Part shown: positions 1 through 64,000 of the stretch, in pieces
Layout of the letters: each line of letters opens with the position of its first letter
How positions within the stretch are numbered: position 1 is the first letter of the stretch
The notes under the pieces: generated by a model
Told to the model about the DNA's origin: nothing
The model's input: the letters and a program-made list of their open reading frames with translations, nothing else
Databases searched by the model: none
Assembly: GCA_011192195.1 (NCBI GenBank)
Contig: DUEH01000003.1
Location: 3,734-67,733 of the forward strand
Direction of reading: 5' to 3'
DNA length: 64,000 nt
DNA from: Chloroflexota bacterium
Lineage (GTDB): Bacteria > Chloroflexota > Anaerolineae > 4572-78
Program-made: the position numbers and the translations under genes

Positions 1-2441
1 CCTTCAACACGGCAGCAATAGCGCTGCAACAAACAGCGCACTCTGAAAACGCTGTTTTTAGCACCTTTCAGGAACAAATAAGCGCATTGGGGATGCGCGG
101 CGCTATTGGGACATTTGATGCAAGCGGCGAGCGTATCACCCTTCACGCTATTGCTATGCCCCGCCCTTTAAATCAGCTATTGTCCGGCCTGGAAAACCGC
201 TTGGGTGTGCAAAGAGAGGGCTATTCCTTCGTCTGGAAAGAGGTGGATATCTACGCGCAAGTGATCCACAGCCGGCAGCCTGTCTACATTCCTGACAGCA
301 ATGCCAGCATCGCGCAAATAATTCCCCAGAAGGCGCAGCCACTTGCAAAAGGCATTATGGCGGCTCTGGACGGAACGCCTGTCATCTACGCGCCGCTCTT
401 AATGGAGGGGGAGGCGCGAGGGGCGCTCAGCATCGCCGGGCCTGATTTGACTCCGGATGACCTCCCGACCTTGCAAGCCTTTGCCAATCATATTGCCATT
501 GCTCTTGAGAACGCGCGTTTATTCTCGGCGCTGCAAGAGAGCGAAGAACGATATCATTTGCTGTTTGAGCAGAGTACGGTTCCTATGTACTACACCACTC
601 TGGAGGGGCAAGTTCTGGATTGCAACGCTGCTTTTGCTAAGCTCTTGGGCTATGACTCGCGGGAAGAAATTCTGGATTGCCAGGCAACGGAGTTTTATTT
701 CAAGAACGCCGACCGGAAATCATTCATTGCTCAACTAAAAGGGCACGGCATACTGAATAATCTGGAAACCCGTATGCGACGAAAGGATGGCGCGCCGGTT
801 TGGATTCTGGAAGAAGTGAGGCTGATCGAGGAAAAAGGCGCGCCGGCTCGTATTCAGGGAACCGCAATTGACATCACCAAGCGGAAACAGGCGGAAGATG
901 CGCTGAAAGAAAGCGAAGAACGCTTTCGGCGGCTGTTTGAGGATTCGGCAGACGCTATTTTGTTGCTGGAAAAAAATCGTTTTGTAGACTGCAATCAAGC
1001 CGCGCTGAAAATACTGGAATTAGATTCCAAAGAGCAACTACGCAATACCCATCCTGCCGATGTCTCCCCGAAACGACAAGCCGACGGGCAACTGTCCACA
1101 AAAAAGGCGGAAGAAATGATTACCCTCGCCTGGGAAGAAAACAGGTATCGCTTTGAATGGATACATCGTCGCGCTAACGGCGAAAATTTCCCGGTAGAAG
1201 TACTCCTTACGCCAATGGTACATCAAGGCAAAAAGATGCTGCACACCGTTTGGAGAGACATTACCGAGCGCAAAAAACTGGAAGAACAACTGCGCCAATC
1301 GCAAAAAATGGAAGCGCTGGGACAATTGGCCGGCGGCGTGGCGCATGATTTCAACAATATGTTGACGGTTATTCAGGGATACAGCGGCTTATTGCTGAAA
1401 AACCTGGATAAAAATTCACCGGCTCATAAAGATATCTCGCAAATTCAGGGGGCGGCAGAACAAGCTGCTATGCTGACCGGTCAACTACTGGCTTTTAGCC
1501 GCAGACAGATTATGCGCCCTGCCCTTATAAATATCAATGAGCAGATAGCGGCCATGAAAATAATGTTAAGCCGAGTAATCAGAGAAGACATTACGCTGCT
1601 CACCGTACTGAATAAAAACCTTCCGCCTATCAAAGCCGATCAGGGTCAGATCAAACAAGTGATTATGAACTTGTGCGTTAACGCCAGGGATGCAATGCCT
1701 GAAGGCGGGAAACTGGTCATCAAAACAAAAAAGGTATTTGTTGGCCAAGGGGAACTTGCCGGCCTGAAAGCCGGGATTTATGTTCTCATTTCGGTTAGCG
1801 ACACCGGAGGGGGAATGGACAAACAAACACAATCACGCATTTTTGAACCATTCTTCACCACCAAAGAGCAGGGGGAAGGAACCGGACTGGGATTGGCTAC
1901 TGTCTATGGTATTGTAGAACAAAGCGGGGGACACCTTTTTGTAAAAAGTCAGCCAGGGCAGGGATCAACATTCAACGTCTATCTGCCTGCCGCTCAAGCC
2001 TTCGATCCACTGCTGGACACAGGTCAGTCACTACCCGCTCAACCGGAAGGCACAGAAACTATTTTGCTTGTGGAAGATGAAGATATTGTTCGAAGATTAA
2101 TAGCTAGAATACTACACGAAGCAGGTTATACCGTACTGGAAGCAGCAAATGGCAAAGAAGCGTTGTTGTTAATTCAAACCCAAAATGCGCCCATCCACCT
2201 CCTGCTAACCGATGTGGTCATGCCAAAGATGAATGGGCGCGAATTGGCAAAAAAATTCCGCCTGCTTTACCCTCTAGCCGGGATTATTTATATATCCGGT
2301 TACGTAGACAATGAAAACATCCACGCAGAAATAGAGCAAGGTTACGCTTTTCTCCAAAAGCCCGTTTCTCACACTGCCATACTGCGCAAAATACGCGAAG
2401 TATTGGATGCGCCTAAAGGTCAGGTAAAAAGCGCCCGATGA
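1..2441 (+). CDS. Hybrid sensor histidine kinase/response regulator (GAF-PAS-PAS-HisKA-HATPase_c-REC); 5' end lies outside the window
   Basis: Frame 3 is open from nt 3, with no stop before the listed TTG at 87. H-box '[12 protein letters not shown]'; N/G boxes '[10 protein letters not shown]', 'SDTGGGMD', 'GTGLGLATV'. C-terminal receiver '[10 protein letters not shown]...[13 protein letters not shown]'. Confidence 0.9.
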
Positions 2442-3163
2442 ATTTCAGCCGTAACCGCTTGCGGATCCGCCGATTGCCACACCCGTCGCCCAATAGCTAC
2501 ACCGGCAGCCCCGGCGGCTGCAATATCTTCAACCAACGAGGCTGTAGACTCCCCTTCTTTTTTAGGCCCGCCGGCAACAATAATCGGCACGGGATTGGCC
2601 GACACAATCTCTGTAAAACTTTTTACATCGCCGCTGTAATTGGTTTTTATGACATCCGCGCCAATTTCCATCCCAATGCGGGCGGCGTGAGCAATGGCCT
2701 CCGGCTCATAGAACCTGTCGCCGGGCGGCATCATTTCAGCCACAACGGGCATATCGTAAGTCTGACTGGCGTCAACCAACTTTGCCAACCAGCGATAGAT
2801 TTCCACATCTCCGGCGCGGCCAAAAAAGACCGAAACCGCAATGGCGTCGGCGTCCATGCGCAGCGCTGTTTCCAGCGAGGAGATGGGCGTTTCCTGCGCG
2901 CCGTCCTGACTCAGTCCGGCGGTAAGGCTGACCCGCAACACTATTCCCACCGAAGGCGGAACAATTGGCGCAACCGCCTTGTAAAAGCCGGGAGAAATTA
3001 GCAGCGCATTCGCTCCCCCTTCAAGAACCGCCTTGACAATGGTCTGCGGACGGTCAATTCCCTTTACCGGCCCCAACCACCCGCCGTGGTCCAATGGCGA
3101 TAGCAAACAGCGTTTTTGTTCGCCTACAAAAAGGCGATTGAGTCTTCTTAGTCTTCCAATCAT
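2420..3163 (-). CDS. Class I aldolase, DhnA/LsrF family
   Basis: 247-aa ORF with TIM-barrel class I aldolase features: 'GADVIKTNYSG' (Schiff-base Lys context) and 'PIIVAGGPK'. Its 3' end overlaps the convergent kinase gene by 22 nt. Confidence 0.8.
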   Translation of the reverse strand: MIGRLRRLNRLFVGEQKRCLLSPLDHGGWLGPVKGIDRPQTIVKAVLEGGANALLISPGFYKAVAPIVPPSVGIVLRVSLTAGLSQDGAQETPISSLETALRMDADAIAVSVFFGRAGDVEIYRWLAKLVDASQTYDMPVVAEMMPPGDRFYEPEAIAHAARIGMEIGADVIKTNYSGDVKSFTEIVSANPVPIIVAGGPKKEGESTASLVEDIAAAGAAGVAIGRRVWQSADPQAVTAEIHRALFT

Positions 3164-3190
3164 AGGTAATACTCCCGTTTCAAAAGTTCA

Positions 3191-3258
3191 ATTTACGATT
3201 TACGATTTACGATTTACGATTAATTTGGATGCGCCGCCTTAATCGTCAATCGTAAATT
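3191..3258. repeat. Imperfect hairpin with heptamer-repeat arms, (ATTTACG)n class
   Basis: Left arm is atttacg x4 (3191-3223). Right arm ttaatcgtcaatcgtaaatt (3239-3258) matches the reverse complement at 18/20. It fills the spacer between the kinase stop and the aldolase start. Confidence 0.85.
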
Positions 3259-3317
3259 GGTTGGATGCAACCAGTTTTGCAAGAGCGATAATTTTGTTAT
3301 AGAAACACCTTAAGCGG

Positions 3318-4787
3318 CTAAGACAATCTCTCTGCCGCAAAATCGGCCAGCAGACGGTAGCGATGATAGCCTTTGGCGTAAATAGTGGCTAATTCCAGGC
3401 GCGGTTCCAGGCGCAGCGGCCTGTCAAAGGTGCGGCGCAACGCGGCGTCAAAGGAATCATTCACATTCAGCGCGGTGATGCAGTAGGCGTACAAAGGGCG
3501 GGTAACGCTTTCTTGCCCGCCAAAAATCAGCAGGGGACGCTGGCGCACATCGGCTATAAGTTGCGCCCAAAAAACGCTGCCGGCTGCGCCGCCGGAAAGC
3601 GCAATCTCTTGAACCGAAGCGCCTAAATCCTGACTAATTTCTATCAAATGGCGCAAGCTGTAGGCCACGCCTTCCATCACTGCCCGCAATATGTGCGCGC
3701 GATTGTGTCTGAAACTCAATCCGTAAAAGCCGCCGCGCAGCGCGTCGTTCCAGTAGGGGCTGCGCTCTCCATTGAGAAAGGGGAGAAAAAACAAGCCCTC
3801 CGCGCCGGGCGCAACGCTGCTTGCCGCCGCCGTTGCTTCTTCCGGCGACAGCGGCGCTTTGTCATCATAAAACGCTCGGCGCGCCCAATCCAATGACGCG
3901 CCGCTGCTGGATAACACCCCGTTCAGTAAGCGATAGGGCAAAAAGGGATAGACGTACATCCGTCGCTGTGGATCGTCAACGGCAAGAGAAGCCGGGATCA
4001 GGCTGGAAATCATCCCGGAACTCCCCAGCGATGCGCTGAAGCGCCCAACTTTCGGCGGCGAGGCTCCCATCAAGGCAATAACGTCGCCGGCGCCGACAAT
4101 TACCTTTGCCTGCGGCGCCAAGCCCAATTCAGCCGCCACCGATGGTTTCAGCGCGCCGGCGTCGTCGCCAGCCTGGCGCAGCGCAGGCAGAACAGCGGCG
4201 GAAAGACCGGTCAGTTCCAGGCGCTCAATATCCCAGTTGCGCGTGTTCCAATTTAGCAAACCGGCTCCGGCGGCGTCAGTGACATCGGTAAGGAGTTGGC
4301 CGGTCAGCCGGTAACGCAGATAATCTTTAGGCCACAACAGCGCGTGGGTTTGCGCCAACACTTCGGGGCGATGCCGCGCCAACCAGAGCAATTTGGGCAA
4401 GGTATAAGTGGAATTGAACTGGTCGGGCGGCAAATTCAGGCGCGCCTGCAATTCAACGCTTTCCGCCGCTGCCCGCCTGTCTAACCACAAAATAGTGGGT
4501 TGCAACACGCGCCCGGCTTTGTCCAGCAAAACGGCGGTGTGCATCTGCCCGGTCAGTCCAATGGCCTGCGCGCGTTGCAAATCAAAACCGGCGACTTGAA
4601 GTTCGGCCAGGGCAGCGGTCAGCGCGTCCCACCAATCGGTGGGCCTGGCTTCTGCCCAACCCGGCTGAGGCGTTTGATAGCGGTAAGGCTGCGCAGACAA
4701 AGCCAGTACGCTGCCATCGGCGCTGTATAAAACCGCCTTCAACGCCGATGTACCAATGTCAACAGTCAGGATTGTCAGATGTTTCAA
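3318..4787 (-). CDS. FGGY-family carbohydrate kinase (xylulokinase-like)
   Basis: 489-aa ORF. N-terminal 'ILTVDIGTSALKAVLY' and C-terminal 'IALSGGAAGS' are typical FGGY motifs. The start overlaps the upstream dehydrogenase stop by 4 nt. Confidence 0.85.
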   Translation of the reverse strand: MKHLTILTVDIGTSALKAVLYSADGSVLALSAQPYRYQTPQPGWAEARPTDWWDALTAALAELQVAGFDLQRAQAIGLTGQMHTAVLLDKAGRVLQPTILWLDRRAAAESVELQARLNLPPDQFNSTYTLPKLLWLARHRPEVLAQTHALLWPKDYLRYRLTGQLLTDVTDAAGAGLLNWNTRNWDIERLELTGLSAAVLPALRQAGDDAGALKPSVAAELGLAPQAKVIVGAGDVIALMGASPPKVGRFSASLGSSGMISSLIPASLAVDDPQRRMYVYPFLPYRLLNGVLSSSGASLDWARRAFYDDKAPLSPEEATAAASSVAPGAEGLFFLPFLNGERSPYWNDALRGGFYGLSFRHNRAHILRAVMEGVAYSLRHLIEISQDLGASVQEIALSGGAAGSVFWAQLIADVRQRPLLIFGGQESVTRPLYAYCITALNVNDSFDAALRRTFDRPLRLEPRLELATIYAKGYHRYRLLADFAAERLS

Positions 4788-5827
4788 GCGTTACGCTGCT
4801 CCCCGTTGACCTCGATCATAATCTTCAGCCCTTCGGCGTTCCTGACCATTTCAAAGCCGCGTTCCAGTTCTTCCAGCGGCAAAATATGGCTTACCAGCGA
4901 GGCGGTATCAATCAGGCCGTCCTGAATCAAGCCCAGGGCGCGGTGCATATTTTCCGGCGTGCTGTCGGCGGAGCCAGTGAGGATATATTCGTTGTAGTGG
5001 ATCAGGTTGGGGTCAATGCGAAGTTCGTCTTTGGGGTAGATACCGGCAAAGATGTTCAGGCGTCCGCCGGGAGCCAACAGCGGCAGGGTTTGCTCCACCA
5101 ATCGCGCCGAACCAACAGCAATGACGGCGGCGTCCGCGCCCCAGCCATCGGTGACTTCTTTGACAAACTCGGCCAGATTGGTCTCTTTGGGGTTGACTGT
5201 CCAGTCTGCGCCCAATTCTCTGGCCTTTTCCAGTCGCGCCGGAATCAGGTCAACGCCAATGACTTTGGCTCCAAATCGGCGGGCAACCTGCATGTGCATC
5301 AAGCCGATGGGACCGAGTCCGAGCACAATTTCCACATCGTCAGGGTAAAGGCGCAGCATATCCTGTCCGCGCAACACGCAAGAAAGGGGTTCCATAAAAG
5401 CAACGGCTTTCATATCCGCGCCCGGCTTCACCGGATGCACCGACTTTTCCGGGATAAGGGTGTAGTCGGCGTAAGCGCCGCCGTACTGCAAATAGGTGGG
5501 ATTAAGGCAGCGATTGCCCTTGTTCCGGCGGCAGGCTTTGCAGACGCCGCACTTGATAATGCAATCGGCGGTGACGGGCTGGCCTACCTGAAAATGTTTG
5601 ACGTTTTTGCCCACTGCCGCCACGTAGCCGGAGCTTTCGTGTCCCAAAACGCGAGGAAAGGCCACCGATGATTTACCGGAAAAGGCGCGTACATCCCAGG
5701 GGCAAATGCCGGTATAAGCAATTTTGATCAGCACGTCGTTGTCGCCAACATCAAAAATGGGCCGCTGGCGTAATTCTACTTCGCCCGGTTTTTCGCACCA
5801 CATGTGGCGCATCAATTGAGTAGTCAT
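4784..5827 (-). CDS. Zn-dependent medium-chain polyol/alcohol dehydrogenase (sorbitol/threonine dehydrogenase-like)
   Basis: 347 aa. Catalytic Zn motif 'GHESSGYV', structural Zn Cys cluster 'CGVCKACRR', and Rossmann 'LGLGPIGLM'. Confidence 0.85.
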   Translation of the reverse strand: MTTQLMRHMWCEKPGEVELRQRPIFDVGDNDVLIKIAYTGICPWDVRAFSGKSSVAFPRVLGHESSGYVAAVGKNVKHFQVGQPVTADCIIKCGVCKACRRNKGNRCLNPTYLQYGGAYADYTLIPEKSVHPVKPGADMKAVAFMEPLSCVLRGQDMLRLYPDDVEIVLGLGPIGLMHMQVARRFGAKVIGVDLIPARLEKARELGADWTVNPKETNLAEFVKEVTDGWGADAAVIAVGSARLVEQTLPLLAPGGRLNIFAGIYPKDELRIDPNLIHYNEYILTGSADSTPENMHRALGLIQDGLIDTASLVSHILPLEELERGFEMVRNAEGLKIMIEVNGEQRNA

Positions 5828-5842
5828 AGAAAATCCTTTTCT

Positions 5843-5911
5843 AATGGTGAATGGTAAATGATGAATGGTAAACGGTCATTCACCATTCACCATTTACAAT
5901 TTACCATTCAT
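5843..5911. repeat. Imperfect hairpin with heptamer-repeat arms, (AATGGTR)n class
   Basis: Arms are aatggtgaatggtaaatgatgaatggtaaac and cattcaccattcaccatttacaatttaccattcatt. It exactly fills the gap between the permease stop (5912) and the dehydrogenase RBS/start (5827). Confidence 0.85.
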
Positions 5912-6739
5912 TTATCCTTTGTCTGCGCCCATTGTCAGGCCCTTCACAAAGTAACGGTTCAAGAAAAGCGAAATAAACACCGCCGGAATGATGGCAAAGA
6001 TAGACATAACCGCCATAATTCCCCAACTGATCTCTACTGCGCTGAAGGAAGATAAAATTCCCAGAGGCATTGTTTTGGTTTTTGGCGAAGTGAGCATCAG
6101 CGCAAAGAGAAAGTCGTTCCAGGAAAAAATGATGCAGTACAGCGCCGAAGCCATAATGCCCGGCAGCGAAAGCGGCAATGCCACCTTGTAAAATGCCTGA
6201 AAATGCGAGGCCCCATCTACCAGCGCCGCCTCTTCCATTGCTTCCGGCACATCCAGAAAATAACTGCGCATCATCCAGACCACAAACGAGGCGTCAAAGA
6301 CAGTATCCAGAATAATGACGGCAGCGTAAGTTCCCAGCAAGCGCAGATCACGCATCAGCAGGTAGAAGGGGATGAGCATAGCAATGGGGGGAATCATCAA
6401 CAGGAGCAGGAAAAAATAGGAAGATAGGTTGAGGAAAGACGATTTTGTTCGCGCAATGGCGTAACCGGCGGGAACGCCCAGCAGTAGCGACAAAATGGTT
6501 ACGCCGGTGGTGATGATGATGCTGTTGGTCAAGAAGCGTACAATTTTAGTGTTCTGCCATACTTCCTGAAAATTTTTGAACGTGAAATCAAAGAATATCC
6601 ACTGTGGCGGAATGGCAAAAGCATCGCGCCCAAATTTAAAAGCAGTCGTGAGCAGCCAAAAGAGGGGCATCATAAAAAAGATAATGACGGCTACAACGGC
6701 TATATTTCTTAAGATGGTTTCCAGTTTAGATGGTTTCAT
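5912..6739 (-). CDS. ABC sugar transporter permease (CUT1, MalG-like)
   Basis: Multi-TM ORF with an EAA-type loop 'EAALVDGASHFQAFYKVALP'. I prefer the start at 'MKPSKLETILRN' (6739); the longer ORF to 6808 reads through spacer repeats. Confidence 0.85.
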   Translation of the reverse strand: MKPSKLETILRNIAVVAVIIFFMMPLFWLLTTAFKFGRDAFAIPPQWIFFDFTFKNFQEVWQNTKIVRFLTNSIIITTGVTILSLLLGVPAGYAIARTKSSFLNLSSYFFLLLLMIPPIAMLIPFYLLMRDLRLLGTYAAVIILDTVFDASFVVWMMRSYFLDVPEAMEEAALVDGASHFQAFYKVALPLSLPGIMASALYCIIFSWNDFLFALMLTSPKTKTMPLGILSSFSAVEISWGIMAVMSIFAIIPAVFISLFLNRYFVKGLTMGADKG

Positions 6740-6898
6740 AATAAAGGATAAAGGTATCCTCTCTAAAAAGCAGGGCAGAAGTCGAATTTTTTTAAGAAGT
6801 TGCTCCAACTTTCACCTGAGTTGCGTAAAAGTTCGACTTCTTTCCCCCGAGATTTGAAGAGGATACGGATAAAGGATGAAGGCAGAAGGCGGAAGGAT

Positions 6899-6996
6899 GA
6901 AAATTCGGTAGTGGTAAAAAAGTAAGTGATGGAGTCCAAAACTACAGTTTTGAATTCCGCAATCATCACTTACAACTTAACCATTACCGAAAATTC
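6899..6996. repeat. Nested imperfect palindrome with apical CAAAACT-AC-AGTTTTG
   Basis: 33-nt arms at 6899-6931 and 6964-6996. Apical palindrome at 6937-6952. Outer flanks ggatgaaaattcgg and ccgaaaattcattcc are near-inverted copies. Confidence 0.8.
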
Positions 6997-7027
6997 ATTC
7001 CCAAACAAAGTTTAGGGATGAATTTTT

Positions 7028-7103
7028 CGCCCATTCGCCCATTCGCCCATTCGCCCATTCGCCCATTCGCCCATTCGCAAATTCGCCCATTCGCAAATTC
7101 GCC
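7028..7103. repeat. Tandem octamer array (CGCCCATT)n, about 9.5 units
   Basis: Six perfect cgcccatt units (7028-7075), then cgcaaatt/cgcccatt/cgcaaatt/cgcc. It abuts the permease stop codon at 7103-7105. No complementary arm lies nearby. Confidence 0.9.
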
Positions 7104-7993
7104 TAAATTTGTTGTCGTTCCAAAACGATGATATAGAGAACGGACAGGACGGCCACAATGACCAGCAAGATGTTCGCCAGGGCGGCGGCGTAGCCCATAT
7201 TGAAAAAGGTCATACCAACGGTGAAGATATGATAATTAAGAACGGTGGTGGCGCTGCCCGGCCCGCCGGAGGTGGTGGCGTAGATGATGTCAAACACTTT
7301 GAAAGACTGCACGGTGCGCATCAACAGGCCAATGAGCAAGGCCGGTTTGAGCATAGGCAGGGTGATGTACCAGAAGCTTTGCCAGCGCGAAGCGCCGTCT
7401 ACCCGCGCCGCGTCAAAAGGTTCAAGGGGCAGACTTTTGAGACCGGCTAAAAAGATAACCATGAGCAGGGGCGTCCACTGCCAAATATCAATCAGCATAA
7501 CGGCGGGCATAGCAACGGAAATTTCACCCAGAGGCCCGTGTCCAACATCAACGCCCAGTTGTTTGAGATAGTAGGAAATTACGCCAAAATCAGCATTGTA
7601 AAGCGATTTCCAGATCAAGCCCACTACCAGCGGGGTAATAGCCATAGGCATCAATAGAAAAGAGCGAACAATCCGCATCGTTCGCGTTTCGGCGGCAAGG
7701 AGCAAGGCCAGCGCCAAGCCAAACAGCATTTCGATAATTACGGTTCCGGCCACAAAAACGAGCGTGTTAGAGATAGCCGTGATTACCTGCGGGTCTTTGA
7801 AGGCGGTTATGTAGTTTGCCAAGCCTACAAAAGTTTTGGTCTGATCCGGATCGGTCAAACGATATTTGAAGAAACTGATGAAAAAGGAAAAGGCCAGAGG
7901 GTAAATAGCAATAACAAAGACAAATATTAACAGAGGAAGTAATAAGAGAAGATAGTTTGCTTCTTTTCCTTTGAAACGGCGGGAAATGGACAT
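7103..7993 (-). CDS. ABC sugar transporter permease (CUT1, MalF-like)
   Basis: Multi-TM ORF with 'FDAARVDGASRWQSFWYITLP'. Start preferred at 'MSISRRFKGKE' (7993). Confidence 0.85.
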   Translation of the reverse strand: MSISRRFKGKEANYLLLLLPLLIFVFVIAIYPLAFSFFISFFKYRLTDPDQTKTFVGLANYITAFKDPQVITAISNTLVFVAGTVIIEMLFGLALALLLAAETRTMRIVRSFLLMPMAITPLVVGLIWKSLYNADFGVISYYLKQLGVDVGHGPLGEISVAMPAVMLIDIWQWTPLLMVIFLAGLKSLPLEPFDAARVDGASRWQSFWYITLPMLKPALLIGLLMRTVQSFKVFDIIYATTSGGPGSATTVLNYHIFTVGMTFFNMGYAAALANILLVIVAVLSVLYIIVLERQQI

Positions 7994-8119
7994 AAGAAAC
8001 CTTATGCGGCAGGCGACGCAGAGCGTCTGGGTATGCGCTACCACGCTGGAGCGTGGTAACGAGGGAAACCCTCCCCCCCCTCGACTTCGCTCAGGGTAGG
8101 CGCTGCCAGGGAGAGGGAA

Positions 8120-8175
8120 CTGACCGCCGACGACAGACCGAAGACGGTGGTCAACGGTCGGCGGTCGGCGGTCAG
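8120..8175. repeat. Imperfect hairpin with heptamer arms, (GACCGYY)n class
   Basis: Arms are ctgaccgccgacgacagaccg and cggtggtcaacggtcggcggtcggcggtcag. It lies just downstream of the binding-protein stop (8194). It is preceded by a small taccacgc/gcgtggta hairpin (8039-8058) and a C/G-rich pair (8069-8117). Confidence 0.85.
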
Positions 8176-8193
8176 GGGGTACGAAATACGTTT

Positions 8194-9723
8194 CTACTGC
8201 ATTGCTGCTTCAACTTGAGCCTGGGCCTGATCCAGCGCATCTTGCGCGGACATTTCGCCAACAAGGTAGCCGTTGACGGCGGTTCCCAGAGCGTCTTGAA
8301 TCATGCTGTACTGAGGAATACGCGGGCGATAGTCGCCATCGCCCTTCTCAAAGGATTCCAGCAAGATGGGGAACCAGGGGTACTCTTTGTTCAGTTCCGG
8401 GTCTTCCAGCGTGCTGCGGCGAATGGGCGCGCCATCGTGACGGATCCATTCTTTCTGAATTTCAGGGGTAGACAGCCACTTGATGAATTCCCAGGCGGCT
8501 TCCGAATTTTCAGAATCGGCGTTGATGCCAATTCCCCAGCCGCCAAAGCCGTATTTGGGGTCCATACCTTCGGTCACAGGCGCTTTGGCTACATCTACGT
8601 TACCAACTACAGAAGAAATATCAGAGTCTTCATAGCCTGCGCGAGCAATACTCCAGCCTTCCATCATAGCAACATTGCCGGTGCGGAAAGCGGTTTCGCG
8701 CTGGTCCCACCAGTAATCGGTGGCGCCGGGAGGGGCATACTTGAACAATTCGCCAAAGAATTCCAGAATTTCTACGTTTTCAGCAGAGTTGAGGGCGGGC
8801 TTGCCATCGGCGTCCAGAATAGCGCCGCCGTGTTGCTGCACCCAGGCCATGTAGTCTTGCGCCACTGCCGGGCCTTTGGCTCCCAACAGGGCAACGCCGT
8901 AGAAGTCATTGTCGGCGTCGGTGAGTTGTTGAGCGAGCGCCAGTAATTCCTGCTGAGTCTTGGGCGGTTCCACGCCAGCTTCGGCCAGCACGTCTTTGCG
9001 ATAGTTGAGGACGTTGGCGTATCCGGCCAAAGGATAGGCCCAGTGCTTGCCTTCCCACTCGCCCAGAGTCCAGGCAACGGGCATAATATCGTCCAGTTGA
9101 AGTTCAGCCTCGTCCCGCGCCATAAAATCGTCCAGAGGCAGCGTATATCTGTTGGCGGCGTATTCGCCGGACCAAACAATGTCCATCGTCATCAGGTCGT
9201 AGTTGGCGGTGTGGCCTACAAAATCGGCGGTGAGTTTTTGATACAGGTCAACATAGCCCAACTCATCCAGAACAATTGTGATGCCGGTTTCTTCCTCGAA
9301 CTTGGGAATGAGGTAGCGGAAACCGGTGAGGAACTGGTCGGTCATTGTTGCCAGAGTTAATTCTGTCCCGGCAAAGGGTTGTTCGGCGGTGGGAGTTTTC
9401 GCCTGAGCAGCTTCTATCAAGACGCCGGCAGCTTCGGCGCTGGGGATGCACAGTTTCCAGCCTGGCTCAATAATGTTGACATCCTGAATGGCAGCGTAGC
9501 TGTCATCGCTGGCAGCTTTAGCGTTAGTGGCGTCGGCGATGGCCTGGTAGGCCAAAATATCGCCATAAAATTTATCGGCCAGCTTCGACAGCCAATCATT
9601 GGCTTGCACAACAACTTCCGACTCACAGACCACCTCGTCCTGCGCCAGAGCCTGAGAAGAGATCAGACTTAGCAAAAACACCAAAATCATTAGCGCGCTT
9701 GCAATTTTTTTTACTTTCTCCAT
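8194..9723 (-). CDS. ABC sugar-binding protein (CUT1 family) with an N-terminal LysM-like domain
   Basis: Signal peptide '...LISSQALA/QDE' with no lipobox. Residues ~44-104 read 'VVVQANDWLSKLADKFYGDILAYQAIADATN...IIEPGWKLCIP', matching the LysM pattern. The rest is a family-1 extracellular solute-binding fold. An alternative start lies at 9753. Confidence 0.85.
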   Translation of the reverse strand: MEKVKKIASALMILVFLLSLISSQALAQDEVVCESEVVVQANDWLSKLADKFYGDILAYQAIADATNAKAASDDSYAAIQDVNIIEPGWKLCIPSAEAAGVLIEAAQAKTPTAEQPFAGTELTLATMTDQFLTGFRYLIPKFEEETGITIVLDELGYVDLYQKLTADFVGHTANYDLMTMDIVWSGEYAANRYTLPLDDFMARDEAELQLDDIMPVAWTLGEWEGKHWAYPLAGYANVLNYRKDVLAEAGVEPPKTQQELLALAQQLTDADNDFYGVALLGAKGPAVAQDYMAWVQQHGGAILDADGKPALNSAENVEILEFFGELFKYAPPGATDYWWDQRETAFRTGNVAMMEGWSIARAGYEDSDISSVVGNVDVAKAPVTEGMDPKYGFGGWGIGINADSENSEAAWEFIKWLSTPEIQKEWIRHDGAPIRRSTLEDPELNKEYPWFPILLESFEKGDGDYRPRIPQYSMIQDALGTAVNGYLVGEMSAQDALDQAQAQVEAAMQ

Positions 9724-9774
9724 TAGGTTAACAGCCTCCTTGGTAATATTCATTAAGGTTTTACATCATTTGCT

Positions 9775-9786
9775 TGTAGTGCTACA
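9775..9786. promoter_or_regulatory. Candidate GntR-family operator palindrome TGTAG-TG-CTACA
   Basis: Perfect 5+5 inverted repeat between the gntR stop and the binding-protein start. It has the TGT...ACA ends typical of GntR/HutC boxes. Confidence 0.3.
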
Positions 9787-9839
9787 TTCAACGCTGTTTT
9801 TCTTATGGCTTCTCTCACCTCCTTTGCTTCATCAGATTT

Positions 9840-10547
9840 TTACTGCCTGTCTGTTTGGACTGAATATTTATAGCGATCGCCCCGGTTAAATATCTGATGA
9901 TATTCAATTGGAATATTCTGACCCGTATAAACGACGCCTTCAACCAGCAATAGGGGAAACCCCTGGTTAACCTGAAGCAGTTTCGCCTGATCTTCACCGG
10001 CGGCAATAGCTTGCAGGGTTTCTTCAGATCTCAATAGCGTAATCCCTTTCTTCTCCAGAATTGACCAGAGCGAGACTTCTTGCGTTAATTCGGTTGGGGT
10101 CAAGGAGAGATCAGGAGGCAGGTTGAGGTATGCCATTGATATACCGATAGGTTCATCGTCAACTAACCTCAGCCTTTCTACAATCCAGATCCAGGCGTTT
10201 TTTTCAGTCTTCAGAATAGAAGCGATATGCTCAACTGCCTGCTCGTGGCGCAGCGACAACAATTTTGATCCCGGCAAATGCCCTTCGTCTACGGTGGCTG
10301 TAGAGAAACTCTTCATTTGAGTCATCGGGCGCTGCAACTTGGGGCGCGCCACAAAGGTGCCCTTCCCTTGCTGAGTAGTCAAATAGCCTTCTCTGACCAA
10401 CTCATCAATGGCGCGACGAACCGTAATGCGACTCACCTGAAATCGCTCCCCTATTTCACGTTCAGAGGGAATCAGATTGCCTTCCTGAAGTTGATCCACT
10501 TGAACCAGTTGTAGCAACACATCCTTGAGCTGTGAATAGAGCGGCAT
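9840..10547 (-). CDS. GntR/HutC-family transcriptional regulator (wHTH + UTRA)
   Basis: 'MPLYSQLKDVLL...SEREIGERFQVSRITVRRAIDELVREGYL' followed by a UTRA-like C-terminal domain. The start is uncertain; the ORF is open to a GTG at 10619. Confidence 0.85.
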   Translation of the reverse strand: MPLYSQLKDVLLQLVQVDQLQEGNLIPSEREIGERFQVSRITVRRAIDELVREGYLTTQQGKGTFVARPKLQRPMTQMKSFSTATVDEGHLPGSKLLSLRHEQAVEHIASILKTEKNAWIWIVERLRLVDDEPIGISMAYLNLPPDLSLTPTELTQEVSLWSILEKKGITLLRSEETLQAIAAGEDQAKLLQVNQGFPLLLVEGVVYTGQNIPIEYHQIFNRGDRYKYSVQTDRQ

Positions 10548-10654
10548 TGGCGAATCTCTATCAACGCTTGCCCATATCGTACCAGTTGAGAAAACCATAT
10601 TTTCAGTCTGCCGAAACACTAATTGCTTGCGTAGCGCAACGCCAATAATTATAA

Positions 10655-10664
10655 TGTTATAACA
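10655..10664. promoter_or_regulatory. Candidate operator palindrome TGTTATAACA in the gntR/LysM-protein divergent region
   Basis: Perfect 10-bp palindrome in an AT-rich divergent spacer. Confidence 0.25.
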
Positions 10665-10717
10665 AGTTTATCATAACACACAATAGCTGTTGTGTCAATG
10701 CCAATTATCCAAATATA

Positions 10718-10746
10718 TTGCCTGAAAATGACATTCGGTGTAGTAT
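10718..10746 (+). promoter_or_regulatory. Sigma-70-like promoter (TTGCCT-17-TAGTAT)
   Basis: -35 at 10718-10723, 17-nt spacer, -10 at 10741-10746. It is followed by RBS aaggaga (10764-10770) and the TTG start at 10777. Confidence 0.4.
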
Positions 10747-10776
10747 GAGTGGCAAGCATTTTTAAGGAGAAGTCTT

Positions 10777-11922
10777 TTGCACCAGTGTATAAATTGCGGC
10801 GCAACGCTCAAGGCGGGTCAAAATCGCTGCGATGTCTGCGGCGCGGAAACGCCCTATCATAAAACGCAGCGCGTCTGTATGAACTGCGGCGCGCCCGCCG
10901 CCCAAAACGTAAAAATCTGTATGATGTGCGAGCAGCCTATTGACGCGCTGCCCCGCCGAGCAAGCAGCTTTAGCGCATCCTGGCTTGGTATTCTCATTGG
11001 GCTGGCGGTGGTGGGTGGCATTGTCTACGGGTTCCTGCAACTTGAAGCGCCACAAGCGCTTGGCAGCGCATCATCATCGCCGCCGGCTACCGCCACTCCC
11101 TTCTTTATTCCACCCACCGATACGCCTACGCCCACCGTCACCCCCACGCTGCCGCCAACGCCAACGCTATCGCCAACGCCAACGCCCACCCCCAAGCCAC
11201 TCATTCACAGCATAAAAACAGGCGAAACGCTCAATTTCATCGCCCGGAAGTATAACGTTTCGCTGGAAGATATTGAACAAGCCAACAACATTACTCAGGA
11301 TACCATTCTGCAAGTGGGGCAAGAGTTGGTCATCCCCTTTGCCACCGATATTGACACAAACGGTGAAAACAGCCGAGAGCATCCCATCATTCTCTACACC
11401 GTCAAGAGTGGCGACACCTTAAGCGGCATCGCTTTTGAATACGATACCAGCGTATCGGCTATCGAGGTTGCCAACCCCGGCCTTGATCTGGATATACTAT
11501 CGGTGGGGCAGGAAGTTCTTGTTCCGCTGCGCCCGCCTACCTTCACCCCTACGCCTACCATTACTCCCACGCCTACCTTCACGCCGCGCCCTCCCTTTCT
11601 GACGCCGGTTTTGCTGCACCCGCAGGACGACGCGCTAATAGAAGGAGATACCTCAAGCGTTCTGCTGAACTGGACAAGCAGCGGAACTCTGGACGAAGAT
11701 ACTTATTACGTTATCTACCTCAGCGATAACGCCGGGCGCTTCAAAACCTTTCCCACCCGCGCCACCAGCTATCGCCTGCCGCCGGAGCTTCGCCCTTCTC
11801 AATTGAGTACCTGTTCCTGGTACGTGGTAGTGATGAAGAAGATTGGCATTGATGCAGAGGATATTTTCTACGGCAAAGCGCTCAGCAATCCCAGCCAAAC
11901 GCGAACATTTCGCTGGCGATAA
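10777..11922 (+). CDS. Membrane-anchored surface protein: double zinc-ribbon, TM helix, P/T-rich linkers, 2x LysM, C-terminal beta-rich domain
   Basis: 'CINCGATL...CDVCG' and 'CMNCGAP...CMMCEQP'. TM segment 'WLGILIGLAVVGGIVYGF'. LysM repeats 'HSIKTGETLNFIARKYNV...VGQELVIP' and 'YTVKSGDTLSGIAFEYDT...VGQEVLVP'. Confidence 0.8.
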   Translation: MHQCINCGATLKAGQNRCDVCGAETPYHKTQRVCMNCGAPAAQNVKICMMCEQPIDALPRRASSFSASWLGILIGLAVVGGIVYGFLQLEAPQALGSASSSPPATATPFFIPPTDTPTPTVTPTLPPTPTLSPTPTPTPKPLIHSIKTGETLNFIARKYNVSLEDIEQANNITQDTILQVGQELVIPFATDIDTNGENSREHPIILYTVKSGDTLSGIAFEYDTSVSAIEVANPGLDLDILSVGQEVLVPLRPPTFTPTPTITPTPTFTPRPPFLTPVLLHPQDDALIEGDTSSVLLNWTSSGTLDEDTYYVIYLSDNAGRFKTFPTRATSYRLPPELRPSQLSTCSWYVVVMKKIGIDAEDIFYGKALSNPSQTRTFRWR

Positions 11923-12000
11923 GTTTTACATCCCATAGTTACAAATTCCTAGTGAATATCCAGCAGTATGTGATATGATATAAGTAGCTTGATTTACGAT

Positions 12001-12196
12001 CTCACTACCGTATACCCTCTGGATTTGACAGCAGTTTCAGCTCCCGGGACCGCCGACCATTGACCGTTGACCGCCGAAATTCATCAAAATCGCGCTTTTA
12101 CGACGGTCAGCGGTCTGCCGTCGGCGGTCATATCGGGTGCAAATGGATTTCTGAAGAAAACAATTCTGTCAAATTTAAAGGGTATACGGTAGTGAG
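12001..12196. repeat. 196-nt nested palindrome with perfect 18-bp termini and (GACCGYY)n inner arms
   Basis: ctcactaccgtataccct (12001-12018) is the exact reverse complement of agggtatacggtagtgag (12179-12196). Inner arms are 12048-12077 and 12101-12129. Confidence 0.9.
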
Positions 12197-12308
12197 AATA
12201 GAAACCAGGTTTTTTAAAAAACTGGTTTCCGACTTACAATATCGGGGGTGAAAGCCTCGAAAATGATGGACGTCAAAACAATTATACCCCAAATCAGGAG
12301 AAAACATT

Positions 12309-12851
12309 ATGGAAGAATGGAATCAGGAAAGAGCCGAAAGGCGCGATCTGGAAACAATGCGACGCATTGCTCACGACGCTCTGGAATTCAAGGACGACGC
12401 CGGAGCCTTTGACCGCTATGCCATCGAACATAGCCTCACCGTGAATGAGATTGTCTATTACCTGAACGCTTATGAATACGGCAAAGAGGAAGGTCTACAA
12501 GCCATCCGCACGCCCGACATCATCCCTCCAGATACAGTCAGACAGGCCATCAAAACAATAGGCAAAATGCTGGATAGTCATTTTGAAGGTCGCCTGCCCT
12601 ACCGGCTAACAGATGAGGGGACGGCGATTGGCCTGCACGAAATTCGGCAGCGATGGCAAAGCGGCGAGAGTTTTTTGTTCCCGGTGGCTCAATTTCGTTT
12701 AACCGTCGCCAGCAATCACTGGCATCTGTATTGGATACGCAAATTCGATGCCTGGTGGCCCTATTCTCCGCCGGAAAGAGGACGCAAGTATACACTCAAG
12801 GCCAGGGCGCAACAGATATTAGAAGATGAACACGGTTGCTTTTGGGGATAA
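12309..12851 (+). CDS. Hypothetical protein (C-terminal 'WHLYWIRKFDAWWPY' motif, DUF3024-like by recollection)
   Basis: 180-aa ORF with RBS caggaga 8 nt upstream of the ATG. I cannot assign a function. Confidence 0.6.
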   Translation: MEEWNQERAERRDLETMRRIAHDALEFKDDAGAFDRYAIEHSLTVNEIVYYLNAYEYGKEEGLQAIRTPDIIPPDTVRQAIKTIGKMLDSHFEGRLPYRLTDEGTAIGLHEIRQRWQSGESFLFPVAQFRLTVASNHWHLYWIRKFDAWWPYSPPERGRKYTLKARAQQILEDEHGCFWG

Positions 12852-12944
12852 ATGCCAGGGAAATGATGGCTCGATGGAGTACAATGAGAATGAAATTTTG
12901 AGCCAAAATGTGGTATAATTCAAGTAAGCAGTAAGTCACTCGCT

Positions 12945-12984
12945 CCCAAACTGATCCTTCGGCTTCGCTCAGGACAAGGTTTGG
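12945..12984. repeat. CCCAAAC...GTTTGG interspersed element, copy 1 of 3
   Basis: Sequence is cccaaactgatccttcggcttcgctcaggacaaggtttgg. Near-identical copies lie at 48328-48380 and 51647-51707. Confidence 0.9.
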
Positions 12985-13045
12985 AAACGAGAATAATTTT
13001 TCACTTTCCATTTTTCATTCTTCACTGTTTTTCAGGAGGCCCCAA

Positions 13046-13498
13046 ATGATTAACAGAATACTGCTTCCACTGGATGGCTCGGAATTTGCGGAAAAAGTTT
13101 TGCCCTTTGCGCTGGAATTGGGGGCGAAATTAAACGCCGAAATCAAGTTGCTGTGGGTGCTGCATCCGCTGATAGTAATGTCGGATTACAGCGATACTTC
13201 TTACCGGGAACTGGTGGCGCAAGAAGAAATTGAGGCGAAAAAATACCTTGGAGCGCAGTGCGAGGACCTGGAAAAAGCGGGACTAACGGTGAACATCACC
13301 CTGCTGGAAGGGCGCGTTGCCGATGCCATTGTAGACATGGCCTGTCAGGAAGATGTAGACCTGATTATGATGAGTACGCACGGTCGCTCTGGCCCCAAAC
13401 GATGGATACACGGCAGCGTAGCTACTAAAGTATTACAGCAAGCGCCCTGTCCGGTTTTTTTGGTAGGCAAACAAAGCGATGAGTGTCAGGAAGCGTAG
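13046..13498 (+). CDS. Universal stress protein (UspA family)
   Basis: 150 aa with 'ILLPLDGSEFAE' and 'DLIMMSTHGRSGPKRWIHGSVATKVLQQAPCPVFLV'. Confidence 0.9.
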   Translation: MINRILLPLDGSEFAEKVLPFALELGAKLNAEIKLLWVLHPLIVMSDYSDTSYRELVAQEEIEAKKYLGAQCEDLEKAGLTVNITLLEGRVADAIVDMACQEDVDLIMMSTHGRSGPKRWIHGSVATKVLQQAPCPVFLVGKQSDECQEA

Positions 13499-13525
13499 CC
13501 CCTCTTTCAAAGGAATCAACCAGCA

Positions 13526-15286
13526 TTGAGCTACCAACACCCCTGTTCAAAAATAACCCCTTCCGCCGGGCTAACGCTGCCGGACTTGTTGCAGCGTAGT
13601 GTTGCTATAAAACCATGCGTATCGAGCAGTTTGCTGATTGGCGTGGGATTTTACGCATTGCTGCTTGGCGCAGCATATTTTGATGGCGTCCTGAAGGAAC
13701 TTTACCATGGGCCAGGCTGGCATAGTCTGATCTACCCCCTGATGACCGCCTATCTTCTCCTGCTTCCGCCCCTTATTCGCCGGCAACTTTGTAAGGCCGT
13801 GGAAGAATTTCAGCCGTTACTTCCCGTTCCGGAACGCGGCGAGCAGTTGTTCACTCAATCACTGGCTCTGCGCCGTCAGTATGAATGGCTAAGTTTTTTA
13901 ATGGGAATGACAGTTGGCATCTTTCTCCTGCGCCCGTGGGATTTCACTACGCCTCTGGTGGCTGTGTACGCTTTTTTGATTGGCGGGTTGAATTTTGGCT
14001 TGCTGGGATGGTTTGTTTACAGTGGATTGAATGCCACTCGATTTCTCACGGCGCTACACAGCCGTATCAGGGGATCGGATGTTCAGACTCGCGCCCTTTT
14101 TACGCTTTCGCGATGGAGCCTGACCATCGGTCTGGCTCTGGTGGGCGGCATCATTCTGGGAATTCTCTCCATTTCCGTACAAGAGAGATTCCTTAGCGTA
14201 GACCTTTTTACTTACGGCGGCTTGGTGGCAGTGGCGGCCTTTTTCTTTTTACAAGGGGCCAGTTCCACATCATCGCTAATCACGCAATTTCGTATCTTAA
14301 AAGCGGTAATCCTTTTGTTTATTGTGGCATTGCTGGGCACGGCAGGGTACTACTATCTGGAAGGGTGGGCGCTGTTGGATGGATTTTATATGACCATCAT
14401 CACCATGACCACCATCGGCTTTGGCGAAGTGGCTCCGCTTAGTAAAGCCGGTCGGTTATTTACTATTTTCTTATCCCTGACATCGGTGGGCATTGCCGGA
14501 TATTCTGTTTCGGCGGTGGCGGCCTTTATTGTTGAAGGTGATTTTCAAAAAATTATTCGTGGACGAAAAATGAGAAAAGAAATTGACAAACTGCGCGATC
14601 ACATCATCCTGTGCGGAACAGGGCGAGTTGGCTTGCAAACAGCCATAGAATTTCACAAAACCAACACTCCCTTTGTGGTGGTTGACCAGGATCAGGCGGC
14701 TATTGAAGAGATTTTACGCCTGGGGGAAATTCCCTACCTTGTGGGCGACGCCACCAAAGACGAAACGCTGCTCCTGGCCGGAATAGAACGCGCCAAAGGG
14801 GTAATAGTAGCGTTGTGCGACGACAAAGACAACGCCTTTGTTACGCTTAGCGCCCGCTCGCTCAACGCCAATTTACGCATTGTGGCCCGGCTGACCAACG
14901 AAGAGAATGCCGCCAAACTGCGCAAAGTAGGCGCCGATAATGTTGTCTCTACCAACGTTTTGGGGGGACTGCGACTGGCTTCGCTGATGATCCGCCCTTC
15001 GGTGGTGACGTTTTTAGACGAAATGTTACGCGTTACCGGGCAAACCTTGCGTATGGAAGAGGTGCTTTTACAAGAAGGCGATGGCTTGGTGGGAAGCTCG
15101 CTCATTGAAGCCGATATTGGGCGCAAGACCGGATTGTTGGTAGTTGCCATCAAAGGCCAGCGCGACAGCTACTATTTCAACCCCAGAGGCGCTACTAGCC
15201 TAAGCAGCGGCGACACCTTGATTGTTTTAGGCACAAGCGAACAAGTAGCCGCCTTGCGACAGATGGAGATGAAAAATAAAGGATGA
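13526..15286 (+). CDS. K+ channel family protein with an extended N-terminal membrane domain and TrkA-N/TrkA-C (RCK) domains
   Basis: Pore helix/filter 'YMTIITMTTIGFGEV'. Rossmann 'IILCGTGRVG'. C-terminal TrkA-C-like region. The start (TTG) is uncertain. Confidence 0.8.
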   Translation: MSYQHPCSKITPSAGLTLPDLLQRSVAIKPCVSSSLLIGVGFYALLLGAAYFDGVLKELYHGPGWHSLIYPLMTAYLLLLPPLIRRQLCKAVEEFQPLLPVPERGEQLFTQSLALRRQYEWLSFLMGMTVGIFLLRPWDFTTPLVAVYAFLIGGLNFGLLGWFVYSGLNATRFLTALHSRIRGSDVQTRALFTLSRWSLTIGLALVGGIILGILSISVQERFLSVDLFTYGGLVAVAAFFFLQGASSTSSLITQFRILKAVILLFIVALLGTAGYYYLEGWALLDGFYMTIITMTTIGFGEVAPLSKAGRLFTIFLSLTSVGIAGYSVSAVAAFIVEGDFQKIIRGRKMRKEIDKLRDHIILCGTGRVGLQTAIEFHKTNTPFVVVDQDQAAIEEILRLGEIPYLVGDATKDETLLLAGIERAKGVIVALCDDKDNAFVTLSARSLNANLRIVARLTNEENAAKLRKVGADNVVSTNVLGGLRLASLMIRPSVVTFLDEMLRVTGQTLRMEEVLLQEGDGLVGSSLIEADIGRKTGLLVVAIKGQRDSYYFNPRGATSLSSGDTLIVLGTSEQVAALRQMEMKNKG

Positions 15287-15371
15287 AGGCGGAAGAGCCT
15301 GCCCTGAGCTTGCCGAAGGGATGAAGGATGAAATTTGCACCCTTCGCCATTCTCTTATTCGCTATTCGCCA

Positions 15372-16268
15372 TTACCCTTCCGCCTTTATTTCCACCCCCG
15401 ACAAATTTTCCAGCGCTTTGACCAGGGCGTGATTGCCTTCACTGCCCAGACCGCGCTGTTGCAGGGTGCGGTAGAGGTTGAAGACGGCAGCCGTTCCCAG
15501 CAGGGGAACGCCCAGTTCATCGGCGGCTTTCAGCGCCAGACGCACATCTTTCTGTTGCAGATCAATGCTAAAACCGGGACGCCAGTCTCTATTGATCACC
15601 TGCGGGCCGCGATTACTGAGCATCCAGCTTCCGGCGGCGCCCTGCGATACTGCATCGAGCGTTTTTTGCAAGTCCAACCCGCCCGCCTGAGCAAAGAGCA
15701 GGGCTTCGCTTATTGCCAGCATTGTCCCCACTACCAAAATTTGATTCACCAACTTCACCGTTTGCCCCGCGCCCGTCCCGCCAACGTGGGTGATGGTTTT
15801 TCCCATCGCCCGAAAAGCGGGCATAGCGCGTTCTACCTGCGCCGCATCGCCGCCGACCATGATGCTCAAGGTTCCTTTGGCCGCGCCTTCGCTGCCGCCG
15901 CTGATGGGCGCGTCAAGCATTGCCACGCCGGTTTGGGCCAATTGGTCGGCAATTTTCTGGGTGACTTGCGGGCTGATGGTACTCATATCGATCACCAGAG
16001 ATCCGGCCTTTGCGCCGTGAATGACGCCGTTTTCGCCCAAAATTACCGCCTCCACATCCGGCGTATCGCTGACGCAGATGATGATGATGTCGCTTTTGGC
16101 CGCCACATCCGCCGGACTCTCGCCCGCGCTGGCTCCCGCCGCTGCCAACGCTTCCATTTGGCTGGCTGTGCGATTCCACACGCAAACTTCAAGTCCCGCT
16201 TTCAGCAAATTGGCGCTCATTCCGCGCCCCATAATGCCCAATCCAATAAAGCCAATTTTTTCTTGCAT
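15372..16268 (-). CDS. NAD(P)-dependent beta-hydroxyacid dehydrogenase (3-hydroxyisobutyrate / tartronate-semialdehyde reductase family)
   Basis: 'KIGFIGLGIMGRGMSANL' Rossmann motif plus the family's C-terminal domain. Start chosen at 'MQEKIGF' with RBS agggaga; the longer ORF to 16325 reads into the palindrome. Confidence 0.85.
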   Translation of the reverse strand: MQEKIGFIGLGIMGRGMSANLLKAGLEVCVWNRTASQMEALAAAGASAGESPADVAAKSDIIIICVSDTPDVEAVILGENGVIHGAKAGSLVIDMSTISPQVTQKIADQLAQTGVAMLDAPISGGSEGAAKGTLSIMVGGDAAQVERAMPAFRAMGKTITHVGGTGAGQTVKLVNQILVVGTMLAISEALLFAQAGGLDLQKTLDAVSQGAAGSWMLSNRGPQVINRDWRPGFSIDLQQKDVRLALKAADELGVPLLGTAAVFNLYRTLQQRGLGSEGNHALVKALENLSGVEIKAEG

Positions 16269-16283
16269 AAGTTGTTTCTCCCT

Positions 16284-16337
16284 TGAAAATAGCTTGTAGA
16301 GGAGTGTCAAACTATAGTTTGACACTCCGTATTTTCA
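16284..16337 (-). repeat. Clamped leader hairpin: TGAAAAT - perfect 28-bp palindrome - ATTTTCA, directly 5' of the SD
   Basis: On the coding strand, tgaaaat (16337-16331) and attttca (16290-16284) are exact complements. They enclose ggagtgtcaaactatagtttgacactcc (16301-16328). The SD gggaga and the ATG at 16268 follow. Confidence 0.8.
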
Positions 16338-16363
16338 TCCGCTGTGGTGCGCCGCAGGCTCAT
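16307..16363 (-). other. Candidate 18-codon upstream ORF (MSLRRTTADENTECQTIV)
   Basis: SD-like gaggag lies 7 nt before the ATG (16363). The first 11 codons are conserved with a second copy at 41616. It may only be part of a repeat. Confidence 0.25.
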
Positions 16364-16377
16364 AATAACTCCTCTTG

Positions 16378-16458
16378 CAAATGGGTTTGTAGTCAGGTAC
16401 GCAACGCAGTGAAGTACCATAAAACGCCACTCCACTACGTTACGTGGCTAACTACGAG
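16378..16458. repeat. ~80-bp interspersed palindromic element, copy A (inverted relative to copy B at 27299-27374)
   Basis: The reverse complement ctcgtagttagccacg...cgtacctgactacaaacccatttg aligns at roughly 80% with 27299-27374. Confidence 0.85.
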
Positions 16459-16462
16459 CTAA

Positions 16463-16936
16463 TTACACCCTGCGTACCGTCCCGGCGTCGCCGTCTACTA
16501 ACAGGATCATTCCCGTCTTGAATTGTTGAACGGGAACGCTGTCTACGCAGGGAATTTCGGAAATGATACAACCAACGGCGGTAATGGGTTCACATTCGGC
16601 GTTGATAATGGCTGCTGGCGCCGCGCCGCCCAGTTTCAGGCGGTACAGCGTGTACGATCCTACCGTTGACCCCTTGCCGCTGGGAAAGACCAGCGCTTTT
16701 CCGGCAATAGATTGCCCTTCCAGTTCGTGGTCTTTTTCTAGCACCACGCCGCTTTCCGGGTCTACCCCGCCAAAAAAAGAGATGCCCATCGATGTGACCA
16801 GCGCTTCGGCTTGCGCCTGTCCCCCGTAAATTTTGCGTCCCTGATAAACCTGAGCGCCGAGCGCTGACCGCCGAGCGCCAATCCCTGACGATACCGTCGT
16901 TTCTTTTACAATCATTTTGAATTTTTCACTTTGCAT
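16463..16936 (-). CDS. Aconitase X swivel-domain subunit (DUF126)
   Basis: 'GGQAQAEALVTSMGISFFGGVDPESGVV...GKALVFPSGKGSTVGS...GAAPAAII'. About 25 N-terminal residues are encoded by heptamer-like repeats (16852-16879, 16905-16945), so the start is uncertain. Confidence 0.75.
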   Translation of the reverse strand: MQSEKFKMIVKETTVSSGIGARRSALGAQVYQGRKIYGGQAQAEALVTSMGISFFGGVDPESGVVLEKDHELEGQSIAGKALVFPSGKGSTVGSYTLYRLKLGGAAPAAIINAECEPITAVGCIISEIPCVDSVPVQQFKTGMILLVDGDAGTVRRV

Positions 16937-16942
16937 TTTGCA

Positions 16943-18142
16943 TTACCTTGTCGCCTCTGCAACCACATCGTCAAAAGGTTTTAGCGCGGTTTTGAAGTTG
17001 TTTTTGGCAAAAGCGTAGTAACAAGCTTTTGCGCTGTCTGTTACCATTGTGTCAAAGCGGCCTTTGATGGGCGCAACCACGCAGCAAGTATCGGCGGCAA
17101 TTTTTGCGCCGCTGGCTTCAATGGTGGCCGTGTAGCCCATCATATCCGCAATTTGCTTCACCGGGCGGGCGGTGGTAATCCAAAATTCTTTGGTCACCTT
17201 CTTGCCCTCCAGCAGTTCGGCAATGCGGGCTACTTCCTTGATGCTTAAGTGCGGGCAGCCCAGACTTACAAAGTCGGCGGCTTCGGACGCTTCCATATTC
17301 ATCGAGGCGATAGCCGCGTTGATTTCTGCCTGAGTCACCACGATGGTCTCTGTTGGCGGCGAAAATTGCGCCGCTTCCGGCGTAATGCCCTCCATGTGGA
17401 ACAGGGCCACGCCGCCATAGGTGGCAATGCTGGCGCAAAAGGATTTTAGATTTTCCACCGATGCTTCCGGCACGCCGTGAATGTAGGGCGCAATTTTCTT
17501 GCCCCCCGCTTCCAGCTTTTGCCCGATGGCTTTGCCCAGCGCGCCAAAGACGTTGTTTTCCGGCAGCTTTCCCTGCACTTTAATGGTCACGGCGGGACGA
17601 CGATTTTCAGTCAGGTGAAAGCCGTAAGCGGGCGTAACGCCGGTCAGCGATGCGGCCAATGCGCTGGGGCCGCCCTCTCTATTAGTGCGCGCCCCAATCA
17701 CCGAATTGGCGTAGCAGACCGCGCTGCTTTCCGCCCAGGCAATATGCTCACCGTAGTGGGGCGTGTTGCCAATGAGGTAAGGCGTGCAGGTGGCGGTAGC
17801 AATAACCTTCATTTGGGCAAAGGCATCCAGTACGCGCTGCTGGTTTTTGGCAAATTCCGGGCTAATGCCCAACGCCTGCCAGTTTTCAATATCCATTCCC
17901 GCCGGATTTAGCGTGGTCAGCACGCGCGCTCTGCCGCCGCCTTCTGCCATTTGCTGCAAAAAATGCAGCCCGGCCTCGCCCAAATTGTCGTAGCTCACCC
18001 CGGCAATCTGCACCGACGTTGCCGGAACCATTCTCTCCGCGCCGTAGATGCGTCCCAGGGTTGTTAAAATTTCCATTGCTTTCTGCGTCGCCGGACCTTC
18101 CCGTCCGTTGAGCATATCCTGTTCTTTTTGATTTAGTTTCAT
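16943..18142 (-). CDS. Aconitase X catalytic subunit (DUF521)
   Basis: 399 aa. 'LNQKEQDMLNGREGPATQKAMEIL' and 'VSYDNLGEAGLHFL' are typical of the AcnX large subunit. It sits adjacent to the DUF126 partner. Confidence 0.8.
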   Translation of the reverse strand: MKLNQKEQDMLNGREGPATQKAMEILTTLGRIYGAERMVPATSVQIAGVSYDNLGEAGLHFLQQMAEGGGRARVLTTLNPAGMDIENWQALGISPEFAKNQQRVLDAFAQMKVIATATCTPYLIGNTPHYGEHIAWAESSAVCYANSVIGARTNREGGPSALAASLTGVTPAYGFHLTENRRPAVTIKVQGKLPENNVFGALGKAIGQKLEAGGKKIAPYIHGVPEASVENLKSFCASIATYGGVALFHMEGITPEAAQFSPPTETIVVTQAEINAAIASMNMEASEAADFVSLGCPHLSIKEVARIAELLEGKKVTKEFWITTARPVKQIADMMGYTATIEASGAKIAADTCCVVAPIKGRFDTMVTDSAKACYYAFAKNNFKTALKPFDDVVAEATR

Positions 18143-18232
18143 AGGTTACTCCTTGTAAGTCTCTCCCCATTACCCGGTGTGCCGGCGTGAATTCATCCAG
18201 CGCCAAAACCAGGCGCTTTGACCGAGTAGTGC

Positions 18233-18329
18233 GTAACCATTCACTCCCTACCCCCCTCGTGAGGGGGGAGGGCTTTAAACTTCCCCCCGTGAACGGGGGG
18301 ATTGAGGGGGGTGGGGAATGAACGATTAC
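18233..18329. repeat. C/G-rich double-hairpin element with terminal inverted repeats GTAACC(A/G)TTCAC, copy 1
   Basis: Sequence is gtaaccattcactcc...cccctcgtgagggggg...cttccccccgtgaacgggggg...ggggaatgaacgattac. A second copy with the same core and TIRs lies at 39654-39779. Confidence 0.9.
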
Positions 18330-18456
18330 GTACGGATTTGTCTGATGCTCCCTCAAAATGGTAATAAAACCGCCCGACTTCGAGAGGACGAGCCATCGTC
18401 TCAACAAACCGTCGTGAAGTTTCGAATGCTTCCCTGGATAGCATTGTAGCAGTCAT
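18330..18456 (-). pseudogene. N-terminal ~42-codon gene fragment truncated by the repeat element
   Basis: Good RBS (gggaga) and ATG at 18456. The product 'MTATMLSREAFETSRRFVETMARPLEVGRFYYHFEGASDKSV' then reads straight into element 18233-18329. Confidence 0.4.
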
Positions 18457-18638
18457 CTTATTCTTCTCCCGCATAGCCGGTTTCGCTGTACAATCTGACA
18501 TCATTATAGTAGCTTACAAAATCTTGGACAATTCGGCGGGTCATTTGAACCAATAGTAAATGCACCCCCGTGTGCGCTCCAAGTTGAAATTAGCGCGGTA
18601 TTTGTTATAATGGAGTCAAAGAATGTTCGGAAGGAAAT

Positions 18639-20207
18639 ATGAGACAGAATCGCAAAACTCAAGATGGCAGAACTCAAAAAGGTAAAAGAATGCCTCAATA
18701 TTTGACGCCAATAGCGCGCGATAAAGTGGTAGAGAGTATGAGAGACGGCGTCATTGTGCTGGATACGCAATCGCGCATTGTGGATATGAATCCTGCCGCT
18801 CAAAAACTGATGCGTCGCTCTCTCATGGAAGTACTTGGTCAGCCCTTAGAACAGTTCCTTTTTAGATGGCCCGACCTGGCAAAACGTTTCCGCGATGTTC
18901 TTGAAGCGCGCGCGCAAATTGTCCTGGGCGAAGAAGTAGAGCCACGCTATTACGATCTACACATCTCACCGCTCTATGATCGACAAGAAAAGCTAATTGG
19001 ACGGCTGCTTCTTTTGCACGACATCACCCGGTACAAAGAGATGGAAGAGACACAAGAGCGCTACGCCAAACAAAATGCCCGCCTCTTCCAGAAAGAACAG
19101 CGCCAGCGCAAAATCGCCGAAAGCCTGCGTCAGGCTATGCTCGTTCTCAGTAGAAGCCTGGATCATACCGCGATTGTGGCGGAAATTCTGGCGCAGATCA
19201 AGAAGTTGATTCCCTACGACAGCGCCGGTTTCTTTTTACAAGATGGCGACGACTTGCGCCTTAGCAAGGGCGTAGGATTTGATTACACCGTTGTTGATGC
19301 CCGTATTCCCCTCGATAGTCGCAATCGAACCGTACAGGCATTTAAACATAAACGAACTGAAGTGATCCCCGATGTCCGCGTCGATCCCCACTGGCATCCT
19401 TTTTCTAGCCATGAAAAAGTTCATAGCGCTGTGGCAGCGCCGCTGGTAATTGGACAGGAAGCCATTGGCGTATTGACCGTTGACCGCTTTGAAGCTCAAG
19501 CCTTTACCGATGAAGACGCCCAAATCCTGCAAGTATTTGCCAATCAGGCCGCTATTGCTTTTAAAAACGCGCAGCTCCACCAGCAAGCGCAAAGCGCCGC
19601 TGCCCTCGAGGAAAGGAACCGGCTGGCGCAAGACCTGCACGATGCCGTCAATCAAACCCTTTTCTCCGCCGCCCTCATCGCCGAAGCCCTGCCGAACATC
19701 TGGGAAGAAGACCCTAAACACGGCGCGCAAGTGCTTGAAGAATTGCGCCTGCTAACCCAGGGCGCCCTGGCCGAAATGCGTACGCTGCTGCTGGAGCTTC
19801 GCCCCGCTGCGCTCACGGAAAAAAGTTTTGGCGAATTGCTCCAGCACCTCGCCAAAGCATTCACTAACCGGACCCAAATACCGGTCAACCTGCTTATCGA
19901 AGGTGATTGCGCTTTGCCGCCTGACGTACAGATCACCTTCTATCGTATTGCGCAAGAGATATTGGTCAACATCACCAAACACGCTAAAGCTACTCAAGTA
20001 AGCCTGAATTTTGACTGCGCGCCGGAAGTGGTTGTATTATCTGTCTGTGATAACGGTTGCGGATTCGACACAAAGCGCATTCCCCTGGGACACTTTGGCC
20101 TTGGCATCATGCGTGAACGCGCTGATAAAATTGGCGCAACGCTGGAAATTGCCAGCCAGCCGGGGCGCGGCGCCAACATTGCGCTGGTTTGGGAAAATAA
20201 AGGTTGA
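18639..20207 (+). CDS. Sensor histidine kinase (PAS-GAF-HisKA_3-HATPase_c), NarL-type partner
   Basis: HisKA_3 H-box 'LAQDLHDAVNQTLFS'. ATPase boxes 'LVNITKHAKA', 'VCDNGCGFD', 'GLGIMRERA'. The 4-nt gap to the downstream regulator suggests coupling. Confidence 0.85.
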   Translation: MRQNRKTQDGRTQKGKRMPQYLTPIARDKVVESMRDGVIVLDTQSRIVDMNPAAQKLMRRSLMEVLGQPLEQFLFRWPDLAKRFRDVLEARAQIVLGEEVEPRYYDLHISPLYDRQEKLIGRLLLLHDITRYKEMEETQERYAKQNARLFQKEQRQRKIAESLRQAMLVLSRSLDHTAIVAEILAQIKKLIPYDSAGFFLQDGDDLRLSKGVGFDYTVVDARIPLDSRNRTVQAFKHKRTEVIPDVRVDPHWHPFSSHEKVHSAVAAPLVIGQEAIGVLTVDRFEAQAFTDEDAQILQVFANQAAIAFKNAQLHQQAQSAAALEERNRLAQDLHDAVNQTLFSAALIAEALPNIWEEDPKHGAQVLEELRLLTQGALAEMRTLLLELRPAALTEKSFGELLQHLAKAFTNRTQIPVNLLIEGDCALPPDVQITFYRIAQEILVNITKHAKATQVSLNFDCAPEVVVLSVCDNGCGFDTKRIPLGHFGLGIMRERADKIGATLEIASQPGRGANIALVWENKG

Positions 20208-20210
20208 GCG

Positions 20211-20858
20211 ATGAGCAACAGAAAAATCAAAGTGATGATCGTTGATGACCACATGGTTGTTCGCCGGGGCTTGGCTCACGTCATCCAGACCTTTAAGGAT
20301 GTGGAACTGGTGGCTGAAGCGGAAGGCGGCGAGGAAGCCCTTCTCTGGTGCCGCAAATACAGCCCTGATGTAGTTCTGATGGACGTAAAAATGGAGGGAA
20401 TGGATGGCATTGCCGCCACCGAAGCCATTTGTAAATTTTACCCGCGCACCAAAGTGATTGCCCTCAGCACCTTCCACGATAAAAATATGATCAAACAGAT
20501 GATGAACGCCGGCGCCATTGGTTACCTCCTCAAAAATGTTTCGCTCAAAGAACTGGCCAATGCAATTCGATCCGCTTATGCGGGCAAGTCCGTCTTTGCT
20601 CCGGAAGTAGCGCAAGCTATGGCGGCAAAGCAGACAGCCCCCCCCGCTAATCCACAAGTCGCCGACCTGACCGAGCGGCAAAAAGAAGTATTAGCTCTGC
20701 TGGCAGTCGGGTTGAGCAACGTTGAAATCGCCAAACGTTTGACCATTACCCTCGGCACAGTTCGATATCACGTTAGCTCCATCCTCACTAAATTGGGCGT
20801 ATCCAACCGCACCGAAGCCGCCGCCATCGCCATAAAAAGCGATTTAGTGGAAGAATGA
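20211..20858 (+). CDS. NarL/FixJ-family response regulator (REC + LuxR HTH)
   Basis: 'KVMIVDDH...DVVLMDVKMEGMDG' and 'LTERQKEVLALLAVGLSNVEIAKRLTITLGTVRYHVSSILTKLGV'. Confidence 0.9.
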   Translation: MSNRKIKVMIVDDHMVVRRGLAHVIQTFKDVELVAEAEGGEEALLWCRKYSPDVVLMDVKMEGMDGIAATEAICKFYPRTKVIALSTFHDKNMIKQMMNAGAIGYLLKNVSLKELANAIRSAYAGKSVFAPEVAQAMAAKQTAPPANPQVADLTERQKEVLALLAVGLSNVEIAKRLTITLGTVRYHVSSILTKLGVSNRTEAAAIAIKSDLVEE

Positions 20859-20950
20859 CAAGGAGACAAGGAGCAGGTGGGCAGGTGGGCAGGTGGGCAG
20901 GTGAGATTGTCCCCTTGTCTCCTTGTCTCCCCCTGCTCCCCTGCTCCCTG
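20857..20950. repeat. Interleaved complementary repeats in A-B-A'-B' order, with (CAGGTGGG)n
   Basis: A is gacaaggagacaagg (20857-20871) and A' is its exact complement (20913-20927). B is agcaggtgggcaggtgggcaggtgggcaggtgag (20872-20905) and B' is tccccctgctcccctgctccctg (20928-20950). It starts at the regulator stop codon. Confidence 0.85.
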
Positions 20951-21072
20951 TACATCTGTCCAGTCCCCCCGCCAAAAACCAGACAATCGTCCAGTCTAAA
21001 ACTGGACAATCGTCTAGTGACTCAATGGGATTTTTACTGTAAAATATAAAATATTGTGAAAGGATATAATTG

Positions 21073-21429
21073 ATGCGCGTTTTGTTGGCCGATCAACGAC
21101 CCGATGTCCGCCTGTCGCTGGCTCTCCTCCTTAACAGGGAGCCAGGCGTTAGCGTTGTGGGCAGCGCCAGCGAAACTGAGGGGCTGCTGGCCTTGGCCAA
21201 AAGCGCTCGCCCCGACATTGTGATCCTTGACCGCGACTTACCCGGCAGCTCCACTGAAGACGCGCTAAACTCCCTCCGTATCCTTGACCAACACCTGAAG
21301 ATATTGCTCCTCAACGCTTCTGCCAGCCCTGCAACACGCGCCCAACTAAGCAAGATTGACGCCATCATCAGCAAAAACGATTCGCCGGAGATTCTGCTGG
21401 AAAAATTTCGTATTCTGGTTGCGGCTTGA
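21073..21429 (+). CDS. Single-domain response regulator (receiver only)
   Basis: 'RVLLADQRPDVR...PDIVILDRDLPG...KILLLNAS' receiver pattern with no output domain. Confidence 0.75.
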   Translation: MRVLLADQRPDVRLSLALLLNREPGVSVVGSASETEGLLALAKSARPDIVILDRDLPGSSTEDALNSLRILDQHLKILLLNASASPATRAQLSKIDAIISKNDSPEILLEKFRILVAA

Positions 21430-21550
21430 TTTTGTTTCAAGCCGCTAACATAGAAATTAAATTTGGGAGGTATTATATTGAACAGATGCCCTAACATTTT
21501 TTGATAGTCGCTAACATAAATGCTTCAACATTCGTTATCTACACTATAAC

Positions 21551-21684
21551 GCAGTTTTCCAAAAGTAACACACAAAACGACAAATGACGAAGGACGAAGG
21601 ACGAAAAATGTTAGCTTCACAAGTAATTCGTCCTCCGTCATTCGTCTTTCGTCGAGGCGTTATGCGCGACTTTTGGAAAACTGC
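21551..21684. repeat. 134-nt nested palindrome with (GACGAAG/GACAAAT)n inner arms
   Basis: gcagttttccaaaagt (21551-21566) is the exact complement of acttttggaaaactgc (21669-21684). Inner arms are 21578-21605 and 21627-21654. It sits in the leader of the BMP gene. Confidence 0.9.
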
Positions 21685-21715
21685 CTGTAAACCAATTATT
21701 CTAAAGGAGAACAAA

Positions 21716-22747
21716 ATGAAAAATCGTTTCAAAACATGGACTTTGCTGGCCGTGATGCTAATGGTCAGCCTGATGGGCAACGCTTGCGGCGGCGGCGACG
21801 CTGCCGACACTGGCGGCGGCGATTTCAAAGCCGCTATTGTCACCGACACCGCCGGATTGGGCGACCAATCCTTCAACGACTCGGCCAATCGCGGTTTGGA
21901 GAAAGCCAAAGCAGACCTGGGCATCGAGACGCAAGTCTACGAAACTTCTCAACCCTCTGACTACGAGCCAAGTCTGTCCCGCGCCCCTTCGCAGGGCAGC
22001 GACATCACCTTTGCTATCGGCTTTTTGATGACCGACGCCGTAACCAACGTTTCCAGCCAAAACGCCGACGCCAAATACGCCATCATCGACTCGGTAGTTG
22101 AGGCTGATAATGTAGCTTCGCTTGTTTTCAAGGAAGAGGAAGGCTCTTTCCTGGTCGGCGTGGTGGCTGGACTAATGACCAAGTCTAATAAAGTCGCTTT
22201 TCTCGGCGGGATGGAAGTACCCCTCATCAAAAAGTTCGAGGCAGGCTTCAAGGCCGGGGTGATGACTGTCAACCCGGATGCGGAAGTGATAGCAACCTAC
22301 GCTGGCGATTTTAACGACCCCGGCAAAGGCAAAGAGGTTGCCCTCAGCCAGTACGCCGCTGGAGCTGACGTGATTTATCACGCTTCGGGCGGCACCGGTC
22401 TGGGCTTGTTCCAGGCTGCGCAGGAAAAAGGCGCCGGCTTCTGGGCTATCGGCGTGGATTCTGACCAGTATGAGCTGGCTCCGGAAAACACCCTGACCTC
22501 GATGATGAAGCGGGTTGATACAGCCGTCTTTGAAACGATCAAGGCTACTAAAGAGGGCAATTTCAAATCCGGCATAACGGTCTTTGGCCTGAAAGAAGAC
22601 GGCGTGGGACTATCGCCGACGACCAACAAGAATACGCCGCAAGATGTAATTGATAAAGCTAACGCGCTTGGCGACAAGATCATCGCGGGCGAGTTTACAG
22701 TACCAACAACCGATGAAGAGTTGGAGAGTTTTACTCCGCCGAAATAA
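21716..22747 (+). CDS. BMP-family (PnrA/Med-like) nucleoside-binding ABC substrate-binding lipoprotein
   Basis: Start at 'MKNRFKTWTLLAVMLMVSLMGNAC' with RBS aaaggaga. 'KAAIVTDTAGLGDQSFND' and 'KVAFLGGMEVPLIKKFEAGF' are BMP-family hallmarks. Confidence 0.85.
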   Translation: MKNRFKTWTLLAVMLMVSLMGNACGGGDAADTGGGDFKAAIVTDTAGLGDQSFNDSANRGLEKAKADLGIETQVYETSQPSDYEPSLSRAPSQGSDITFAIGFLMTDAVTNVSSQNADAKYAIIDSVVEADNVASLVFKEEEGSFLVGVVAGLMTKSNKVAFLGGMEVPLIKKFEAGFKAGVMTVNPDAEVIATYAGDFNDPGKGKEVALSQYAAGADVIYHASGGTGLGLFQAAQEKGAGFWAIGVDSDQYELAPENTLTSMMKRVDTAVFETIKATKEGNFKSGITVFGLKEDGVGLSPTTNKNTPQDVIDKANALGDKIIAGEFTVPTTDEELESFTPPK

Positions 22748-22764
22748 GCAAGTAGAGTTAGTGC

Positions 22765-22952
22765 TGAGGAGTGAGCATCCTCAGATGCGGCGACGTTCGA
22801 CATCTGAGGATACCTCACTCCTCAAAGGTACAGGTTTAGTGAAACCGTCCATTTTTTGCTCCAGGCGGGTCCGTGACTTGCGTCTTGGGCGCAACAAGTC
22901 CGCCGGTTCACGGAACCGGCTAGAGCGTAACTTGGTTCACTGAACCTGTACC
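22765..22952. repeat. Highly structured intercistronic spacer with three nested or adjacent hairpins
   Basis: Hairpin 1 is 22765-22787 with 22801-22824. Hairpin 2 has arms ggtacaggtttagtgaaacc (22827-22846) and ggttcactgaacctgtacc (22934-22952). It encloses a GC-rich inner stem-loop set (22864-22919). Confidence 0.85.
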
Positions 22953-22980
22953 CTCAAAGTGTCAGCAGGGAGGAAAATCT

Positions 22981-24534
22981 GTGAATAAAAAAACGCCTGT
23001 CATTGAAATGCGGGACATGACAAAAGTCTTTCCCGGAGTGATCGCCAACGACCATATCAACCTGGCCGTTTACGAGGGCGAGGTATTGGGGCTATTGGGC
23101 GAAAATGGCGCGGGCAAGAGCGTCTTGATGAGCGTCCTCTACGGCCTCTATCCACCCACCGAGGGCGAAATATTTGTGCGCGGCAAGCAAGTTGACATCA
23201 CGGAGCCAAAGGTGGCCATCGAGCATGGGATTGGGATGGTCCACCAGCACTTCATGCTGGTGCCGCCCTTTACCGTAGCTGAAAATATCATCTTAGGCTC
23301 TGAACCGCGCACCGGCGCCGGGACTCTGGATATAGCTAAAGCGGCCGAGGACATCAAAGCTTTGTCCGAAAAATATAATCTGGAAGTAGACCCCTACGCC
23401 AAAATCGAGGACATCTCGGTGGGCATGGCCCAGCGAGTCGAGATTCTCAAGACAATGTACCGGGGCGCGCAAGTGCTGATTCTGGACGAGCCGACAGCAG
23501 TATTGACGCCGCAGGAGATCAAGGGGCTGTTCAAGATTATGCGCAACCTGACAGAATCGGGCGTCCCCGTTATCTTTATCTCACATAAGCTCAAGGAGTT
23601 GATGGAGATTTGCGATCGGGTGACTGTCATCCGCCGGGGCAAGATGATTGGCACAATTGGCATCGAAGATGCGTCGCCGCAAGTTCTGGCCAGTATGATG
23701 GTAGGGCGCGACGTTGTGCTGGAAGTAGACAAAGAAGCCGGTCACCCCAAAGAGGTGACCTTGGACGTAAAAAATATCCACGCGGTTGACCAAAACGGCC
23801 TGCCCGTGTTGAACGGCGTTTCCTTTCAGGTGCGCGCGGGCGAAATTGTGGGCATTGCAGGCGTGGCCGGCAACGGCCAATCGGAATTGATAGAGGTCAT
23901 TACCGGCTTGCATAAGGCCAAGTCGGGGGCGGTGCAATTAATGGGGGAAACCATAACCAATCACTCCGCCAAGCAGATCATTCACGGGGGCATTGCCACT
24001 ATTCCTGAAGATCGCCATCATCGCGGGCTGATCCTGGACTTTAGCATCGCCGATAACGGAGTTCTGGGTTCTCACGACCAGCCTCCCTTTGCTCGCTGGA
24101 TCCGGCGCAACTTTGATGCCATTAAAGACTATGCCGATGAATTTATCCAGGAATTCGATGTTCGCACGCCCAACCAGGAAGCGTTGGTCAGGAATTTATC
24201 GGGCGGCAACCAACAAAAGGTAATCATCGCCCGGGAAATAGGGCGCGAACCGAATTTGCTGATTGCAGCCCAACCGACCAGGGGCGTAGACGTGGGCGCC
24301 ATCGAGTTCATCCATAAACGGATCATCGAACAGCGCGACGCCGGTAAGGCGGTCTTGGTGATTTCAAACGAGTTAGACGAGGTAATGGGCCTCAGCGACC
24401 GGATACTGGTCATGTTCCACGGCGAAATCGTCGGCGAAATACCGGGTGAGGAAGCCACGGAAGATGAATTGGGGCTGTACATGGCCGGCGCCAAGCGAAA
24501 CACGCCGCCATCCCAGGGAGGGGAAACCAAATGA
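22981..24534 (+). CDS. ABC transporter ATP-binding protein, duplicated ATPase (nucleoside/sugar CUT2 type)
   Basis: Walker A 'GENGAGKS', signature 'LSGGNQQK', and two ABC domains. GTG start with RBS agggagg. Confidence 0.9.
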   Translation: MNKKTPVIEMRDMTKVFPGVIANDHINLAVYEGEVLGLLGENGAGKSVLMSVLYGLYPPTEGEIFVRGKQVDITEPKVAIEHGIGMVHQHFMLVPPFTVAENIILGSEPRTGAGTLDIAKAAEDIKALSEKYNLEVDPYAKIEDISVGMAQRVEILKTMYRGAQVLILDEPTAVLTPQEIKGLFKIMRNLTESGVPVIFISHKLKELMEICDRVTVIRRGKMIGTIGIEDASPQVLASMMVGRDVVLEVDKEAGHPKEVTLDVKNIHAVDQNGLPVLNGVSFQVRAGEIVGIAGVAGNGQSELIEVITGLHKAKSGAVQLMGETITNHSAKQIIHGGIATIPEDRHHRGLILDFSIADNGVLGSHDQPPFARWIRRNFDAIKDYADEFIQEFDVRTPNQEALVRNLSGGNQQKVIIAREIGREPNLLIAAQPTRGVDVGAIEFIHKRIIEQRDAGKAVLVISNELDEVMGLSDRILVMFHGEIVGEIPGEEATEDELGLYMAGAKRNTPPSQGGETK

Positions 24535-25673
24535 CAACGTCCGAAAAATCAACGACAAGCGTCTGGCGAGAAAGGATTATGCTCATCGTTGGGCCTTTTT
24601 TGCAGCGCATGATCCTGCCGGTGGGTGCCATTTTCATGGCTTTGCTGGTGGGGGCTTTCTTCATCCTCGCCATTGGTAAAAATCCAGTTACGGCTTACGC
24701 CGCCTTGCTCAAGGGCGCTTTTGGGGACATCTATTCCATTGGCGAGACACTGGAGAACACAACCCCGCTCATCTTGACCGGATTGGCGGTGGCCTTTGCT
24801 TTCAGAGCCAAACTCTTCAATATTGGGGCTGAAGGCCAGTTCTTGATGGGCGGGTTGGCTGCAACCTGGGTGGGAACCAACCTGACGCTGCCGATGGTCA
24901 TCCACCTGCCGCTCACCCTGTTGGCCGGGGTTATCGTTGGCGGCTTGTGGGGGGGCTTCGCCGGTTTTCTCAAAGCGGTCCGGGGGGTGCATGAGGTCAT
25001 TAGCACGATTATGTTGAACTTCATCGCCATGTTTTTCATCAGTTATATGGTCACCGGGCCGATGAAAGAAGAATCGGCCCTGAACATTCCGCAGACGGCC
25101 AGAATAGCGGATACGGCTCAATTGATGAATATATTGCCGCCGTCCAGACTTTCGGCGGGAATCATCATTGCCCTGCTGGTCGCCGGTTTCATCTGGTGGC
25201 TTTTGTGGAAGACCACTGTCGGCTACGAAGTCAGAGCCGTGGGGCTTAACTATTTTGCCGCCGAATTTGGCGGCATCAAGCCAAATTACAATATGTTCCT
25301 GGCGATGATGATCAGCGGCGGGTTGGCCGGGCTGGGGGGCGCCATCATCATTTCCGGGCTGTTCCTGCGCTATCAGCATGGCTTTGAACCGGGTTACGGC
25401 TTCACGGCCATTGCGGTCTCGCTGGTAGGGGCCAACAATCCGCCCGGCGTGGTACTGGCCGCCCTGCTTTTTGCCACGTTGAGCCAGGGCGCGCTGGGTA
25501 TGCAAAACATGGCCGATGTTCCGCAAGATATTGTCTACGTTATTCAGGCTTTGGTGATCTTCTTTGTAGCCGCGCCGCAAATTGTGCAGGCGCTGCCAGA
25601 CTGGATTGCCAAACGCAGAGAAGCGGCCCAGGCTGAAGCTGAAGGCGCTCAATTGGAAGGAGGACAAGCATAA
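24531..25673 (+). CDS. ABC transporter permease (BMP/nucleoside importer)
   Basis: 380-aa multi-TM ORF. The start overlaps the ATPase stop by 4 nt. Confidence 0.85.
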   Translation: MTTSEKSTTSVWRERIMLIVGPFLQRMILPVGAIFMALLVGAFFILAIGKNPVTAYAALLKGAFGDIYSIGETLENTTPLILTGLAVAFAFRAKLFNIGAEGQFLMGGLAATWVGTNLTLPMVIHLPLTLLAGVIVGGLWGGFAGFLKAVRGVHEVISTIMLNFIAMFFISYMVTGPMKEESALNIPQTARIADTAQLMNILPPSRLSAGIIIALLVAGFIWWLLWKTTVGYEVRAVGLNYFAAEFGGIKPNYNMFLAMMISGGLAGLGGAIIISGLFLRYQHGFEPGYGFTAIAVSLVGANNPPGVVLAALLFATLSQGALGMQNMADVPQDIVYVIQALVIFFVAAPQIVQALPDWIAKRREAAQAEAEGAQLEGGQA

Positions 25674-26626
25674 TGGACGTTTTATTATCAGTCTTAAGCG
25701 TATCGCTTTTTGCCTCGACCATCCGGGCCGCCACGCCCTTGATGTTGGCGGCGCTGGGCGGCATCTTTTCCGAACGCTCCGGGATTGTCAACATTGCTCT
25801 GGAAGGGATTATGTTGGCCGGCGCTTTTTTTGCGATGATGATCAGCTACTTCGGCGCCCAGATGGGCTTTCCGCCTCTGGTCAGCGCTGCCGCCGGACTG
25901 GTGGGAGCCATTATTTTTGGCTTTCTCATCTCGATGATCCACGCGCTCGTTTCAATTCGTTTTCAGGCCGATCAGGTGGTCAGCGGCGTGGCCATCAACA
26001 TCCTGGCTGTGGGATTGACCGGATTTTTGCTGCAATTCATCTTCAAAACTTCCGGTAATTCGCCCTCTGTGCCAAGCCTGCCGGCAATGCCCATCCCCCT
26101 CCTGTCCAAAATTCCTGTGCTGGGCGATATTTTCTTCAATCAGTCGCCCATCGTTTACATCGCGCTCCTGGCAGTGCCGCTGTCCGCCTTTGTCCTCTTT
26201 CGCACCCCTCTGGGCTTGCGGATACGGGCGGTAGGCGAACACCCCAAAGCGGCTGACACAGTGGGGATTAACGTCTTCAAACTGCGCTATCTGGGCGTCG
26301 GCTTGAGCGGTATACTGGGCGGTTTGGGCGGCGCTTATCTGTCTATCGGCCAGCTCAACATCTTCACCGAGGGGATGACCAACGGGCGCGGTTATATTGC
26401 CCTGGCCGCCGTTATCTTCGGCAAATGGAATCCCTGGGGCGCTTTGGGCGCCTGTTTACTCTTTGGCTTCGCCGATGCAATTCAAATTTCGCTCCAAAAT
26501 GCGGGGGTCAATATTCCCAGCGACTTCCTGCTGATGCTGCCCTATATCTTGACGCTCATCGCCCTGGCCGGCTTTATTGGCCGCTCCAGACCGCCCGCTG
26601 CGGCTGGCGCGCCGTATGAGAAGTAG
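25673..26626 (+). CDS. ABC transporter permease (BMP/nucleoside importer)
   Basis: 317-aa multi-TM ORF, translationally coupled to the preceding permease through an ATGA-type overlap. Confidence 0.85.
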   Translation: MDVLLSVLSVSLFASTIRAATPLMLAALGGIFSERSGIVNIALEGIMLAGAFFAMMISYFGAQMGFPPLVSAAAGLVGAIIFGFLISMIHALVSIRFQADQVVSGVAINILAVGLTGFLLQFIFKTSGNSPSVPSLPAMPIPLLSKIPVLGDIFFNQSPIVYIALLAVPLSAFVLFRTPLGLRIRAVGEHPKAADTVGINVFKLRYLGVGLSGILGGLGGAYLSIGQLNIFTEGMTNGRGYIALAAVIFGKWNPWGALGACLLFGFADAIQISLQNAGVNIPSDFLLMLPYILTLIALAGFIGRSRPPAAAGAPYEK

Positions 26627-26649
26627 TCTGGGGTGGTAAAAATAAAAAA

Positions 26650-26776
26650 ATTATAAATGGTAAATTATAAATGGTGAATGGTAAACCGACCTTGAACGTA
26701 GCCGACTTGTACCTGTGTAGGCGCTATGTAATTCGCAATTTACCATTTATAATTCACCATTTAGCATTTACCATTT
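26650..26776. repeat. Imperfect hairpin with (AATGGTR)n arms and a ~49-nt loop
   Basis: Arms are ttataaatggtaaattataaatggtgaatggtaaac (26650-26685) and caatttaccatttataattcaccatttagcatttaccatttg (26735-26776). It is the same repeat class as 5843-5911. Confidence 0.85.
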
Positions 26777-26832
26777 GTCTTGCCCCTTTTGGCAATCTGC
26801 AATCTGTTGAATAAAAAACGCGAGGTGAAAAA

Positions 26833-27258
26833 ATGCCTCCCAAACAATGGGCATTTGCCCCCAATAGCGGCGGCGTGAAGATAAAAGAAGCCGTCAAGAA
26901 TCGAACTGAAAAACGGATCCGCGATTATGCCGAGGCCCATCTTGCAGGGCGTTACACCCGGCTCGATATTCGATTTCGGGGACAGTTTTGCTATGCGGAT
27001 GCCTACACGGAGCCAGAGCCGCTCGGCCCGAATTGGCCGCCGCCGGATTGGCCGGAAAGCCGCGAAGAACATTTGGAACGTATGCGCAATACGCCGACTC
27101 ATCTTTTTCGCTTGCGGTACTTTGGCGATGAAGAAAGCTGGGGATTAGCGTTTTATAGCTACGCCCACGATAAGTATGAGTTATCAGTGTTTCCAACAGG
27201 TGATTTTTTTGGTACGCCTGAAGTGGCGCTCCAAACAGCGGCAGAATTTCACCTTTGA
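26833..27258 (+). CDS. Conserved hypothetical protein
   Basis: 141-aa ORF with RBS gaggtga. I recognise no motif. Confidence 0.6.
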   Translation: MPPKQWAFAPNSGGVKIKEAVKNRTEKRIRDYAEAHLAGRYTRLDIRFRGQFCYADAYTEPEPLGPNWPPPDWPESREEHLERMRNTPTHLFRLRYFGDEESWGLAFYSYAHDKYELSVFPTGDFFGTPEVALQTAAEFHL

Positions 27259-27298
27259 GATGGCTTGCTTTTTTGGGTAGAAAAGATGTAAATGGCTT

Positions 27299-27374
27299 GT
27301 AGTTAGCCACGCAGCGGAGTGGCGTTTCACGACGGTACTCTACTACGTTACGTACCTCACTACAAACCCATTTT
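27299..27374. repeat. ~80-bp interspersed palindromic element, copy B
   Basis: gtagttagccacgcagcggagtggcgtttcacgacggtactctactacgttacgtacctcactacaaacccatttt. It is immediately followed by caaaggagaacaaaATG of deoB. Confidence 0.85.
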
Positions 27375-27388
27375 CAAAGGAGAACAAA

Positions 27389-28570
27389 ATGCCAATCAAT
27401 CGTTTTATCGTAATCGTTTTAGACAGCGTCGGTATTGGCGAAGCGCCCGACGCCGCTGCCTTCGGCGATGTCGGCAGCCATACGCTGGGCAATATCGCCC
27501 GGACTGTCGGCGGCTTGAAGGTACCTAATATGGAGGCGATGGGCCTGGCAAATATCGCCATCGTAGAAGGAGTATCTCCGCAGCTCAAGCCAGCGGCGGC
27601 TTATGGCAAAATGGCCGAAATATCGGAGGGCAAGGACACCACCAGCGGCCATTGGGAACTGATGGGCATCGAGGTAGACAAGGCCTTTCCCCACTACCCG
27701 GACGGCTTCCCGCCTGAAGTTATGGATCGCTACGAAGCGGAGAGCGGTAGGGGCTGGTTGGGCAACTATCCCGCCTCTGGCACCGTCATCATTGATGAGT
27801 TGGGCGAGGAACACATCCGCACCGGCAAAACCATTGTCTACACCTCCGGCGACAGCGTTTTCCAGATTGCCGCCCACAAAGAGGTCGTCCCGGTGGATGA
27901 GTTGTACAAAATTTGCCGCATCGCGCGGGAAATTCTGCGGGGCGAACACGAAGTGAGCAGGGTGATTGCCCGCCCCTTTGTGGGAACGCCGGGGAATTTC
28001 ACGCGCACGGCCAACCGCCACGATTTTTCCGTACCGCCGCTGGAGCCAACCCTGCTCGATTCGCTCAAAGAGGCCGGGCTGATGGTCTACGCGGTGGGCA
28101 AGATCGAAGATATTTTCACCGGCCAGGGCATCACCGACGCGGTGCATACTCAGGACAATATGGACGGCGTGGATAAAACCATTACCGCTATGCTAGAGCG
28201 TCGGGAGAAGGGCTTGATCTTCACCAATCTGGTTGATTTCGACGCCAAATTCGGGCATCGCAACAACCCGCAGGGTTACGCCAACGCCCTGGTCGAGTTC
28301 GATCAACGGCTGCCGGAAATTATGGACGCCCTGGCCGAAGATGATGTACTGGTTCTCACCGCCGACCACGGCAACGACCCAACCTATCCCGGTACGGATC
28401 ACACGCGCGAGTATGTGCCTGTTCTCATTGCCGGCGCTCCCGTTCAGGCCGGGGTGAACATCGGCGCGCGCTCGACCTTTGCCGATTTAGCCGCCACCAT
28501 TGCCGATACGCTGGGCGTCAACCCCCCGCCGCGCGGCGTGAGTTTCAAGTCAATGATAACTTGGAAATGA
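27389..28570 (+). CDS. deoB: Phosphopentomutase
   Basis: '[27 protein letters not shown]', '[13 protein letters not shown]' and '[22 protein letters not shown]' are diagnostic DeoB motifs. Confidence 0.9.
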
Positions 28571-28581
28571 AAATCGAGCCA

Positions 28582-28646
28582 GCCCCCCAACCCCCCAAAG
28601 GGGGGAGCAACTGCCAAAGTTCCCCCTTTTGGGGGGTTGGGGGGGG
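28582..28646. repeat. C/G-rich double-hairpin element
   Basis: gccccccaacccccc-aaa-gggggg...ccccc-tttt-ggggggttgggggggc. It lies 12 nt after the deoB stop and is followed by ctgagtagttac. Confidence 0.85.
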
Positions 28647-28688
28647 CTTGACTGAGTAGTTACAAAACCGATTACGGAGGGAATAACA

Positions 28689-29360
28689 ATGGCTGTCATT
28701 ACAATTTCTCGTGAAAGCGGCGCTCGGGGAAGTTACATTGGGCGCAAATTGGCTGAAAAACTGGGATACCTCTACGTGGACCGAGAGCTTATCCACGAAG
28801 TAAGTCTGGAATATGGGGTCAGGCAAGATGAGTTCGAGCGCATCTACGAGCAAGCGCCGGGGATTCTGGAGCGCTATGACCGTCGTAATCGCGAGATCGT
28901 GGGGCTGCTCGGTCGCGCCATTCAGGGGTTGGCCCGGCGCGATAATGTGATTATTGCCGGTCGAGGCTCATTTGTTGTCTTGCGTGATTTTGCAGATGTG
29001 TTGAACGTGCGTGTAACGGCTGCGCGCAGCGTCCGTATCCGGCGCATCCAACAAGACCACAATTTGCAGGAACAGGAAGCGCGGGCTACGCTTGACCGTC
29101 TGGATAGTGAGCGCAGTAAATACATAAGAGCCTATCACGGTTTGAATTGGGCGGACGCGGGGCTGTATGATCTCTGTGTGAATACCAGCAAACTTGACGT
29201 TGATCAGGCGATTGAGTTAGTTTTACAGACGCTGAAATTCCTTGAGGAAAGCCGCGACGCGGATCGCCCGCTTGTACGCGATCTTGAAGCCGACCCTATC
29301 CTTGATAAAGCGATTGACGAAGCGTTGAACCTCCTTGAAGCGACCGCGCGCGCAACTTGA
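28689..29360 (+). CDS. Cytidylate-kinase-like family P-loop protein
   Basis: 'MAVITISRESGARGSYIGRKLAEKLGYLYVDRELI' is the typical N-terminus of this family. Confidence 0.7.
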   Translation: MAVITISRESGARGSYIGRKLAEKLGYLYVDRELIHEVSLEYGVRQDEFERIYEQAPGILERYDRRNREIVGLLGRAIQGLARRDNVIIAGRGSFVVLRDFADVLNVRVTAARSVRIRRIQQDHNLQEQEARATLDRLDSERSKYIRAYHGLNWADAGLYDLCVNTSKLDVDQAIELVLQTLKFLEESRDADRPLVRDLEADPILDKAIDEALNLLEATARAT

Positions 29361-29380
29361 ATCCATAGGAATTTTCTTTT

Positions 29381-29409
29381 TGTAGGACAAACTGTTAGTT
29401 TGCCCTACA
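29381..29409. repeat. Hairpin with apical CAAACT-GTT-AGTTTG
   Basis: Arms are tgtaggacaaact and agtttgccctaca (12/13 complementary). It shares its apex with the palindromes at 16301-16328 and 6937-6952. Confidence 0.8.
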
Positions 29410-29559
29410 GATTGCCTAAGGAATCCCCAAAAAAGCTAAAAAATTGGTAACGCTAAGAAAGTAAGCGCCGGGGCAACAAAGTTTAACTCCAAATCTGTCG
29501 CCTACAACTTAAACGTCGCCAAAAATTAAAAATATTATCAATATATAAGGAGAAGCATT

Positions 29560-31305
29560 ATGAAAATCAGTAGAATTAAATTTACAGGAATTGTTATGTT
29601 GTTCGTGTTGATCTTCAGCGCTTTGCCGGTTAACGCTCAAGGCGGCGACTTGCAGTTGACCGTGCTGCACACCAATGATGTTCACGGCCGCGTTGATGAA
29701 TTTGATAAATACGGCAACTCTTGCGATGAAGAAGAGAAAGCTGAAAATAAATGTTTTGGCGGCGCCGCGCGCCTGCAAACAATGATCAAACAGATTCGCG
29801 CCGAGGGTGGTAATGTACTCTTGCTAGACGGCGGCGACCAATTTCAGGGCACCTTGTTCTACAACCAATACAAAGGTCAAGCCGCCAGAGAAATGATGAA
29901 CGCTCTGGGCTATAATGCAATGGCTGTGGGAAACCATGAGTTCGACGACGGCCCCGCCACGCTGGCTAAATTTATTGATGCAGTCAATTTTCCAGTCTTG
30001 AGCGCTAACATCGATGCCAGCGCCGAACCTGCCCTGGCGGGAAAAATACAGCCCTACACCATTCTGGAAGTGGGCGGCGAGCAGATTGGCGTAGTTGGCT
30101 TTACCACCGAAGATACAGCCATCCTGTCCAGCCCCGGACCCAACGTTGTATTCAACAACATCGAGACAAGCGTTCAGGCCGCCGTGGATGAGCTAACAGC
30201 TCAGGGCGTCAACAAGATTCTGGCGGTAAGCCACGCCGGCTTTGGTAAAGACCGTGAAGTGGCCGCTGCTGTAACCGGCTTGGATGTCATCATCGCCGGC
30301 CATACCAATACCTATCTCTCTAACACAGACGAAGACGCCGAAGATGTCTACCCGGTTGTGGTCAACGCCCCCGACGGCAATCCGGTTCTGCTGGTTTCTG
30401 ATTTTACCAGAGCCAAATATCTGGGCCGCCTTGATGTCACCTTTGACGCCAACGGCGTTGCCGCCGACTACTCCGGCAACCCGATTTTGTTGGATAGCAG
30501 CGTCGCGCAGGATACTGACGTTCAAGCCCGGGTTGACGCTTTGGCTGAACCGCTGGATGCGTTGATGAATCAAGTAATAGGGACGGCTGCCGTGGACCTG
30601 GACGGAGATCGGGCCAACTGTCGTTTTGGTGAATGTGTAATGGGAAACCTTATTGCCGATGCCATTCTCTGGCATTCCCAAAACGAAGGCGTCCAGATTG
30701 TCTTCCAGAACGGGGGCGGTATTCGAGCCAGCATTCCAGCCGGCGAGGTTACAGTGGGCGATGTGTTAACCGTACTGCCCTTTGGCAATTTGATTTCTAC
30801 CTTTGAATTGAGCGGCGCAGAAGTGGTCGAAGCCCTGGAAAACGGGGTCAGCCGGGCCGAAAGTTCGGAAAATGAAGGCACAGGGCGATTTGCCCAGGTC
30901 AGCGGGCTGCGCTACAGTTGGGACCCCCATCAGCCTGTTGGTTCCCGGATAATCAGCGTTGATATCAAGAACGCCGATGGCTCCTTCAGCCCCATAGACC
31001 CGAACGCTGTGTACAAAGCAGCCGCCAATGACTTTACCCGCAACGGCGGCGATGGCTACGAAGTCTTTGTCAACGCTCGCAACGCGTACGATTATGGAGA
31101 TTTGCTGGACGAAGCGCTGCAAGCGTATATAGCCGCCCATTCGCCTGTATCTCCCCAACTCGATGGGCGCATCACCCAGGTTGAAGGTACGCCGATGACG
31201 CTGCCTGCAACGGGCGGCGTTGGCAGTATGCTGCCGGCTCTTATGTTGAGCCTTGCCGGAGTCAGTTTGGCAGGCGGCGGCGTGTGGCTGCGACGCAAGA
31301 AATAG
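29560..31305 (+). CDS. Secreted bifunctional 5'-nucleotidase/phosphoesterase (UshA-like) with a C-terminal LPXTG cell-wall sorting signal
   Basis: Signal peptide present. Metallophosphatase motifs 'VLHTNDVHGR', 'GGDQFQGT', 'GNHEFD'. C-terminus is 'LPATG' (31201-31215), a hydrophobic stretch, then 'RRKK'. Confidence 0.9.
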   Translation: MKISRIKFTGIVMLFVLIFSALPVNAQGGDLQLTVLHTNDVHGRVDEFDKYGNSCDEEEKAENKCFGGAARLQTMIKQIRAEGGNVLLLDGGDQFQGTLFYNQYKGQAAREMMNALGYNAMAVGNHEFDDGPATLAKFIDAVNFPVLSANIDASAEPALAGKIQPYTILEVGGEQIGVVGFTTEDTAILSSPGPNVVFNNIETSVQAAVDELTAQGVNKILAVSHAGFGKDREVAAAVTGLDVIIAGHTNTYLSNTDEDAEDVYPVVVNAPDGNPVLLVSDFTRAKYLGRLDVTFDANGVAADYSGNPILLDSSVAQDTDVQARVDALAEPLDALMNQVIGTAAVDLDGDRANCRFGECVMGNLIADAILWHSQNEGVQIVFQNGGGIRASIPAGEVTVGDVLTVLPFGNLISTFELSGAEVVEALENGVSRAESSENEGTGRFAQVSGLRYSWDPHQPVGSRIISVDIKNADGSFSPIDPNAVYKAAANDFTRNGGDGYEVFVNARNAYDYGDLLDEALQAYIAAHSPVSPQLDGRITQVEGTPMTLPATGGVGSMLPALMLSLAGVSLAGGGVWLRRKK

Positions 31306-31339
31306 AAATATAACAGCAATTTCCGTTTTGGATATTTTT

Positions 31340-31382
31340 CGCCCCGTTCCCACGCTCTGTATGGGAACGGGGCGATTTTTGT
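31340..31382 (+). terminator. Rho-independent terminator
   Basis: cgccccgttccca / tgggaacggggcg 13-bp stem followed by atttttgtt, 35 nt after the nucleotidase stop. Confidence 0.8.
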
Positions 31383-32003
31383 TCACCGGAATTTACCGGA
31401 TACTTTCAAAAGTACAATGACCCGCCAGAGTTGGACACGCAATTCCTGCCAGGTTTACAGCAGCTTTTCGCTTTGCTCAGGCGTTGCTTGCCGGGGAGGG
31501 GCGTAGTGTTGCCGGACGAACACTTCTGCCAGTTGGTGGACGCCCTCAAAGGAGGACGGGTTGCGGCGGTGGAACGGGGTCTGGGCCAACTGCTCTTTCA
31601 GATAGACTGCGAAGGCGCCGGCAAACTCATGATGTGCCATTCCCATTGACCGGCGGCGTGGTCTGCGGTGGATGGACGCAGCGCGCTTTCATCAACCAGA
31701 TAAGTCTGTATCCCCAGCGAAATCAACACCTGGTGCGAGGTTTCAAGCGCGGTTCTGGTGACTTCGGTGAAAACGAGAATGACGGTGGGACAGCATCAGC
31801 GCCAAGCCGGTGAACAGCATTGTCCACACCCGCGAGGAAGCTGTGAACTGCAACGCAAACACCAACGCCGTGATCAAGGCGACGGGCCATCCCTTGAATT
31901 TGAAGCTTGAATTCATACTTGTATTTTACATCGGCGCTAGGGTCGTTCAATGGGAAAGACATTTTTAAGCACGAATAACACGAATTTTCACTAATTTTTA
32001 ATC

Positions 32004-32205
32004 TTTATATTCGTGTAAATTAGCGCTATTCGTAACTACTCAGGCTCAGGTGCGACGCACTTAATAAATTGTTTTTTAGTGCAAATAACTACCCAATATC
32101 GTCAAAATTTGCACTTGCAGGGCGCTTCGTGAAGTGCGTTGCACCTATTTTCTCTATGGCTGAGTAGTTACTTTAATTTTTATATTCGTGTAAATTAGCG
32201 CTATT
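32004..32205. repeat. Composite: 27-bp perfect direct repeats flanking a 148-bp palindromic insert
   Basis: tttatattcgtgtaaattagcgctatt occurs at 32004-32030 and 32179-32205. The inner inverted repeats are gtaactactcag (32032-32043) and ctgagtagttac (32160-32171). Confidence 0.9.
32048..32146. repeat. MITE-like element with 15-bp terminal inverted repeats AGGTGCRACGCACTT, copy 1
   Basis: aggtgcgacgcactt (32048-32062) and aagtgcgttgcacct (32132-32146). It is homologous, in inverted orientation, to 60594-60690. Confidence 0.85.
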
Positions 32206-32784
32206 TGTGGTTAGATTTTTATCCTTTACGCCAATCCCATTCAAGGACCCCAGTGCCCACGCTTTCAACCGTGGCCCAAATTGTCCCTCATACCCCGTCG
32301 GCAACTGCGCCAGATACGTTTTTCCCTCGCTTGGCGAGTACCATTTCTCTTTGCGGAAACACACGTTATCCGTCTCCACTTTTATGTCCTGCACTATCAC
32401 ATCCTTGTGCCCCTTGAATTCGGCATCCGCTGGCAGTTGCTCCCGCTCAACTTCCAAAATTTCTTCTCGGTCTATCTTTATATTCTCGTTCTTTCGCCGT
32501 TTTTTACGTCCTTGGTTGGGTCCTTTGCGCTCCTTTTCCGAGGAGTAGTCCTCTCCTTCTTTTCCTTCTCTCTCATTTTCGTCATTCGATGCCGCTTCAG
32601 ATTTATAACTGGGCTTTTTTGATTGCCCCTTGAGCCGGTTGTTTTCCTCTCTCAGCCGCTCATTTTCTCCCCGGAGACGTTCAAGCTCGGCTTGTTGCCG
32701 TTCCACCAAATTCAGCAAATAGATTATGGCCTGACGGCTTCCTTCGTCCTCTATTTGCTTCGGGTCAAATTTAGCCAAATTCAT
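32173..32784 (-). mobile_element. Transposase N-terminal fragment (coiled-coil + DNA-binding region; IS66-like or related family), truncated
   Basis: 'QAELERLRGENERLREENNRLKG' zipper, a basic region, then '...YLAQLPTGYEGQFGPRLKAWAL'. No DDE domain follows. The last codons are encoded by the 27-bp direct repeat. Confidence 0.5.
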
Positions 32785-32859
32785 TGCGACTACCTTCTGT
32801 TCGACGGCTTGATAGCTTACATTCTACTGGTATTGCACCATCTTAACGATTTTCTTCCC

Positions 32860-33636
32860 CTAATTGCTCCATCCTTCCTGGATACAACTTCCCCCCGATT
32901 TATTGAGGAGATAATAGCTATCGCTGTCTGGAAAGCCGGTGTACGCGGCGATGGTGGCTTCGCCCAGTTCATAAGAGGTGTTGATATTTTTCAGCGCGGA
33001 AAAATCGTACACGTTGGGGAAAGCGGCTTCTTTTTCCAGCAGGTGTTTATGCCATTTGCGGAGAAAGTAGTAGCGATAAAGGGGGCTGCGGTCAATTTCG
33101 ATAATGGTTTGGCGCGTGTTGACAGAAGGATTGACTGATACAACGTGTTGCAAGGTGACAATGGGGCTTTGGCTGTGTTGCCAGGCCAGCCGCAGGGCGA
33201 AATTCCCGCCCATCGAAAAGCCGACGATAAAGAAAGACTTGCCCGCTTCAAGGTTTGCAACCTGACGCGCCGACTGAAAAACTTCTCCCAGTCGGCAGCC
33301 GTGAAAAACGCCCTGATTGAGTCTTGCCGTCCCCCCGTGATCGCGCATATTCAGCCGAAAAACCGAGTATCCTTCTTGAAACAGAGCCTCACCGACGGCG
33401 AGCATATACGTGGATTCAGCCGATCCCAACCAGCCGTGCAGCAACAGAACCACGCCCTTGCTATTGACTTGTGAGGAGTAAAATCCTTGCAACTTCACGC
33501 TGCCATCAACCGCTAAGGAAAGCAGCGCTTCTTGCGCCGATGCCAGCATTTCAGCCTTAACCGGCGGCATGCGGGTAGAAATAACGGTTTGAAAGTGTGG
33601 ATTTCTGGCCAGCAGATGCGGGGCGAAAGTCAACAT
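32860..33636 (-). CDS. Alpha/beta hydrolase (YheT-like)
   Basis: 'VVLLLHGWLGSAES' and nucleophile elbow 'GFSMGGN'. Confidence 0.8.
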   Translation of the reverse strand: MLTFAPHLLARNPHFQTVISTRMPPVKAEMLASAQEALLSLAVDGSVKLQGFYSSQVNSKGVVLLLHGWLGSAESTYMLAVGEALFQEGYSVFRLNMRDHGGTARLNQGVFHGCRLGEVFQSARQVANLEAGKSFFIVGFSMGGNFALRLAWQHSQSPIVTLQHVVSVNPSVNTRQTIIEIDRSPLYRYYFLRKWHKHLLEKEAAFPNVYDFSALKNINTSYELGEATIAAYTGFPDSDSYYLLNKSGGSCIQEGWSN

Positions 33637-33685
33637 AGGGGGATTTTAACACAATGACGCTATTTGAAAAAAGCAGCCTGGGTTA

Positions 33686-33713
33686 TTGACGATTGCTTGA
33701 TATTCTGGATAAT
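33686..33713 (+). promoter_or_regulatory. Sigma-70-like promoter (TTGACG-16-GATAAT)
   Basis: -35 at 33686-33691 and -10 at 33708-33713, in the divergent spacer upstream of the gene at 33865. Confidence 0.45.
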
Positions 33714-33782
33714 GGGGAGACAATGACAGTACAGCCCAACAATTTCACTCCCCCCTTTTCACGGGAGTATTCATTAAACAGA

Positions 33783-33852
33783 TGAAAATTTAGCTATCAG
33801 CGGTCAGCTATTAGCGATAAAGCTGACCGCTGATTGCTGATAGCTATTTTTA
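33783..33852 (+). repeat. Clamped leader hairpin: TGAAAAT - (AGCTRWC)n hairpin - ATTTTTA, directly 5' of the SD
   Basis: tgaaaat (33783-33789). Arms are tagctatcagcggtcagct (33791-33809) and agctgaccgctgattgctgatagcta (33821-33846). Then attttta (33846-33852), agggaga and the ATG at 33865. Confidence 0.8.
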
Positions 33853-33864
33853 AGGGAGAATCCA

Positions 33865-34584
33865 ATGACCAACAATACCTTTGATGTTCTTTTGCTCATC
33901 GCGCGTCCGGCGGCGGGTAAAAGCGAAATTATTGACTACCTTAAACGCAGCGATCTGGAAGAACGCCGTCGCCGGTTCCACATTGGGGACTTTGAAGAAA
34001 TTGATGACTTTCCAATGCTGTGGACCTGGTTTGAAGAAGACTACATCCTCACCCAAATGGGGTATCCTCGCCTGCACACCGACGCAGAAGGCTATTTCAA
34101 ATGGCCTTATCTGTGGAACTTGCTCATCAGGCGCATTTGCCAGGAATACAGCAAAGGCCTGCGCGACAATCCCACCTGCCACCGGCAATACACCACCATC
34201 ATCGAATTTGCGCGCGGCAGCGAACACGGCGGCTTTACCGGCGCTTTTGAGCATCTTAGCCAGGATGTGTTGAGTCGCGCGGCTATTTTGTACCTCAACG
34301 TCTCTTATGAAGAATCATTGCGCAAAAATCGCCGCCGTTTCAACCCGGATAAACCGGACAGTATTTTGGAACACGGCCTGCCGGATAAAAAGCTGGAGCG
34401 TATGTACCGCGATAGCGATTGGGAGCAAGTCAGCGCCGCCAACCCGGAGTACATCACTATTCAAGGGCATCGCGTGCCTTACGTGGTATTTGAAAATGAA
34501 GATGATGTCACCACCGCGCGCGGCTCCGCTCTGGGAGAACGCCTGGAAGAGACCTTGCAGCGTTTGTGGAAGTTGTATTCATAA
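33865..34584 (+). CDS. P-loop NTPase/kinase-like protein of unknown function
   Basis: Walker-A-like 'ARPAAGKSE' near the N-terminus of a 239-aa ORF. Confidence 0.6.
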   Translation: MTNNTFDVLLLIARPAAGKSEIIDYLKRSDLEERRRRFHIGDFEEIDDFPMLWTWFEEDYILTQMGYPRLHTDAEGYFKWPYLWNLLIRRICQEYSKGLRDNPTCHRQYTTIIEFARGSEHGGFTGAFEHLSQDVLSRAAILYLNVSYEESLRKNRRRFNPDKPDSILEHGLPDKKLERMYRDSDWEQVSAANPEYITIQGHRVPYVVFENEDDVTTARGSALGERLEETLQRLWKLYS

Positions 34585-34645
34585 GGCTTGCCGAACATCC
34601 TTGAAACTGGCGCCAGCTTCGGCGGCGAGATTATATTCTGGCGAC

Positions 34646-34720
34646 TTGACCGCCGACGGCAGACGACAGACCGCCGTAAAATCGACCTTTCGGCGGTCAA
34701 CGGTCAGCAGTTAGCGGTCA
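34646..34720. repeat. Imperfect hairpin with (GACCGYY)n arms
   Basis: Arms are ttgaccgccgacggcagacgacagaccgccg and cggcggtcaacggtcagcagttagcggtca. Confidence 0.85.
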
Positions 34721-34739
34721 TTACGAAAGGATTCTTCCA

Positions 34740-35684
34740 ATGATCCCCCATTTCACCCACCTGTTCAGCACCTACAGCATTGTTGCCCGCGATTCGCAAA
34801 CAGGCCAACTTGGCGTGGCGGTTCAAACGCATCAAATGGGCGTGGGGCGCGTGGTACCCTGGCTGCTGCCGGGCGTGGGCGCTATTGCCACGCAAGCCTG
34901 GACAAATATCAGCTTTGGCCCGCTGGGACTGGCAATGTTGCGCGAAGGCGTTGCCGCGCCAAAAGTGGTTCAGGCGTTGGTCGCCTCTGATGCAGGGGCG
35001 CATAATCGCCAGTTTGCGGTAGTGGATGCCAAAGGCGCGGTTGGCGCGTGGACGGGCAAAAATACCATTGCCCAGGCCGGTCACCACATTGGCGATGGCT
35101 ACAGCGCGCAGGCCAATATGATGAGCAGCGCCACTGTTGTTGACGCAATGGCCCGCGCCTTTGAAAACGCAAGCGGCGATTTGGCCGCGCGAATGATGGC
35201 CGCCCTGCAAGCCGCCCAGCGCGAAGGCGGCGACATTAGGGGGATGCAGTCGGCGGCGCTGAAAGTGGTTTCCGGCAACCTGAACGATCCATCCTGGAGC
35301 AGCCTCTTTGACCTGCGCGTGGATGAGCACGCCGCCCCCCTGACCGAGTTGGCGCGCCTGCTCAGGCTTCGGCGGGCGGAAAATATGGACAATAAGGGAC
35401 TTGATTTGCTCAAGCAAGGGCAACTTGATCGGGCCTTGGAAGTGTGGGCCGAAGCCCGCGCCCTGGCGCCGGAACTGGAAGAGCTCCCCTTTTGGCAGGC
35501 CGTCGCCCTGAGCGATGAACCTGCCGACATTCAGACCGCGCGTGAAATTTTGCAGCCTGCGTTAAACAAAGACCCCCGCCGAGACCACTGGCTGGATTTA
35601 CTCAATCGCCTGCAAGATTGCGGCATTATCCAGCGCCCCGGCGCGGTAGAAGAACTCGTTGAGCGAATGATGAATGACGAATGA
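34740..35684 (+). CDS. DUF1028-family (Ntn-hydrolase-fold) protein with a helical C-terminal extension
   Basis: 'FSTYSIVARDSQTGQLGVAVQTHQMGVG' is the characteristic N-terminus. Confidence 0.75.
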   Translation: MIPHFTHLFSTYSIVARDSQTGQLGVAVQTHQMGVGRVVPWLLPGVGAIATQAWTNISFGPLGLAMLREGVAAPKVVQALVASDAGAHNRQFAVVDAKGAVGAWTGKNTIAQAGHHIGDGYSAQANMMSSATVVDAMARAFENASGDLAARMMAALQAAQREGGDIRGMQSAALKVVSGNLNDPSWSSLFDLRVDEHAAPLTELARLLRLRRAENMDNKGLDLLKQGQLDRALEVWAEARALAPELEELPFWQAVALSDEPADIQTAREILQPALNKDPRRDHWLDLLNRLQDCGIIQRPGAVEELVERMMNDE

Positions 35685-35720
35685 CGAATGACGAATGACG
35701 AATGACAAATGACAAATGAC
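35665..35720. repeat. Tandem heptamer array (GAATGAC)n, 8 units, unpaired
   Basis: gaatgat, gaatgac x5, aaatgac x2. It contains the stop codon of the upstream gene (35682-35684) and the ATG of the SNF2 gene (35709). Confidence 0.9.
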
Positions 35721-38003
35721 CAACTCGAATGGCTGCCTCTCTCTGTTCCGCCGCAGCCAAAAGAGACGCAAAGCGAATTTTTTTGCCCGCACTGCAACAA
35801 GGCGGCGCCGGTAAACGCGGATACCTGTCCCCACTGCGGGCGACCGCTCATCCTTGCGGCGGGTTTGACGGAAGAAGCGCTGCCAGAGATTGCGTTGCTG
35901 GAACGCCAGCTTGACATAGCGCCGCCTCCTGAAGACTGGTTTAGCGGACGCGGCCTTGATACCCCGGCGATGTATGATCTGCGCCTGCAAGCGGAACGCC
36001 TGTACGTCACCGGCGGTTTTGAGCGTCTTATTTGCCTGGACGACATCAACATTGATCACTACCAGTACCAACTGGAGGCGGCGCAGCGCGCGCTGCGCGA
36101 TATGGGCGGGCGCGCTCTGCTGGCCGACGAAGTGGGGCTGGGAAAAACCATCGAAGCGGGCATTGTGATGAAAGAATTGATCGAGCGCGGTTTGGCGCAG
36201 ACCGTCCTCATCATCGTTCCGGCATCGCTTACCTGGCAGTGGCAAGAAGAAATGGCGGCCAAATTTTATGAAGATTTCCTTGTTCTGGAAAAACTATCCC
36301 AACTTTCCGCCCCAAACTCCCTGCCGCCAAAAGCTTGTCGCTGGATAATTTCCTACAGCCGCGCCCGATCCTCTGCCTGGGCAGAGCGCTTGCTGGCCTT
36401 TGAATATGATCTGCTAATTGTAGACGAAGCGCATAAACTCAAAAATCATCGCAGTAAATCTTATCGCTTTGTGGACCAAATTCGTAAGCGATACGTTCTG
36501 ATGTTAAGCGCCACCCCCGTTCACAATAACCTGCTGGAACTGTATAACCTGATCACCATCCTGCGCCCCGGCCACTTGGGAACGCGCCGCGCCTTTGCGC
36601 GTGATTTTATTGCCACGCCCACCGCTTTGGTCAAGCGTCGCGCTTACCGGCGCACTATCTACAGCCGACCGTCTGTTCACGCTTATTTACGCAAAAACCG
36701 GCAGGCGCGGCAGGAATATCGACAAAAGGGCGACGAGGCATTTCGGATTGTGGCGCGTACGGAAAGCCTGGATGAATTTTTGGCTGTTTTTTTGCCCAAA
36801 GCCGATGCGCAACCTAAAGCAGCCATCGAAGAAATCCGCAGTCTGATGCCGGAGGGCTACGATGTGGTGGAATTTGAAGGGGTTGAGTGGCGAAGCTGGT
36901 ATCGTCGCCGGATAGACTTTGTGTGTCGCCTGAGATTGCGCCCAAAAGCAAAGCGTCCCGAACCCAGCCGCCCTGACCCCAGGCGTCGCCTTAGGCCCCA
37001 AAATCCGGCCCTTGTACGCGCCTTGCTGCGCGAAGTGATGATCCGCAACCGGCGCAGCAGCGTGGGCGTCCGTTTTCCGCCCCGCGAAGCCGCTATCTAT
37101 CATCTCACACTTTCGCCGCCTGAGCGCAAGTTGTACAACGATGTGACCGCTTACATTCGCGAAGAATTACGCAATGTCCAGCAGCTTCCGTCGGGTAAGC
37201 GGCCTGCGGGCGGCGTGTTGCAGCTAAGATTGATGACCTTGCAAAAGCAGCTTGCTTCAAGCCCGCAAGCCGCGGTTCAAGGGCTGGAAAAGTTGACTGC
37301 CGGACAGAACGATGATCGGCTGAACGATTATCTGGCTTTGGCGCGCAGCATTGAACAAGGCCGCAAAGTAAAAGCGGTGCAGACCATTTTAGAGCAATAC
37401 CCGCATAAAACCCTTATCTTCACCGATTATCTGGCCTCTATGCGCGCCCTGAATGCAACGCTAACCGCCTCCGGCTTTGAGACAACGCTGTTTCACGGCG
37501 GCTTGTCCGCTTATGAACGGATTGAGGCGGTGCGGGAATTTCGTAACTCAGCGCAGGTGATGATCAGTCTGCGCTCCGGCGGCGAAGGGCATAATCTGCA
37601 ATTTTGCCGCCAGATGATTAACTTTGATCTGCCCTGGAATCCAATGATCATCGAACAGCGCATCGGGCGCATCCATCGCTTGGGGCAAAAACGAAAAGTC
37701 AGAATTTTCAACCTGTCTGTCGCCAACACCATCGAAGCCTACATTCTGGAGCTGCTGGCGAATAAAATTCGGATGTTTGAGCTGGTCATTGGCGAACTCG
37801 ATCTGATTTTAGGCGAACTGGCGGGTCAACGCAGTTTTGAGAGCTATCTTCAAGAAGCCTGGGTGGGCAGCCAATCCGAAGCCGAGTTGCTGCAAAAAAT
37901 TGTCGAACTGGAAAAAATCATTACCGGAGCCAGAGCTACTTACACTCAAATACGCTCCACGTCAGATGAATTATCAGATATTTTGGGCGGTGCAGAATCC
38001 TGA
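35709..38003 (+). CDS. SNF2/RapA-like helicase with an N-terminal zinc ribbon and an Arg-rich insertion
   Basis: 'CPHCNKAAPVNADTCPHCG'. Motif I 'ADEVGLGKT', motif II 'DLLIVDEAHKLKN', motif III 'LSATPVHN'. Helicase-C 'LPWNPMIIEQRIGRIHRLGQ'. A basic segment of about 130 aa (nt ~36612-37004) lies between the lobes. Confidence 0.9.
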   Translation: MTNDQLEWLPLSVPPQPKETQSEFFCPHCNKAAPVNADTCPHCGRPLILAAGLTEEALPEIALLERQLDIAPPPEDWFSGRGLDTPAMYDLRLQAERLYVTGGFERLICLDDINIDHYQYQLEAAQRALRDMGGRALLADEVGLGKTIEAGIVMKELIERGLAQTVLIIVPASLTWQWQEEMAAKFYEDFLVLEKLSQLSAPNSLPPKACRWIISYSRARSSAWAERLLAFEYDLLIVDEAHKLKNHRSKSYRFVDQIRKRYVLMLSATPVHNNLLELYNLITILRPGHLGTRRAFARDFIATPTALVKRRAYRRTIYSRPSVHAYLRKNRQARQEYRQKGDEAFRIVARTESLDEFLAVFLPKADAQPKAAIEEIRSLMPEGYDVVEFEGVEWRSWYRRRIDFVCRLRLRPKAKRPEPSRPDPRRRLRPQNPALVRALLREVMIRNRRSSVGVRFPPREAAIYHLTLSPPERKLYNDVTAYIREELRNVQQLPSGKRPAGGVLQLRLMTLQKQLASSPQAAVQGLEKLTAGQNDDRLNDYLALARSIEQGRKVKAVQTILEQYPHKTLIFTDYLASMRALNATLTASGFETTLFHGGLSAYERIEAVREFRNSAQVMISLRSGGEGHNLQFCRQMINFDLPWNPMIIEQRIGRIHRLGQKRKVRIFNLSVANTIEAYILELLANKIRMFELVIGELDLILGELAGQRSFESYLQEAWVGSQSEAELLQKIVELEKIITGARATYTQIRSTSDELSDILGGAES

Positions 38004-38006
38004 ATT

Positions 38007-38088
38007 GATTTTGGATTTACGATTGGTTCTTATGCGTAGCCTTAATCGTAAATCCAAAATCGTAAATCCAAAATCGTAAATCGTAAAT
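38007..38088. repeat. Imperfect hairpin with (CGTAAAT)/(CGTAAATCCAAAAT)n arms
   Basis: Left arm is gattttggatttacgattgg (38007-38026). Right arm is ttaatcgtaaatccaaaatcgtaaatccaaaatcgtaaatcgtaaat (38042-38088). The last unit supplies the ATG at 38087. Confidence 0.85.
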
Positions 38089-39397
38089 GATTATGAAAAC
38101 CTTTGCCACATCTTTTTTTAGCCACTTTGGGGCGAAAGCGCTGCCCTCTGAAACAGATATTCTGGTCGTTTTACCGCCGGACCTGGAACAGGTTTTTGGC
38201 AAACCGCGTCTTTATCTGACCTTTGCCAATGAAGACCCGGCCCAGCCGCGCGAGCTATCGCCCAATGAAGACCTGTTGGTTTATGGCAGTCGTACCTTTG
38301 ACCGGATGCTTGCGTTGCTTGAGGGGCGCGGCGCGACAACGCATTTGCAGCTACCCATTCGCCAGCCCACCGAACTTGATTTGCGGCTCCCCTTTGCCAA
38401 CGCTAAAGCGACGCTGGTAGAAGACGATTACCAACAAAGCGTAGAACCTTTCTACGTGTTTCACTTCCGGGCAACGTACATCTGGGCGGAAAAGGAAGAG
38501 GTTTTCATCACCATCACGCTGGATGGCGCGGGCGCGCAACATCCCCACCGCAGCGAGTTGCTGGGCCGGGGCAAGGTATTTGGCGCGCCGGATGAAAGCG
38601 AAGCGCGAAAGATTGACGCGGCGCTTTTACGTCAGCAGTTTGAACGCGCTCAGAAAATTGCCCAGGCGCAGGTTGCTGAACGCGCCGATGCTCTGGAAGA
38701 GATCATCAAGACGCGCTTGCGGCAAATTCTGGCGCGTTTGAAGCGATTTTATGGGCGATTGATGGCAGAAATAACCAGCGACAACCCGGCCCGAAACGAG
38801 GCGGCGCGGGCTGATTTGGAAGCCGACTTACAACGCAAACAGGCCGATGAGTTGGAGCGGCATCGGTTGCGAATACAGCTTGCGCCGGTGGGCTACGCCG
38901 TGATGCTGGTTCCCTTTATCGAGCATCGTTTGAGCTTGAGCTGCGGCCAACAGACCAGCCGCCTGACCCTGCGCCGCGACTTGCACACCGGCTGGGTGGA
39001 AACTTTTTCCTGTCAGCCGGAAATTGAATCTATCACAGATCTGGCTTTTTCCTCATTCAAAGATCGTTTTCGGGCGCAGGGGCGTTTTGCCGAACTGTGC
39101 GCGGAAAATGCGCTGCTCTGCCGGGAAGACGCGCTGCACAGCGTTTTGGCCGTCGCCGGAACGAAGGTAGAAGCGCCCGACGCGCCGGAGCAGGTTTGCC
39201 GAGACGCGCAGCGTTACATCTGGCGGCGAGTTGAGGCTGCTCGATGGGTTATTTATCTGGGACAGCGCAGAGGAAGCAAGGCTTTGTCGCCTGTCTTGGG
39301 GCGTTTGCTGGTGATGCTGGATCAGGAGGGGAACGTGATCAAACGGCGGAAAGTGGGGGCGGTGAGCCGGTTGTTGGGGAGAGTTTTCAAGAGATAA
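38087..39397 (+). CDS. Hypothetical protein, YqhG-like partner of the SNF2 helicase (tentative)
   Basis: 436-aa ORF 83 nt downstream of the helicase. N-terminal 'FFSHFGAKALPSETDILVVLPPDLEQVFGKPRLYLTF' and a central coiled-coil recall the Bacillus YqhG family. This is from memory and not verified. Confidence 0.55.
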   Translation: MIMKTFATSFFSHFGAKALPSETDILVVLPPDLEQVFGKPRLYLTFANEDPAQPRELSPNEDLLVYGSRTFDRMLALLEGRGATTHLQLPIRQPTELDLRLPFANAKATLVEDDYQQSVEPFYVFHFRATYIWAEKEEVFITITLDGAGAQHPHRSELLGRGKVFGAPDESEARKIDAALLRQQFERAQKIAQAQVAERADALEEIIKTRLRQILARLKRFYGRLMAEITSDNPARNEAARADLEADLQRKQADELERHRLRIQLAPVGYAVMLVPFIEHRLSLSCGQQTSRLTLRRDLHTGWVETFSCQPEIESITDLAFSSFKDRFRAQGRFAELCAENALLCREDALHSVLAVAGTKVEAPDAPEQVCRDAQRYIWRRVEAARWVIYLGQRRGSKALSPVLGRLLVMLDQEGNVIKRRKVGAVSRLLGRVFKR

Positions 39398-39404
39398 AAT
39401 CAGG

Positions 39405-39653
39405 CTAGAAAGCCTGCGCTACACTATTGAGACGGGTGATTTCCTCATCGCTCAAAGAAATTTCAACGCTTTTGATTGTTTCCTGTAATTGTTCAACCGT
39501 TCTTGCGCCAATGATAGCCGATGTGATGACCGGGTTCGCCAGCATCCAGGCCAGGGAGATTTGGGCGGGCGCGGCCTGGTGTTCAAGGGCGATTTCTTCC
39601 AAAGTTTCTATCACCGTAAACCCGGCGTCGTTGCTGTATTTTGACATCCTGTC
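39405..39653 (-). pseudogene. Aldo/keto reductase C-terminal fragment
   Basis: '...FTVIETLEEIALEHQAAPAQISLAWMLANPVITSAIIGARTVEQLQETIKSVEISLSDEEITRLN' is the last ~80 aa of an AKR. The upstream ~240 aa are absent, and the fragment begins at the repeat element's TIR. Confidence 0.6.
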
Positions 39654-39779
39654 GTAACCGTTCACCCCCCTCCAACCTCCCCCGAAATCAAGGGGAGGCT
39701 TTTAAACTTCCCCCCGTCAACGGGGGGAGAGCCTGCCCCGCTTTACCGGGCATTGAGGGGGGTAGGGGTGAACGGTTAC
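39654..39779. repeat. C/G-rich double-hairpin element with terminal inverted repeats GTAACCGTTCAC, copy 2
   Basis: gtaaccgttcacccc...ggggaggcttttaaacttccccccgtcaacgggggg...ggggtgaacggttac. It carries a 24-nt insertion relative to copy 1. Confidence 0.9.
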
Positions 39780-40030
39780 TCTGCGTCGCTGACCATGCGA
39801 GCGCTGTGTTCAATGACGCGGGCCACGGCAGAACGGTCAAAGTGGCGCAGGTCTTCTTTGTGGGCCAGCGCGCCAATCAACCGGGCGTAGAGCAGGGCGC
39901 TGTCGCCGTTGCGCGGCATATCTTCAGCAAAATCAGCCGTCACCTTGAATAACTCTTGAAAATCGGGGTCTTGCCGGCTCAAGAGGTAGTACAGGTATCT
40001 GTCGCCAATCAGGATGATTTTTTCTTCCGG
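39776..40030 (-). pseudogene. Internal fragment of a Lon-related AAA+ protease-like gene
   Basis: The frame is open from directly after the rhaB stop: 'EEKIILIGDRYLYYLLSRQDPDFQELFKVTADFAEDMP...FDRSAVARVIEHSARMVSDAE'. It has no start codon. Its TAA stop is supplied by the element's TIR. Confidence 0.5.
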
Positions 40031-41527
40031 CTAAGAATTCTCCGTTAAGGCCAGAAAGCCTTGGTACGCTTCATCCCAGGCGGCGGTATCTTGCGGCAGG
40101 TATTCTTGTACCGGGAAAGAGCGCTTGATAATGGCGCGCCCCTCTGCCAGCGAAGAAATTTCACCCACGGCCAGCATTTGCAGCAAAATATTCCCCAGCG
40201 CCGTCGCTTCGATGGGGCCGGTTACAACGCGCTTGCCGGTGGCATTGGCAGCAAATTGATTGAGCAGCTTGTTCCGCGCGCCGCCGCCCACAATGTGGAT
40301 GACTTCAATGGCCGAACCGGTCATCCCCTCCAGCTTTTCCACGCTCCAGCGATATTTCAAGGCCAGACTTTCCAGCGCCGCGCGGACGATGCTTCCTGTG
40401 CTTGGGGGGATGGTCTGTTCTGTACGGGTGCAGTAGGCGCTGATTCTGGCGGGCATATTACCCGGTGCAAGAAAGTCGTTATCTTCCGGGTTGACCAAAC
40501 AAGCCAGGGGGGGCGCATCGGCGGCCAGTTGGGTCAGTTTGTCGTAGGAATAGGCGTGACCTTCTTTTTTCCAGATGCGTTTACATTCCTGAACCAGCCA
40601 CAATCCCATAATATTTTTCAATAAGCGAATGGTGTTTTGTACGCCGCCTTCATTGGTAAAATTATAAGCCAACGATTGCTCATTGATAATGGGCGCGGGT
40701 GTTTCTACCCCCATCAGCGACCACGTACCCGAGCTGAGGTAGGCAAAGCGCCCCGCATCCTCTGCCGATGCCGGCACGGCGGCAACCGCGCTGGCGGTAT
40801 CGTGCGCGCCGGGGGCAATGACCGGGACGCGCTCATTCAACCCCAACTCTTCAACAATGGCGGGCAGCACCGTCCCCAGTTTTGCGCCCGGGCGGATAAG
40901 TGATGGGAAGATATCGGTGGGCAGGCCCAACTTTTTCAGCAGCGGCGCAGCCCAGATATTGTTTTGCATATCAAACATCTGGCTGGTGCTGGCGATGGTG
41001 TATTCGTTGGCTTTTTGGCCGGTGAACCAGTAGTTGAAGAGGTCGGGCATAAAAAGGAGCGTATTGGCAATTTGCAGCGCGGGGTCGTTTTGCTGCGCCA
41101 TTGCAAATAGCTGAAAAAGGGTATTGAGCTGCATAAACTGGATGCCCGTTTGGGCGAATATCTCTTCACGGGAGACAAGTTCAAAGACTTTTTCAAGCAT
41201 CCCGTTAGTGCGGCTGTCTCGGTAATGGTAAGGGTTGCCGATGAGGTTTCCCGCGCTGTCCAGCAAGCCGAAATCTACGCCCCAGGTATCAATACCCAGG
41301 GCCGCAAGCTGAATGCCGCGACCTTTGACTGCTTTTGCCAGACCGTTTTTCATTTCCTGAAACAGACGCAGCGTGTCCCAGTGCAGGCTGCCGCTCACCC
41401 GTACCGGGCCGTTGGGGAAGCGGCTGATCTCTTCCAGCGATAATTTCTCGCCGTCAAAACGCCCCACCAGCGCCCGACCGCTTTCCGCGCCTAAGTCCAG
41501 AGCCAGGAAGTTTTTTGTTTTAGCCAT
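40031..41527 (-). CDS. rhaB: Rhamnulokinase
   Basis: Strong collinear resemblance to RhaB: 'LALDLGAESGR', 'IDTWGVDFGLLD', 'YRDSRTNG', 'GIQFMQLNTLFQL', 'YLSSGTWSLMG', 'IHIVGGGARNKLLNQ', 'GPIEATALGN'. Start chosen at 'MAKTKNF' with RBS agaggag. Confidence 0.9.
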   Translation of the reverse strand: MAKTKNFLALDLGAESGRALVGRFDGEKLSLEEISRFPNGPVRVSGSLHWDTLRLFQEMKNGLAKAVKGRGIQLAALGIDTWGVDFGLLDSAGNLIGNPYHYRDSRTNGMLEKVFELVSREEIFAQTGIQFMQLNTLFQLFAMAQQNDPALQIANTLLFMPDLFNYWFTGQKANEYTIASTSQMFDMQNNIWAAPLLKKLGLPTDIFPSLIRPGAKLGTVLPAIVEELGLNERVPVIAPGAHDTASAVAAVPASAEDAGRFAYLSSGTWSLMGVETPAPIINEQSLAYNFTNEGGVQNTIRLLKNIMGLWLVQECKRIWKKEGHAYSYDKLTQLAADAPPLACLVNPEDNDFLAPGNMPARISAYCTRTEQTIPPSTGSIVRAALESLALKYRWSVEKLEGMTGSAIEVIHIVGGGARNKLLNQFAANATGKRVVTGPIEATALGNILLQMLAVGEISSLAEGRAIIKRSFPVQEYLPQDTAAWDEAYQGFLALTENS

Positions 41528-41539
41528 AGCAGTCTCCTC

Positions 41540-41590
41540 TGAAAACAGGCGAATGTGCGAATGGCGAACAGCGAATAGAACCAATTTTCA
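41540..41590 (-). repeat. Clamped leader module: TGAAAAT - (GCGAATG)n array - GTTTTCA, directly 5' of the SD
   Basis: On the coding strand: tgaaaat (41590-41584), a heptamer run (41578-41549), gttttca (41546-41540), then agaggag and the ATG at 41527. Confidence 0.75.
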
Positions 41591-41781
41591 TCCGCTGTGG
41601 TGCGCCACAGGCTCATGATAACTCCTTCCGGAATGGGGATTAAACAACTGTCACATTTGGGAAATTGGAGATTGGGAGATTAGGAGATTATCAGCCTGCA
41701 ATCTCCGGCGAAATGAGACGCTCATTTAATTTTTGTTCCTTGGCTATCAGTTTTTAGCTGATGGCTGATAGCTGAACGCTT

Positions 41782-42399
41782 CTACCACTTGCTATAAGAA
41801 TCGCTGTGCCGGCGATACTCGATGAGCTTTTCGCCCAGAATTTCCGCTTCAAAAATAATGTCGCTCACTTCTTCTAATGCAGATGCCCATTGGTAGGCAT
41901 CTTCCAGCGTTTGACCGATGGCAAAGCTGCCATGTCCGCGTTGCATAACAATTTTATAGCCGCGCAGCGCTTCCGCAACAGTGTCAGCCATTTCTTGCGA
42001 ACCGGAAGCGTACTCTACCGAGACAACGGGGATTTTGCGCAGCAGATAAGAGCCTTCGTTATCAATAGGAATAATCTCGTCCCGTGAAAGGCTCAGGGTG
42101 ATGGCGGTGCGCGGATGGTTATGAATAATTGCCAGTGCGGCGGTTTGGCGGTAGATCTCCCGATGCACAATCAGTTCAGTGCTGGCAAGCGCTATGCCGC
42201 TGTCTTTGCCGTGCAGGCTGGTAATAACCAGATCAGAGGGTTTCAAACGTCCCAACTGCGCGCCGCGTCGCTTGATGATAATTTTATCGCCAATACGCGC
42301 GCTCATATTGCCGCCGTGTGAGCTGGTCAAGCCGGTAATGAAAATATCCCGCCCAATATCGCGGAATTGCTCGTAGAGGCGGGGGTCTATTTTTGACAT
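41782..42399 (-). CDS. Class II aldolase/adducin-domain protein (candidate rhamnulose-1-phosphate aldolase)
   Basis: 205 aa. 'SSHGGNMSAR' and 'HREIY...IIHNHP' are Zn-ligand His motifs of the FucA/RhaD/MtnB fold. It sits between rhaB and the AOR. Confidence 0.8.
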   Translation of the reverse strand: MSKIDPRLYEQFRDIGRDIFITGLTSSHGGNMSARIGDKIIIKRRGAQLGRLKPSDLVITSLHGKDSGIALASTELIVHREIYRQTAALAIIHNHPRTAITLSLSRDEIIPIDNEGSYLLRKIPVVSVEYASGSQEMADTVAEALRGYKIVMQRGHGSFAIGQTLEDAYQWASALEEVSDIIFEAEILGEKLIEYRRHSDSYSKW

Positions 42400-42420
42400 A
42401 ATGTTAATCTCCTGAGGGAA

Positions 42421-42493
42421 GGCAGTAGACGGTAGACAGTAGACAGGGAAAACTTTTCCCCGTCTACTTGTCTACTGTTCTACCGTCTACCGC
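42421..42493. repeat. Hairpin with (GTAGACR)n heptamer arms
   Basis: Arms are ggcagtagacggtagacagtagacagggaaaa and ttttccccgtctacttgtctactgttctaccgtctaccgc. It fills the AOR-stop to aldolase-RBS spacer. Confidence 0.9.
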
Positions 42494-42494
42494 T

Positions 42495-44279
42495 TTATAC
42501 CAAATCGTCCAGTTCAAGTTCTTGCAACTTCTCCGGGGTGGGAACGCCGTTTTTGTCCCAGCCGCGGAAGGAATAATATTCTTCCAGCATCGGGGCGAGA
42601 TTGACGGTGTATCCGGCGCTGGGGCCTTCGGCAACTTCTACGTCGAGCAATCGCTTTGGCAAGGTGTCATCGGCGGCGGTGAAGCCTTCGCGCAGGTTGT
42701 AGAGGCGCTCCAGGTTCCAGGTGCGTTCGCCTGCCTTCATCAGGTCGTCGGCGGTGAAGGCTTCGCCGGTGATGGCGGAAAGGATGCGGGCGAAGAAATC
42801 TTCGGCAACGGCCATATTGGTGAATTTGCAGATGACCAGGCTATCAATCATAGCGGCGGCGTCTTGATGCACCGATACGATGCCTGCCTTGCCCTGATAA
42901 GCCAGACGGTCAATCAATCGCGGCAGGGCTAATACTTCTGGCCCCAGCATATTGCCGCGCATGTGGCACGCGCCTCGGTTAGATGTGGCAAAAAGCAAGC
43001 CTTGTCCTTGCATACCGCGCGGGTCGTAGGCGGGAATTTCCAGCTTTTTCACGCTCATCGAAAGTTCCGGCACGCCGCGCGCTTCGGCAAAGCGGTAGCT
43101 GCCGTCGGAGAGACCCGCTGCGCCCAACCCTTGCCGGTAGGCGATGTTTTGAATGGTATCCAGCAGCAAGTCTGCGCGACCAAAGCGCAGGCCGCCTTCA
43201 ATGACGCCGCGTTCGGTCATTTCCATTGCGCAACCAATGGCATTCCCTACAGAGATGGTATCCAGCCCCAAATCGTTGCACAAACGATTGGCGTCGGCAA
43301 TGGTTTCCAGATTGTCTATGCCGCACTGCGCGCCAAAACTCCAGACGCTTTCGTATTCGGGACCTTCGCCTTCCCCTTTTTCTGTTTTGGTAATGCGCGT
43401 GCAGGCGATGGGACAAGCCCAGCAGGCTTGATTTTTGACCAGGATTTGCTCGGTGATGGCTTCGCCGCTGATCGCTTCTGCGCCTTCAAATTGCGATTGC
43501 TGGAAGTTGCGGGTGGGCAGCGCGCCAATGGCGTTGACCAGATTCATCACCACCGACGTGCCAAACTCCGGCAGCGCTTGCGAGGTGAGCGGGCTGGCTT
43601 TGAGCAGTTTGCCCGTTTCATATAGCATAAATTTGAATTGGTCTTTATCGGCGGGTTTGTTGCGTTCTTTGCCTTCTACCACAATGGCTTTCAGGTTTTT
43701 ACTGCCCATCACAGCGCCGGGTCCGCCGCGAGCCAACGCGCGTTCGCCATCGTTCATAATTGCCGCCATCAGCGAAAGGTTTTCACCGGCGGGTCCAATG
43801 CACAGCACGTTGCGTTTGTTGTTGTTTTGCCCCAGCGCCTGAGTGGTTTGGCTGACGCTTTTACCCCACAAGTTTTGCGCATTTTTCAGTTCTACGCCCT
43901 TGGGGGTAATTTCAATCATTACGGGATTTTTGGCTTTGCCGCGCACAATCATCACGTCGTAGCCGGTGCGTTTGAACTGCATCCCCCACCAGCCGCCGCT
44001 GTTGGCGTCCAGGATTGTGCCGGTGAGCGGGCTTTTGGTTGTTACCGAAAAGCGGTTGCTGGTTTGTATGCCGCTGGCGGTAAAAGGACCGGCGGTAAAT
44101 ATTAACGCATTTTCCATCGAAAGCGGGTCAACGCCGGGTCCAACTAAATCCCACAGCAACCGCGCGCCCAAACCGCGTCCACCCAAAAAGAGCCGCGCCA
44201 TTTTTTGGTCGAGAGGACGAGTCTCGATGGCGCCGGTCTCTAGGTTAATGTCAAGTATTTTTCCTGACCATCCATGCAT
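42495..44279 (-). CDS. Aldehyde:ferredoxin oxidoreductase (tungsto/molybdopterin AOR family)
   Basis: 594 aa. N-terminal 'GWSGKILDINLETGAIETRPL...FLGGRGLGARLLWD', a 4Fe-4S Cys region 'QACWACPIACTR', and the AOR C-terminal domains. Confidence 0.9.
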   Translation of the reverse strand: MHGWSGKILDINLETGAIETRPLDQKMARLFLGGRGLGARLLWDLVGPGVDPLSMENALIFTAGPFTASGIQTSNRFSVTTKSPLTGTILDANSGGWWGMQFKRTGYDVMIVRGKAKNPVMIEITPKGVELKNAQNLWGKSVSQTTQALGQNNNKRNVLCIGPAGENLSLMAAIMNDGERALARGGPGAVMGSKNLKAIVVEGKERNKPADKDQFKFMLYETGKLLKASPLTSQALPEFGTSVVMNLVNAIGALPTRNFQQSQFEGAEAISGEAITEQILVKNQACWACPIACTRITKTEKGEGEGPEYESVWSFGAQCGIDNLETIADANRLCNDLGLDTISVGNAIGCAMEMTERGVIEGGLRFGRADLLLDTIQNIAYRQGLGAAGLSDGSYRFAEARGVPELSMSVKKLEIPAYDPRGMQGQGLLFATSNRGACHMRGNMLGPEVLALPRLIDRLAYQGKAGIVSVHQDAAAMIDSLVICKFTNMAVAEDFFARILSAITGEAFTADDLMKAGERTWNLERLYNLREGFTAADDTLPKRLLDVEVAEGPSAGYTVNLAPMLEEYYSFRGWDKNGVPTPEKLQELELDDLV

Positions 44280-44294
44280 AGTGTTTGTCTCCTT

Positions 44295-44355
44295 TGAAAA
44301 TAAGCTGTCAGTTGTCAGCTATCAGCTTTCAGCGGTCAGCTTTACTGAATTTTCA
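44295..44355 (-). repeat. Clamped leader module: TGAAAAT - (AGCTRWC)n array - ATTTTCA, directly 5' of the SD
   Basis: On the coding strand: tgaaaat (44355-44349), a heptamer run (44345-44301), attttca (44301-44295), then aaggaga and the ATG at 44279. Confidence 0.8.
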
Positions 44356-44516
44356 TCCCCTGTGGTGAAACCGGTTTAATGAAAACTCCCTTGAAAACAG
44401 ACCGCCGACGGTGCAAACTGCCCTAATGCGGGCTATTTGAGACCGCCGACCGCCGAATTGCTCGTTCCCACGCTCCTGCGTGGAAACGCATACCATTTCA
44501 TTTGGATGCGTTTCAT

Positions 44517-45158
44517 TTACATTTGCATCAATGCCAGAGCGTCGTTGGCGGCGGCGGAGGCGTCCGGCGAGAATCGGTCTGCGCCGACGCTTTCGGCAAA
44601 GGCGCCGGTGACGGGCGCGCCGCCGATCATCACTTTTACCTGCTCGCGCAATCCCGCCTCTTTCAGCGCCTCGATGACCGTTTTCATCGAGGTCATCGTG
44701 GTAGTGAGCAGGGCGCTCATCCCCAGAATTTCCGGTTGGTGTTCGCGGATGGCTTCCACAAATTTGGCGTGAGGAACGTCAGTGCCCAGGTCAATCACTT
44801 CAAAGCCTTTGCCTTCCATCATCATCCCCACCAGGTTTTTGCCGATGTCGTGCAGGTCGCCTTGAACGGTTCCCAAGATGACTTTGCCGATGGGTTCCAC
44901 GCCGCCTTCCACTAATTTTGGGCGCAGAATGGTCAGTCCGGCTTTCATGGCTCTGGCGGCAATGAGCATTTCCGGCACAAAGATTTCCTGCGCTTCGTAC
45001 AGAGCGCCCACTTCGCCCATTGCTTCGATCATCCCCTGATTGAGAATGACCGAGGGATCGCCGCCCAAATCCAGCGCTTCCTGAACGCCTTCGCTGGCTC
45101 CCGGCGCGTCGCCATCAAGGATGCTTTCATAAATTTTGTCCAGTACGTCGTCTAGCAT
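44517..45158 (-). CDS. Corrinoid (B12-binding) protein, MtaC/MtbC-like
   Basis: 213 aa. N-terminal helical cap domain and a Rossmann B12-binding domain with 'GDLHDIGKN' (DxHxxG) and 'GMSALLTTT', '...VMIGGAP'. Confidence 0.9.
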   Translation of the reverse strand: MLDDVLDKIYESILDGDAPGASEGVQEALDLGGDPSVILNQGMIEAMGEVGALYEAQEIFVPEMLIAARAMKAGLTILRPKLVEGGVEPIGKVILGTVQGDLHDIGKNLVGMMMEGKGFEVIDLGTDVPHAKFVEAIREHQPEILGMSALLTTTMTSMKTVIEALKEAGLREQVKVMIGGAPVTGAFAESVGADRFSPDASAAANDALALMQM

Positions 45159-45204
45159 AGGTGTTTTCTCCGGTAATAAATTGCGTTTTGAGTTTCAGGT
45201 ATCT

Positions 45205-46443
45205 TTACTGAAATCCGCCGCTGGGGTCAGCCAAACCGCGTTCAGATTGAATTTTTTCTTCATAGCCGCTGGCTCGATAGCCGGCGATGGGGTGGCTGGG
45301 GACCCCCATTTCCCGGCGAATTTGCGCCAGCAAGGGGCGCACATCGCTGCGGTAGGCGTTGTTGAGAATGTCATGCGCGCCCAGTATGTCGCCGTTGCGC
45401 TGCGCTTCGGCCAGTTGTTTTCTGGGAACCAGCAGGGCTTTGGCGTAGGATTCCTGACAGTTTAGCACGGAGTAGATGATGGGCGCCATCTTGCCCTCGA
45501 TGTTGTGACACTGGTCAAGCATATAAGCAACGTTTTGAGCGGTGGCGCTGGTAATTTCGTCGTCGCTCAGTTCGGCTCCCACCAGTTCGTTGTAAATGAG
45601 GAACAGTTCGTAGGGGTTGACGCTGCCCACGATCAGATCGTCATCGGCGTATTTGCGGTTGTTGAAGTGGAAGCCGCCCAGTCGCCCCTCGTCCAGCAGA
45701 AAAGCCACAATTTGTTCTATGTTGACGCCCTGGGCGTGGTGTCCCAGGTCTACCAGAACCTGCGCTTGCGGGCCAAGTTTTAGCGCCCAGGCGTAGGCGG
45801 TTCCCCAATCGGGGATGTCGGTGCTGTAGAAGGCCGGCTCAAAGAATTTATACTCAATGAGCATACGGCTGTTTGCGGGCAGGTGTTGGTAGATGGTGCG
45901 CAATCCGGCCTCAAAGCGACGTTTGCGCCCGCGCAGGCTGTCTTGCCCGGCGTAGTTGGTGCCGTCGGCAAACCACAGGCTCAGGGTGTCGCTTTTGAAT
46001 TTGGTCATCAAATTGCAACATTCCAGAATGTGATCCAGCGCCCGTTCCTGAATAGCGGGGTCAGGGTTGCCCAGCGAGCCTAATTTGTACTCGTCGTCCT
46101 GAAAAACATTGGGATTGACCGCGCCAATACGAATGCCCTGCGCTTCGGCGTACTGGCACATAGCGTCGTAGTCGTCGTCCGCCGGGCGATCCCAGGGAAT
46201 GTGGACAGCGACGGTAGGGGTGATGCCGGTCATTTTGTGAACCATTGCCGCATCATCGAGCTTTTGTTGGGTGGTAGTAGCAGCGCCGGGCCAGGCAAAG
46301 GCCTTGAAGCGGGTGCCGCTGTTGGCGTAACCCCAACTGGGGGTTTCTATGTGTTGGTTTTTCAAGGCGGTTTTGACTTGCTCAATATCGATGCCAAGAT
46401 TGCTCAGGTCTTCTACCAGTAGGTCATAAGCTTTGTTTGACAT
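45205..46443 (-). CDS. rhaI: L-rhamnose isomerase (Pseudomonas stutzeri / xylose-isomerase-like TIM-barrel type)
   Basis: Collinear with that family: '[12 protein letters not shown]', 'HIPWD', '[11 protein letters not shown]', 'VLVDLGHHA', '[15 protein letters not shown]', 'YRASGYEEK'. Start at 'MSNKAYDLL' with RBS aaggaga. Confidence 0.9.
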
Positions 46444-46464
46444 TTTGCGTCTCCTTCTGAGGGC

Positions 46465-46513
46465 GGGTCTGTCTCTCGTTCCCACGCTCTGCGTGGGAAC
46501 AAGCGGCAGACCC
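46465..46513. repeat. Hairpin of the GTTCCCACGC...GCGTGGGAAC family
   Basis: Perfect inner stem gttcccacgc/gcgtgggaac (46478-46500) within outer gggtctg/cagaccc. Relatives lie at 8039-8058, 31340-31374 and 44464-44487. Confidence 0.9.
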
Positions 46514-46516
46514 CTG

Positions 46517-47617
46517 CTATTTATACACTCCGTGTTTTTTCACGGCGGCGATGAAGGCTTCAACGTTCTCCATAGAGACGTCAGACTGCACAATATGGGC
46601 CGGCGAACACATGTAGCCGCCGCCCGCGCCCAGAACGCGGATCTTTTCGGCCACGTTGGTCTCTATTTCTTCCGGCGTTCCTTGCGGCAACAAGTATTGC
46701 TGGTCAATAGCGCCCCAGAAAGAGAGTTTGTCGCCCAGACGAGATTTCAGGGCGTCCGGTTCGTGGCCGGGTACGTTGGGCTGAACCGGGTTGAAGACAT
46801 CAACGCCAATCTCAACCAGGTCTTCCAGAATAGGGGCCACCGCGCCGTCGGTGTGGTACATGATCATCACATTGGGGTTGACCGATTTTAGTTCCTGGAA
46901 TACTTCGGCATGGCGCGGCTTGAACAGGTTACGCCACATTTTGGGAGAAATCAACATGCCGTTTTGAGCGCCAAAATCATCGCCGGCCCATACGCCGTCA
47001 ACGCCCAGTTCAACCAGTTGTTTGCCAATTCCAATGCTGAATTCCTTGACCTTGTCCAGAAGCGCCTCGATGTAAGCTTCGCCTACGGCCATATCTATCA
47101 TAAATTTTTCCAGCCCCACCAGATGCCACGACATTTCAAAAATTGTCAACTCTAAATCGCCGATGATGAAGTAATTCTTTTTGTACATCTCGGCGTACTT
47201 TTTGGCGTCGTCAAAACGACCTTTCGCGTAGGGATCGGGGAAAGGGTGATTGCTTACATCTTGCACGGTGGTTGCGTTGCGCAAGGGGGCCTCTATGGTT
47301 TGCATATACAAGGGACCTTGCTCCATCAACATCCCAAATTCGTTGATGATTCGGCCTTCCTGGGGAACCGGATGGCTGTAGCCGCGCGGCAGGCTGCCGC
47401 CAACTACCACGCAATCGCTGCCCATTGCCACGCGCAATTCATTGGCTGAAATGCGATAGGTGACATCCTCAAAATATGAGGTGGTGTAGTGGATGGGAAT
47501 GTTATATTTTTTGCCAAAATCGTCGGTTAGTTTACGGCATAAATCAAACTGAAGCGGCACCCGATCAGGGGTTCCGCTGCGGCGCAGGGCGGTGAGTACA
47601 CGTTCTTTTGAGTTCAT
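46517..47617 (-). CDS. Uroporphyrinogen-decarboxylase (URO-D) family protein, MtaA/CmuA-like methyltransferase candidate
   Basis: 366 aa. '[17 protein letters not shown]' N-terminus and TIM-barrel URO-D-like layout. It has 'MYHTDG' at the position where MtaA-type enzymes carry the H-x-C zinc ligands. Confidence 0.8.
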
Positions 47618-47628
47618 TTCAAAACCTC

Positions 47629-47952
47629 CTAATCCAAATGAAAGACCTCTTCCAGTTCAATCATATTTTCATCGGCGTGAGCGCCGCCCAGGTCTTCAAA
47701 GTAGGGGGCCATAAAGTCTTGCCATTTGGCGTTGATGTCTTCTTTAGTCATCCCTTCCAGCGATGCCTGAAAACTTTCTTCGGCTTCAAAGTAGCCAAAG
47801 AGCAGGCCGTCTGCGCGCATAAAAAGGGAGTAGTTGCGCCAGCCGGTTCGCCGTAAAGCGTCCAGCATTTCCGGCCATACGGTTTCATGATGTTTTTTGT
47901 ATTCTTCTATTTTGTCTTTTTTGACTTTAAGAAGAAAACCGATGCGTTTCAT
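47629..47952 (-). CDS. rhaM: L-rhamnose mutarotase
   Basis: 107 aa. 'EEYKKHHETVWPEMLDALRRTGWRNYSLF...LLFGYFE' matches RhaM closely. Confidence 0.85.
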   Translation of the reverse strand: MKRIGFLLKVKKDKIEEYKKHHETVWPEMLDALRRTGWRNYSLFMRADGLLFGYFEAEESFQASLEGMTKEDINAKWQDFMAPYFEDLGGAHADENMIELEEVFHLD

Positions 47953-47957
47953 GTTCT

Positions 47958-48297
47958 TTATCCTTGCTGAATTTTGCAGGGCGTTTGGTGCAGCTTTTCC
48001 GCGCCTGTTCCGGTAATCAGGTAGCCGTCTTCAATTCGCAGGCCGCCCCACGGGGTGCTGAATAGAGGAATGTCAACCGATATGATCATATTCTCCGGGC
48101 ATCAGGACACAAACCGGCTCGAAATGAACCGGGAAATCGGCCAGCCACCGGGCGTGCGCCGGGCCAAATACTGCCCGATCATCGGCACAGGCTACCAGGA
48201 AATCAAGGTCATGGCGGGCCATCATTTTCTGTACTTTTTGCCACCGTTTACGATATTCCGCGACGGGTATTGTTGGTGTTGAGCCTTCAACTGCCAT
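47958..48297 (-). pseudogene. M24-family (Xaa-Pro peptidase/creatinase-like) gene remnant with an internal deletion
   Basis: An N-terminal 74 codons (creatinase-N-like '...RWQKVQKMMARHDLDFLVACADDR') end at a TGA. One frame over, '...GGLRIEDGYLITGTGAEKLHQTP...*' is a typical M24 C-terminus. The ~250-aa catalytic core is missing. Confidence 0.65.
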
Positions 48298-48327
48298 TTG
48301 AATTTTCGCGTCCTTTGGTTCGTTTTA

Positions 48328-48380
48328 CTGGTTCCCAAACTGATCCTTCGGTTTCGCTCAGGACAAGGTTTGGGAACCAG
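48328..48380. repeat. CCCAAAC...GTTTGGG interspersed element, copy 2
   Basis: ctggttcccaaactgatccttcggtttcgctcaggacaaggtttgggaaccag followed by T6, 12 nt from the binding-protein stop. Confidence 0.9.
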
Positions 48381-48391
48381 TTTTTTACAAA

Positions 48392-51300
48392 CTACTCGGC
48401 AGCCGCTTCAACGTTATCTGCATTGTAAACGGTGAAGGGACCCATCAGCACGCGCAGTCCTGCATCGCGGGTGGGGTCTTTCTCGATGGTGTAGGTTCCC
48501 ATCCGACCGGCCTCAAAGCTGACGCCTTCTGCGGCTTCCATCTGACCCGAAGCGATCAGGTAGGTGGTGTAGTAGGTCAGGTAGCCCAGGTCAACAAAGC
48601 TCCACAAGGCGAACTCGGGGGCGCAGCCGTTGAGGGTGTAGGATACCATCTCGGCGGGTAAACCAAGACCGCTAACCTTCACCTCGTCGCACAAGCCTTC
48701 GTCCTGCATAGCTTTGGCGGCGGAGGCAATGCCGACAGTTGTCGGGGCCATAATCAAGCCCAGGTCGGGGTATTTGTCAACCAGCGCCAGGGCCTGGTTG
48801 TAGCTGTCTTCGGACTGGTCGTTACCGTAAACAATGTCGACCAGTTCCAGCGCGTCATATTTGGAATCTTTGAGCGCTTCTTCCATAGCGGCAATCCAGG
48901 CGTTCTGGTTGGAGGCGTCGGGGGAGGCGGACAACACCGCAAACTGGCCGCCGTCATCGCCCAAAATGCTCAGGGCCATATCGGCCATAACTACGCCGGT
49001 TTCATCAAAATCTACCTGAGCAATGAAAACCTGCTCACCCTCGGCGGAGGGAATGGGAGAGTCCCAGGTAACAACGGCAGCGCCGGAGTCGAGCGCGGCT
49101 TGCGCAGCCGGAGCAATCTGGTCGCCGGCGTTGTTGGAGATCATGATCCCGTCCTGCCCTTGAGTGGCGGCGGTAGTGACAATCTCGATCTGACCTGCCA
49201 CACTGTTTTCGGGGGTCGGGCCAAGAAATTCCAGGTTGCCGGGATTGTCCAGTTCAGCGTGAGCTTCTTGCGCGCCGTTATTGGCCTGGTCAAAGACCAG
49301 AATACCCAGGAACTTGGGTAGCAGCACCATATTCAGTTCGACGCCCGGTTCAGGAACAACCACATCACCGGTATCTGCCGTTGCGGACTCGACTTCTGCG
49401 CCACCGGCGGCGGCTTCAACATTGTCTGCTGTGTAAACAGTGAAGGGTCCCATCAGCACGCGCAGACCGGCATCGCGGGTGGGGTCTTTCTCGATGGTGT
49501 AAGCGCCCATTCGACCCGCTTCAAAGCTGACGCCTTCTGCGGCTTCCATCTGTCCGGTAGCAATCAGGTAGGTGGTGTAGTAGGTCAGGTAGCCCAGGTC
49601 AACAAAGCTCCACAGGGCGAACTCGGGGGCGCAGCCGTTGAGGGTGTAAGATACCATCTCGGCGGGCAGACCCAAACCGCTGGTTTTTACTTCGTCGCAC
49701 AAGCCTTCGTCTTGCATAGCTTTGGCGGCGGCGGCGATACCAACGGTGGTCGGGGCCATAATCAGGCCCAGGTCGGGATATTTGTCAACCAGCGCCAGGG
49801 CCTGGTTGTAGCTGTCTTCGGACTGGTCGTTGCCGTAGACAATATCGACCAATTCCAGCGCATCATACTTGGAATCTTTAAGCGCCTCTTCCATAGCGGC
49901 AATCCAGGCGTTCTGGTTAGCCGCATCCGGTGAAGCGGACAGCACGGCAAATTGGCCGCCGCCATCACCCAGAATGCTCAGGGCCATATCGGCCATTACC
50001 ACGCCAGTTTCGTCAAAGTCTACTTGCGCGATGAATACCTGCTCGCCCTCGGCAGAGGGAATGGGGGAGTCCCAGGTAACAACAGCCGCGCCGGCATCCA
50101 TTGCCGCTTGCGCTGCCGGAGCAATTTGGTCGCCGGCGTTGTTGGAAATCATAATCCCGTCCATTTCCTGAGTGGCGGCGGTGGTAACAATTTCAATCTG
50201 TCCGGCTACGCTGTTTTCGGGGGTCGGGCCAAGGAATTGCAGTTCGCCGGGGTTGCCCAGTTCGGCGTGGGCTTCTTGCGCGCCTTCGTTGGCTTGGTCA
50301 AAGACCAGAATACCAAGGAATTTGGGGAGCAGGACCAGGTTGGCTTCCATGCCGGTTTCCGGCGTTACGGTTTCGCCACTTGCCGCGCCGGAATCTGCCG
50401 GTTCTGCCGCGGCTACTTCCGCGCCGCCGGCGGCGGCTTCAACATTATCTGCTGTGTAAATGGTGAAGGGCCCCATCAGCACGCGCAGACCTGCGTCGCG
50501 GGTGGGGTCTTTCTCGATGGTGTAGCTTCCCATTCGACCTGCTTCAAAAGTGACGCCTTCTTCGGCCTCAATTGCGCCGGTAGCCAGTTGGTTGGCAACG
50601 TAGTAGCTGAGGTAGCCCAGGTCAACAAAGCTCCACAGAGCGAACTCTGGGGCGCAGCCGTTGAGGGTGTAAGACATCATTTCGGCGGGCAGGCCAAGAC
50701 CGCTGACTTTTACATCGTCGCACAAGCCTTCATCCTGCATTGCTTTGGAGGCGGCGGCAATGCCGACAGTTGTCGGAGCCATAATCAGACCCAGGTCGGG
50801 GTATTTGTCGACCAGCGCCAGGGCCTGGTTGTAGCTGTCTTCGGACTGGTCATTACCGTAGACAATGTCGACCAATTCCAGCGCGTTATACTTGGAATCT
50901 TTGAGCGCTTCTTCCATAGCGGCAATCCAGGCGTTCTGGTTAGCTGCATCCGGCGAAGCAGAGAGAACGGCAAATTGACCGCCGTCATCTCCCAGGATGC
51001 TCAGAGCCATATCGGCCATAACCACGCCGGTTTCATCAAAATCTACCTGAGCCACAAAAACCTGCTCGCCTTCGGCGGAGGGAATGGGGGAATCCCAGGT
51101 GACAACGGTCATGCCGGCATCCATTGCCGCTTGGGCGGCGGGGACAATCTGGTCGCCGGCGTTGTTGGAAATCATAATAGCGTCAACGCCCTGGGTGGCG
51201 GCGGTGGTCACAATTTCAATCTGACCGGCTACGCTGTTTTCGGGGGTCGGCCCAAGAAATTCCAGGTTGTCGGGGTTGCCGATTTCGCCGGCAGCTTCCA

Positions 51301-51589
51301 ACGCGCCTTCGTAAGCCTGGTCAAAAACCAGAATGCCCAGGAATTTGGGCAGCAGTACCATTTGCAAATCGTCGCCAGAGGGCGCTTCTTCGGCTGCGGC
51401 TTCTTCCTCTTCAGCAGCCGGTTCTTCAGCAGCTTCTTCCTGCGCAGCCGGTTCTTCAGCAGCTTCTTCCTGCGCAACCGGTTCTTCGGCAGGTTCCGAG
51501 GGGTCCGGTGTTGCCTGTTCGCTGCCGCAACTTGCCAGCAGCAGGGCCAGAATGACGATCAAAACAAACAAGAATTTTCTGTGTTTCAC
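48392..51589 (-). CDS. Lipoprotein with three tandem complete RhaS-type (rhamnose ABC) substrate-binding modules
   Basis: Lipobox 'LLLASC', an acidic E/A/P linker, then three ~330-aa periplasmic-binding-protein units each starting '...[15 protein letters not shown]' and ending '...LMGPFT(I/V)Y.ADNVEAAA'. In-frame DNA periodicity is 1008 and 1023 nt. Confidence 0.85.
51415..51493. repeat. 30-bp tandem repeat (2.6 copies) encoding the acidic linker
   Basis: cagccggttcttcagcagcttcttcctgcg occurs at 51415-51444 and 51445-51474, then a partial copy. It encodes '[10 protein letters not shown]' repeats on the minus strand. Confidence 0.9.
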
Positions 51590-51646
51590 GTTACTCCTCC
51601 TATTAAAACAATTTTAGATTTTGGATGTTAGATTTCCATCTATTTA

Positions 51647-51707
51647 TTCCCAAACTGATCCTTCGGCTTGCGCTCTTTGAGCGCCGCTCAGGACAAGGTT
51701 TGGGAAC
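51647..51707. repeat. CCCAAAC...GTTTGGG interspersed element, copy 3 (with an internal mini-hairpin insertion)
   Basis: ttcccaaactgatccttcggcttGCGCTCTTTGAGCGCcgctcaggacaaggtttgggaa, in the same orientation as copy 2. Confidence 0.9.
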
Positions 51708-51753
51708 GAGGGCACTTCATCTGCATTGATTCTCAATAGGCTGCTCCTTTTTT

Positions 51754-51816
51754 AATTATCAATTATCAATTGTTAATTGTTAATTGTCAATTGTTAACTG
51801 ATAATTGTTCATTGTT
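51754..51816. repeat. Tandem heptamer array (AATTRTY)n, 9 units
   Basis: aattatc x2, aattgtt x2, aattgtc, aattgtt, aactgat, aattgtt, cattgtt. It encodes the last ~9 codons ('NNEQLSVNN') and the stop of the permease gene. Confidence 0.9.
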
Positions 51817-52821
51817 CTTGCTGCTTGCTTCGGCTAACCGGCGGCGATCGAGATAGGCGCGTACAGTTTGGGTCATATTTGGCACCAGCACCGACAGGAT
51901 AAGCAACATGCCGATAACCCCGGTTTGCACGTGGCCGGTAATATTTGCCAGCGACATACCGTTACGCAAGTTCAACACAATCATAATTGATAACAACACC
52001 CCGTAGATAGAGCCGGAACCGCCAAAGATACTGACGCCGCCCAGCAATACCATGGTGATGATGTCCAGTTCAAAGCCCAGGGCCAAATCGCCGCGAACAG
52101 CGCCCAGCCGGGCGGCAAACAGTAAACCGGCCAACGCAGCCACAGTACCGGAGGCTATGAACAAAATTGTTTTTACCCGATTTACTTTTACGCCGGAGTA
52201 TTCGGCCACTTCCCGGCTGTTGCCAATGACATACACGTACCGGCCAAAACCGGAGTATTCCAACAGCAAAATGGCCGCAATTACAAACAAAAAGAAAAGA
52301 AGCAAAGCCAGGGGAAACGGACCGACAAGCGGCTGCTGGCCCAAGGTGTCGAACCAGACGGGGAAATCGCCAATAGACTTGTCTTCCAGCAACACGCGGG
52401 CAAAACCTCTGAAGCCAATTAACATAGCCAGCGTTACCACCAGCGAGGGCAGGCCAACTTTGGCAATCCAAAAGGCGTTAAACGCGCCGCCAAGCACGCC
52501 AATTAGAAGCCCGGCCAACAAAGCGACCGGGATGGGCGCGCCCTGGCTGTAAAGCCAGGCCAGCGTACAAGCCGATAATCCCATCATCGAGGACACAGAC
52601 AAATCTATTTCTGCGTTGATAATGATAAAAGCCATAATCAGGGCTACAATTATTTTCTCGATGGATAGAATGAACAGGTTCATTTGATTACCAATGCTAA
52701 GGTAGTTGGGCGCAAGGGATGTGTTGCCGATGATAATCAGTATCAACACGAGCAGAAGGAACCCTTCCCAACTTTTTAGCTTATCCCATACTACTGACAG
52801 GAAGTTTTTATCATGCGACAT
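51787..52821 (-). CDS. Rhamnose-type ABC transporter permease (RhaQ-like)
   Basis: Multi-TM ORF of the ribose/rhamnose permease family. Start at 'MSHDKNF' with RBS aggagg, overlapping the upstream stop by 11 nt. Confidence 0.85.
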
Positions 52822-53878
52822 GTCCAGGTTCCTCCTGAGTTTGAGTTTCTTCGACATCTTGTTGGGTCATTTGTAGCTCACTCCGCGCCCACAAGTCTCG
52901 CAGGCGGTTCATAATTACAAAGTCAGCGGCTACGGCCAGCAAAATCATTAAGCCCAGCAGGGCCTCTCGCCAGAATTGGCTGATTTCCGCCCACCTAATC
53001 AGGCTGTTATCAATAACGTCAATCAATATGGCTCCCAGAAGCGTACCAATAATTGTACCGGCACCGCCGTTGATATTGGCTCCGCCCACAACCGCCGCCG
53101 CCACCGATTTTAGCTCTATCCCCAGGCCGGCCACCACGGTAATATTGCCAAATCGAGCCAGAAACATAAAACCGGCCAATCCGCTCAAAGCGCCACACAA
53201 CACAAAGGCAAAAAAGACAATCCGCTGCGAGGGAAAACCGGCCACTTTAGCGGCATCGGGGTTTGAACCAATGGCATACAGGCGGCGGCCATAGGGCAGA
53301 TAGCTAAGCATTAGTTGAAAAATAATAACCACCGCTACCATAATTCCTACCAGCAACCTGAAATCGAGTTTGTCTATGCTAAAGATATTGGCCCGAGGTA
53401 AGTCTATAATCCAGGCCGGCAGGCTGGACGTAATTACAGTTTGGGCGTCGGAGTACTCTACCAACATGGTGCGGAACAGAGCCAGCGTACCTAGCGTAAC
53501 AATAATGGCCGGCACCCGCCCATAAGCCACCAATACGCCGTTAAACGCGCCCATTGCCGCCCCAACGCCGATAGCCATTAGAACGACCGCAAGAGGAGCT
53601 ATCTCATTGTTATCGGCCAGTTGCTGGCCCACAAAATAGGCGGTAAAGCCTACAATAGAGCCAACAGACAGATCGATGTTTCGCGTTAACACCACCAAAG
53701 TTTGTCCAACGGCAACTACTGCGATAATAGCCACACTGGTTGAAATCCGATTAAAAAAACGGGGGCTGAGATAGTTTTCTATTTGAGTGGCAAAAAAGAT
53801 AATGACCATAATGATGAGTACAACAAGGACAAGTTCTCTAATTTGCTCCGGTCTAAAGCGGCGCATCAACGCGTTCAT
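52811..53878 (-). CDS. Rhamnose-type ABC transporter permease (RhaP-like)
   Basis: 355-aa multi-TM ORF. The start overlaps the ATPase stop by 4 nt. Confidence 0.85.
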
Positions 53879-55389
53879 TGGCTAATCTCCTCGGTTAGGT
53901 GGCTTTGCCCCATTGCGGCAGTCATAACAATTTCCTGGGTGGCCTCTTCGCGGTTAAATATGCCCATTTGTTTGCCCTCGCGCATAACCAAAATACGGTC
54001 GCTCATAGCCAGCGCCTCCGGCAAGTCTGATGAGATGAGGATTATGGCCAGCCCCTGCTCGGCCAACTCATTGATAATGTGGTGAACTTCGGCTTTGGCC
54101 CCCACATCGATGCCGCGGGTTGGTTCATCAAAAATAAACAGTTTGGGTTCGGCGTTGAGCCATTTGCCGAGCATAACCTTTTGCTGATTACCGCCGGACA
54201 GTTTACCCACCTCGTGATTTACAGATGGGGTGCGGATGGTGAGCCGTTTACGGTAATCCTCGGCGGTGGCTTTTTCTCTGCTGTGTTTTACCAACCCCAG
54301 ACCGCTTAAATATCTTTTGAGCGTTGGCAGCGAAATGTTAGAGGTGATTGACATAGGCATAGTCAGCCCAAACTGCCGCCGGTCTTCTGTTAGGTAAGAA
54401 ATTCCGCATTTAAGCGCCTGTTCCGGCGATTTCATCGTTAGCGGCTCGCCTTCAAAGATGATTTCGCCGGCGTCTGCCGGCTCGATGCCAAACAGGGCCA
54501 GCCCCACATCGGTGCGCCGCGAGCCAACCAGCCCGGCAAAGCCCAGTACCTCGCCGCGCCGCACGTCAAAATTAATATCCGAGAAAACGCCTTCTTTACC
54601 CAACCCCCGCGCCGATACCAGCACCTCGCCTTTTTCCGCCTGGCTTTTGGCAAAATAATCGCCAACTTCACGGCCCACCATATCGCGAATAAGGCTGTCG
54701 TGGGTAACATCGCCGGTAATGTTGGTAGAAATGTGCCGGCCGTCGCGGAACACGGAGATACGGTCGGAAATTTTGAAGACCTCTTCCAGGCGGTGGCTAA
54801 TAAACAGTACGGCGACGCCTTGTTCTCGCAGGGTATTAGCCACTTTGAACAACTGCGCCACCTCGTGCGCGGAAAGCGAGGCGGTTGGCTCGTCCATAAT
54901 CAACACCCGCACATCCAGCGAGATAGCTTTGGCAATTTCAACGGCTTGTTGGGCGGCCAGGGTAAGACCGCGGGCGGGCATTTTTACATCGAGCTTAACA
55001 TCCAGCTTTTCCAGAATCGACTCGGCGTCTTTGTACATCTTTTTCCAACTTACTACCGCGCCCCGGTCCCGGTGGCTGATAAAGATATTTTCGGCCACAT
55101 TTAAATCCGGGAAAACGAGCGGTTCCTGATAAATGGCAGCCACACCGTGCGACTGCGCTTGCTGCGAGTTGTGGATGTGGACGGGTTGCCCATCCAGTAA
55201 AATATTGCCGGTATCGGGCCGGTAGATGCCGGTCATTGTCTTTATCAAGGTCGACTTGCCGGCTCCGTTTTCACCTACCAAGGCATGTATCTCGCCGGGG
55301 TAGAGGGTTAAAGAGACATTATCAAGAGCCTGAGTCATATCGAAGCGTTTGGAAATGTTTTTCATTTCCAAAACAGGTTTTTTATCCAT
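53875..55389 (-). CDS. Rhamnose-type ABC transporter ATP-binding protein, duplicated ATPase (RhaT-like)
   Basis: Walker A 'GENGAGKST', signature 'LSGGNQQKV', two ABC domains, RBS caggaga. Confidence 0.9.
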
Positions 55390-55414
55390 GCAGAATTCTC
55401 CTGAATATTTTTGT

Positions 55415-56185
55415 TTATACCAGAACTACATCTACATTGCGTTGACGTACTTCTTCAACCAAATCCTCGGGGGCGCTTGTATCGGTAAAAATGCTTTCGA
55501 TTTTATCAAGCTGGGCAAAGGTGTAGGCGGCTGCTTTGCCCCATTTACGGGTATCTGCCAGACCGATTACGCGCTTGCAATATTTTATCATAGCCCGTTT
55601 CATGACTACTTCTTCACGATTCACATCGGTTAAGCCTTCGTTGGCGGTAACGCCGCGTGCGCCAAAAAAACCAATTTGAATATTTATATCTTCAATTGAC
55701 GCGCTTTGAAGTTGCCCTACCAGCGAAATGGAGGTTCGCCGCAAACTGCCGCCGGGCAGAATCACGTAAATCTGCGGCGCGTCAAGTAGATTGAAGGCCA
55801 CTCTGAGGCTGTTGGTAACAACCGTTAATTCTGAAAGTTTTTTAATATGAGGAATAATGGTCTGGACGGTGGTGCTGGCATCAAGAAAGATGGTATCGCC
55901 GTAGTGAACCAGTTTGGCCGCGGACTGGCCTATACGAGCTTTTTGCGCCGCGTATTGCTGCTGGCGTAAATCAAAGGAGAGTTCCGGTAAAGCGCTTGTG
56001 GAGGTTGCGCCTCCGCGAGTGCGCAGCAATAAGCCTTGATCGCTTAAGGCTTGTAAATCCTGGCGGATAGTTACTTCTGACACATCAAAGGCGGCGCTAA
56101 GTTTGCTAACCGAAAGTTGTCCGGCCTCGCCCAATGCGCTCAGAATTTGTTGTCTGCGCTGCGCCAGTTGATGCACTTTACCCAA
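55415..56185 (-). CDS. DeoR-family transcriptional regulator (candidate rhamnose regulator)
   Basis: HTH '[38 protein letters not shown]' plus a DeoR C-terminal sugar-phosphate-binding domain. Probable TTG start at 56185, 6 nt after agggagg (or GTG at 56176). Confidence 0.8.
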
Positions 56186-56249
56186 AAGAAACCTCCCTGT
56201 CACTTTTGGAAATTGTTGTAAACTGCAAGTTTCGTAAGAAATCGAAAGT

Positions 56250-56278
56250 ATTGTAATGCAAAAGAAACAAGCCGTCAA
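56250..56278 (-). promoter_or_regulatory. Sigma-70-like promoter (TTGACG-17-TACAAT) for the DeoR-rhamnose operon
   Basis: On the minus strand, TTGACG lies at 56278-56273 and TACAAT at 56255-56250 with an exact 17-nt spacer. An inverted repeat tttcg-N8-cgaaa (56230-56247) sits just downstream as a possible operator. Confidence 0.5.
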
Positions 56279-56298
56279 ATTTTGATTCTGAAGCGCTC

Positions 56299-57057
56299 TC
56301 ATCTCATCAATAACCCGGCGTTCACGTCAATTGTGGACCCGGTGATGGCCGCTGCTGCCGGCGAACATAGAAAAACGACGGCTGCGGCAACCTCATCCGG
56401 CTGCATAAATCGTGCCAGAGGGATTTTGGCTTGCAGGTCCTGCCTGACCTGCTCCGACCAGTTGGCCGTAAGATCGGTTTCGATGGTGCCCGGCGCGACG
56501 GCGTTGACGGTAACGCCATACGGGGCCAGATGCCGGGCGAAAGATTTGGTCAACCCCAGGAGACCGGCCTTGCTGGCCGCATAGTGCATCCCTACGGCAA
56601 CTCCGCCCATCTGTCCGGCTGCCGAGGCAATATTGATTACCCGTCCCCAACCGGATGCTTGCAAGCCCGGCAACGCTGCCTGAGTGCATAAAAATGCGCC
56701 CTTGAGGTTTATCGCCAAAACCCGATCCCATTCTGCCTCGCTGATCTCGTCCGGCGGGGTCAGCGGACATACGCCGGCGTTATTGACCAATATTTCGATC
56801 TGACCTATATCTTCAAACGCAGAATGGACGGCATCGGCATTGGACACATCGAAAACGGAAGTGACCGTATTGCCGCCCTGATCAGCAATCAAGCGAGCCG
56901 TCTCATCCAGGGCGTCGGCATCCACATCTCCCAGTATTATTTTAGCGCCCAACCCGGCCAGTTGCCGGCTGATGGCGCGTCCAAGTCCCTGGCCGGCGCC
57001 CGTTACCAGGGCTGTGCAACCGGCGAGGTATTGTTCAGGCATGGTTTTCTCCTTCAA
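56299..57057 (-). CDS. Short-chain dehydrogenase/reductase (SDR)
   Basis: 'ALVTGAGQGLGRA' and the catalytic 'YAASKAG'. Confidence 0.85.
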   Translation of the reverse strand: MKEKTMPEQYLAGCTALVTGAGQGLGRAISRQLAGLGAKIILGDVDADALDETARLIADQGGNTVTSVFDVSNADAVHSAFEDIGQIEILVNNAGVCPLTPPDEISEAEWDRVLAINLKGAFLCTQAALPGLQASGWGRVINIASAAGQMGGVAVGMHYAASKAGLLGLTKSFARHLAPYGVTVNAVAPGTIETDLTANWSEQVRQDLQAKIPLARFMQPDEVAAAVVFLCSPAAAAITGSTIDVNAGLLMR

Positions 57058-57839
57058 TCCCCAACTACAATTCCATTTGGAAATCGCTGAAGTAAAACCG
57101 GGTCGTGGGGAGGAACCACGATGTCAGCGATTTTACGAACGCGGTCCATTGCTTGATAACATTGTTTGATGTCTACCGCCAGACCAATGGGGTGATTTTT
57201 TTTCAGATTTTCATAGTAGAAAATGGTGTCGCTGGGAAAGACTGCCAGCCCTTTTTTGGTCTGCACAGTGAACGCTTGACAACACATTGTGTGCCCGCCA
57301 ACGTAAAAGGCGCCAATACCGGGGATAATCTCCGGCGCTTCATCATCTACCAGAATCAGGCGGTCGCGGGCTTCACCGGCAAAGTAAGCCAGAATGTCGC
57401 GCGGAAAGAGGATGTCGGGCGTTAAGGCCGGAGACGGCGGATCGAGCGTAAGATGCCAGCCGGTACGCGAGACGACGAATTTTGCGTTGGGGAATAATTT
57501 GGCGTTTGAACAATGGTCGTAATGAAGGTGGGAGATGAAGATATATTCCACCTCCGCTGGGTCAATGCCCTCTTTTTGCAGCAACAGGGGAACGCTCTGC
57601 GTTTTCATATCCATTCGAAAACGTCCCCTGTGTCCCACGCCGCCCTCAACAAGCGGTTGAATTTCAGCTACATCCCGTATGCCGGTATCGATCAGCGCGA
57701 CTTTGCCATCGTCCCGGCGCAGAATGAAGAACAGGAAGTCTACATCTACCCATTCTTCCCAGCGAGACATAAAAAACATTTGCGGGCCGGGTACGGTTTG
57801 CTCGCAATATTTAATTGCTTTAATGCTGTAAGTTGTCAT
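57054..57839 (-). CDS. Metallo-beta-lactamase-fold hydrolase (lactonase-like)
   Basis: 'FISHLHYDHCSN' HxHxDH motif. The stop overlaps the SDR start by 4 nt. Confidence 0.8.
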   Translation of the reverse strand: MTTYSIKAIKYCEQTVPGPQMFFMSRWEEWVDVDFLFFILRRDDGKVALIDTGIRDVAEIQPLVEGGVGHRGRFRMDMKTQSVPLLLQKEGIDPAEVEYIFISHLHYDHCSNAKLFPNAKFVVSRTGWHLTLDPPSPALTPDILFPRDILAYFAGEARDRLILVDDEAPEIIPGIGAFYVGGHTMCCQAFTVQTKKGLAVFPSDTIFYYENLKKNHPIGLAVDIKQCYQAMDRVRKIADIVVPPHDPVLLQRFPNGIVVGD

Positions 57840-57860
57840 TTTTCTATCCTCTATTTTTAC

Positions 57861-57905
57861 CCCCCCCTCTGGCTCCCCCCTCAGTAGGGGGGAGCCAGAG
57901 GGGGG
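57861..57905. repeat. Perfect 19-bp C/G-rich hairpin
   Basis: Arms are ccccccctctggctcccccc and ggggggagccagaggggg with loop tcagta. It is followed by gtgagtagc. Confidence 0.9.
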
Positions 57906-57921
57906 TGAGTAGCAGAATCAA

Positions 57922-58680
57922 TCATTGAAGATTGACAGATGTGCCGCCGTCAACAACCAGCATCGAGCCGGTACACCAGGCAGAGTCGTCGCCGGCAAAA
58001 AATAGAACCGGCCCGGCAATGTCATCCGGCCGGCCCAGACGTCCCAATGGGGCGCGTTTCGACCAATATTCGCGCGTTTCCGGGTCGGACAGCGCTTCGC
58101 GGTTGATGTCGGTCTCAACGGTGCCGGGCAAAACGGCGTTGCAAGTGATGCCATACGGCCCCAGCGAAATAGCCATAGATTTGACCAGCAAATTGATACC
58201 GGCCTTTGAAGCGCAGTAATGAGCCTGTGTACTACCGCCAAACTCCGACGAGATAGAACTGACGGCGATAATGCGTCCTTTTACGCCTTGTTCGACCATT
58301 ATTTTGGCAACTGCTTGCGAACATAAAAAATAGCCGTTCAGATTCACCTCGAGTACCCGGTTCCACAAATCCTCCGGCATCTCCAAAAAATCCTCAAAAG
58401 GACATATTCCGGCAATGTTGACCAGGATGTCGATACTGTTCCACTGTTCCACCACCCTGTTTACCATTGCCTGCACCTGCTCGCTATCGGACACATCGGT
58501 GCGGACAAACATTGCCTGACCGCCGCCATCCTCGATGAGCCGAACCGTTTCGCGGCTTTCATCTTCGCGCAGGTCTACAATCGCTACCCTGGCTCCGTCT
58601 TGCCCCAATCGTAGAGCAACCGCCCGGCCAATTCCACGCGCTGCGCCGGTGACAATTGCTGTCTTGTTGTCCAAACGCAT
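57922..58680 (-). CDS. Short-chain dehydrogenase/reductase (SDR)
   Basis: 'AIVTGAARGIGRA' and the catalytic 'YCASKAG'. Confidence 0.85.
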   Translation of the reverse strand: MRLDNKTAIVTGAARGIGRAVALRLGQDGARVAIVDLREDESRETVRLIEDGGGQAMFVRTDVSDSEQVQAMVNRVVEQWNSIDILVNIAGICPFEDFLEMPEDLWNRVLEVNLNGYFLCSQAVAKIMVEQGVKGRIIAVSSISSEFGGSTQAHYCASKAGINLLVKSMAISLGPYGITCNAVLPGTVETDINREALSDPETREYWSKRAPLGRLGRPDDIAGPVLFFAGDDSAWCTGSMLVVDGGTSVNLQ

Positions 58681-58702
58681 AGTTTACACCTCGCCTTCTT
58701 TT

Positions 58703-59086
58703 TTATTCATTCACCATTTCTTCCGGGCGAATGTTGTCCACCTGCCCGTAGAAGAAGATGATGTCTACATGCCCGCCCTTGTCGTATTCAAATACGTGCC
58801 ACTCCAACGGCGGAATGTGTAATGTCATCCCGGCTTGCAGGGGGATAGGTTCCCCCAATTCATCACGTTTGGCGCCATAACGCACCCAGCCGTCTTTCGC
58901 GCTGAGAATACAAACAATTTCTTCGGCATGGTGATGGGGCTCCATTGCCCCGCTTCTTTCAGAATATGTGGCAAATCCCATCGTCATCCTGGCGCTTGTT
59001 GAGAGGGCATCTTTCCCAACAGCCTTTTGAACTTCTCTGCCGGGCAATATTTCGCTTGTTAAATCATCACGTTTGATCAGTTGCAT
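58703..59086 (-). CDS. Cupin-domain protein
   Basis: 127 aa. 'MEPHHHAEEIVCIL' and 'GMTLHIPPLEWHVF' are cupin motifs 1 and 2. Confidence 0.75.
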   Translation of the reverse strand: MQLIKRDDLTSEILPGREVQKAVGKDALSTSARMTMGFATYSERSGAMEPHHHAEEIVCILSAKDGWVRYGAKRDELGEPIPLQAGMTLHIPPLEWHVFEYDKGGHVDIIFFYGQVDNIRPEEMVNE

Positions 59087-59107
59087 ATTTTTTCTCCTGA
59101 AAATATA

Positions 59108-59223
59108 CGAATGGGCGAATGGGCGAATGGGCGAATGGGCGAATGGGCGAATAAAAATCGTTGCCTACGCTTTGCGACCCATTCGCCATTCGCCATTCGC
59201 CATTCGCCCATTCGCCCATTCGC
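59108..59223. repeat. 116-nt hairpin with (CGAATGGG)n / (CCCATTCG)n octamer/heptamer arms
   Basis: Left arm is cgaatggg x5.6 (59108-59152). Right arm is cccattcg/ccattcg x6 (59178-59223). It fills the E2-stop to cupin-RBS spacer and is the same class as 7028-7103. Confidence 0.9.
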
Positions 59224-59227
59224 TCGT

Positions 59228-60577
59228 TTATCTAAACAAAGTCTCCGGCGAGTCTAACAGGGCGCGTAAATCTTTCAAAAACATAGCGCCGTCAACCCCG
59301 TCCGCAACCCGGTGGTCAATAGCCAGAGTCAGGCGTAAAGTTGGCCGCAGGACAACCTGTCCATTCTCGCCAACGGGTCGCTCCACAATGGCTCCCGCCG
59401 CCAGGATGGCGCTTTGAGGCGGGTTGAGGATAGGCGTGAAGTCGTCTATGCCGAACATACCCAGGTTCGTAAATGTGAAAGTGCCGCCGGTCACGTCATC
59501 CGGGCTAAACTTCCCGTCTTTGGCCTTTTGGCTAAGCGCAGTCCGCGCCCGGATGATCTCTTCCAATGACAGGCTCTCAGCCTGGTGAATAACGCTGACA
59601 ACCAGCCCCTGCTCTGTCGCGGTTGCCACTCCCAGATTGATCTCGGAAAAAGTCCGCACTTGTCCATCCGCCCAACTTGCGTTGAGCAAAGGATGATTGG
59701 GCAGCGTCATTGCCAGCGCCTTGAGCAGGAAATCGGTGTATGTCAACCGCGCGCCAAAACGCGCTTCTATGTACGGCAATAGATTGGCGCGCAATTCAAC
59801 CAGCCGCGTAACGGGCAACTCTATGTTTAGATAAAAATGCGGCGCGGTCTGAAAACTTTCACTCATACGCCGGGCGGTCAGCCGCTGAATACGGGTGATA
59901 GATTGCAATTGTGAAGGGACAACCTCTACCATTGACTCAGCCGGCGTATCTGTTTTTTTGGATTCGATGATGCGCCGGATGTCCACCTCGACAATGCGAC
60001 CTTGCGGGCCGGTACCTTCGACCGTACTTAGCTCGATGTTATGTTCCCTGCCCAATCGTTTTGCCAGCGGCGACGCCTTGACCGGCGGCGCTGGCGCAGA
60101 TTGGACATTTACCTTTTGGGCTTCGATGACGCGCTGGATATCCTCTTTCACAATGCGCCCTTGCGGCCCGGTACCGGCAACGGTACTCAGGTCAATGTTG
60201 TACTCTCCGGCCAATCGTTTCGCCAGCGGCGATGTTTTGATTTGCGACGCGGGGGTTTTCTTTTTTGCCACTGCCGGTTGGGGCGAGGGCAGAGGCGCTG
60301 CGTCTGTCGGGGCGGTTTCCGGTTGTGGTAGTTTCTCGCCCGGTTCGCCGATGTAGCCGATGATTTGCGCCAACGGCGTCGTCTCACCGGTATCAGCCAG
60401 AATTTTTAGCAACGTTCCACCGGCTGGAGCCTCAACCCCCAGCACAACTTTGTCCGTTTCTATCTCTAATAGAGCGTCTCCCTTTTCTACCGTCTCCCCT
60501 TCTTGCTTGAGCCAGCTAACAATTGTTCCCTCTGTCATTGTCAGCCCCAGTTTGGGCATAATTACTTCTGTAGCCAT
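59228..60577 (-). CDS. Dihydrolipoamide acyltransferase (E2) with one lipoyl domain and two E3/E1-binding (PSBD) domains
   Basis: Lipoyl '[16 protein letters not shown]'. Duplicated 'SPLAKRL(A/G).E.[15 protein letters not shown]'. Catalytic '[10 protein letters not shown]'. Start at '[11 protein letters not shown]' with RBS caggag. Confidence 0.9.
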   Translation of the reverse strand: [449 protein letters not shown]

Positions 60578-60593
60578 TATAAACTCCTGAAAT

Positions 60594-60690
60594 AGGTGCA
60601 ACGCACTTCTGTACCGCCTTGCAGGGCAAAATCGATTTGTTTTACGCAACAAATTGCAAGAGAAGACAATGCGCTAAGTGCGTCGCACCT
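60594..60690. repeat. MITE-like element with terminal inverted repeats AGGTGCRACGCACTT, copy 2
   Basis: aggtgcaacgcactt (60594-60608) and aagtgcgtcgcacct (60676-60690). It shares an internal ...cgccYtgcaRg...caaaat...cgat... region with the inverted copy at 32048-32146. Confidence 0.85.
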
Positions 60691-60709
60691 GATGGCTTGG
60701 TAAAAAATT

Positions 60710-61708
60710 TCAACCCCCACACGAACGGCGCACAATAAGTTCCGGTTCCAGAACAACCTGTTGGGGGGTGCGGGAGCCGGCGTCTTTGTCGAGGCAATCC
60801 AGTAATATTTGCATTGCCACTCGTCCAATTTCGCGTTTGGGCAAAGCGATAGTCGTCAGCGGTACTGAGAACAGGTTGGCAAAGGGGATGTCATCGTGTC
60901 CCACTACGGCTACCTCGTCCGGCACAGATACGCCCGCCTTGCTTATTCGATGGATAAATCCCATCGCCAGCAGGTCATTGGCCCCAAAAACGGCTGTTGG
61001 GCGAGACGATTGGCTCAACCATTGTTCCCCTGCTTGTTCGCCGCCTTCAAGCCGGTTGTTGCTAACTGTATAAAGATGCTTCAGTTCGACTCCCGCTTCG
61101 TCGAGCGCCTTATGTAACCCGGCCAAACGAGACCGTTCCGGCATATTTTGCAACTCGCTGCTGTAGATAAAGCCAATGCGGCGATGTCCCTGCCGGAGCA
61201 GATATTGCCCGACAAGGTATCCGCTTTTCTTGTTGTTCACATTGACGAAACTGAGACCGGGCACATCGCGCCCCACTACCACGATTGGCGTGCCTTCATC
61301 TTCCAGCATCCGCAGGTGACTTAAATTACCCAACACCGGCATCACAATTATACCGGCTACCTGAATCCGCCGGAAGCGCTCGATAACGCGTTTTTCCACC
61401 CCAAGCTGCCGCCGGGATTCGCTGAGAAAGATGATGTGGTCACGCTGTTCGGCCAGGTCCTCGATGGCGCGTATCATTGGCACGAAAAAGGGATTGGCGA
61501 ACTCCAGAATCAGGCAGCCGATCAGGTTTTGGGCTGAGCCTACCAAACTCTGGGCCATCAGATTGGGAGAATAATTTAACTCACGCGCCACTTCAAGCAC
61601 CCTTTGCCGGGTAGATTCAGAAACCTCAGAACTGCCGGAAAGGGCGCGGGAAACGGAAGATGGAGCCAGCCCCAAAGAGCGGGCAATTTCTTTTATCGTG
61701 ACAGACAT
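60710..61708 (-). CDS. LacI-family transcriptional regulator
   Basis: HTH 'VTIKEIARSLGLAPSSVSRALSG' plus a periplasmic-binding-like effector domain. Confidence 0.9.
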   Translation of the reverse strand: MSVTIKEIARSLGLAPSSVSRALSGSSEVSESTRQRVLEVARELNYSPNLMAQSLVGSAQNLIGCLILEFANPFFVPMIRAIEDLAEQRDHIIFLSESRRQLGVEKRVIERFRRIQVAGIIVMPVLGNLSHLRMLEDEGTPIVVVGRDVPGLSFVNVNNKKSGYLVGQYLLRQGHRRIGFIYSSELQNMPERSRLAGLHKALDEAGVELKHLYTVSNNRLEGGEQAGEQWLSQSSRPTAVFGANDLLAMGFIHRISKAGVSVPDEVAVVGHDDIPFANLFSVPLTTIALPKREIGRVAMQILLDCLDKDAGSRTPQQVVLEPELIVRRSCGG

Positions 61709-61735
61709 AGCGTGTTATCTCTCAGGTAGCTACTA

Positions 61736-62716
61736 TCAGGCAAAAAAGCTGCGCGCGGCGGCGATGATTTTTTCTTCGCTGGGTATTGCGGCTAATTCCA
61801 AAGTTTCATTGTACGGCATCGGCACATCTTCAGATGTGACTCGTACAATGGGGCCGTCCAAATAATCAAAAACCTCTTCACAGGCGCGGGTCACAATCTC
61901 AGCCGCAAATCCGCCGGTGCGAACTCCTTCGTTGACAACCACGAGTCGGTTGGTTTTTTTAGCCGATTCGGCAATGGTTTCCATATCCAGAGGATTCAGC
62001 GTGCGCGGGTCGACAACCTCTACTTCAATGCCCTCTTTTGACAACTTCTCCGCGGCGTCAAGAGCCAAAAGAACCATGCGCGAAGTAGCCACAATGGTTA
62101 CATCGCTTCCGGCGCGCTTCACTTCCGCCTTGCCAATAGGGATAAGATATTCGCCTTCCGGAACCGGCCCTTTAGTGTTGTAGAGCAGTTTGTGTTCAAT
62201 AAACACAACCGGATTATTGTTGCGGATGGCGGATTTAAGCAGCCCTTTTGCATCTTTGGGCGTTGAAGGCTGCACCACAACAAGGCCGGGTATGTGAGCG
62301 TACCACGCTTCCAGGCTTTGCGAGTGCTGGGCTGCATTGCCGCGCCCCGCGCCGCCCTGAGTGCGTATTACAAGGGGGACGCTCGCCTTGCCGCCAAACA
62401 TATAACAAGCCTTGGCTGCCTGATTTACAATGGGGTCAATAGCCAGGCTACTGAAGTCAATGTACATTATTTCCGCAATCGGGCGCAAACCGACTAACGC
62501 CGCGCCAACCCCCATCGAGACAAAGCCTTCTTCCACAATCGGGGTGTCCAACGCCCTCATTTTACCAAAACGCTCGTAAAGACCTTCGGAAATTTTGAGC
62601 GGGCCGCCGTAAAGCCCCACATCTTCTCCCATGATAAAAACGTTTGGGTCTCTCTCCATTTCTTCGTGGAGCGCTTCATTCAGCGCTTTTCTATATTGCA
62701 GTATACGTTCTGCCAT
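61736..62716 (-). CDS. 2-oxoacid/acetoin dehydrogenase E1 component, beta subunit
   Basis: 326 aa. 'VFIMGEDVGLYGGPLKISEGL...RALDTPIVEEGF' is a typical E1-beta sequence. Confidence 0.9.
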   Translation of the reverse strand: MAERILQYRKALNEALHEEMERDPNVFIMGEDVGLYGGPLKISEGLYERFGKMRALDTPIVEEGFVSMGVGAALVGLRPIAEIMYIDFSSLAIDPIVNQAAKACYMFGGKASVPLVIRTQGGAGRGNAAQHSQSLEAWYAHIPGLVVVQPSTPKDAKGLLKSAIRNNNPVVFIEHKLLYNTKGPVPEGEYLIPIGKAEVKRAGSDVTIVATSRMVLLALDAAEKLSKEGIEVEVVDPRTLNPLDMETIAESAKKTNRLVVVNEGVRTGGFAAEIVTRACEEVFDYLDGPIVRVTSEDVPMPYNETLELAAIPSEEKIIAAARSFFA

Positions 62717-62728
62717 AATGGTTTTCTC

Positions 62729-63694
62729 CTATGCGTAAACATCGTCCCAAAGCGTCTTGAGTTCCGGTTCCGGGCTGCTGAGGGCAAATTCGACGGCTTC
62801 TTCACATATTTGCCGGGCTTCGTTCTCGATGGCGGTGAGTTCCTCTGGTAAAAGGATGCTCTCTTTCAGTAAACATTTTCCCATACGGGGAAGCGGGTCG
62901 TGCTTGTCATCCTTCCAGATGTCCACTTCGCCCTTTTTGCGGTAGGTCAACGGGTCGCCAATAGTGTGCCCCTCAATACGATAGGTTTTGGCAACTATCA
63001 GGGTGGGGCCGTCGCCTCTGCGGGCGCGGGCGACAGCCTCCCCGGTTGCTTCATAAACAGCCAATACATCGTTTCCGTTGACATTAATGCCCGGAAAACC
63101 AAATGGCAAGGCGCGCTTTGTTAAATCAGTGTCCGCCAAAAATTGTTCGGCATAGCTGAACTCGGAAAATTGATTTTGTTCGCAGACGTAAATCAGGGGT
63201 AATTTCCACAGCGCGGCCATATTAGCCGTCTCGTAAAAGACGCCTTGGTTGATAGCCCCATCGCCAAAAAAGCTGACGGCAACGCTCCTGTCGCCCCGAT
63301 ACTTGCCGGCATACGCCGCCCCGGCAGCCAGTCCGATGCCGCCGCCCACAATACCGTTGGCTCCCAGGATACCCAGGTCAAGGTCGGCAATGTGCATAGA
63401 GCCTCCCTTTCCTTTGCAGTACCCTGTGGCGCGCCCCAGCAACTCGGCCATCATCGCTTTGGGGTCGCCCCCCTTGGCCAGACAGTGACCGTGCCCCCGG
63501 TGGGTGCTTGTAATATAGTCATCCTTATTCAAGGCGCTGCAGACGCCAACGGCGATTGCTTCCTCGCCGATGTACATATGAGTTGTGCCGCGCATCATAT
63601 TCTTCATAAACAGTTCCCGCGCTTTTTCTTCAAAGGCGCGGATTAGCCACATACGGCGGTACATCTCTATCTTTTGTTCATTACTTATCGACAT
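62729..63694 (-). CDS. 2-oxoacid/acetoin dehydrogenase E1 component, alpha subunit (TPP-binding)
   Basis: 'YRRMWLIRAFEEKA', 'THRGHGHCLAKG', 'FFGDGAINQG' and 'YRIEGHTIGD'. Start at 'MSISNEQK'. Confidence 0.9.
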   Translation of the reverse strand: MSISNEQKIEMYRRMWLIRAFEEKARELFMKNMMRGTTHMYIGEEAIAVGVCSALNKDDYITSTHRGHGHCLAKGGDPKAMMAELLGRATGYCKGKGGSMHIADLDLGILGANGIVGGGIGLAAGAAYAGKYRGDRSVAVSFFGDGAINQGVFYETANMAALWKLPLIYVCEQNQFSEFSYAEQFLADTDLTKRALPFGFPGINVNGNDVLAVYEATGEAVARARRGDGPTLIVAKTYRIEGHTIGDPLTYRKKGEVDIWKDDKHDPLPRMGKCLLKESILLPEELTAIENEARQICEEAVEFALSSPEPELKTLWDDVYA

Positions 63695-63716
63695 AAATTC
63701 CTCTCTTGGAAATAAG

Positions 63717-63790
63717 CCCTCCCTCAATCCCTCCCAAAGGGAGGGAGGCTCGAGTTCCCTCTCCTTTTGGGAGAGGGTTAGGGAGAGGTC
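63717..63790. repeat. C/G-rich double-hairpin element
   Basis: ccctccc-aaa-gggaggg (63729-63745) and ccctctcc-tttt-gggagaggg (63756-63776) between complementary outer flanks. The architecture matches 28582-28646. Confidence 0.85.
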
Positions 63791-63839
63791 CGAATTTTCA
63801 TTGTCGTTGTCGTCCTGCCAGGGACTGTTTGACTCTTTA

Positions 63840-64000
63840 TTATTTCAAAACCCTATGCGCGGCATCGACCACATGGTTCGCGCTCATACCGTATTTTTCA
63901 AACAGTTCATGCGGGGCGCCTGATTCGGCAAACGTGTCGGGTACGCCAACACGGACAACCGGAACCGGTTTGTGTTCTGCCAGAAATTCAGCCACTGCGC
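63840..64000 (-). CDS. Transketolase C-terminal-subunit-like protein (3' end only; continues beyond the window)
   Basis: The minus-strand frame is open to the window edge and ends '...VGVPDTFAESGAPHELFEKYGMSANHVVDAAHRVLK*', which is typical of split transketolase C-terminal subunits. Confidence 0.75.
   Translation of the reverse strand, partial: AVAEFLAEHKPVPVVRVGVPDTFAESGAPHELFEKYGMSANHVVDAAHRVLK

Follow-up and report, generated by a model that had tools for sequence, protein, structure and literature searches.

The spacers of the window, as we call the 64-kb stretch of DNA analysed here, carry arrays that are an instance of a phenomenon known from free-living bacteria, the heptanucleotide simple-sequence repeat (SSR), which here is dense and comes in many unit types. 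Units are 7 nt long, or occasionally 8 nt when a homopolymer run has changed by one base, and some arrays are built on a 14-nt higher-order unit. The best overall explanation, to which we give a probability of roughly 60%, is that the arrays arise by insertion at gene junctions, disperse, are remodelled by slippage, and exert a putative effect as intercistronic stem-loops. The preliminary description of this DNA did not recognise them as a described repeat family, but intergenic heptanucleotide SSRs have been documented (PMC4692102, PMC4679880, PMC6749651). Xanthomonas genomes contain heptamer arrays (GGGAATC) in 70-75 inverted pairs per genome, near the upstream ORF; from one species to another they vary in length and sequence but keep their place (PMC4692102). 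A survey of heptanucleotide repeats covers cyanobacteria, Beggiatoaceae, and Bacteroidetes (PMC4679880, which also quotes, as a hypothesis only, a polymerase footprint as the origin of the 7-nt preference), and Chloroflexus aurantiacus has the heptamer family GATAGRA (PMC6749651). The cyanobacterial STRR, the inverted GGGAATC pairs of Xanthomonas, the TAACTGA repeats of Beggiatoaceae, and GATAGRA of Chloroflexus are of the same class as the window arrays, which represent a dense new example in an Anaerolineae MAG and not a novel element type. The organism is an uncultured member of the Anaerolineae, a class of Chloroflexota; its AFOR protein matches an NCBI protein of 'MAG TPA: Chloroflexi bacterium' at 100% identity, and the next AFOR relatives come from Anaerolineae, Ardenticatenia, and Promineifilaceae MAGs.

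The architecture of these elements, short period plus palindromy, is real and restricted to non-coding DNA. Period-7 or -8 arrays are called by Tandem Repeats Finder (TRF) at nearly every coordinate given in the preliminary description: 3191-3221 (ATTTACG x4.4, 100% matches), 5843-5910, 7026-7103 (an octamer, x9.8), 8149-8175, 12055-12073, 16913-16944, 20873-20948, 21586-21653, 26648-26776, 35664-35720 (x8.1), 38044-38088, 41548-41576, 41657-41689, 41755-41775, 42423-42492, 44303-44341, 44441-44456, 51752-51816 (x9.3), and 59108-59223. The arrays at 33791-33846 and 34646-34720 and the weaker TTTKCAY site at 12997-13033 have no TRF call and were detected by a custom detector with a self-match threshold of 75%; in all, essentially every position first reported holds an array. 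(Arrays at 6867-6901, 16850-16879, and 28579-28644 had not been reported.) An assembly artefact is ruled out, given that independent ENA, JGI, and Logan assemblies contain the same arrays. Periods 7 and 8 do dominate, but they are not strict as had been stated: some arrays mix 7- and 8-nt units (59179-59223), and several are 14-nt repeats (38044-38082 at 100%; 5843-5872 and 26648-26679 at 93-94% by TRF).

Lag autocorrelation of intergenic DNA gives identities of 0.305, 0.294, 0.285, and 0.275 at lags 7, 14, 21, and 8, respectively, compared with about 0.244 in coding DNA, where period 3 is the sole periodicity. Far from being equally strong in coding DNA, the signal is about 30-fold denser in spacers at period 7 (51.7 vs 1.7 nt/kb) and more than 1000-fold denser at period 8 (40.1 vs 0.03 nt/kb); for periods 4-6 the spacer density is at most about 3-fold that of coding DNA, and for periods 9-12 the density scan of the window found zero arrays. 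Arrays cover 295 nt of the 37 spacers at period 7 and 275 nt at period 8, whereas in 200 dinucleotide shuffles of these spacers the mean was 0 nt (maximum 22) and 1 nt (maximum 52), respectively. The earlier statement that most spacers contain such elements amounts to 18 of the 32 spacers of at least 75 nt. By our own tally the elements make up about one quarter of intergenic DNA (about 1.6 kb of 6.3-6.9 kb of spacer), a considerable burden for a bacterial genome, given that coding DNA takes up about 89% of the window.

About 16 elements form hairpins, and about 8, a third of the arrays, are unpaired. Most elements consist of an array and its inverted complement, so built that the transcript or either DNA strand could form an imperfect hairpin of 20-50 bp. 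When seven hairpins were refolded as RNA, z values ranged from -4.0 to -10.2 and 0 of 200 shuffles folded equally well; the best fold is rare in the ensemble (frequency 0.007 for 59100-59230), in agreement with the earlier proposal that each stem can pair in several registers. The largest hairpin of the window, CGAATGGG/CCATTCG at 59108-59223 (minus strand; -83.9 kcal/mol, z -10.2), occupies the whole spacer between the stop at 59228 and the ribosome-binding site of the gene at 58703-59086. It illustrates a frequent asymmetry, in which one arm is made of perfect units (59108-59152, 100%) and its partner is degenerate (59179-59223, mixed 7/8-nt units). Likewise, the ATTTACG hairpin in the FGGY kinase/DeoC aldolase spacer (3189-3259, minus; z -4.0) has four perfect units in its left arm (3191-3221, 100%) and a degenerate right arm (3239-3259). 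Other hairpins that fill their spacers are AATGGTR with a 14-nt higher-order unit (5843-5911, minus; z -7.7), which reaches from the stop at 5912 to within 16-18 nt of the start at 5827, and the ATTTACG-class hairpin with extra perfect 14-nt units (38007-38088, plus), from the stop at 38003 to the start at 38087. Placed just beyond a stop are the composite octamer hairpin at 20855-20952 (plus; arms GACAAGGA + GCAGGTGG vs TTGTCTCC + CCCCTGCT), directly after the stop at 20858; the AGCTRWC hairpin at 41742-41778 (minus), 3 nt past the aldolase gene stop; and a GC-rich, CCCCCCAA-type hairpin at 28575-28650 (plus), 4 nt past the stop at 28570, which with only about 2 units is a borderline member. 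An AATGGTR/AAATTAT hairpin with a 14-nt higher-order repeat and a 58-nt loop (26648-26776, plus; z -6.4) follows the stop at 26626, and a mixed AGCTRWC/GACCGCT hairpin (33786-33851) lies between divergent genes, ahead of the start at 33865. Short or weak pairing is seen in the GGAGATT 7/8-nt array with a short hairpin (41657-41706, minus), an AGCTRWC array, or weak hairpin, that lies 22 nt ahead of the AFOR start (44301-44345, minus), and the AATTRTY array (x9.3) with a weak hairpin that overlaps the last codons of ORF 51787-52857 (51752-51816, minus).

The other arrays include GGATGAA (6867-6901, minus, unpaired); the unpaired octamer TTCGCCCA x9.8 (sense strand UGGGCGAA; 7026-7103, minus), which begins where the permease gene (7103-8044) has its stop codon; a GAGCGCC array (16850-16879) and a CATTTTG array (16913-16944) between two AcnX genes (16850-16945, minus); and a short GGCGAAT array upstream of an FGGY kinase gene (41548-41578, minus), whose start is placed at 41528 in another annotation of a near-identical contig. 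Two more lie directly upstream of starts: the weak TTTKCAY array at 12997-13033 (plus), next to the ribosome-binding site of the Usp gene, and the unpaired CGAATGA x8 array at 35664-35720 (plus), which has an MFE of 0 with no predicted structure and from which ORF 34740-35684 takes its TGA stop and ORF 35709-38003 its ATG. Unpaired arrays such as 7026-7103 and 35664-35720 cannot serve as stem-loops. The structure-free arrays before starts (35664-35720, 12997-13033) would suit a reader of single-stranded heptamers (of the cold-shock-domain, S1, or KH type) that regulates translation or mRNA folding, the role proposed for the TAACTGA repeats of Beggiatoaceae; CspB binds one heptamer per protein (PMC4679880). 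The unit consensuses also have a weak common core, NNTCRNC, and are mutually closer than chance, but this core was derived post hoc with modest statistics (P ~0.01-0.05), the unit sequences are diverse, and the hairpin pairing of most arrays would hide single-stranded sites, all of which makes such a reader improbable.

At least 11 unit classes occur within 64 kb. They had been called unrelated, but five pairs of unit consensuses are at most one substitution apart where 1.5 are expected (P=0.014), and the chain AATGGTG - CGAATGG - GAATGAC - GACGAAG - GGATGAA connects five classes. Within a class, copies in separate spacers are related. The GACCGYY class comprises hairpins at 8120-8175 (minus, 18 nt past the stop of a solute-binding protein gene), 12048-12129, and 34646-34720 (plus; z -4.3), and units on both sides of a GC stem-loop at 44400-44457 (minus); the copies at 12045-12132 (minus) and 34643-34723 (plus) agree in how their variant units are ordered and in their loop flanks, at about 82% identity by hand count. 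The ATTTACG-class copies at 3180-3270 and 38000-38095 likewise have a common variant-unit order and loop flanks, and the window's unit classes are also found at non-orthologous sites of other Anaerolineae MAGs (L009, L018). Because same-class copies share unit order and loop flanks and classes recur at non-orthologous loci, we conclude that copies also disperse. Local slippage and expansion, the origin first proposed, is supported by one-arm perfect runs and perfect 14-nt repeats, but a local origin alone is insufficient given this dispersal.

Dispersal could also be the work of non-autonomous mobile palindromes (MITE- or REPIN-like), moved by a transposase encoded elsewhere, for example a RAYT/IS200-type Y1 recognising hairpins, with heptamer periodicity a secondary feature of the arms. 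Common termini (TGACCGCCGAC...GTCGGCGGTCA), unit order, and loop flanks in same-class copies agree with this, as do the occurrence of classes at non-orthologous sites of other MAGs, the discrete insertion at the AFOR-aldolase junction (below), and the nesting of palindromes in palindromes, seen also in L146. At 11981-12216 (plus; z -5.6), outer arms of 51 nt each enclose the GACCGYY heptamer hairpin 12048-12129, and at 21551-21684 a palindrome encloses the GACGAAG/ATTCGTC heptamer hairpin 21578-21654; the 18-nt core 12001-12018/12179-12196, first described as perfect termini, and the 16-nt termini 21551-21566/21669-21684 are exact. We nevertheless consider mobile palindromes unlikely. None of the 30 window proteins scanned against Pfam has a transposase domain, in keeping with the earlier argument against a single transposing element, and no target-site duplication was seen by eye at the flanks of three GACCGYY copies with TGACCGCCGAC termini. 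Moreover, a third of the arrays lack an inverted partner, transposition does not explain why arms within an element differ in unit number and purity, and at least 11 classes would require many element families.

The junction between the AFOR and aldolase genes shows how an element enters. In eight relatives (L001, L002, L003, L005, L010, L012, L206, L207) these genes have a 4-nt ATGA overlap, with the SD within the AFOR tail. In the window, about 85 nt have been inserted between the AGGAG of the aldolase gene and the conserved AFOR terminus (...LD.L(L/V)); the GTAGACR hairpin found there (42419-42496, minus; z -8.8) is a derived insertion that splits the ancestral stop/start overlap and carries its own stop codon. 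Repeat-rich inserts of roughly 40-130 nt, built from different 7- or 8-nt units, occupy the same junction at eight further related MAG loci (L006, L014, L017, L018, L022, L024, L026, L029). In the insertion-and-remodelling reading that we prefer, small palindromic repeat units enter gene junctions as discrete insertions, the step seen here; copies of one type would then spread into other spacers and be remodelled in place as replication slips by 7 or 14 nt at a time, which the one-arm perfect runs suggest, with inter-arm exchange probably contributing too. The outcome would be rapid sequence turnover at a constant position.

The arrays occur in 15 of 24 co-directional, 1 of 4 convergent, and 2 of 4 divergent spacers, and those within same-strand gene runs are likely in operons. 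Half of the hairpins (8/16) overlap the upstream stop or lie at most 4 nt from it, and 7/16 end 18-25 nt before the next start; a hairpin spanning this interval would leave the Shine-Dalgarno sequence free. No U-tract accompanies any of the 16 hairpins examined, and the elements do not resemble intrinsic terminators. Most likely they act, or at least are tolerated, as intercistronic RNA stem-loops, which would uncouple translation of adjacent genes and could also be 3'-exonuclease barriers or RNase III sites. Such behaviour would be analogous to that of REP/BIME and Correia elements. The sense RNA is not significantly more stable than the antisense (favoured in 10/16, mean difference about -1.8 kcal/mol), and a purely DNA-level or neutral explanation therefore fits as well as the selection for transcript insulation or stability that was first proposed.

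One such explanation, possible though rather doubtful, is that the arrays are a functionless by-product of a lineage-specific mutational bias, 7-nt-step slippage plus quasi-palindrome correction, and grow until they meet constrained sequence (a stop codon or ribosome-binding site). This would account for hairpins that reach exactly from stop codon to ribosome-binding site, for the lack of strand asymmetry in RNA stability, for the patchy phylogenetic distribution, for unit sequences that differ between lineages at the same junction, and for fast turnover. As to the last, L206 and L207 are 96.3% identical overall but only about 65% identical in the hairpin region (own column count), while the adjoining 57 nt with the ribosome-binding site are 100% identical; at 96% identity, one array evolves about 10-fold faster than the DNA on either side of it. 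Against neutrality stand the repeated occupation of the same junctions in separate lineages, the persistence of unit classes between species despite rapid local turnover, the sizeable intergenic load, and the stability of unit number among close strains: no unit-number polymorphism was found in any array covered by five independent contigs of 99.65-99.9% identity. This stability also speaks against hypermutable contingency loci, in which unit gain or loss would drive phase variation. The arrays are simple-sequence repeats near gene starts, and contigs of other assemblies often end at them, but they do not occupy places, within reading frames or promoter spacers, at which a change in unit number would turn a gene on or off, and we regard this possibility as very remote. 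The sole indel among the five near-identical strain contigs is of 1 nt, at 42468.

The period-7 and period-8 intergenic arrays and hairpins of the preliminary description are real. Tandem Repeats Finder (TRF) placed arrays at nearly all of the positions previously listed in the window and added three more, at 6867-6901, 16850-16879, and 28579-28644. The period-7 arrays hold 2.3 to 9.3 head-to-tail copies, so that arrays with the three or more copies of a heptanucleotide SSR are present. With genes taken as the longest non-overlapping ORFs (a crude calling that was checked against Pfam), base identity in intergenic DNA peaks at lags 7 (0.305), 14 (0.294), and 21 (0.285), with a smaller value at lag 8 (0.275); coding DNA exhibits period 3 only, over a background of about 0.244. 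When arrays of at least three units are counted, period 7 occupies 51.7 nt/kb of spacer versus 1.7 nt/kb of coding DNA and period 8 occupies 40.1 versus 0.03 nt/kb, which confines the signal to non-coding DNA and disposes of the concern that it might be equally strong in genes. (The leftover "coding" period-7 matches are located at over-extended ORF ends.) The spacer excess is at most about 3-fold for periods 4-6, and the same count gives zero arrays of periods 9-12 in the window. Dinucleotide shuffles of the 37 spacers yield a mean of 0 nt (maximum 22) for period 7 and 1 nt (maximum 52) for period 8, compared with 295 and 275 nt observed. Arrays are carried by 18 of the 32 spacers of at least 75 nt (15/24 co-directional, 1/4 convergent, and 2/4 divergent). 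They are not coding repeats, since neither period is divisible by 3 and the arrays are situated outside ORFs, nor are they CRISPRs, whose period is longer and which contain spacers. No Rfam 15 family matches the window at the gathering score, and a tRNA scan of the window found nothing.

Most of the arrays can fold. About 16 elements consist of an array plus its inverted complement, that is, two convergent arrays close together, as in inverted heptamer pairs; by our tally, the folded elements sum to about 1.6 kb, or about one quarter of the intergenic DNA, which totals 6.3-6.9 kb. Seven hairpins refolded as RNA gave z values between -4.0 and -10.2, and none of the shuffles matched their folding. 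The best fold has a low frequency in the ensemble, which fits stems that pair in several registers. About eight arrays lack a partner; one of these, the GAATGAC x8 array at 35664-35720, has no predicted RNA structure. The nested palindromes at 11981-12216 and 21551-21684, which enclose heptamer hairpins, both possess exact outer termini, of 16-18 nt. The claimed period of 7 or 8 is not strict throughout: some arrays mix 7- and 8-nt units and several are 14-nt higher-order repeats (TRF). Spacer palindromes are not all heptamer-built, because long intergenic hairpins without 7- or 8-nt periodicity, with arms of 23-35 nt, exist at 6897-6998, 22814-22965, and 46465-46513.

Independent ENA, JGI, and Logan assemblies supplied five contigs (L081-L085) that are 99.65-99.9% identical to the window and contain every array that they cover; since the three independent assemblies agree, an assembly artefact is rejected. 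The arrays do, however, probably fragment short-read MAG assemblies: in such assemblies of the same population, contigs end or begin inside or next to heptamer arrays (the end of L081 at window position 51787, the end of L083 at 42490, and the start of L085 at 59269), and the frequency of the arrays in MAG surveys may thus be underestimated. They also mislead ORF callers, because their units carry ATG and TGA. In the array at 35664-35720, ATG and TGA overlap within each GAATGAC unit, and the array consequently provides the stop codon for ORF 34740-35684 as well as the first ATG for the SNF2-helicase ORF 35709-38003; exactly where these genes end and begin is uncertain. The gene content of the window is ordinary metabolism, transport, and signalling. 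The product of its aldehyde:ferredoxin oxidoreductase (AFOR) gene is 100% identical to an NCBI protein of "MAG TPA: Chloroflexi bacterium", and the next relatives, at 75-80% identity, come from Anaerolineae, Ardenticatenia, Promineifilaceae, and Thermoflexales MAGs.

The repeats had not been recognised as a described family. Intergenic heptanucleotide repeats are, in fact, known in Xanthomonas, cyanobacteria, Beggiatoaceae, and Chloroflexus; the window contains a new, dense, multi-class, mostly hairpin-form case of a type already described. A literature link between Anaerolineae and such heptamer repeats was not found. In many bacterial genomes, heptanucleotide repeats are reported to be more common than any other long SSR, and polymerase slippage has been proposed to explain them (Mrazek 2007, as cited in PMC4679880 and PMC4692102).

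The closest architectural parallel is found in Xanthomonas, which has about 185 GGGAATC arrays, 70-75 per genome lying in inverted, stem-loop-capable pairs (Rehm et al. 2015, PMC4692102). About 90% of these heptamers are intergenic, near the upstream ORF and mostly between same-direction genes, and from species to species they keep their sites but differ in length and sequence (PMC4692102). The window shares the intergenic tandem heptamers in inverted pairs, the proximity to the upstream ORF, the same-direction genes, and the combination of a kept site with variable length and sequence. The host phylum differs, however, and in place of one G-rich unit, for which a G-quadruplex was proposed, there are at least 11 unit types, mostly not G-rich, plus octamer and 14-nt variants. 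GGGAATC is not tandemly repeated in the window, and GGG runs are limited to the CGAATGGG, GCAGGTGG, and C6AA classes, so that most units lack the G-tracts of the Xanthomonas repeat. In the (GGGCGAAT)n arrays at 7026-7103 and 59108-59152, GGG runs lie 5 nt apart; by analogy with GGGAATC, these arrays could in principle form G-quadruplexes.

Multiplicity of units has a precedent in cyanobacteria. [quoted passage not shown] TAACTGA repeats are found in Beggiatoaceae, Cyanobacteria, and Bacteroidetes, and in Beggiatoaceae they lie upstream of start codons (MacGregor 2015, PMC4679880); a Beggiatoa genome has 169 direct sets and one inverted (PMC4679880). The distribution of heptamers is patchy across distant phyla, with a transfer mechanism that is not known (PMC4679880, PMC4692102). 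Like the cyanobacterial and TAACTGA repeats, those of the window comprise several heptamer classes per genome and are intergenic, often just upstream of start codons; unlike the direct sets that dominate in Beggiatoa, they are mostly inverted pairs. The STRR units, which we take to be CCCCAGT, CAACAGT, and TTGGTCA, are poorly represented: CCCCAGT and CAACAGT, as well as TAACTGA and GGGGAYT, form no tandem repeats in the window, and the sole trace of TTGGTCA is a marginal dimer with one mismatch where the 35664-35720 array ends. With no clear tandem copies of the published units and a Chloroflexota host, the repeats fall outside the cyanobacterial STRRs in the strict sense.

Within the same phylum, Chloroflexus aurantiacus has 22 genome-scattered satellites derived from the heptamer GATAGRA (Subirana & Messeguer 2019, PMC6749651). 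These repeats are likewise heptamer-derived, but they have a single unit, no hairpin architecture is described for them, and their host belongs to the class Chloroflexia, not Anaerolineae; the window has no tandem copies of GATAGRA. A different kind of likeness is to REP/BIME/REPIN and Correia elements, which are also 50-130-nt intergenic hairpins, mainly between same-direction genes, in several families and nested or clustered (Di Nocera 2013, PMC3733652; Bertels & Rainey 2011, PMC3116915). REP elements, however, have unique short palindromic arms with a GTAG or CGTC tag. The arms in the window are tandem heptamers, and GTAG/CGTC (either strand) is not enriched among the units, occurring in 3 of 13 consensuses versus about 1.4 by chance (hand inspection); in arm structure the elements therefore do not match REP/REPIN. 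REPINs have a cognate RAYT gene; no transposase, including RAYT (Y1 transposase), was seen among 30 window proteins scanned against Pfam. The copies in the window are far less uniform. For comparison with MITEs, GACCGYY copies have common TGACCGCCGAC termini and the outer palindromes have exact ones of 16-18 nt; no target-site duplication was noticed in the flanks when the GACCGYY alignment was read by eye.

The preliminary description had also held the classes to be unrelated and possibly local in origin, and each statement is only partly borne out. There are many unit types, but their consensuses are nearer each other than shuffled units, with 5 pairs within one substitution versus 1.5 expected (P=0.014). 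AATGGTG, CGAATGG, GAATGAC, GACGAAG, and GGATGAA form a chain of related units, and a weak common core, NNTCRNC, emerges post hoc once units are put in register. Local growth by slippage is supported by perfect-unit runs confined to one arm (3191-3221, 59108-59152, and 20873-20903; TRF) and by perfect 14-nt repeats at 38044-38082 (TRF), but copies of a class, of which the window has 2-4 loci each, can share order and flanks and occur across species. The elements at 12045-12132 (minus strand) and 34643-34723 (plus strand) have a common order of variant units, loop flanks, and termini, with about 82% identity (hand count, alignment A1), and both ATTTACG hairpins contain the loop core ATGCG..GCCTTAATCG. 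The AATGGTR and GACCGYY classes also appear at non-orthologous sites of other Anaerolineae MAGs (loci L009 and L018). A metagenome scan with the pattern TGACCGCCGACNNCNGAC revealed GACCGCC hairpins on at least 7 unrelated contigs (7 of the 120 loci listed, too few for copy counts), some nested with other heptamer classes; most of the TGACCGCCGACNNCNGAC matches listed are lone, with no inverted partner nearby, and are suspected from GC content to be coding DNA. Because copies share internal structure and classes recur across species, the sequences argue that copies disperse as well as grow locally.

The junction between AFOR and the adjacent aldolase gene reveals how the hairpins enter a spacer. 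In eight loci from other MAGs or metagenomes (among them L206 and L207), these genes share an ATGA overlap, and the aldolase Shine-Dalgarno lies inside the AFOR tail. Exactly between the conserved AFOR end and AGGAG, the window carries about 85 nt of inserted sequence, which begins with a TAA stop and is made of the GTAGACR hairpin (42419-42496). Junction inserts of about 40-130 nt occur in eight further loci, where the units are different 7- or 8-nt sequences (GAGACAG, GTAGTGC, CACTGNT, CGTTGCNT, CAACTATT, and others). The overlap in relatives and the differing inserts therefore indicate that the hairpins are derived insertions that have repeatedly created their own spacer. Mapped onto an AFOR tree, the trait has a patchy distribution in an Anaerolineae-like clade, where repeat-rich loci fall into at least four clusters; the few outgroup loci from outside the Chloroflexi lack it.

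At short range the arrays are stable. Every array that the strain contigs L081-L085 cover (41548-44457, 51752-51816, and 59108-59223) keeps its unit number at 0.1-0.35% divergence, so the comparison of orthologous spacers gave no unit-number polymorphism among close strains, and a phase-variable contingency SSR is rejected at this level of identity. The sole changes in the covered arrays are two substitutions and a 1-nt indel in the right arm of the 42419-42496 hairpin. (Of the 42 differences between the window and L081, 13 fall in 180 nt of the AFOR gene, at 43233-43413, a cluster that looks like a short recombination tract.) At greater distance, turnover is rapid. L206 and L207 are 96.3% identical overall (about 4% divergence), versus only about 65% (our column count) in the heptamer hairpin upstream of AFOR and 100% in the 57 nt next to it, which contain the ribosome-binding site; the rate of change in this hairpin is about tenfold that of the flanking sequence. 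Where L206:5490-5580 is compared with L207:2438-2528, the L206 array overwrites the C-terminal codons of an upstream ThiS-like gene, and the end ...AGG* is replaced by ...GTA*. Proteins of the ThiS/MoaD type normally need a Gly-Gly end, which this change would remove.

The hairpins do not fit intrinsic (Rho-independent) termination: on the sense strand, all 16 lack a downstream T-run, leaving no U-tract, and several run directly into a Shine-Dalgarno and start codon. Eight of the 16 overlap the upstream stop codon or are within 4 nt of it, and seven stop 18-25 nt before the next start, with an AGGAG- or GGAG-type Shine-Dalgarno directly after; in several spacers the hairpin is the entire spacer. 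Most lie within same-strand, operon-like gene runs, such as that from 9753 down to 2420, which includes a sugar ABC transporter. REP/BIME/REPIN and Correia palindromes are co-transcribed and have been proposed to affect how mRNA is stabilised and processed. Judged by the analogy to REP/BIME and Correia elements and by the placement of Xanthomonas heptamer pairs (PMC4692102), the most probable effect is that of an intercistronic RNA stem-loop, which might uncouple translation of the neighbouring genes and could serve as an exonuclease barrier or RNase III site. Folding stability favours the sense RNA in 10 of 16 hairpins, a difference that is not significant, and G-U counts likewise are not significant. 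A neutral model, in which arrays expand until constrained, needs no function and accounts for the placement equally well.

Taken together, these results partly support the earlier interpretation as a whole. A more far-reaching reading, to which we assign roughly one chance in ten, is that an active, possibly enzyme-driven process specific to the lineage makes 7-nt-periodic palindromes of any unit at gene junctions in some Anaerolineae, even splitting stop/start overlaps, and that the hairpins, kept by selection, constitute a layer of intercistronic signals for RNA processing or insulation. If true, such a generator would explain why different units occupy one junction, why classes persist despite turnover, and why the trait is patchy and absent from the few outgroup loci. 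The finding by itself adds a new lineage to those in which a known phenomenon occurs; it reveals no new mechanism. Ever since the first cyanobacterial description, it has been an open question why some free-living bacteria gather heptamer repeats and by what means a single unit comes to occupy hundreds of spacers, and the papers cited here on these repeats state that they see no evident mechanism. The main value of these loci is as a comparative system for how such repeats arise and spread: with close relatives that have or lack the trait, a junction that is either "empty" (ATGA) or "filled", and a hairpin that evolves about tenfold faster, their origin becomes approachable by comparative genomics.

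Other repeats in the window are of different kinds. A perfect, non-periodic, GC-rich 20-bp hairpin at 57862-57905 (CCCCCCTCTGGCTCCCCCCT / AGGGGGGAGCCAGAGGGGGG) has a 4-nt loop that differs between near-identical strains, CAGT versus CCTG; a simple loop inversion was rejected on comparing the strain sequences. The 1065-aa protein encoded at 48392-51589 (minus strand) is made up of three periplasmic-binding (Peripla_BP_4) domains. Its gene is tandemly duplicated internally, in units of about 1 kb that are about 85% identical, and also has a 30-nt coding repeat at 51414-51496. The JGI contig L084 lacks about 265 nt here, and its annotation splits the orthologue into two shorter genes, of 370 and 586 aa. 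The gene for a LysM-domain protein (10777-11922) carries 18-nt coding repeats at 11113-11582, which are unrelated to the intergenic arrays and presumably encode a repetitive linker.

Follow-up and report, generated by a model that had tools for sequence, protein, structure and literature searches.

A probable MITE family of uncultured Chloroflexota with copies at the break points of truncated genes

Two G/C-run elements in the window (the whole 64-kb stretch of Chloroflexota DNA analysed here) are diverged versions of one element, 67% identical to each other, and we consider it likely, with a probability of roughly 0.78, that they belong to a MITE family of uncultured Chloroflexota: non-coding foldback DNA of about 82-126 bp that depends for its movement on a DDE transposase supplied in trans, most likely an IS66 enzyme of the ISBst12-like kind. 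The elements are read as MITEs because their copies are dispersed, have 8-9 bp target duplications and include one inserted in frame in a PAS domain. A non-autonomous mobile element had already been proposed from the letters alone, and the proposal has held up well: ten copies lie in unrelated contexts, four of them with duplications and one in the PAS domain. No description of such a family was found in the literature searched, and it therefore appears to be previously undescribed. The coordinates of the elements, their parts and their neighbours are collected in Table 1.

Table 1. Elements, their modules and the features beside them; positions are those of the window unless a locus is named.
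Feature	Position	Strand	Description
MITE copy 1	18233-18329	+	97 bp, subfamily A; 91 bits with model R1
Copy 1 terminal repeats	18233-18244 and 18318-18329		
Copy 1 modules			Hairpin 1 CCCCCCTCGTGAGGGGGG, linker GGGCTTTAAACTT, hairpin 2 CCCCCCGTGAACGGGGGG
N-terminal remnant	18330-18456 (ORF 18331-18456)	-	42 codons with RBS and ATG; gene of ~311 aa; cut exactly at the MITE end
Promoter-like site	18503-18531	-	TTGTCC-17-TATAAT; upstream of the 42-codon remnant; consensus match only
G/C-run double hairpin and solo end	28583-28663	+	Hairpins at 28583-28644; left end unrecognisable
Second MITE family	32032-32171	.	140 bp; terminal repeats GTAACTACTCAG(G/C)C; source of CTGAGTAGTTAC
Aldo/keto reductase C-terminal remnant	39405-39653	-	Last ~83 codons; startless; abuts the left end of copy 2
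MITE copy 2	39654-39779	+	126 bp, subfamily B; 94 bits with model R1
Copy 2 terminal repeats	39654-39665 and 39768-39779		Perfect
Copy 2 modules			Hairpin 1 CCCC(C)GAAATCAAGGGG, linker AGGCTTTTAAACTT, hairpin 2 CCCCCCGTCAACGGGGGG; extra hairpin 39731-39753
LonB-like AAA+ protease internal remnant	39780-40030	-	~84 codons; between the rhamnulokinase stop codon and the MITE
G/C-run hairpin	57862-57905	.	Perfect, 20 bp, then TGAGTAG; 29 bits; without GTAAC ends
Double-hairpin element	63716-63790	.	z -4.3; 33 bits; without GTAAC ends
Copy with duplication	L004:3722-3830		AAATTCAA/AAATTAAA, 7/8
Copy with duplication	L005:3667-3769		CTCTTTTT/GTCTTTTT, 7/8
Copy with duplication	L004:5715-5796		TAACTAAC/TAACTAAC, 8/8
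Copy with duplication	L007:526-637		TTTGTTGAT/TTTTTTGAT, 8/9

Both window copies, which were found exactly where the sequence-only reading had placed them, share the ends, core and block that it described. Each is bounded by 12-nt terminal inverted repeats (GTAAYCRTTCAC), and within a G/C-run outer stem lie two hairpins joined by GGCTTT(T)AAACTT. The ends of copy 1 read GTAACCATTCAC and, as the reverse complement, GTAATCGTTCAT, and both ends of copy 2 read GTAACCGTTCAC. A scan of the window with the terminal repeat returned 16 matches at up to two mismatches (5.3 expected; none of 100 shuffles reached 16), and the only exact matches are the ends of copies 1 and 2. The 27-nt core TTTAAACTTCCCCCCGTSAACGGGGGG occurs exactly twice in the window, against 0 expected, and the block ATTGAGGGGGGTRGGG is common to both copies. 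Both copies fold much more stably than shuffled sequence (z of -4.4 for copy 1 and -6.2 for copy 2), and the structures are very stable, at -55 to -78 kcal/mol; each copy folds either as one long hairpin or as an outer stem enclosing two hairpins. RNAalifold, run on nine family members, predicts a three-way junction with minimal covariation (2 of 18 pairs). Coding capacity for a transposase is absent from the copies, which hold merely short P/G-rich read-through frames, several of them open.

These two copies are part of a dispersed family. The core pattern was scanned over 185,579 species genomes, yielding six copies in an uncultured Caldilineaceae MAG (CAYWSS01), and a covariance model built on nine family members (R1) found two further copies in the flanks of the Caldilineaceae loci. 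The possibility raised in the sequence-only reading that the element exists in two copies only can thus be set aside: the family totals ten copies in two genomes (eight from the Caldilineaceae MAG besides the two window copies), and their neighbours are all different. Copies measure 82-126 bp, are 67-84% identical in pairwise comparison and have no uninterrupted run of identity longer than about 27 bases; because they are this old and diverged, current activity is doubtful. Subfamilies A (copy 1, L005 and L007b) and B (copy 2, L001, L004, L007a and L008) are each represented in both genomes. The terminal repeat GTAAYCRTTCAC, with a family consensus of GTAAYCRTTCACC (12-14 bp), stands at both ends in seven copies and at one end in two more. 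The interior is variable and modular, with sub-modules swapped or inverted between copies, one of which is oppositely oriented in L006 and L004b. Six-frame peptides of the element, used to look for other translated copies, had no match among 5.8 billion proteins, and BLAST of both MITEs against the plasmids of PLSDB also returned no match.

The most direct mark of transposition is the target-site duplication. Among the nine copies with two recognisable ends, four are flanked by direct repeats, of 8 bp in three copies and 9 bp in one, which sit immediately outside GTAAC...GTTAC. When pairs of sites are drawn at random from the same DNA, matches of this quality arise with a frequency of 1.15e-3, which gives a probability of 2e-10 for four or more in nine. 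The other five, both window copies among them, have no duplication. One of the duplicated copies (L004:3722-3830) lies inside the gene for a 1007-aa multi-PAS histidine kinase, where the 109 nt of the element and the 8 nt of its duplication make 117 nt, or 39 stop-free in-frame codons. The Pfam PAS_4 profile is matched over positions 2-73 of 110 with the insert in place and over 2-108 of 110 without the 39 residues, and seven homologues (29-40% identity) do not have the insert. Copy 1 and L005 carry an identical asymmetric end pair, CCA on the left and TCG on the right, that leaves two mismatches in the stem, and the ends probably act as protein-binding sites, not as stem.

The ends also bear on the identity of the transposase, especially when read together with those of a second, related MITE family. 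The motif CTGAGTAGTTAC, which the sequence-only reading took, in the form TGAGTAGTTAC, for a tail of the element, is the reverse complement of GTAACTACTCAG and belongs instead to the terminal repeat of this second family. The 12-mer GTAACTACTCAG occurs three times in the window, as both inverted ends of the second MITE and as one solo end. The end of the second MITE, GTAACTACTCAGSC, differs hardly at all from the ends published for ISDge4. A generalised end, GTAAYYRYTCAS, turns up six times in the window where 0.1 would be expected, and all six are MITE ends. IS66-family ends are 20-30 bp long, start with GTAAGCG and are accompanied by 8-bp direct repeats (PMC11946415); ISDge4, of the ISBst12 group in the IS66 family, has the ends GTGACTACTCAGCA and GTAACTGCTCAGCA and an 8-bp repeat (PMC12898284). 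Aligned with the ISDge4 ends, GT(A/G)ACT(A/G)CTCAGCA, the end of the second MITE (GTAACTACTCAGC) agrees at 13 of 13 positions and that of the first family (GTAACCGTTCACC) at about 9-10 of 13. Like IS66/ISBst12 elements, then, the MITEs have terminal repeats that begin with GTAA and 8-bp target duplications; unlike IS66 elements, they are only 82-140 bp long and encode nothing. A 9-bp duplication is given for ISGka4, an ISLre2-family element (PMC8024623). ISGka4 is also annotated as 'IS66-like', and one copy here has a 9-bp duplication.

Because the GTAA-initiated ends and the 8-bp duplications match, the IS66 family is indicated, and on the evidence of ends and duplication length the partner is most likely an ISBst12-like IS66 transposase acting in trans. 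There is no transposase of any kind among the 54 ORFs of the window and no DDE_Tnp_IS66 in the window or the fetched loci, and tblastn with the IS66-like transposase of ISGka4 against the fetched loci was negative. Of this organism's own DNA, the window's 64 kb and roughly another 30 kb were covered. Nor do the window and the fetched loci contain a full-length element with these ends. Two other classifications were tried and rejected. First, an IS630-type 'TA' duplication (G-TA-ACC...GGT-TA-C) does not fit, as conservation extends to the outer G...C and GTAAC...GTTAC falls wholly between the 8-bp duplications. Second, the core-site consensus of an integron attC site is a misfit.

The G/C-run core is also found in other settings. 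Similar structures had been pointed out near 28582-28646, 57861-57905 and 63717-63790; all three are present, and their scores of 23-33 bits with the family model mark them as distant relatives. The first of them, at 28583-28644, has 24-nt arms that are 96% complementary (z -7.4, 23 bits), and its solo GTAACTACTCAG end lies at 28652-28663 on the minus strand. The third is laid out as the MITE core is, with a C-rich arm, a hairpin, a GGCTCGAGTT linker, a second hairpin and a G-rich arm. Beyond this genome, the core without GTAAC ends is present in two JGI metagenome contigs (L011 and L012) and in a Desulfomonilaceae MAG (L002/L009 and L003). The claim that TGAGTAG follows several of these elements stands in part: the motif is enriched in the window (7 occurrences against 2.4 expected), but copy 1 is preceded, not followed, by a degenerate version of it. 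Almost all intergenic regions of the window are filled with long hairpins formed from inverted tandem arrays of 7-8-mers. The terminal repeat bears a weak likeness to the heptamer arrays (GTGAATG/GTAAATG), with at least 2-3 mismatches.

Since the G/C-run core is found without GTAAC ends, even in another phylum, it may have a life of its own. On such a reading, the core (C-rich arm, hairpin, GGCTTTAAACTT linker, CCCCCC..GGGGGG hairpin and G-rich arm) would be an independent, structured cross-phylum module, with its own function or means of spread, that was captured secondarily between IS66-type ends. We regard this as unlikely. Were the core independent, the lineage might possess some general and as yet undescribed way of building or maintaining long intergenic hairpins, of which the MITE would be just one product.

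All three gene fragments that flank the window copies are real remnants ending at element termini, and the doubt that they might not be gene remnants is thereby removed. The gene that copy 1 was said to cut after 42 codons is indeed cut there. The 42-codon ORF has no Pfam match, and an exhaustive HMMER search showed that it matches the N-terminal part of a protein family (about 266-311 aa) with the motif M..L..EAF..RRF.E..ARPLEV.RF.YHF.GA...V..L..YQNADGGFG; its relatives include P0122 (78% identical), P0126 and P0128. A metagenome contig with the uninterrupted gene (L017), which is not syntenic, shows 82% nucleotide identity from 18475 to 18330, stopping at the MITE boundary. The remaining pieces of the ~311-aa gene are found nowhere else in the 64-kb window. 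The 71-aa database protein P0121 is the 42-codon remnant read on into copy 1.

Copy 2 had been placed between an aldo/keto reductase C-terminal fragment and an internal fragment of a Lon-related protease gene, and Pfam matches agree on both. The 86-aa ORF at 39405-39665 (minus strand), which takes four codons from the copy 2 terminal repeat, matches PF00248 (Aldo_ket_red) over profile positions 219-289 of 291 (E 3e-14). The ORF at 39776-40030 (minus strand) contains the end of PF13654 (AAA_32, 102-133 of 133) and the start of PF20436 (LonB LID, 1-21 of 65), and its TAA stop at 39776-39778 comes, as previously suggested, from the terminal repeat of copy 2. At the other break of the Lon remnant (40030/40031), beside the rhamnulokinase stop, there is no element, so not all decay at this locus is element-linked.

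On its left, copy 1 adjoins not a truncated gene but the 90-nt leader of the AcnX operon (18143-18232). That this stretch continues the truncated gene ('ALLGQSA', 'PGFGAG') was considered and rejected, as its alignment with the gene of a relative is no better than shuffles. The promoter-like site upstream of the remnant, read from 18531 to 18503, is the sole one placed to transcribe through copy 1 into the AcnX operon (16463-18142), and no promoter was predicted between copy 1 and AcnX. Judging from this arrangement, the remnant's surviving promoter probably now reads through copy 1 into the operon.

How the truncations arose can be outlined from the flanks. Neither window copy has a target-site duplication: the octamers beside copy 1 (AGTAGTGC and GTACGGAT) match at 1 of 8 positions and those beside copy 2 at 3 of 8. 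Among the flanks of the window copies are the sequences ATCCGTAC, ATCCTGTC and TCTGCGTC. Since both copies lack duplications, their flanks appear to have been rearranged after insertion. A DDE transposase acting in trans would make staggered cuts of 8 bp, occasionally 9 bp, at AT-rich targets. Copy 1 would first have inserted into the ~311-aa gene and copy 2 into the Lon-like or the aldo/keto reductase gene, and each would then have lost one of its original flanks, either by homologous recombination between two copies in the same orientation or by transposase-mediated adjacent deletion. In both cases the resulting element would lack a duplication, and unrelated truncated genes would adjoin its termini precisely.

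The simplest history for the window copies is probably that each inserted into a gene and later lost one flank, and break points that coincide exactly with the element ends, together with the missing duplications, suggest that the element caused the gene truncations. The order of the genes, with Lon upstream and the reductase downstream on one strand, fits a deletion by recombination between copies. Reciprocal recombination between copies 1 and 2 themselves was rejected, as their flanks fail to pair in either orientation.

These junctions might instead be products of assembly, with unrelated loci joined through a shared repeat and the truncated genes being halves of different intact genes that carry the MITE. 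The source DNA is a MAG and MITE copies are able to sit inside genes, as such a chimera would need, and yet we think it rather improbable. For copy 1 it is largely excluded by an independently deposited assembly (GCA_002084745.1, contig NBMA01000073.1; L020), which is 99.8-99.9% identical to window positions 12040-28867 and holds copy 1, both of its junctions and identical flanks, with 99.94% identity over 3.3 kb. At copy 2, two other assemblies of the same population, L021 (99.66% identical) and L022, extend from the rhamnulokinase across the Lon remnant and end after 24 nt of the copy 2 right arm. L022 terminates in 22 nt of unrelated sequence, indicating a branch in the assembly graph. As both assemblies cross it, the right junction of copy 2 is reproduced; the left one, between the reductase and the MITE (39653/39654), is seen in the window's assembly only and may be a misassembly. 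Against a chimera at this locus, the Lon remnant is cut on its other side without a repeat, which makes it a genuine remnant regardless of the MITE, and the roughly 27 consecutive bases that known copies share at most are too few to mislead assemblers, barring near-identical copies elsewhere.

More distant genomes add little to the history of either locus. The rhamnulokinase at 40034-41584 matches HEY83593.1 with 100% identity, and its next relatives are at about 70%. The ancestral copy 2 locus could not be rebuilt from rhamnulokinase orthologues, as these reach no more than about 70% identity and have a different gene order downstream; a relative at 89% has a tRNA cluster where the copy 2 locus would be. 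For neither window locus did a strain with an empty site turn up; the closest of the other genomes have about 70-89% identity and lack synteny.

A further alternative is a palindrome-driven deletion hotspot without transposition, in which hairpins stall replication or are cut by nucleases and the elements spread by recombination only. The high stability of the structures would suit it, both window copies abut deletions, and synteny between the window and L020 breaks at the edge of another hairpin, near 12040. It is very doubtful, however, because it leaves unexplained the 8-9 bp duplications, the conserved non-pairing asymmetry of the ends and the clean in-frame insertion in the PAS domain; moreover, hairpin-induced deletions normally take part or all of the palindrome and do not stop at its outermost base on both sides.

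A MITE, by comparison, accounts for the features that the copies have in common with known bacterial families, among them the Correia elements of Neisseria, Nezha of cyanobacteria and RUP of pneumococcus: small size, inverted repeats, target duplication, a foldback structure, dispersed and diverged copies in mostly intergenic positions, and a transposase acting in trans. In Correia elements, Nezha and RUP, the duplications are TA or otherwise short, and the ends are IS630-, IS5- or IS4-like. Our family has no sequence relationship to them, and its interior differs from theirs in consisting of C6/G6 runs in a modular three-way junction. The in-frame copy in the PAS domain (L004:3722-3830) recalls the Rickettsia palindromic elements, palindromic repeats that lie in frame inside genes and add a peptide. 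The Rickettsia elements have no clear terminal repeats or target duplications and carry a CGTC tag, and unlike them the present family has only one known in-gene copy.

The window elements also resemble REPs and REPINs in being short, abundant intergenic palindromes, some with a GTAG-containing motif nearby. REPs, though, are 20-40 bp long, carry a GTAG fused directly to the stem on its 5' side, do not duplicate their target and occur in association with RAYT genes (PMC3733652, which also mentions the Rickettsia elements), whereas the window elements are 97-126 bp long, belong to a family with duplications, owe their GAGTAG to the end of another MITE and have no RAYT gene in the window.

This comparison bears on the least probable alternative, a structure selected by the host (a RAYT-mobilised REP-like element, a terminator, an mRNA stabiliser or a small RNA gene) whose association with gene fragments is incidental. 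It would be consistent with the mostly intergenic positions, the fact that 7 of 9 related copies have the same orientation as the flanking genes, a single compensatory change that L004 shows in its ends (GTACCC...GGGTAC), the three-way junction predicted by RNAalifold and the GAGTAG near several hairpins. We nevertheless consider it highly improbable, given that covariation is minimal (the same 2 of 18 pairs), no T-run follows the structure, no terminator-like site coincides with either window copy, both window copies are antisense to the flanking genes, the GTAG belongs to another MITE's end and is not directly on the 5' side of the stem, movement of the REP/IS200 type makes no duplication whereas duplications are present, the window contains no RAYT, Y1 or IS200 gene, and the elements match no Rfam family at either gathering or relaxed thresholds. 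At the gathering score, Rfam returned nothing except a tRNA (L012:9803-9876) that is outside any element, and the relaxed search gave only sub-threshold matches to generic hairpins (miRNA precursor).

If the MITE reading is right, general concepts are unchanged and the element is ordinary selfish DNA. Within the Chloroflexota, the family is documented in one Caldilineaceae MAG and one unclassified Chloroflexota MAG, and IS66-derived MITEs were not found in the literature searched. The family offers a concrete case of a MITE tolerated in frame inside a sensor (PAS) domain, and it provides two loci where genes are truncated exactly at the ends of an element. It may help in annotating pseudogenes and spurious small ORFs such as P0121, and may also be of use when contig breaks or suspected chimeras have to be assessed in MAGs from this group.

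Tandem arrays of 7-8-mers occupy nearly all intergenic regions of the window, with a repeat unit that is specific to each site (ATTTACG, AATGGTG, TTCGCCCA, GACCGCC, CGAATGA, TTAATTG, CGAATGGG and others) and a usual layout of two inverted arrays that together form one long hairpin. Comparable hairpins lie between tRNA genes in a relative of 89% identity (L023:2000-2260). The pattern resembles the STRR heptamers of cyanobacteria, but here in hairpin form.

One of these hairpins coincides with a structural difference between the window and L020 (GCA_002084745.1), a second deposited assembly from this organism. Synteny is lost at about 12040, precisely where the heptamer hairpin at 12048-12129 has its left boundary. 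The window carries here a 51-nt inverted-repeat arm, the left partner in the pair formed by 11981-12031 and 12166-12216. In place of the window sequence, L020 carries an IS91-family (Y2_Tnp) transposase within its region 15937-20216. Five further segments of the window, 98-295 nt each, are missing from L020, and at least four of them are within genes: one each in those for the AcnX swivel subunit, an ABC ATPase and a permease, and one at the junction of a histidine kinase and a response regulator, which are fused in L020. The five gaps stem either from deletions in the strain or from artefacts of assembly.

Repeats, arrays, assembly differences and a repeat-bearing ORF in the window
Feature	Coordinates	Strand	Remarks
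Tandem 7-8-mer arrays	3189-3259, 5843-5910, 7026-7103, 8120-8175, 12048-12129, 26648-26776, 33786-33851, 35664-35720, 38007-38088, 44303-44341, 51752-51816, 59108-59228		
54-nt repeat	12938-12991, 48327-48380, 51657-51710		three copies
58-nt repeat	16331-16388, 41584-41641		two copies, 84% identical
Segments absent from L020	12702-12886, 16490-16784, 20058-20231, 23343-23440, 25740-25880		
1065-aa single ORF	48392-51589	minus	three tandem Peripla_BP_4 copies

The window also contains a further small repeat family, a 54-nt sequence (ACTSGYTCCCAAACTGATCCTTCGGYTTCGCTCAGGACAAGGTTTGGRAACSAG) that folds as a long hairpin. Another repeat, of 58 nt, is directly upstream of two unrelated minus-strand ORFs starting at 16325 and 41584, a 3-hydroxyisobutyrate-dehydrogenase-like gene and a rhamnulokinase, and may be a common leader or regulatory site of the two; the annotated rhamnulokinase (P0001) begins about 19 codons inside the ORF that starts at 41584. 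Repetition extends to coding sequence in the rhamnose/fucose utilisation cluster, where the periplasmic sugar-binding domains of the 1065-aa ORF are spaced 1008 and 1023 nt apart and are 84-89% identical, an arrangement also found in L021, another assembly of the same population.

The second MITE (32032-32171) lies between two direct repeats, each about 35-40 nt in length (TAATTTTTA..ATATTCGTGTAAATTAGCGCTATT; window 31990-32210) and thus much longer than an 8-bp target duplication. The left repeat stops 1 nt short of the left end of the element, and the right one begins directly after its right end. The G/C-run hairpin of the GTAAC-ended MITE (AAACTTCCCCCCGTTGACGGGGGG) recurs in a MAG of a different phylum, from the Desulfomonilaceae (L002:262-286, identical to L009:463-487; L003:1013-1108). 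There it belongs to a longer repeated unit, with a small hairpin ahead of it and GAGGGGGG behind it. Some 50 nt of conserved sequence (GAACGTTGAA.CC..CTATCGTCC..TCGGTCCGGAATA) come next, and the GTAAC ends are absent at these loci.

In L022, a Logan contig (SRR6301447), 22 nt (TGCCGACCAAACCTATCTTACC, 1845-1866), at the position left of window 39756, precede the final 24 nt of copy 2 of the GTAAC-ended MITE and the Lon fragment. These 22 nt have no match in the window or the loci, and may reflect variation in the population or another rearrangement, the second, within the MITE. The ~311-aa gene whose remnant adjoins copy 1 is itself broken in the closest relative (L017:155-1098), apparently by a frameshift, into ORFs of 169 and 133 aa, so its decay may not be confined to a single lineage.

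Follow-up and report, generated by a model that had tools for sequence, protein, structure and literature searches.

Seven- and eight-nucleotide repeat arrays at gene boundaries of a Chloroflexota bacterium: probable slippage repeats that reach into protein termini

Introduction

[quoted passage not shown] In the stretch of DNA analysed here, 64 kb from an uncultured Chloroflexota bacterium (the window), a (GAATGAC)-type heptamer array at 35665..35720 (+ strand) spans the boundary between a DUF1028 gene and a gene for a SNF2-family helicase. It has eight units: one GAATGAT, five copies of GAATGAC and two of AAATGAC. An initial annotation of this DNA described comparable arrays at other gene boundaries, and proposed that they act as frame-independent translational stops and restarts, and that gain or loss of units makes protein termini evolvable. 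Here, we ask whether the arrays are such devices, or whether they are better explained as simple-sequence repeats that are tolerated between genes. The nearest relatives of the window are Chloroflexota / Anaerolineae / Caldilineaceae MAGs.

Results

Short-period arrays are abundant in the window. TRF reported 36 rows of period 7 or 8, compared with 2.1 in shuffled sequence (20 dinucleotide-preserving shuffles), and 18 rows compared with none at a score of at least 40. Twenty-four of the 36 have period 7 and 12 have 8-nt units. Arrays cover 13.5% of intergenic bases but only 0.7% of ORF bases, and their overlap with the longest ORFs is limited to the first ~85 nt or the last ~36 nt. Ten overlap a stop codon or begin no more than 9 nt from one. 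At 15343, 21586 and 41548, the arrays are free of stops and longest-ORF calls read across them. The arrays are not assembly artefacts, since the same arrays are found in four independent assemblies (L001, L083, L140 and L141); contig L001 terminates within the (GAATGAC) array. Nor are they CRISPRs, given units of 7–8 nt and the absence of spacers. Across the whole window, an Rfam scan at the gathering score gave no match, and a scan for tRNAs and tmRNA found none.

A stop codon within a 7- or 8-nt unit comes up in each of the three frames by the third unit. This point of the initial annotation follows from arithmetic, and no stop-bearing array of at least three copies in the window departs from it. 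The further expectation, that arrays are enriched for stop codons, was not borne out. Among strand-instances of array units in the window, 19 of 70 bear a stop (23.2±3.1 expected), and pooling with relatives gives 45 of 106 (44.4±4.0 expected). Eighteen of the 35 arrays lack a stop on both strands. Approximately 11 arrays abut the 3ʹ ends of genes, and only ~5 of these carry all-frame stops on the sense strand. Elsewhere in the window, ATG-bearing arrays are neither placed before start codons nor oriented toward them.

The array between the DUF1028 and SNF2 genes is delimited by TRF at 35664-35720 (period 7, 8.1 copies, 94% matches, score 93). [quoted passage not shown] TGA 35684 and ATG 35709 are 24 nt apart, and hence the stop and start neither overlap nor abut in the window. 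As RNA, the array has no predicted structure (MFE of 0 kcal/mol), and it has no inverted partner. No Shine-Dalgarno sequence was seen before SNF2 in the window or its relatives. A scan of 32000-40500 for promoters and terminators found no excess, with nothing at the junction; terminator-like sites numbered 14 in this region, compared with 12.2±3.7 expected, and an intrinsic terminator is absent at the junction.

The number of units at this junction varies within the species. With flanks that are ~99% identical, we found 5 units in L140, 8 in the window and 9 in L083, the last from a source assembly that has internal deletions. The initial annotation anticipated termini that depend on array length. 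Instead, SNF2 starts with MTNDQ in all three alleles, and the DUF1028 tail is RM(T/M)NDE throughout, with a single Met/Thr difference. In L140, only 3 nt lie between the DUF1028 stop and the SNF2 start. A more distant relative, L085 (81% identity), has just AAATGAC CAATGAC at the junction, and its two genes overlap by 11 nt. A metagenome scan with the pattern TGACCAACTCGAATGGCT for further junction alleles returned 48 loci, every one in unrelated genes.

Do the termini of the two proteins come from the array? The SNF2-family gene (35709..38003, + strand; Pfam SNF2/Helicase_C, with an N-terminal zinc ribbon) encodes a protein that starts with MTNDQLEWL. Orthologs with 51–60% identity start with M-(T/D/S)-x-(D/E)-x-L-(E/H)-W-L, although there is no array upstream of them and an in-frame stop lies just ahead, and the array-free orthologs L008, L011 and L004 begin with ATGACC. 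Because the array-less orthologs keep the conserved N-terminus, “ATGAC” would have belonged to SNF2 before the array existed. Judged by this comparison, the conserved start at ATG 35709 is ancestral and was not supplied by the array. The situation is different for the DUF1028 protein (Ntn-hydrolase superfamily; 34740..35684, + strand; Pfam E 3.9e-68), which ends with RMMNDE. Its final ~5 codons (M-M-N-D-E) and TGA are array sequence, and comparison of the C-terminus with 60 homologs places a Met where there is a conserved Leu in ELIxAL. The tails of the window protein and its close relatives are RMMNDE, RMTNDE, QLAISK, QLTNDQ and QLTISNDQ, and distant homologs end with ELIxAL(G/E). By the same kind of comparison, the DUF1028 tail is array-derived.

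ATGA is a classic overlapping stop/start motif, and it is kept in each GAATGAC unit. In the window, overlapping ATGA motifs form a chain (35681..35712, + strand) that connects the stop of DUF1028 with the ATG of SNF2 through two 5-codon mini-ORFs, MTNDE and MTNDK. The chain reaches the SNF2 ATG in frame in the window and also, through TAATG, in L082 (read by eye), and it misses the SNF2 frame in L083 and likewise in L140 (read by eye). We therefore rejected the relay as a conserved feature: the independent 5-unit allele of L140 shows that parity is not kept. As the stop and start of L140 are 3 nt apart, coupling would be possible there without a relay.

A second array (AATTGTT/AATTATC, 51752..51816, - strand; period 7, 9.3 copies) lies at the end of a gene for an ABC sugar permease of the rhamnose type (Pfam BPD_transp_2; 51787..52857, - strand). 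We confirmed that the array encodes the last nine codons of the permease (NNEQLSVNN) and its TGA on the minus strand. It continues for ~5 units after the stop, and these form a palindromic hairpin (-15.1 kcal/mol, z -5.6). Here too the predicted dependence of the tail on array length was contradicted, since tail length is constant within one residue across the genus, in six relatives (86–89% identity). The tail units are conserved in relatives, and the extra copies in the window fall 3ʹ of the stop. The clade of permeases with the heptamer tail is 5–15 aa longer than relatives at 74–81% identity.

Downstream of SNF2, a hairpin and an AATCGTA/AATCCAA array (38007..38088, + strand) precede a gene for a conserved 436-aa protein (38093..39397, + strand). 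The 3ʹ arm of the hairpin (38007-38061; -26.4 kcal/mol, z -4.5) runs on as the array up to ATG 38087. The initial annotation correctly noted that CGTAAAT at 38082-38088 leads into this ATG, and took it as the start codon. However, the conserved Met is at 38093, 6 nt beyond the array, and ATG 38087 would add two residues. Thus, the idea that true starts lie within arrays stands for the SNF2 ATG, albeit with an ancestral codon, and fails for the 436-aa protein. There are two CGTAAAT units in the window and three in L082. We rejected compensatory change in the hairpin, as the differences in L082, read by eye, make mismatches rather than covariation. The label “YqhG-like” also has to be withdrawn: no NCBIfam model matched the 436-aa protein, and neither did any Pfam model at E<=10 save a spurious match to Mpp10.

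At the AcnX locus, the initial annotation placed a heptamer run between the stop of the large subunit and candidate starts of the small subunit, and we recovered it as a weaker array (TGCAAAA/TTCAAAA, 16913..16944, - strand; 4.6 copies). The large-subunit gene (16943..18142, - strand) ends at the edge of the run with TAA 16943-16945, and the candidate starts of the small subunit (swivel domain; 16463..16936, - strand; assigned by Pfam and homolog comparison) are ATG 16936 and ATG 16915. A second run placed in the N-terminal region of the small subunit, at 16852-16879 (GGCGCTC/GGCGGTC), was likewise confirmed as a weaker array (4.0 copies). Homologs of the small subunit are mostly 129–132 aa long and start with M-K-(F/W/Y)-Q-G-R-K; at that point the window has Q-V-Y-Q-G-R-K. 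This second run lies inside an apparent in-frame insertion of 63 nt (9 x 7 nt, 21 codons) at 16847..16909 (- strand), after codon 2 of the ancestral small-subunit frame, with boundaries aligned by eye to L091. The insertion would translate as VKETTVSSGIGARRSALGAQV. At the same position, L090 (88% identity) has TTCAAAG TTCAAAA TGTAAAA; in L091 (80%), the two subunits overlap by ATGA and the heptamer run is absent. The small subunit thus appears to have gained a 63-nt in-frame insertion that gives it an array-derived N-terminus, and the C-terminus of the large subunit was altered alongside.

Most arrays in the window are members of inverted pairs, and many form long hairpins. The commoner, paired form of the arrays is exemplified at 59108..59223 (- strand), where (CGAATGGG)x5.6 faces (CCATTCG)x6.1 in a hairpin of -83.9 kcal/mol (z -10.2) that begins 5 nt past a stop codon. 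Another pair, AATGGTG/CATTCAC at 5843..5910 (- strand), fills an 84-nt spacer (-33.9 kcal/mol, z -7.4). Simple slippage does not explain the inverted pairing of most arrays. Relatives differ in whether they have entire hairpins: a GACCGCC-family hairpin that lies in the spacer before DUF1028 (34647..34720, + strand) and an AGCTATC/AGCGGTC hairpin (33786..33851, + strand) are both missing from L082, in which the spacer is 19 nt rather than the 155 nt of the window. Near-identical strains differ by three substitutions in a 2-kb block, and two of the three lie inside the 33786..33851 hairpin.

The units share a vocabulary. In the 64 kb sampled, the 35 arrays comprise 27 canonical units with shared cores; AATG occurs in 11 of the 35 units (2.0±1.4 expected) and CGAAT in seven (0.5 expected). 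Five loci have CGAATGG(G), and four have GACCGCC-type hairpins. Furthermore, hairpins at 8120, 12048 and 34647 have the common termini GACCGCCGAC...GTCGGCGGTC, and the AGCTATC/AGCGGTC family is found at 33786, 41755 and 44303. Only one base separates GAATGAC, the unit in the species of the window, from the recurrent CGAATGG family, and this unit could possibly have been recruited from elsewhere.

Discussion

We consider it likely that the arrays are heptanucleotide and octanucleotide simple-sequence repeats that are driven by slippage and tolerated between genes. They would be similar to the short tandemly repeated repetitive sequences (STRRs) of filamentous cyanobacteria and to the long simple sequence repeats (LSSRs) found in many bacteria. 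Slippage during replication would create arrays and alter their length in this Anaerolineae-type lineage, and arrays would survive only where they do little harm, that is, in short intergenic gaps. Arrays may lie flush against stop and start codons simply because they are kept only in short gaps between genes. For three of the four junctions, we propose that the gene boundary itself was the source of the array. In the case of DUF1028 and SNF2, the unit NAATGAC would be a copy of an ancestral overlapping stop/start (AAATGACCAATGACC, which remains in L085), and each unit would carry both ATG and TGA because it was copied from a stop/start whose ATGAC core is the Met-Thr start of SNF2. As 7 and 3 are coprime, the upstream frame always meets a stop by the third unit, and the downstream ORF always starts at whichever in-frame ATG comes last. 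Units in the middle can be added or removed with no effect on either protein, and the array would therefore be free to vary. Occasional encroachment would alter a few terminal residues or add an in-frame extension, as a by-product rather than a selected function. Three elements of this account are inferred: that slippage is the generator, that the arrays are neutral, and that junctions gave rise to arrays. Read from the alignments, arrays have changed termini in the course of evolution: in the window, arrays separate two gene pairs whose counterparts in relatives (L085 and L091) overlap, and the ends of the DUF1028, AcnX and permease proteins have been reshaped. In this limited sense the proposal of evolvable termini stands, but the tails are not tied to unit number.

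How do the arrays compare with known repeats? STRRs are 7-bp tandem repeats that form intergenic hairpins, with function unknown, although they have been proposed to affect the stability of transcripts or to couple translation; like the arrays described here, the cyanobacterial STRRs have 7-bp units at many intergenic loci, with frequent hairpin potential between co-transcribed genes (PMC2670836). In contrast, the host here is an uncultured Chloroflexota bacterium, not a heterocystous cyanobacterium, so we refer to the repeats as STRR-like rather than STRR, and 8-nt units are also common. STRR1-3 have the units CCCCAGT, TTGGTCA and CAACAGT, from which the units found here differ. A literature search found no description of such repeats in Chloroflexi. 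All-frame stops in heptamer repeats have already been described for the TAACTGA repeats of marine Beggiatoaceae and some cyanobacteria, whose forward stops in three frames mean that only ORF ends are overlapped; 13 overlap an upstream stop, and three further ORFs have repeats inside them or over either end (MacGregor 2015, PMC4679880). Those repeats resemble ours in being intergenic heptamer arrays that adjoin start codons, but they have one dominant unit and a strong orientation toward downstream starts, whereas here there are ~27 units, no such bias, and inverted pairs. TAACTGA itself is in no array of the window, the closest unit being TAGCTGA at 41755-41775. LSSRs in prokaryotes (5–11 nt units; Mrazek et al. 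2007), as outlined in a later paper, are most commonly heptanucleotides, are attributed to polymerase slippage, and are excluded from coding sequence when the unit is not a multiple of 3 (PMC4679880). That outline presents a statistical class rather than a mechanism, and does not describe arrays derived from stop/start overlaps or paired hairpins.

Could the arrays instead have been selected as frame-independent stop/restart modules that hand ribosomes on and are kept for evolvable termini? All-frame stops in the longer stop-bearing arrays, an ATGA in every (GAATGAC) unit where a Shine-Dalgarno is lacking, and tails that vary among relatives are all consistent with this. Nonetheless, we regard it as very unlikely, given that stops are not enriched, that half of the arrays are stop-free on both strands, that fewer than half of those at 3ʹ ends carry sense-strand all-frame stops, that protein ends are independent of unit number, and that the SNF2 start is older than its array while that of the 436-aa protein lies outside its own. 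A published analysis is also contrary by its title, which reports no evidence in eubacteria, unlike eukaryotes, of selection for fail-safe 3ʹ additional stop codons (PMC6764699). None of our results supports selected stop/restart devices. Stop/start coupling of a more conventional kind would fit the overlaps in relatives (ATGA in L091, 11 nt in L085); however, the 24-nt gap in the window would have to be crossed through two mini-ORFs, by a relay that is not conserved among alleles. Such a relay is the basis of another proposal, in which the junction would act as a contingency (phase-variation) locus where unit parity switches SNF2 expression: with an even distance, ribosomes would arrive in frame at the SNF2 ATG, and with an odd distance they would not. 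Three length alleles in one species, and a relay that lands on ATG 35709 in the window and apparently on the equivalent codon of L082, fit this proposal. SNF2 helicases of this general type are found in defence systems, although scores of the window protein against the DrmD, DpdE and ZorD models are far below cut-offs. We consider the proposal very improbable. Neutrality predicts polymorphism equally well, parity matches in two of four cases, which is the level of chance, and L140 would need no relay. Classical phase-variable SSRs have units of 1–5 nt, sometimes 7, and lie inside an ORF or promoter, where they shift frame or spacing. The junction resembles them in within-species variation of unit number, but neither reading frame shifts here, although translational coupling might be affected.

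The shared vocabulary of the units argues against purely local slippage, which does not predict it, and may point to mobility, to gene conversion or to some process that is sequence-specific. The arrays and hairpins might thus be a mobile or propagated family (REP/MITE-like), or sites for an RNA- or DNA-binding factor, with overlap of gene ends being incidental. The excess of AATG and CGAAT, the termini shared by hairpin families across loci, and the presence or absence of whole hairpins between relatives all point in this direction, and MacGregor suggested regulator binding for the TAACTGA repeats (PMC4679880). We nevertheless think this explanation unlikely, if less so than the two above, since the junction arrays share their core with flanking gene sequence in relatives, unit number changes in steps of 7 within the species, and the DUF1028/SNF2 array has neither an inverted partner nor predicted structure. 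A combined scheme would have the arrays arise by an active, sequence-biased process, as judged from the AATG/CGAATG and GACCGCC cores that units have in common and from the pairing of arms in inverted orientation, with hairpins wedging between genes and splitting ancestral overlapping pairs, and (GAATGAC)n serving as an ATGA relay phase switch. We give this scheme little credence as a whole; if true, unit parity would be a translational-coupling phase switch that alters neither protein.

On the preferred reading of slippage-driven, tolerated repeats, no new translational mechanism is revealed. For annotation, the arrays matter in practice: start and stop calls beside them are unreliable, as where ATG 38087 competes with the conserved Met 38093, and short-read assemblies may break at arrays, as that of L001 does. 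The arrays extend STRR-like repeats to Chloroflexota, a third lineage beside cyanobacteria and Beggiatoaceae; relatives of this Chloroflexota lineage are often filamentous. They also offer clean examples in which slippage would have made arrays out of stop/start overlaps, uncoupling two gene pairs, newly writing terminal residues and, in one case, adding a 63-nt insertion.

Results

The repeat-period spectrum of the window is dominated by periods 7 and 8. Period-7/8 TRF rows number 36, versus 2.1 in dinucleotide-preserving shuffles (n = 20), and 18 versus 0 at scores of at least 40. Array sequence accounts for 13.5% of intergenic and 0.7% of ORF bases, and ten arrays overlap a stop codon or start no more than 9 nt from one. 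Most have a reverse-complement partner array at a distance of a few to ~60 nt (5843-5910, 8120-8175, 12048-12129, 20857-20948, 21578-21654, 26648-26776, 28583-28644, 33786-33851, 34647-34720, 38007-38061, 42423-42492 and 59108-59223), and hairpin arms may differ in period, as where CGAATGGG (8 nt) lies opposite CCATTCG (7 nt). Besides the array at the DUF1028/SNF2 junction, 13 array regions were folded; 12 gave z-scores between -4.3 and -10.2, and none of their shuffles was as stable. The strongest hairpin is at 59100-59230 (-83.9 kcal/mol) and the weakest region is 20855-20950 (z = -3.0). The DUF1028/SNF2 array is the exception, with an MFE of 0 and no inverted partner. Rfam, tRNA and tmRNA scans gave no matches in the window.

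Uncultured Chloroflexota MAGs, carrying the labels Anaerolineae, Caldilineaceae or Aggregatilineaceae, are the closest genomes. At scores ≥36 their array density ranges between 0 and 5.6 per 10 kb, compared with 3.1 in the window; the figure for the close relative L082 is 2.9. In near-identical strains, substitutions cluster inside and beside heptamer hairpins (33832, 33834, 34659-34764), and of the three differences that one 2.1-kb block contains, two lie in the 33786-33851 hairpin arm, both recurring in the loci L083, L140 and L141. The period-15/30 and period-18 tandem repeats at 51387-51496 (in a 1065-aa binding protein) and 11113-11582 (in ORF 10777-11922) differ from the intergenic 7/8-nt arrays in that their units are multiples of 3, which makes them in-frame coding repeats.

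Units at different loci share a vocabulary. AATG occurs in 11 of 35 array units (2.0 ± 1.4 expected) and CGAAT in 7 of 35 (0.5 expected), and unit sequences are interdependent. CGAATGG(G) is found at five unlinked loci (7026-7103, 15343-15373, 41548-41576, 59108-59152 and 59179-59223), CGAATGA at two more (21626 and 35664), and GACCGCC-type units are repeated in hairpins at 8120, 12048, 34647 and 44441. A second family of repeats consists of a palindromic element whose ends are TTCCCAAAC...GTTTGGGAA (copies at 48330-48378 and 51645-51708, and a weaker one at 6996-7020) and looks REP- or MITE-like. A long form, TTCCCAAACTGATCCTTCGG...CAGGACAAGGTTTGGGAAC, brackets the 1065-aa Peripla_BP_4 gene on both sides, and a short form lies in L082 spacers (13300-13326 and 14869-14895).

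The array at 35665-35720 (+ strand; TRF score 93, 94% matches, 8.1 copies) has eight units: GAATGAT, five of GAATGAC and two of AAATGAC. As the initial annotation stated, it contains both the stop of the DUF1028 gene (34740-35684, +; Pfam E = 3.9e-68; C-terminus ...RMMNDE), with TGA 35682-35684 in unit 3, and the start of the SNF2/Helicase_C gene (35709-38003, +; N-terminal zinc ribbon), with ATG 35709 in unit 7. Array-free SNF2 orthologs (51-60% identity) all start M-(T/D/S)-x-(D/E)-x-L-(E/H)-W-L directly downstream of an in-frame stop, and several open with ATGACC. On this evidence ATG 35709 is the ancestral SNF2 start, and the ATGAC core of the array would have been gene sequence first.

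DUF1028 homologs are usually 310-313 aa long and end ...GAAEELIxAL(G/E), and tails differ among relatives that carry units. L085 (81% identity; AATTAAC, AAATGAC, CAATGAC) ends LTNDQ, with DUF1028 and SNF2 overlapping by 11 nt; L082 (89%; AATTAGC ×2, AAATGAC, CAATGAC, TAATGAC, AAGTGAC) ends LAISK and starts SNF2 with MTSDQLEWL; L084 (87%; AATTAAC, AATTAGC, AATGACC, AATGAGC) ends LTISNDQ and has no downstream SNF2. Same-species alleles with five units (L140; tail RMTNDE), eight (the window; RMMNDE) and nine (L083; RMTNDE) all start SNF2 with MTNDQ, which points to an array of hypervariable length between essentially constant protein ends. The DUF1028 tail is set by unit sequence and phase, not by the number of units. 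The L083 contig (JGI 3300005264), near-identical to 31932-40600, lacks several internal 16-270-nt segments, including parts of DUF1028 and SNF2; it reflects either poor assembly or a deletion-rich population, and its 9-unit allele therefore needs caution.

(GAATGAC)n is also a chain of ATGA overlaps, and in the window the mini-ORFs MTNDE and MTNDK lead from the DUF1028 stop precisely onto ATG 35709. Read by eye, this relay also reaches the SNF2 start in L082, through a TAATG overlap; it misses in the 9-unit allele and, again by eye, in the 5-unit allele. Success in two of four cases is the chance expectation.

Downstream of SNF2, a CGTAAAT unit (38082-38088) leads into ATG 38087 of a 436-aa gene, as initially described. 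The intervening hairpin and array are kept in L082, with one more CGTAAAT unit. In four other loci (L004, L008, L012 and L015) the sole nearby Met aligns to 38093 (MKTFA...), two codons past the array ATG. The 436-aa gene (38087-39397) lies directly 3ʹ of the zinc-ribbon helicase gene in many Chloroflexota (L002-L012, L015, L082), and the two are a conserved pair. Pfam and NCBIfam gave no family for the 436-aa protein, previously labelled "YqhG-like", and the top NCBIfam matches of the helicase (DrmD, RapA, DpdE) score far below cut-offs.

The array at 51752-51816 (- strand) encodes the end of a BPD_transp_2 permease, NNEQLSVNN plus TGA; the initial annotation had read its (AATTRTY)9 repeat as the final nine codons and stop of a permease. 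In six relatives (86-89% identity, 343-344 aa) the tail is of near-equal length, encoded by 3-4 NCAATTA-type units, and the position of the stop is unchanged; in the window, ~5 additional units sit past the stop and form a palindromic hairpin. Permeases at 74-81% identity end ~5-15 residues sooner. The spacer separating the permease from the next gene holds a conserved block, AAAGGAGCAGCCTATTGA(A/G)nATCAA..GCAGATGAAG (51715-51750, -), shared by four genomes (the window, L086 at ~3340-3375, L088 and L089). Given its SD-like AAGGAG with a TTG behind it, the block may represent either a short leader ORF or a regulatory RNA ahead of the binding-protein gene.

The heptamer runs reported at the AcnX large/small subunit boundary are present but weaker (16913-16944 and 16852-16879, -). 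Small-subunit homologs start with M-K-(F/W/Y)-Q-G-R-K and for the most part are 129-132 aa long. In L091 (80% identity) the two subunit genes overlap, the TGA of the large and the ATG of the small sharing ATGA; at this place L090 (88%) and the window carry T(T/G)CAAA(A/G) heptamers. In our alignment to L091, the window retains TTCAAAATGATT, which corresponds to CTCAAATGATT in L091, followed by 63 in-frame nt (9 × 7, 21 codons) before TAT-CAG-GGA-CGC, a frame-preserving insertion after codon 2 (16847-16909, -). On this reading, the ancestral ATG would persist as Met8, the start annotated by NCBI (P0241, 150 aa, 100% identical), and translation of the heptamer run would yield an N-terminal insertion. 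An array of heptamers within a coding sequence can be tolerated only if it gains units three at a time.

Stop codons are not enriched in units of the window (19 of 70 strand-instances versus 23.2 ± 3.1 for letter-permuted units) or in 53 arrays pooled from the window and Chloroflexota relatives (45 of 106 versus 44.4 ± 4.0). In the window, 18 of 35 arrays are stop-free on both strands, and all-frame stops on the sense strand occur in ~5 of the ~11 arrays adjoining a gene's 3ʹ end. ATG is enriched in window units (12 versus 6.4, P = 0.009), which is due to the AATG family, and ATG-bearing arms lie mostly beside stops or on the antisense strand; units of relatives' arrays have no ATG enrichment.

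Discussion

The best-supported account is that these arrays are STRR-like heptamer/octamer simple-sequence repeats whose length varies through slippage. Arrays would persist only in narrow gaps separating genes, and at several junctions would have grown out of the sequence at the boundary. As 7 and 3 share no common factor, an upstream ORF always terminates by the third unit and a downstream ORF begins at the last in-frame ATG, so that gain or loss of units mid-array goes unseen by both proteins; this would be why the array is tolerated and polymorphic. Slippage has been invoked for heptanucleotides elsewhere, where they are the most frequent class of long simple sequence repeats (Mrazek et al. 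2007, as summarised in PMC4679880), and cyanobacterial STRR sequences are likewise 7-bp repeats forming intergenic hairpins, e.g. between hupS and hupL (PMC2670836). A less likely alternative is that the arrays are of mobile or actively propagated origin. The slippage account leaves unexplained both the unit vocabulary common to separate loci and the pairing of inverted arrays, and we therefore retain this alternative as a rival.

The initial annotation is correct that arrays contain stop and start codons, both being present at the DUF1028/SNF2 junction, and its interpretation is partly supported. Its core idea has a published precedent, since forward copies of TAACTGA heptamer repeats place a stop in each of the three frames and so must sit at ORF ends, with 13 cases overlapping upstream stops (MacGregor 2015, PMC4679880); our literature search found no account of such repeats in Chloroflexi. 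We find no support for a selected function as frame-independent stop/restart modules, and three outcomes that the initial annotation had named as refuting it are seen: stop codons are not enriched in array units, protein ends do not follow array length, and the conserved Met of the 436-aa protein (38093) lies outside its array. The proposal that protein termini evolve by unit gain or loss stands insofar as arrays have remodelled termini over evolutionary time, but the ends are independent of unit number in the 5-, 8- and 9-unit alleles. Under slippage, remodelling of termini would be a by-product.

With the exception of one 2.2-copy match, arrays overlap longest ORFs only within ~85 nt of the ORF start or ~36 nt of its end. 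Hence, the "internal" arrays at 15343, 21586/21626 and 41548 are most likely intergenic arrays absorbed by over-long ORF calls. The longest-ORF starts of 15321-16286, 21584-22747 and 40031-41584 pass through these stop-free arrays. Since the true starts are probably further downstream, automatic annotation at stop-free arrays will tend to make N-termini too long.
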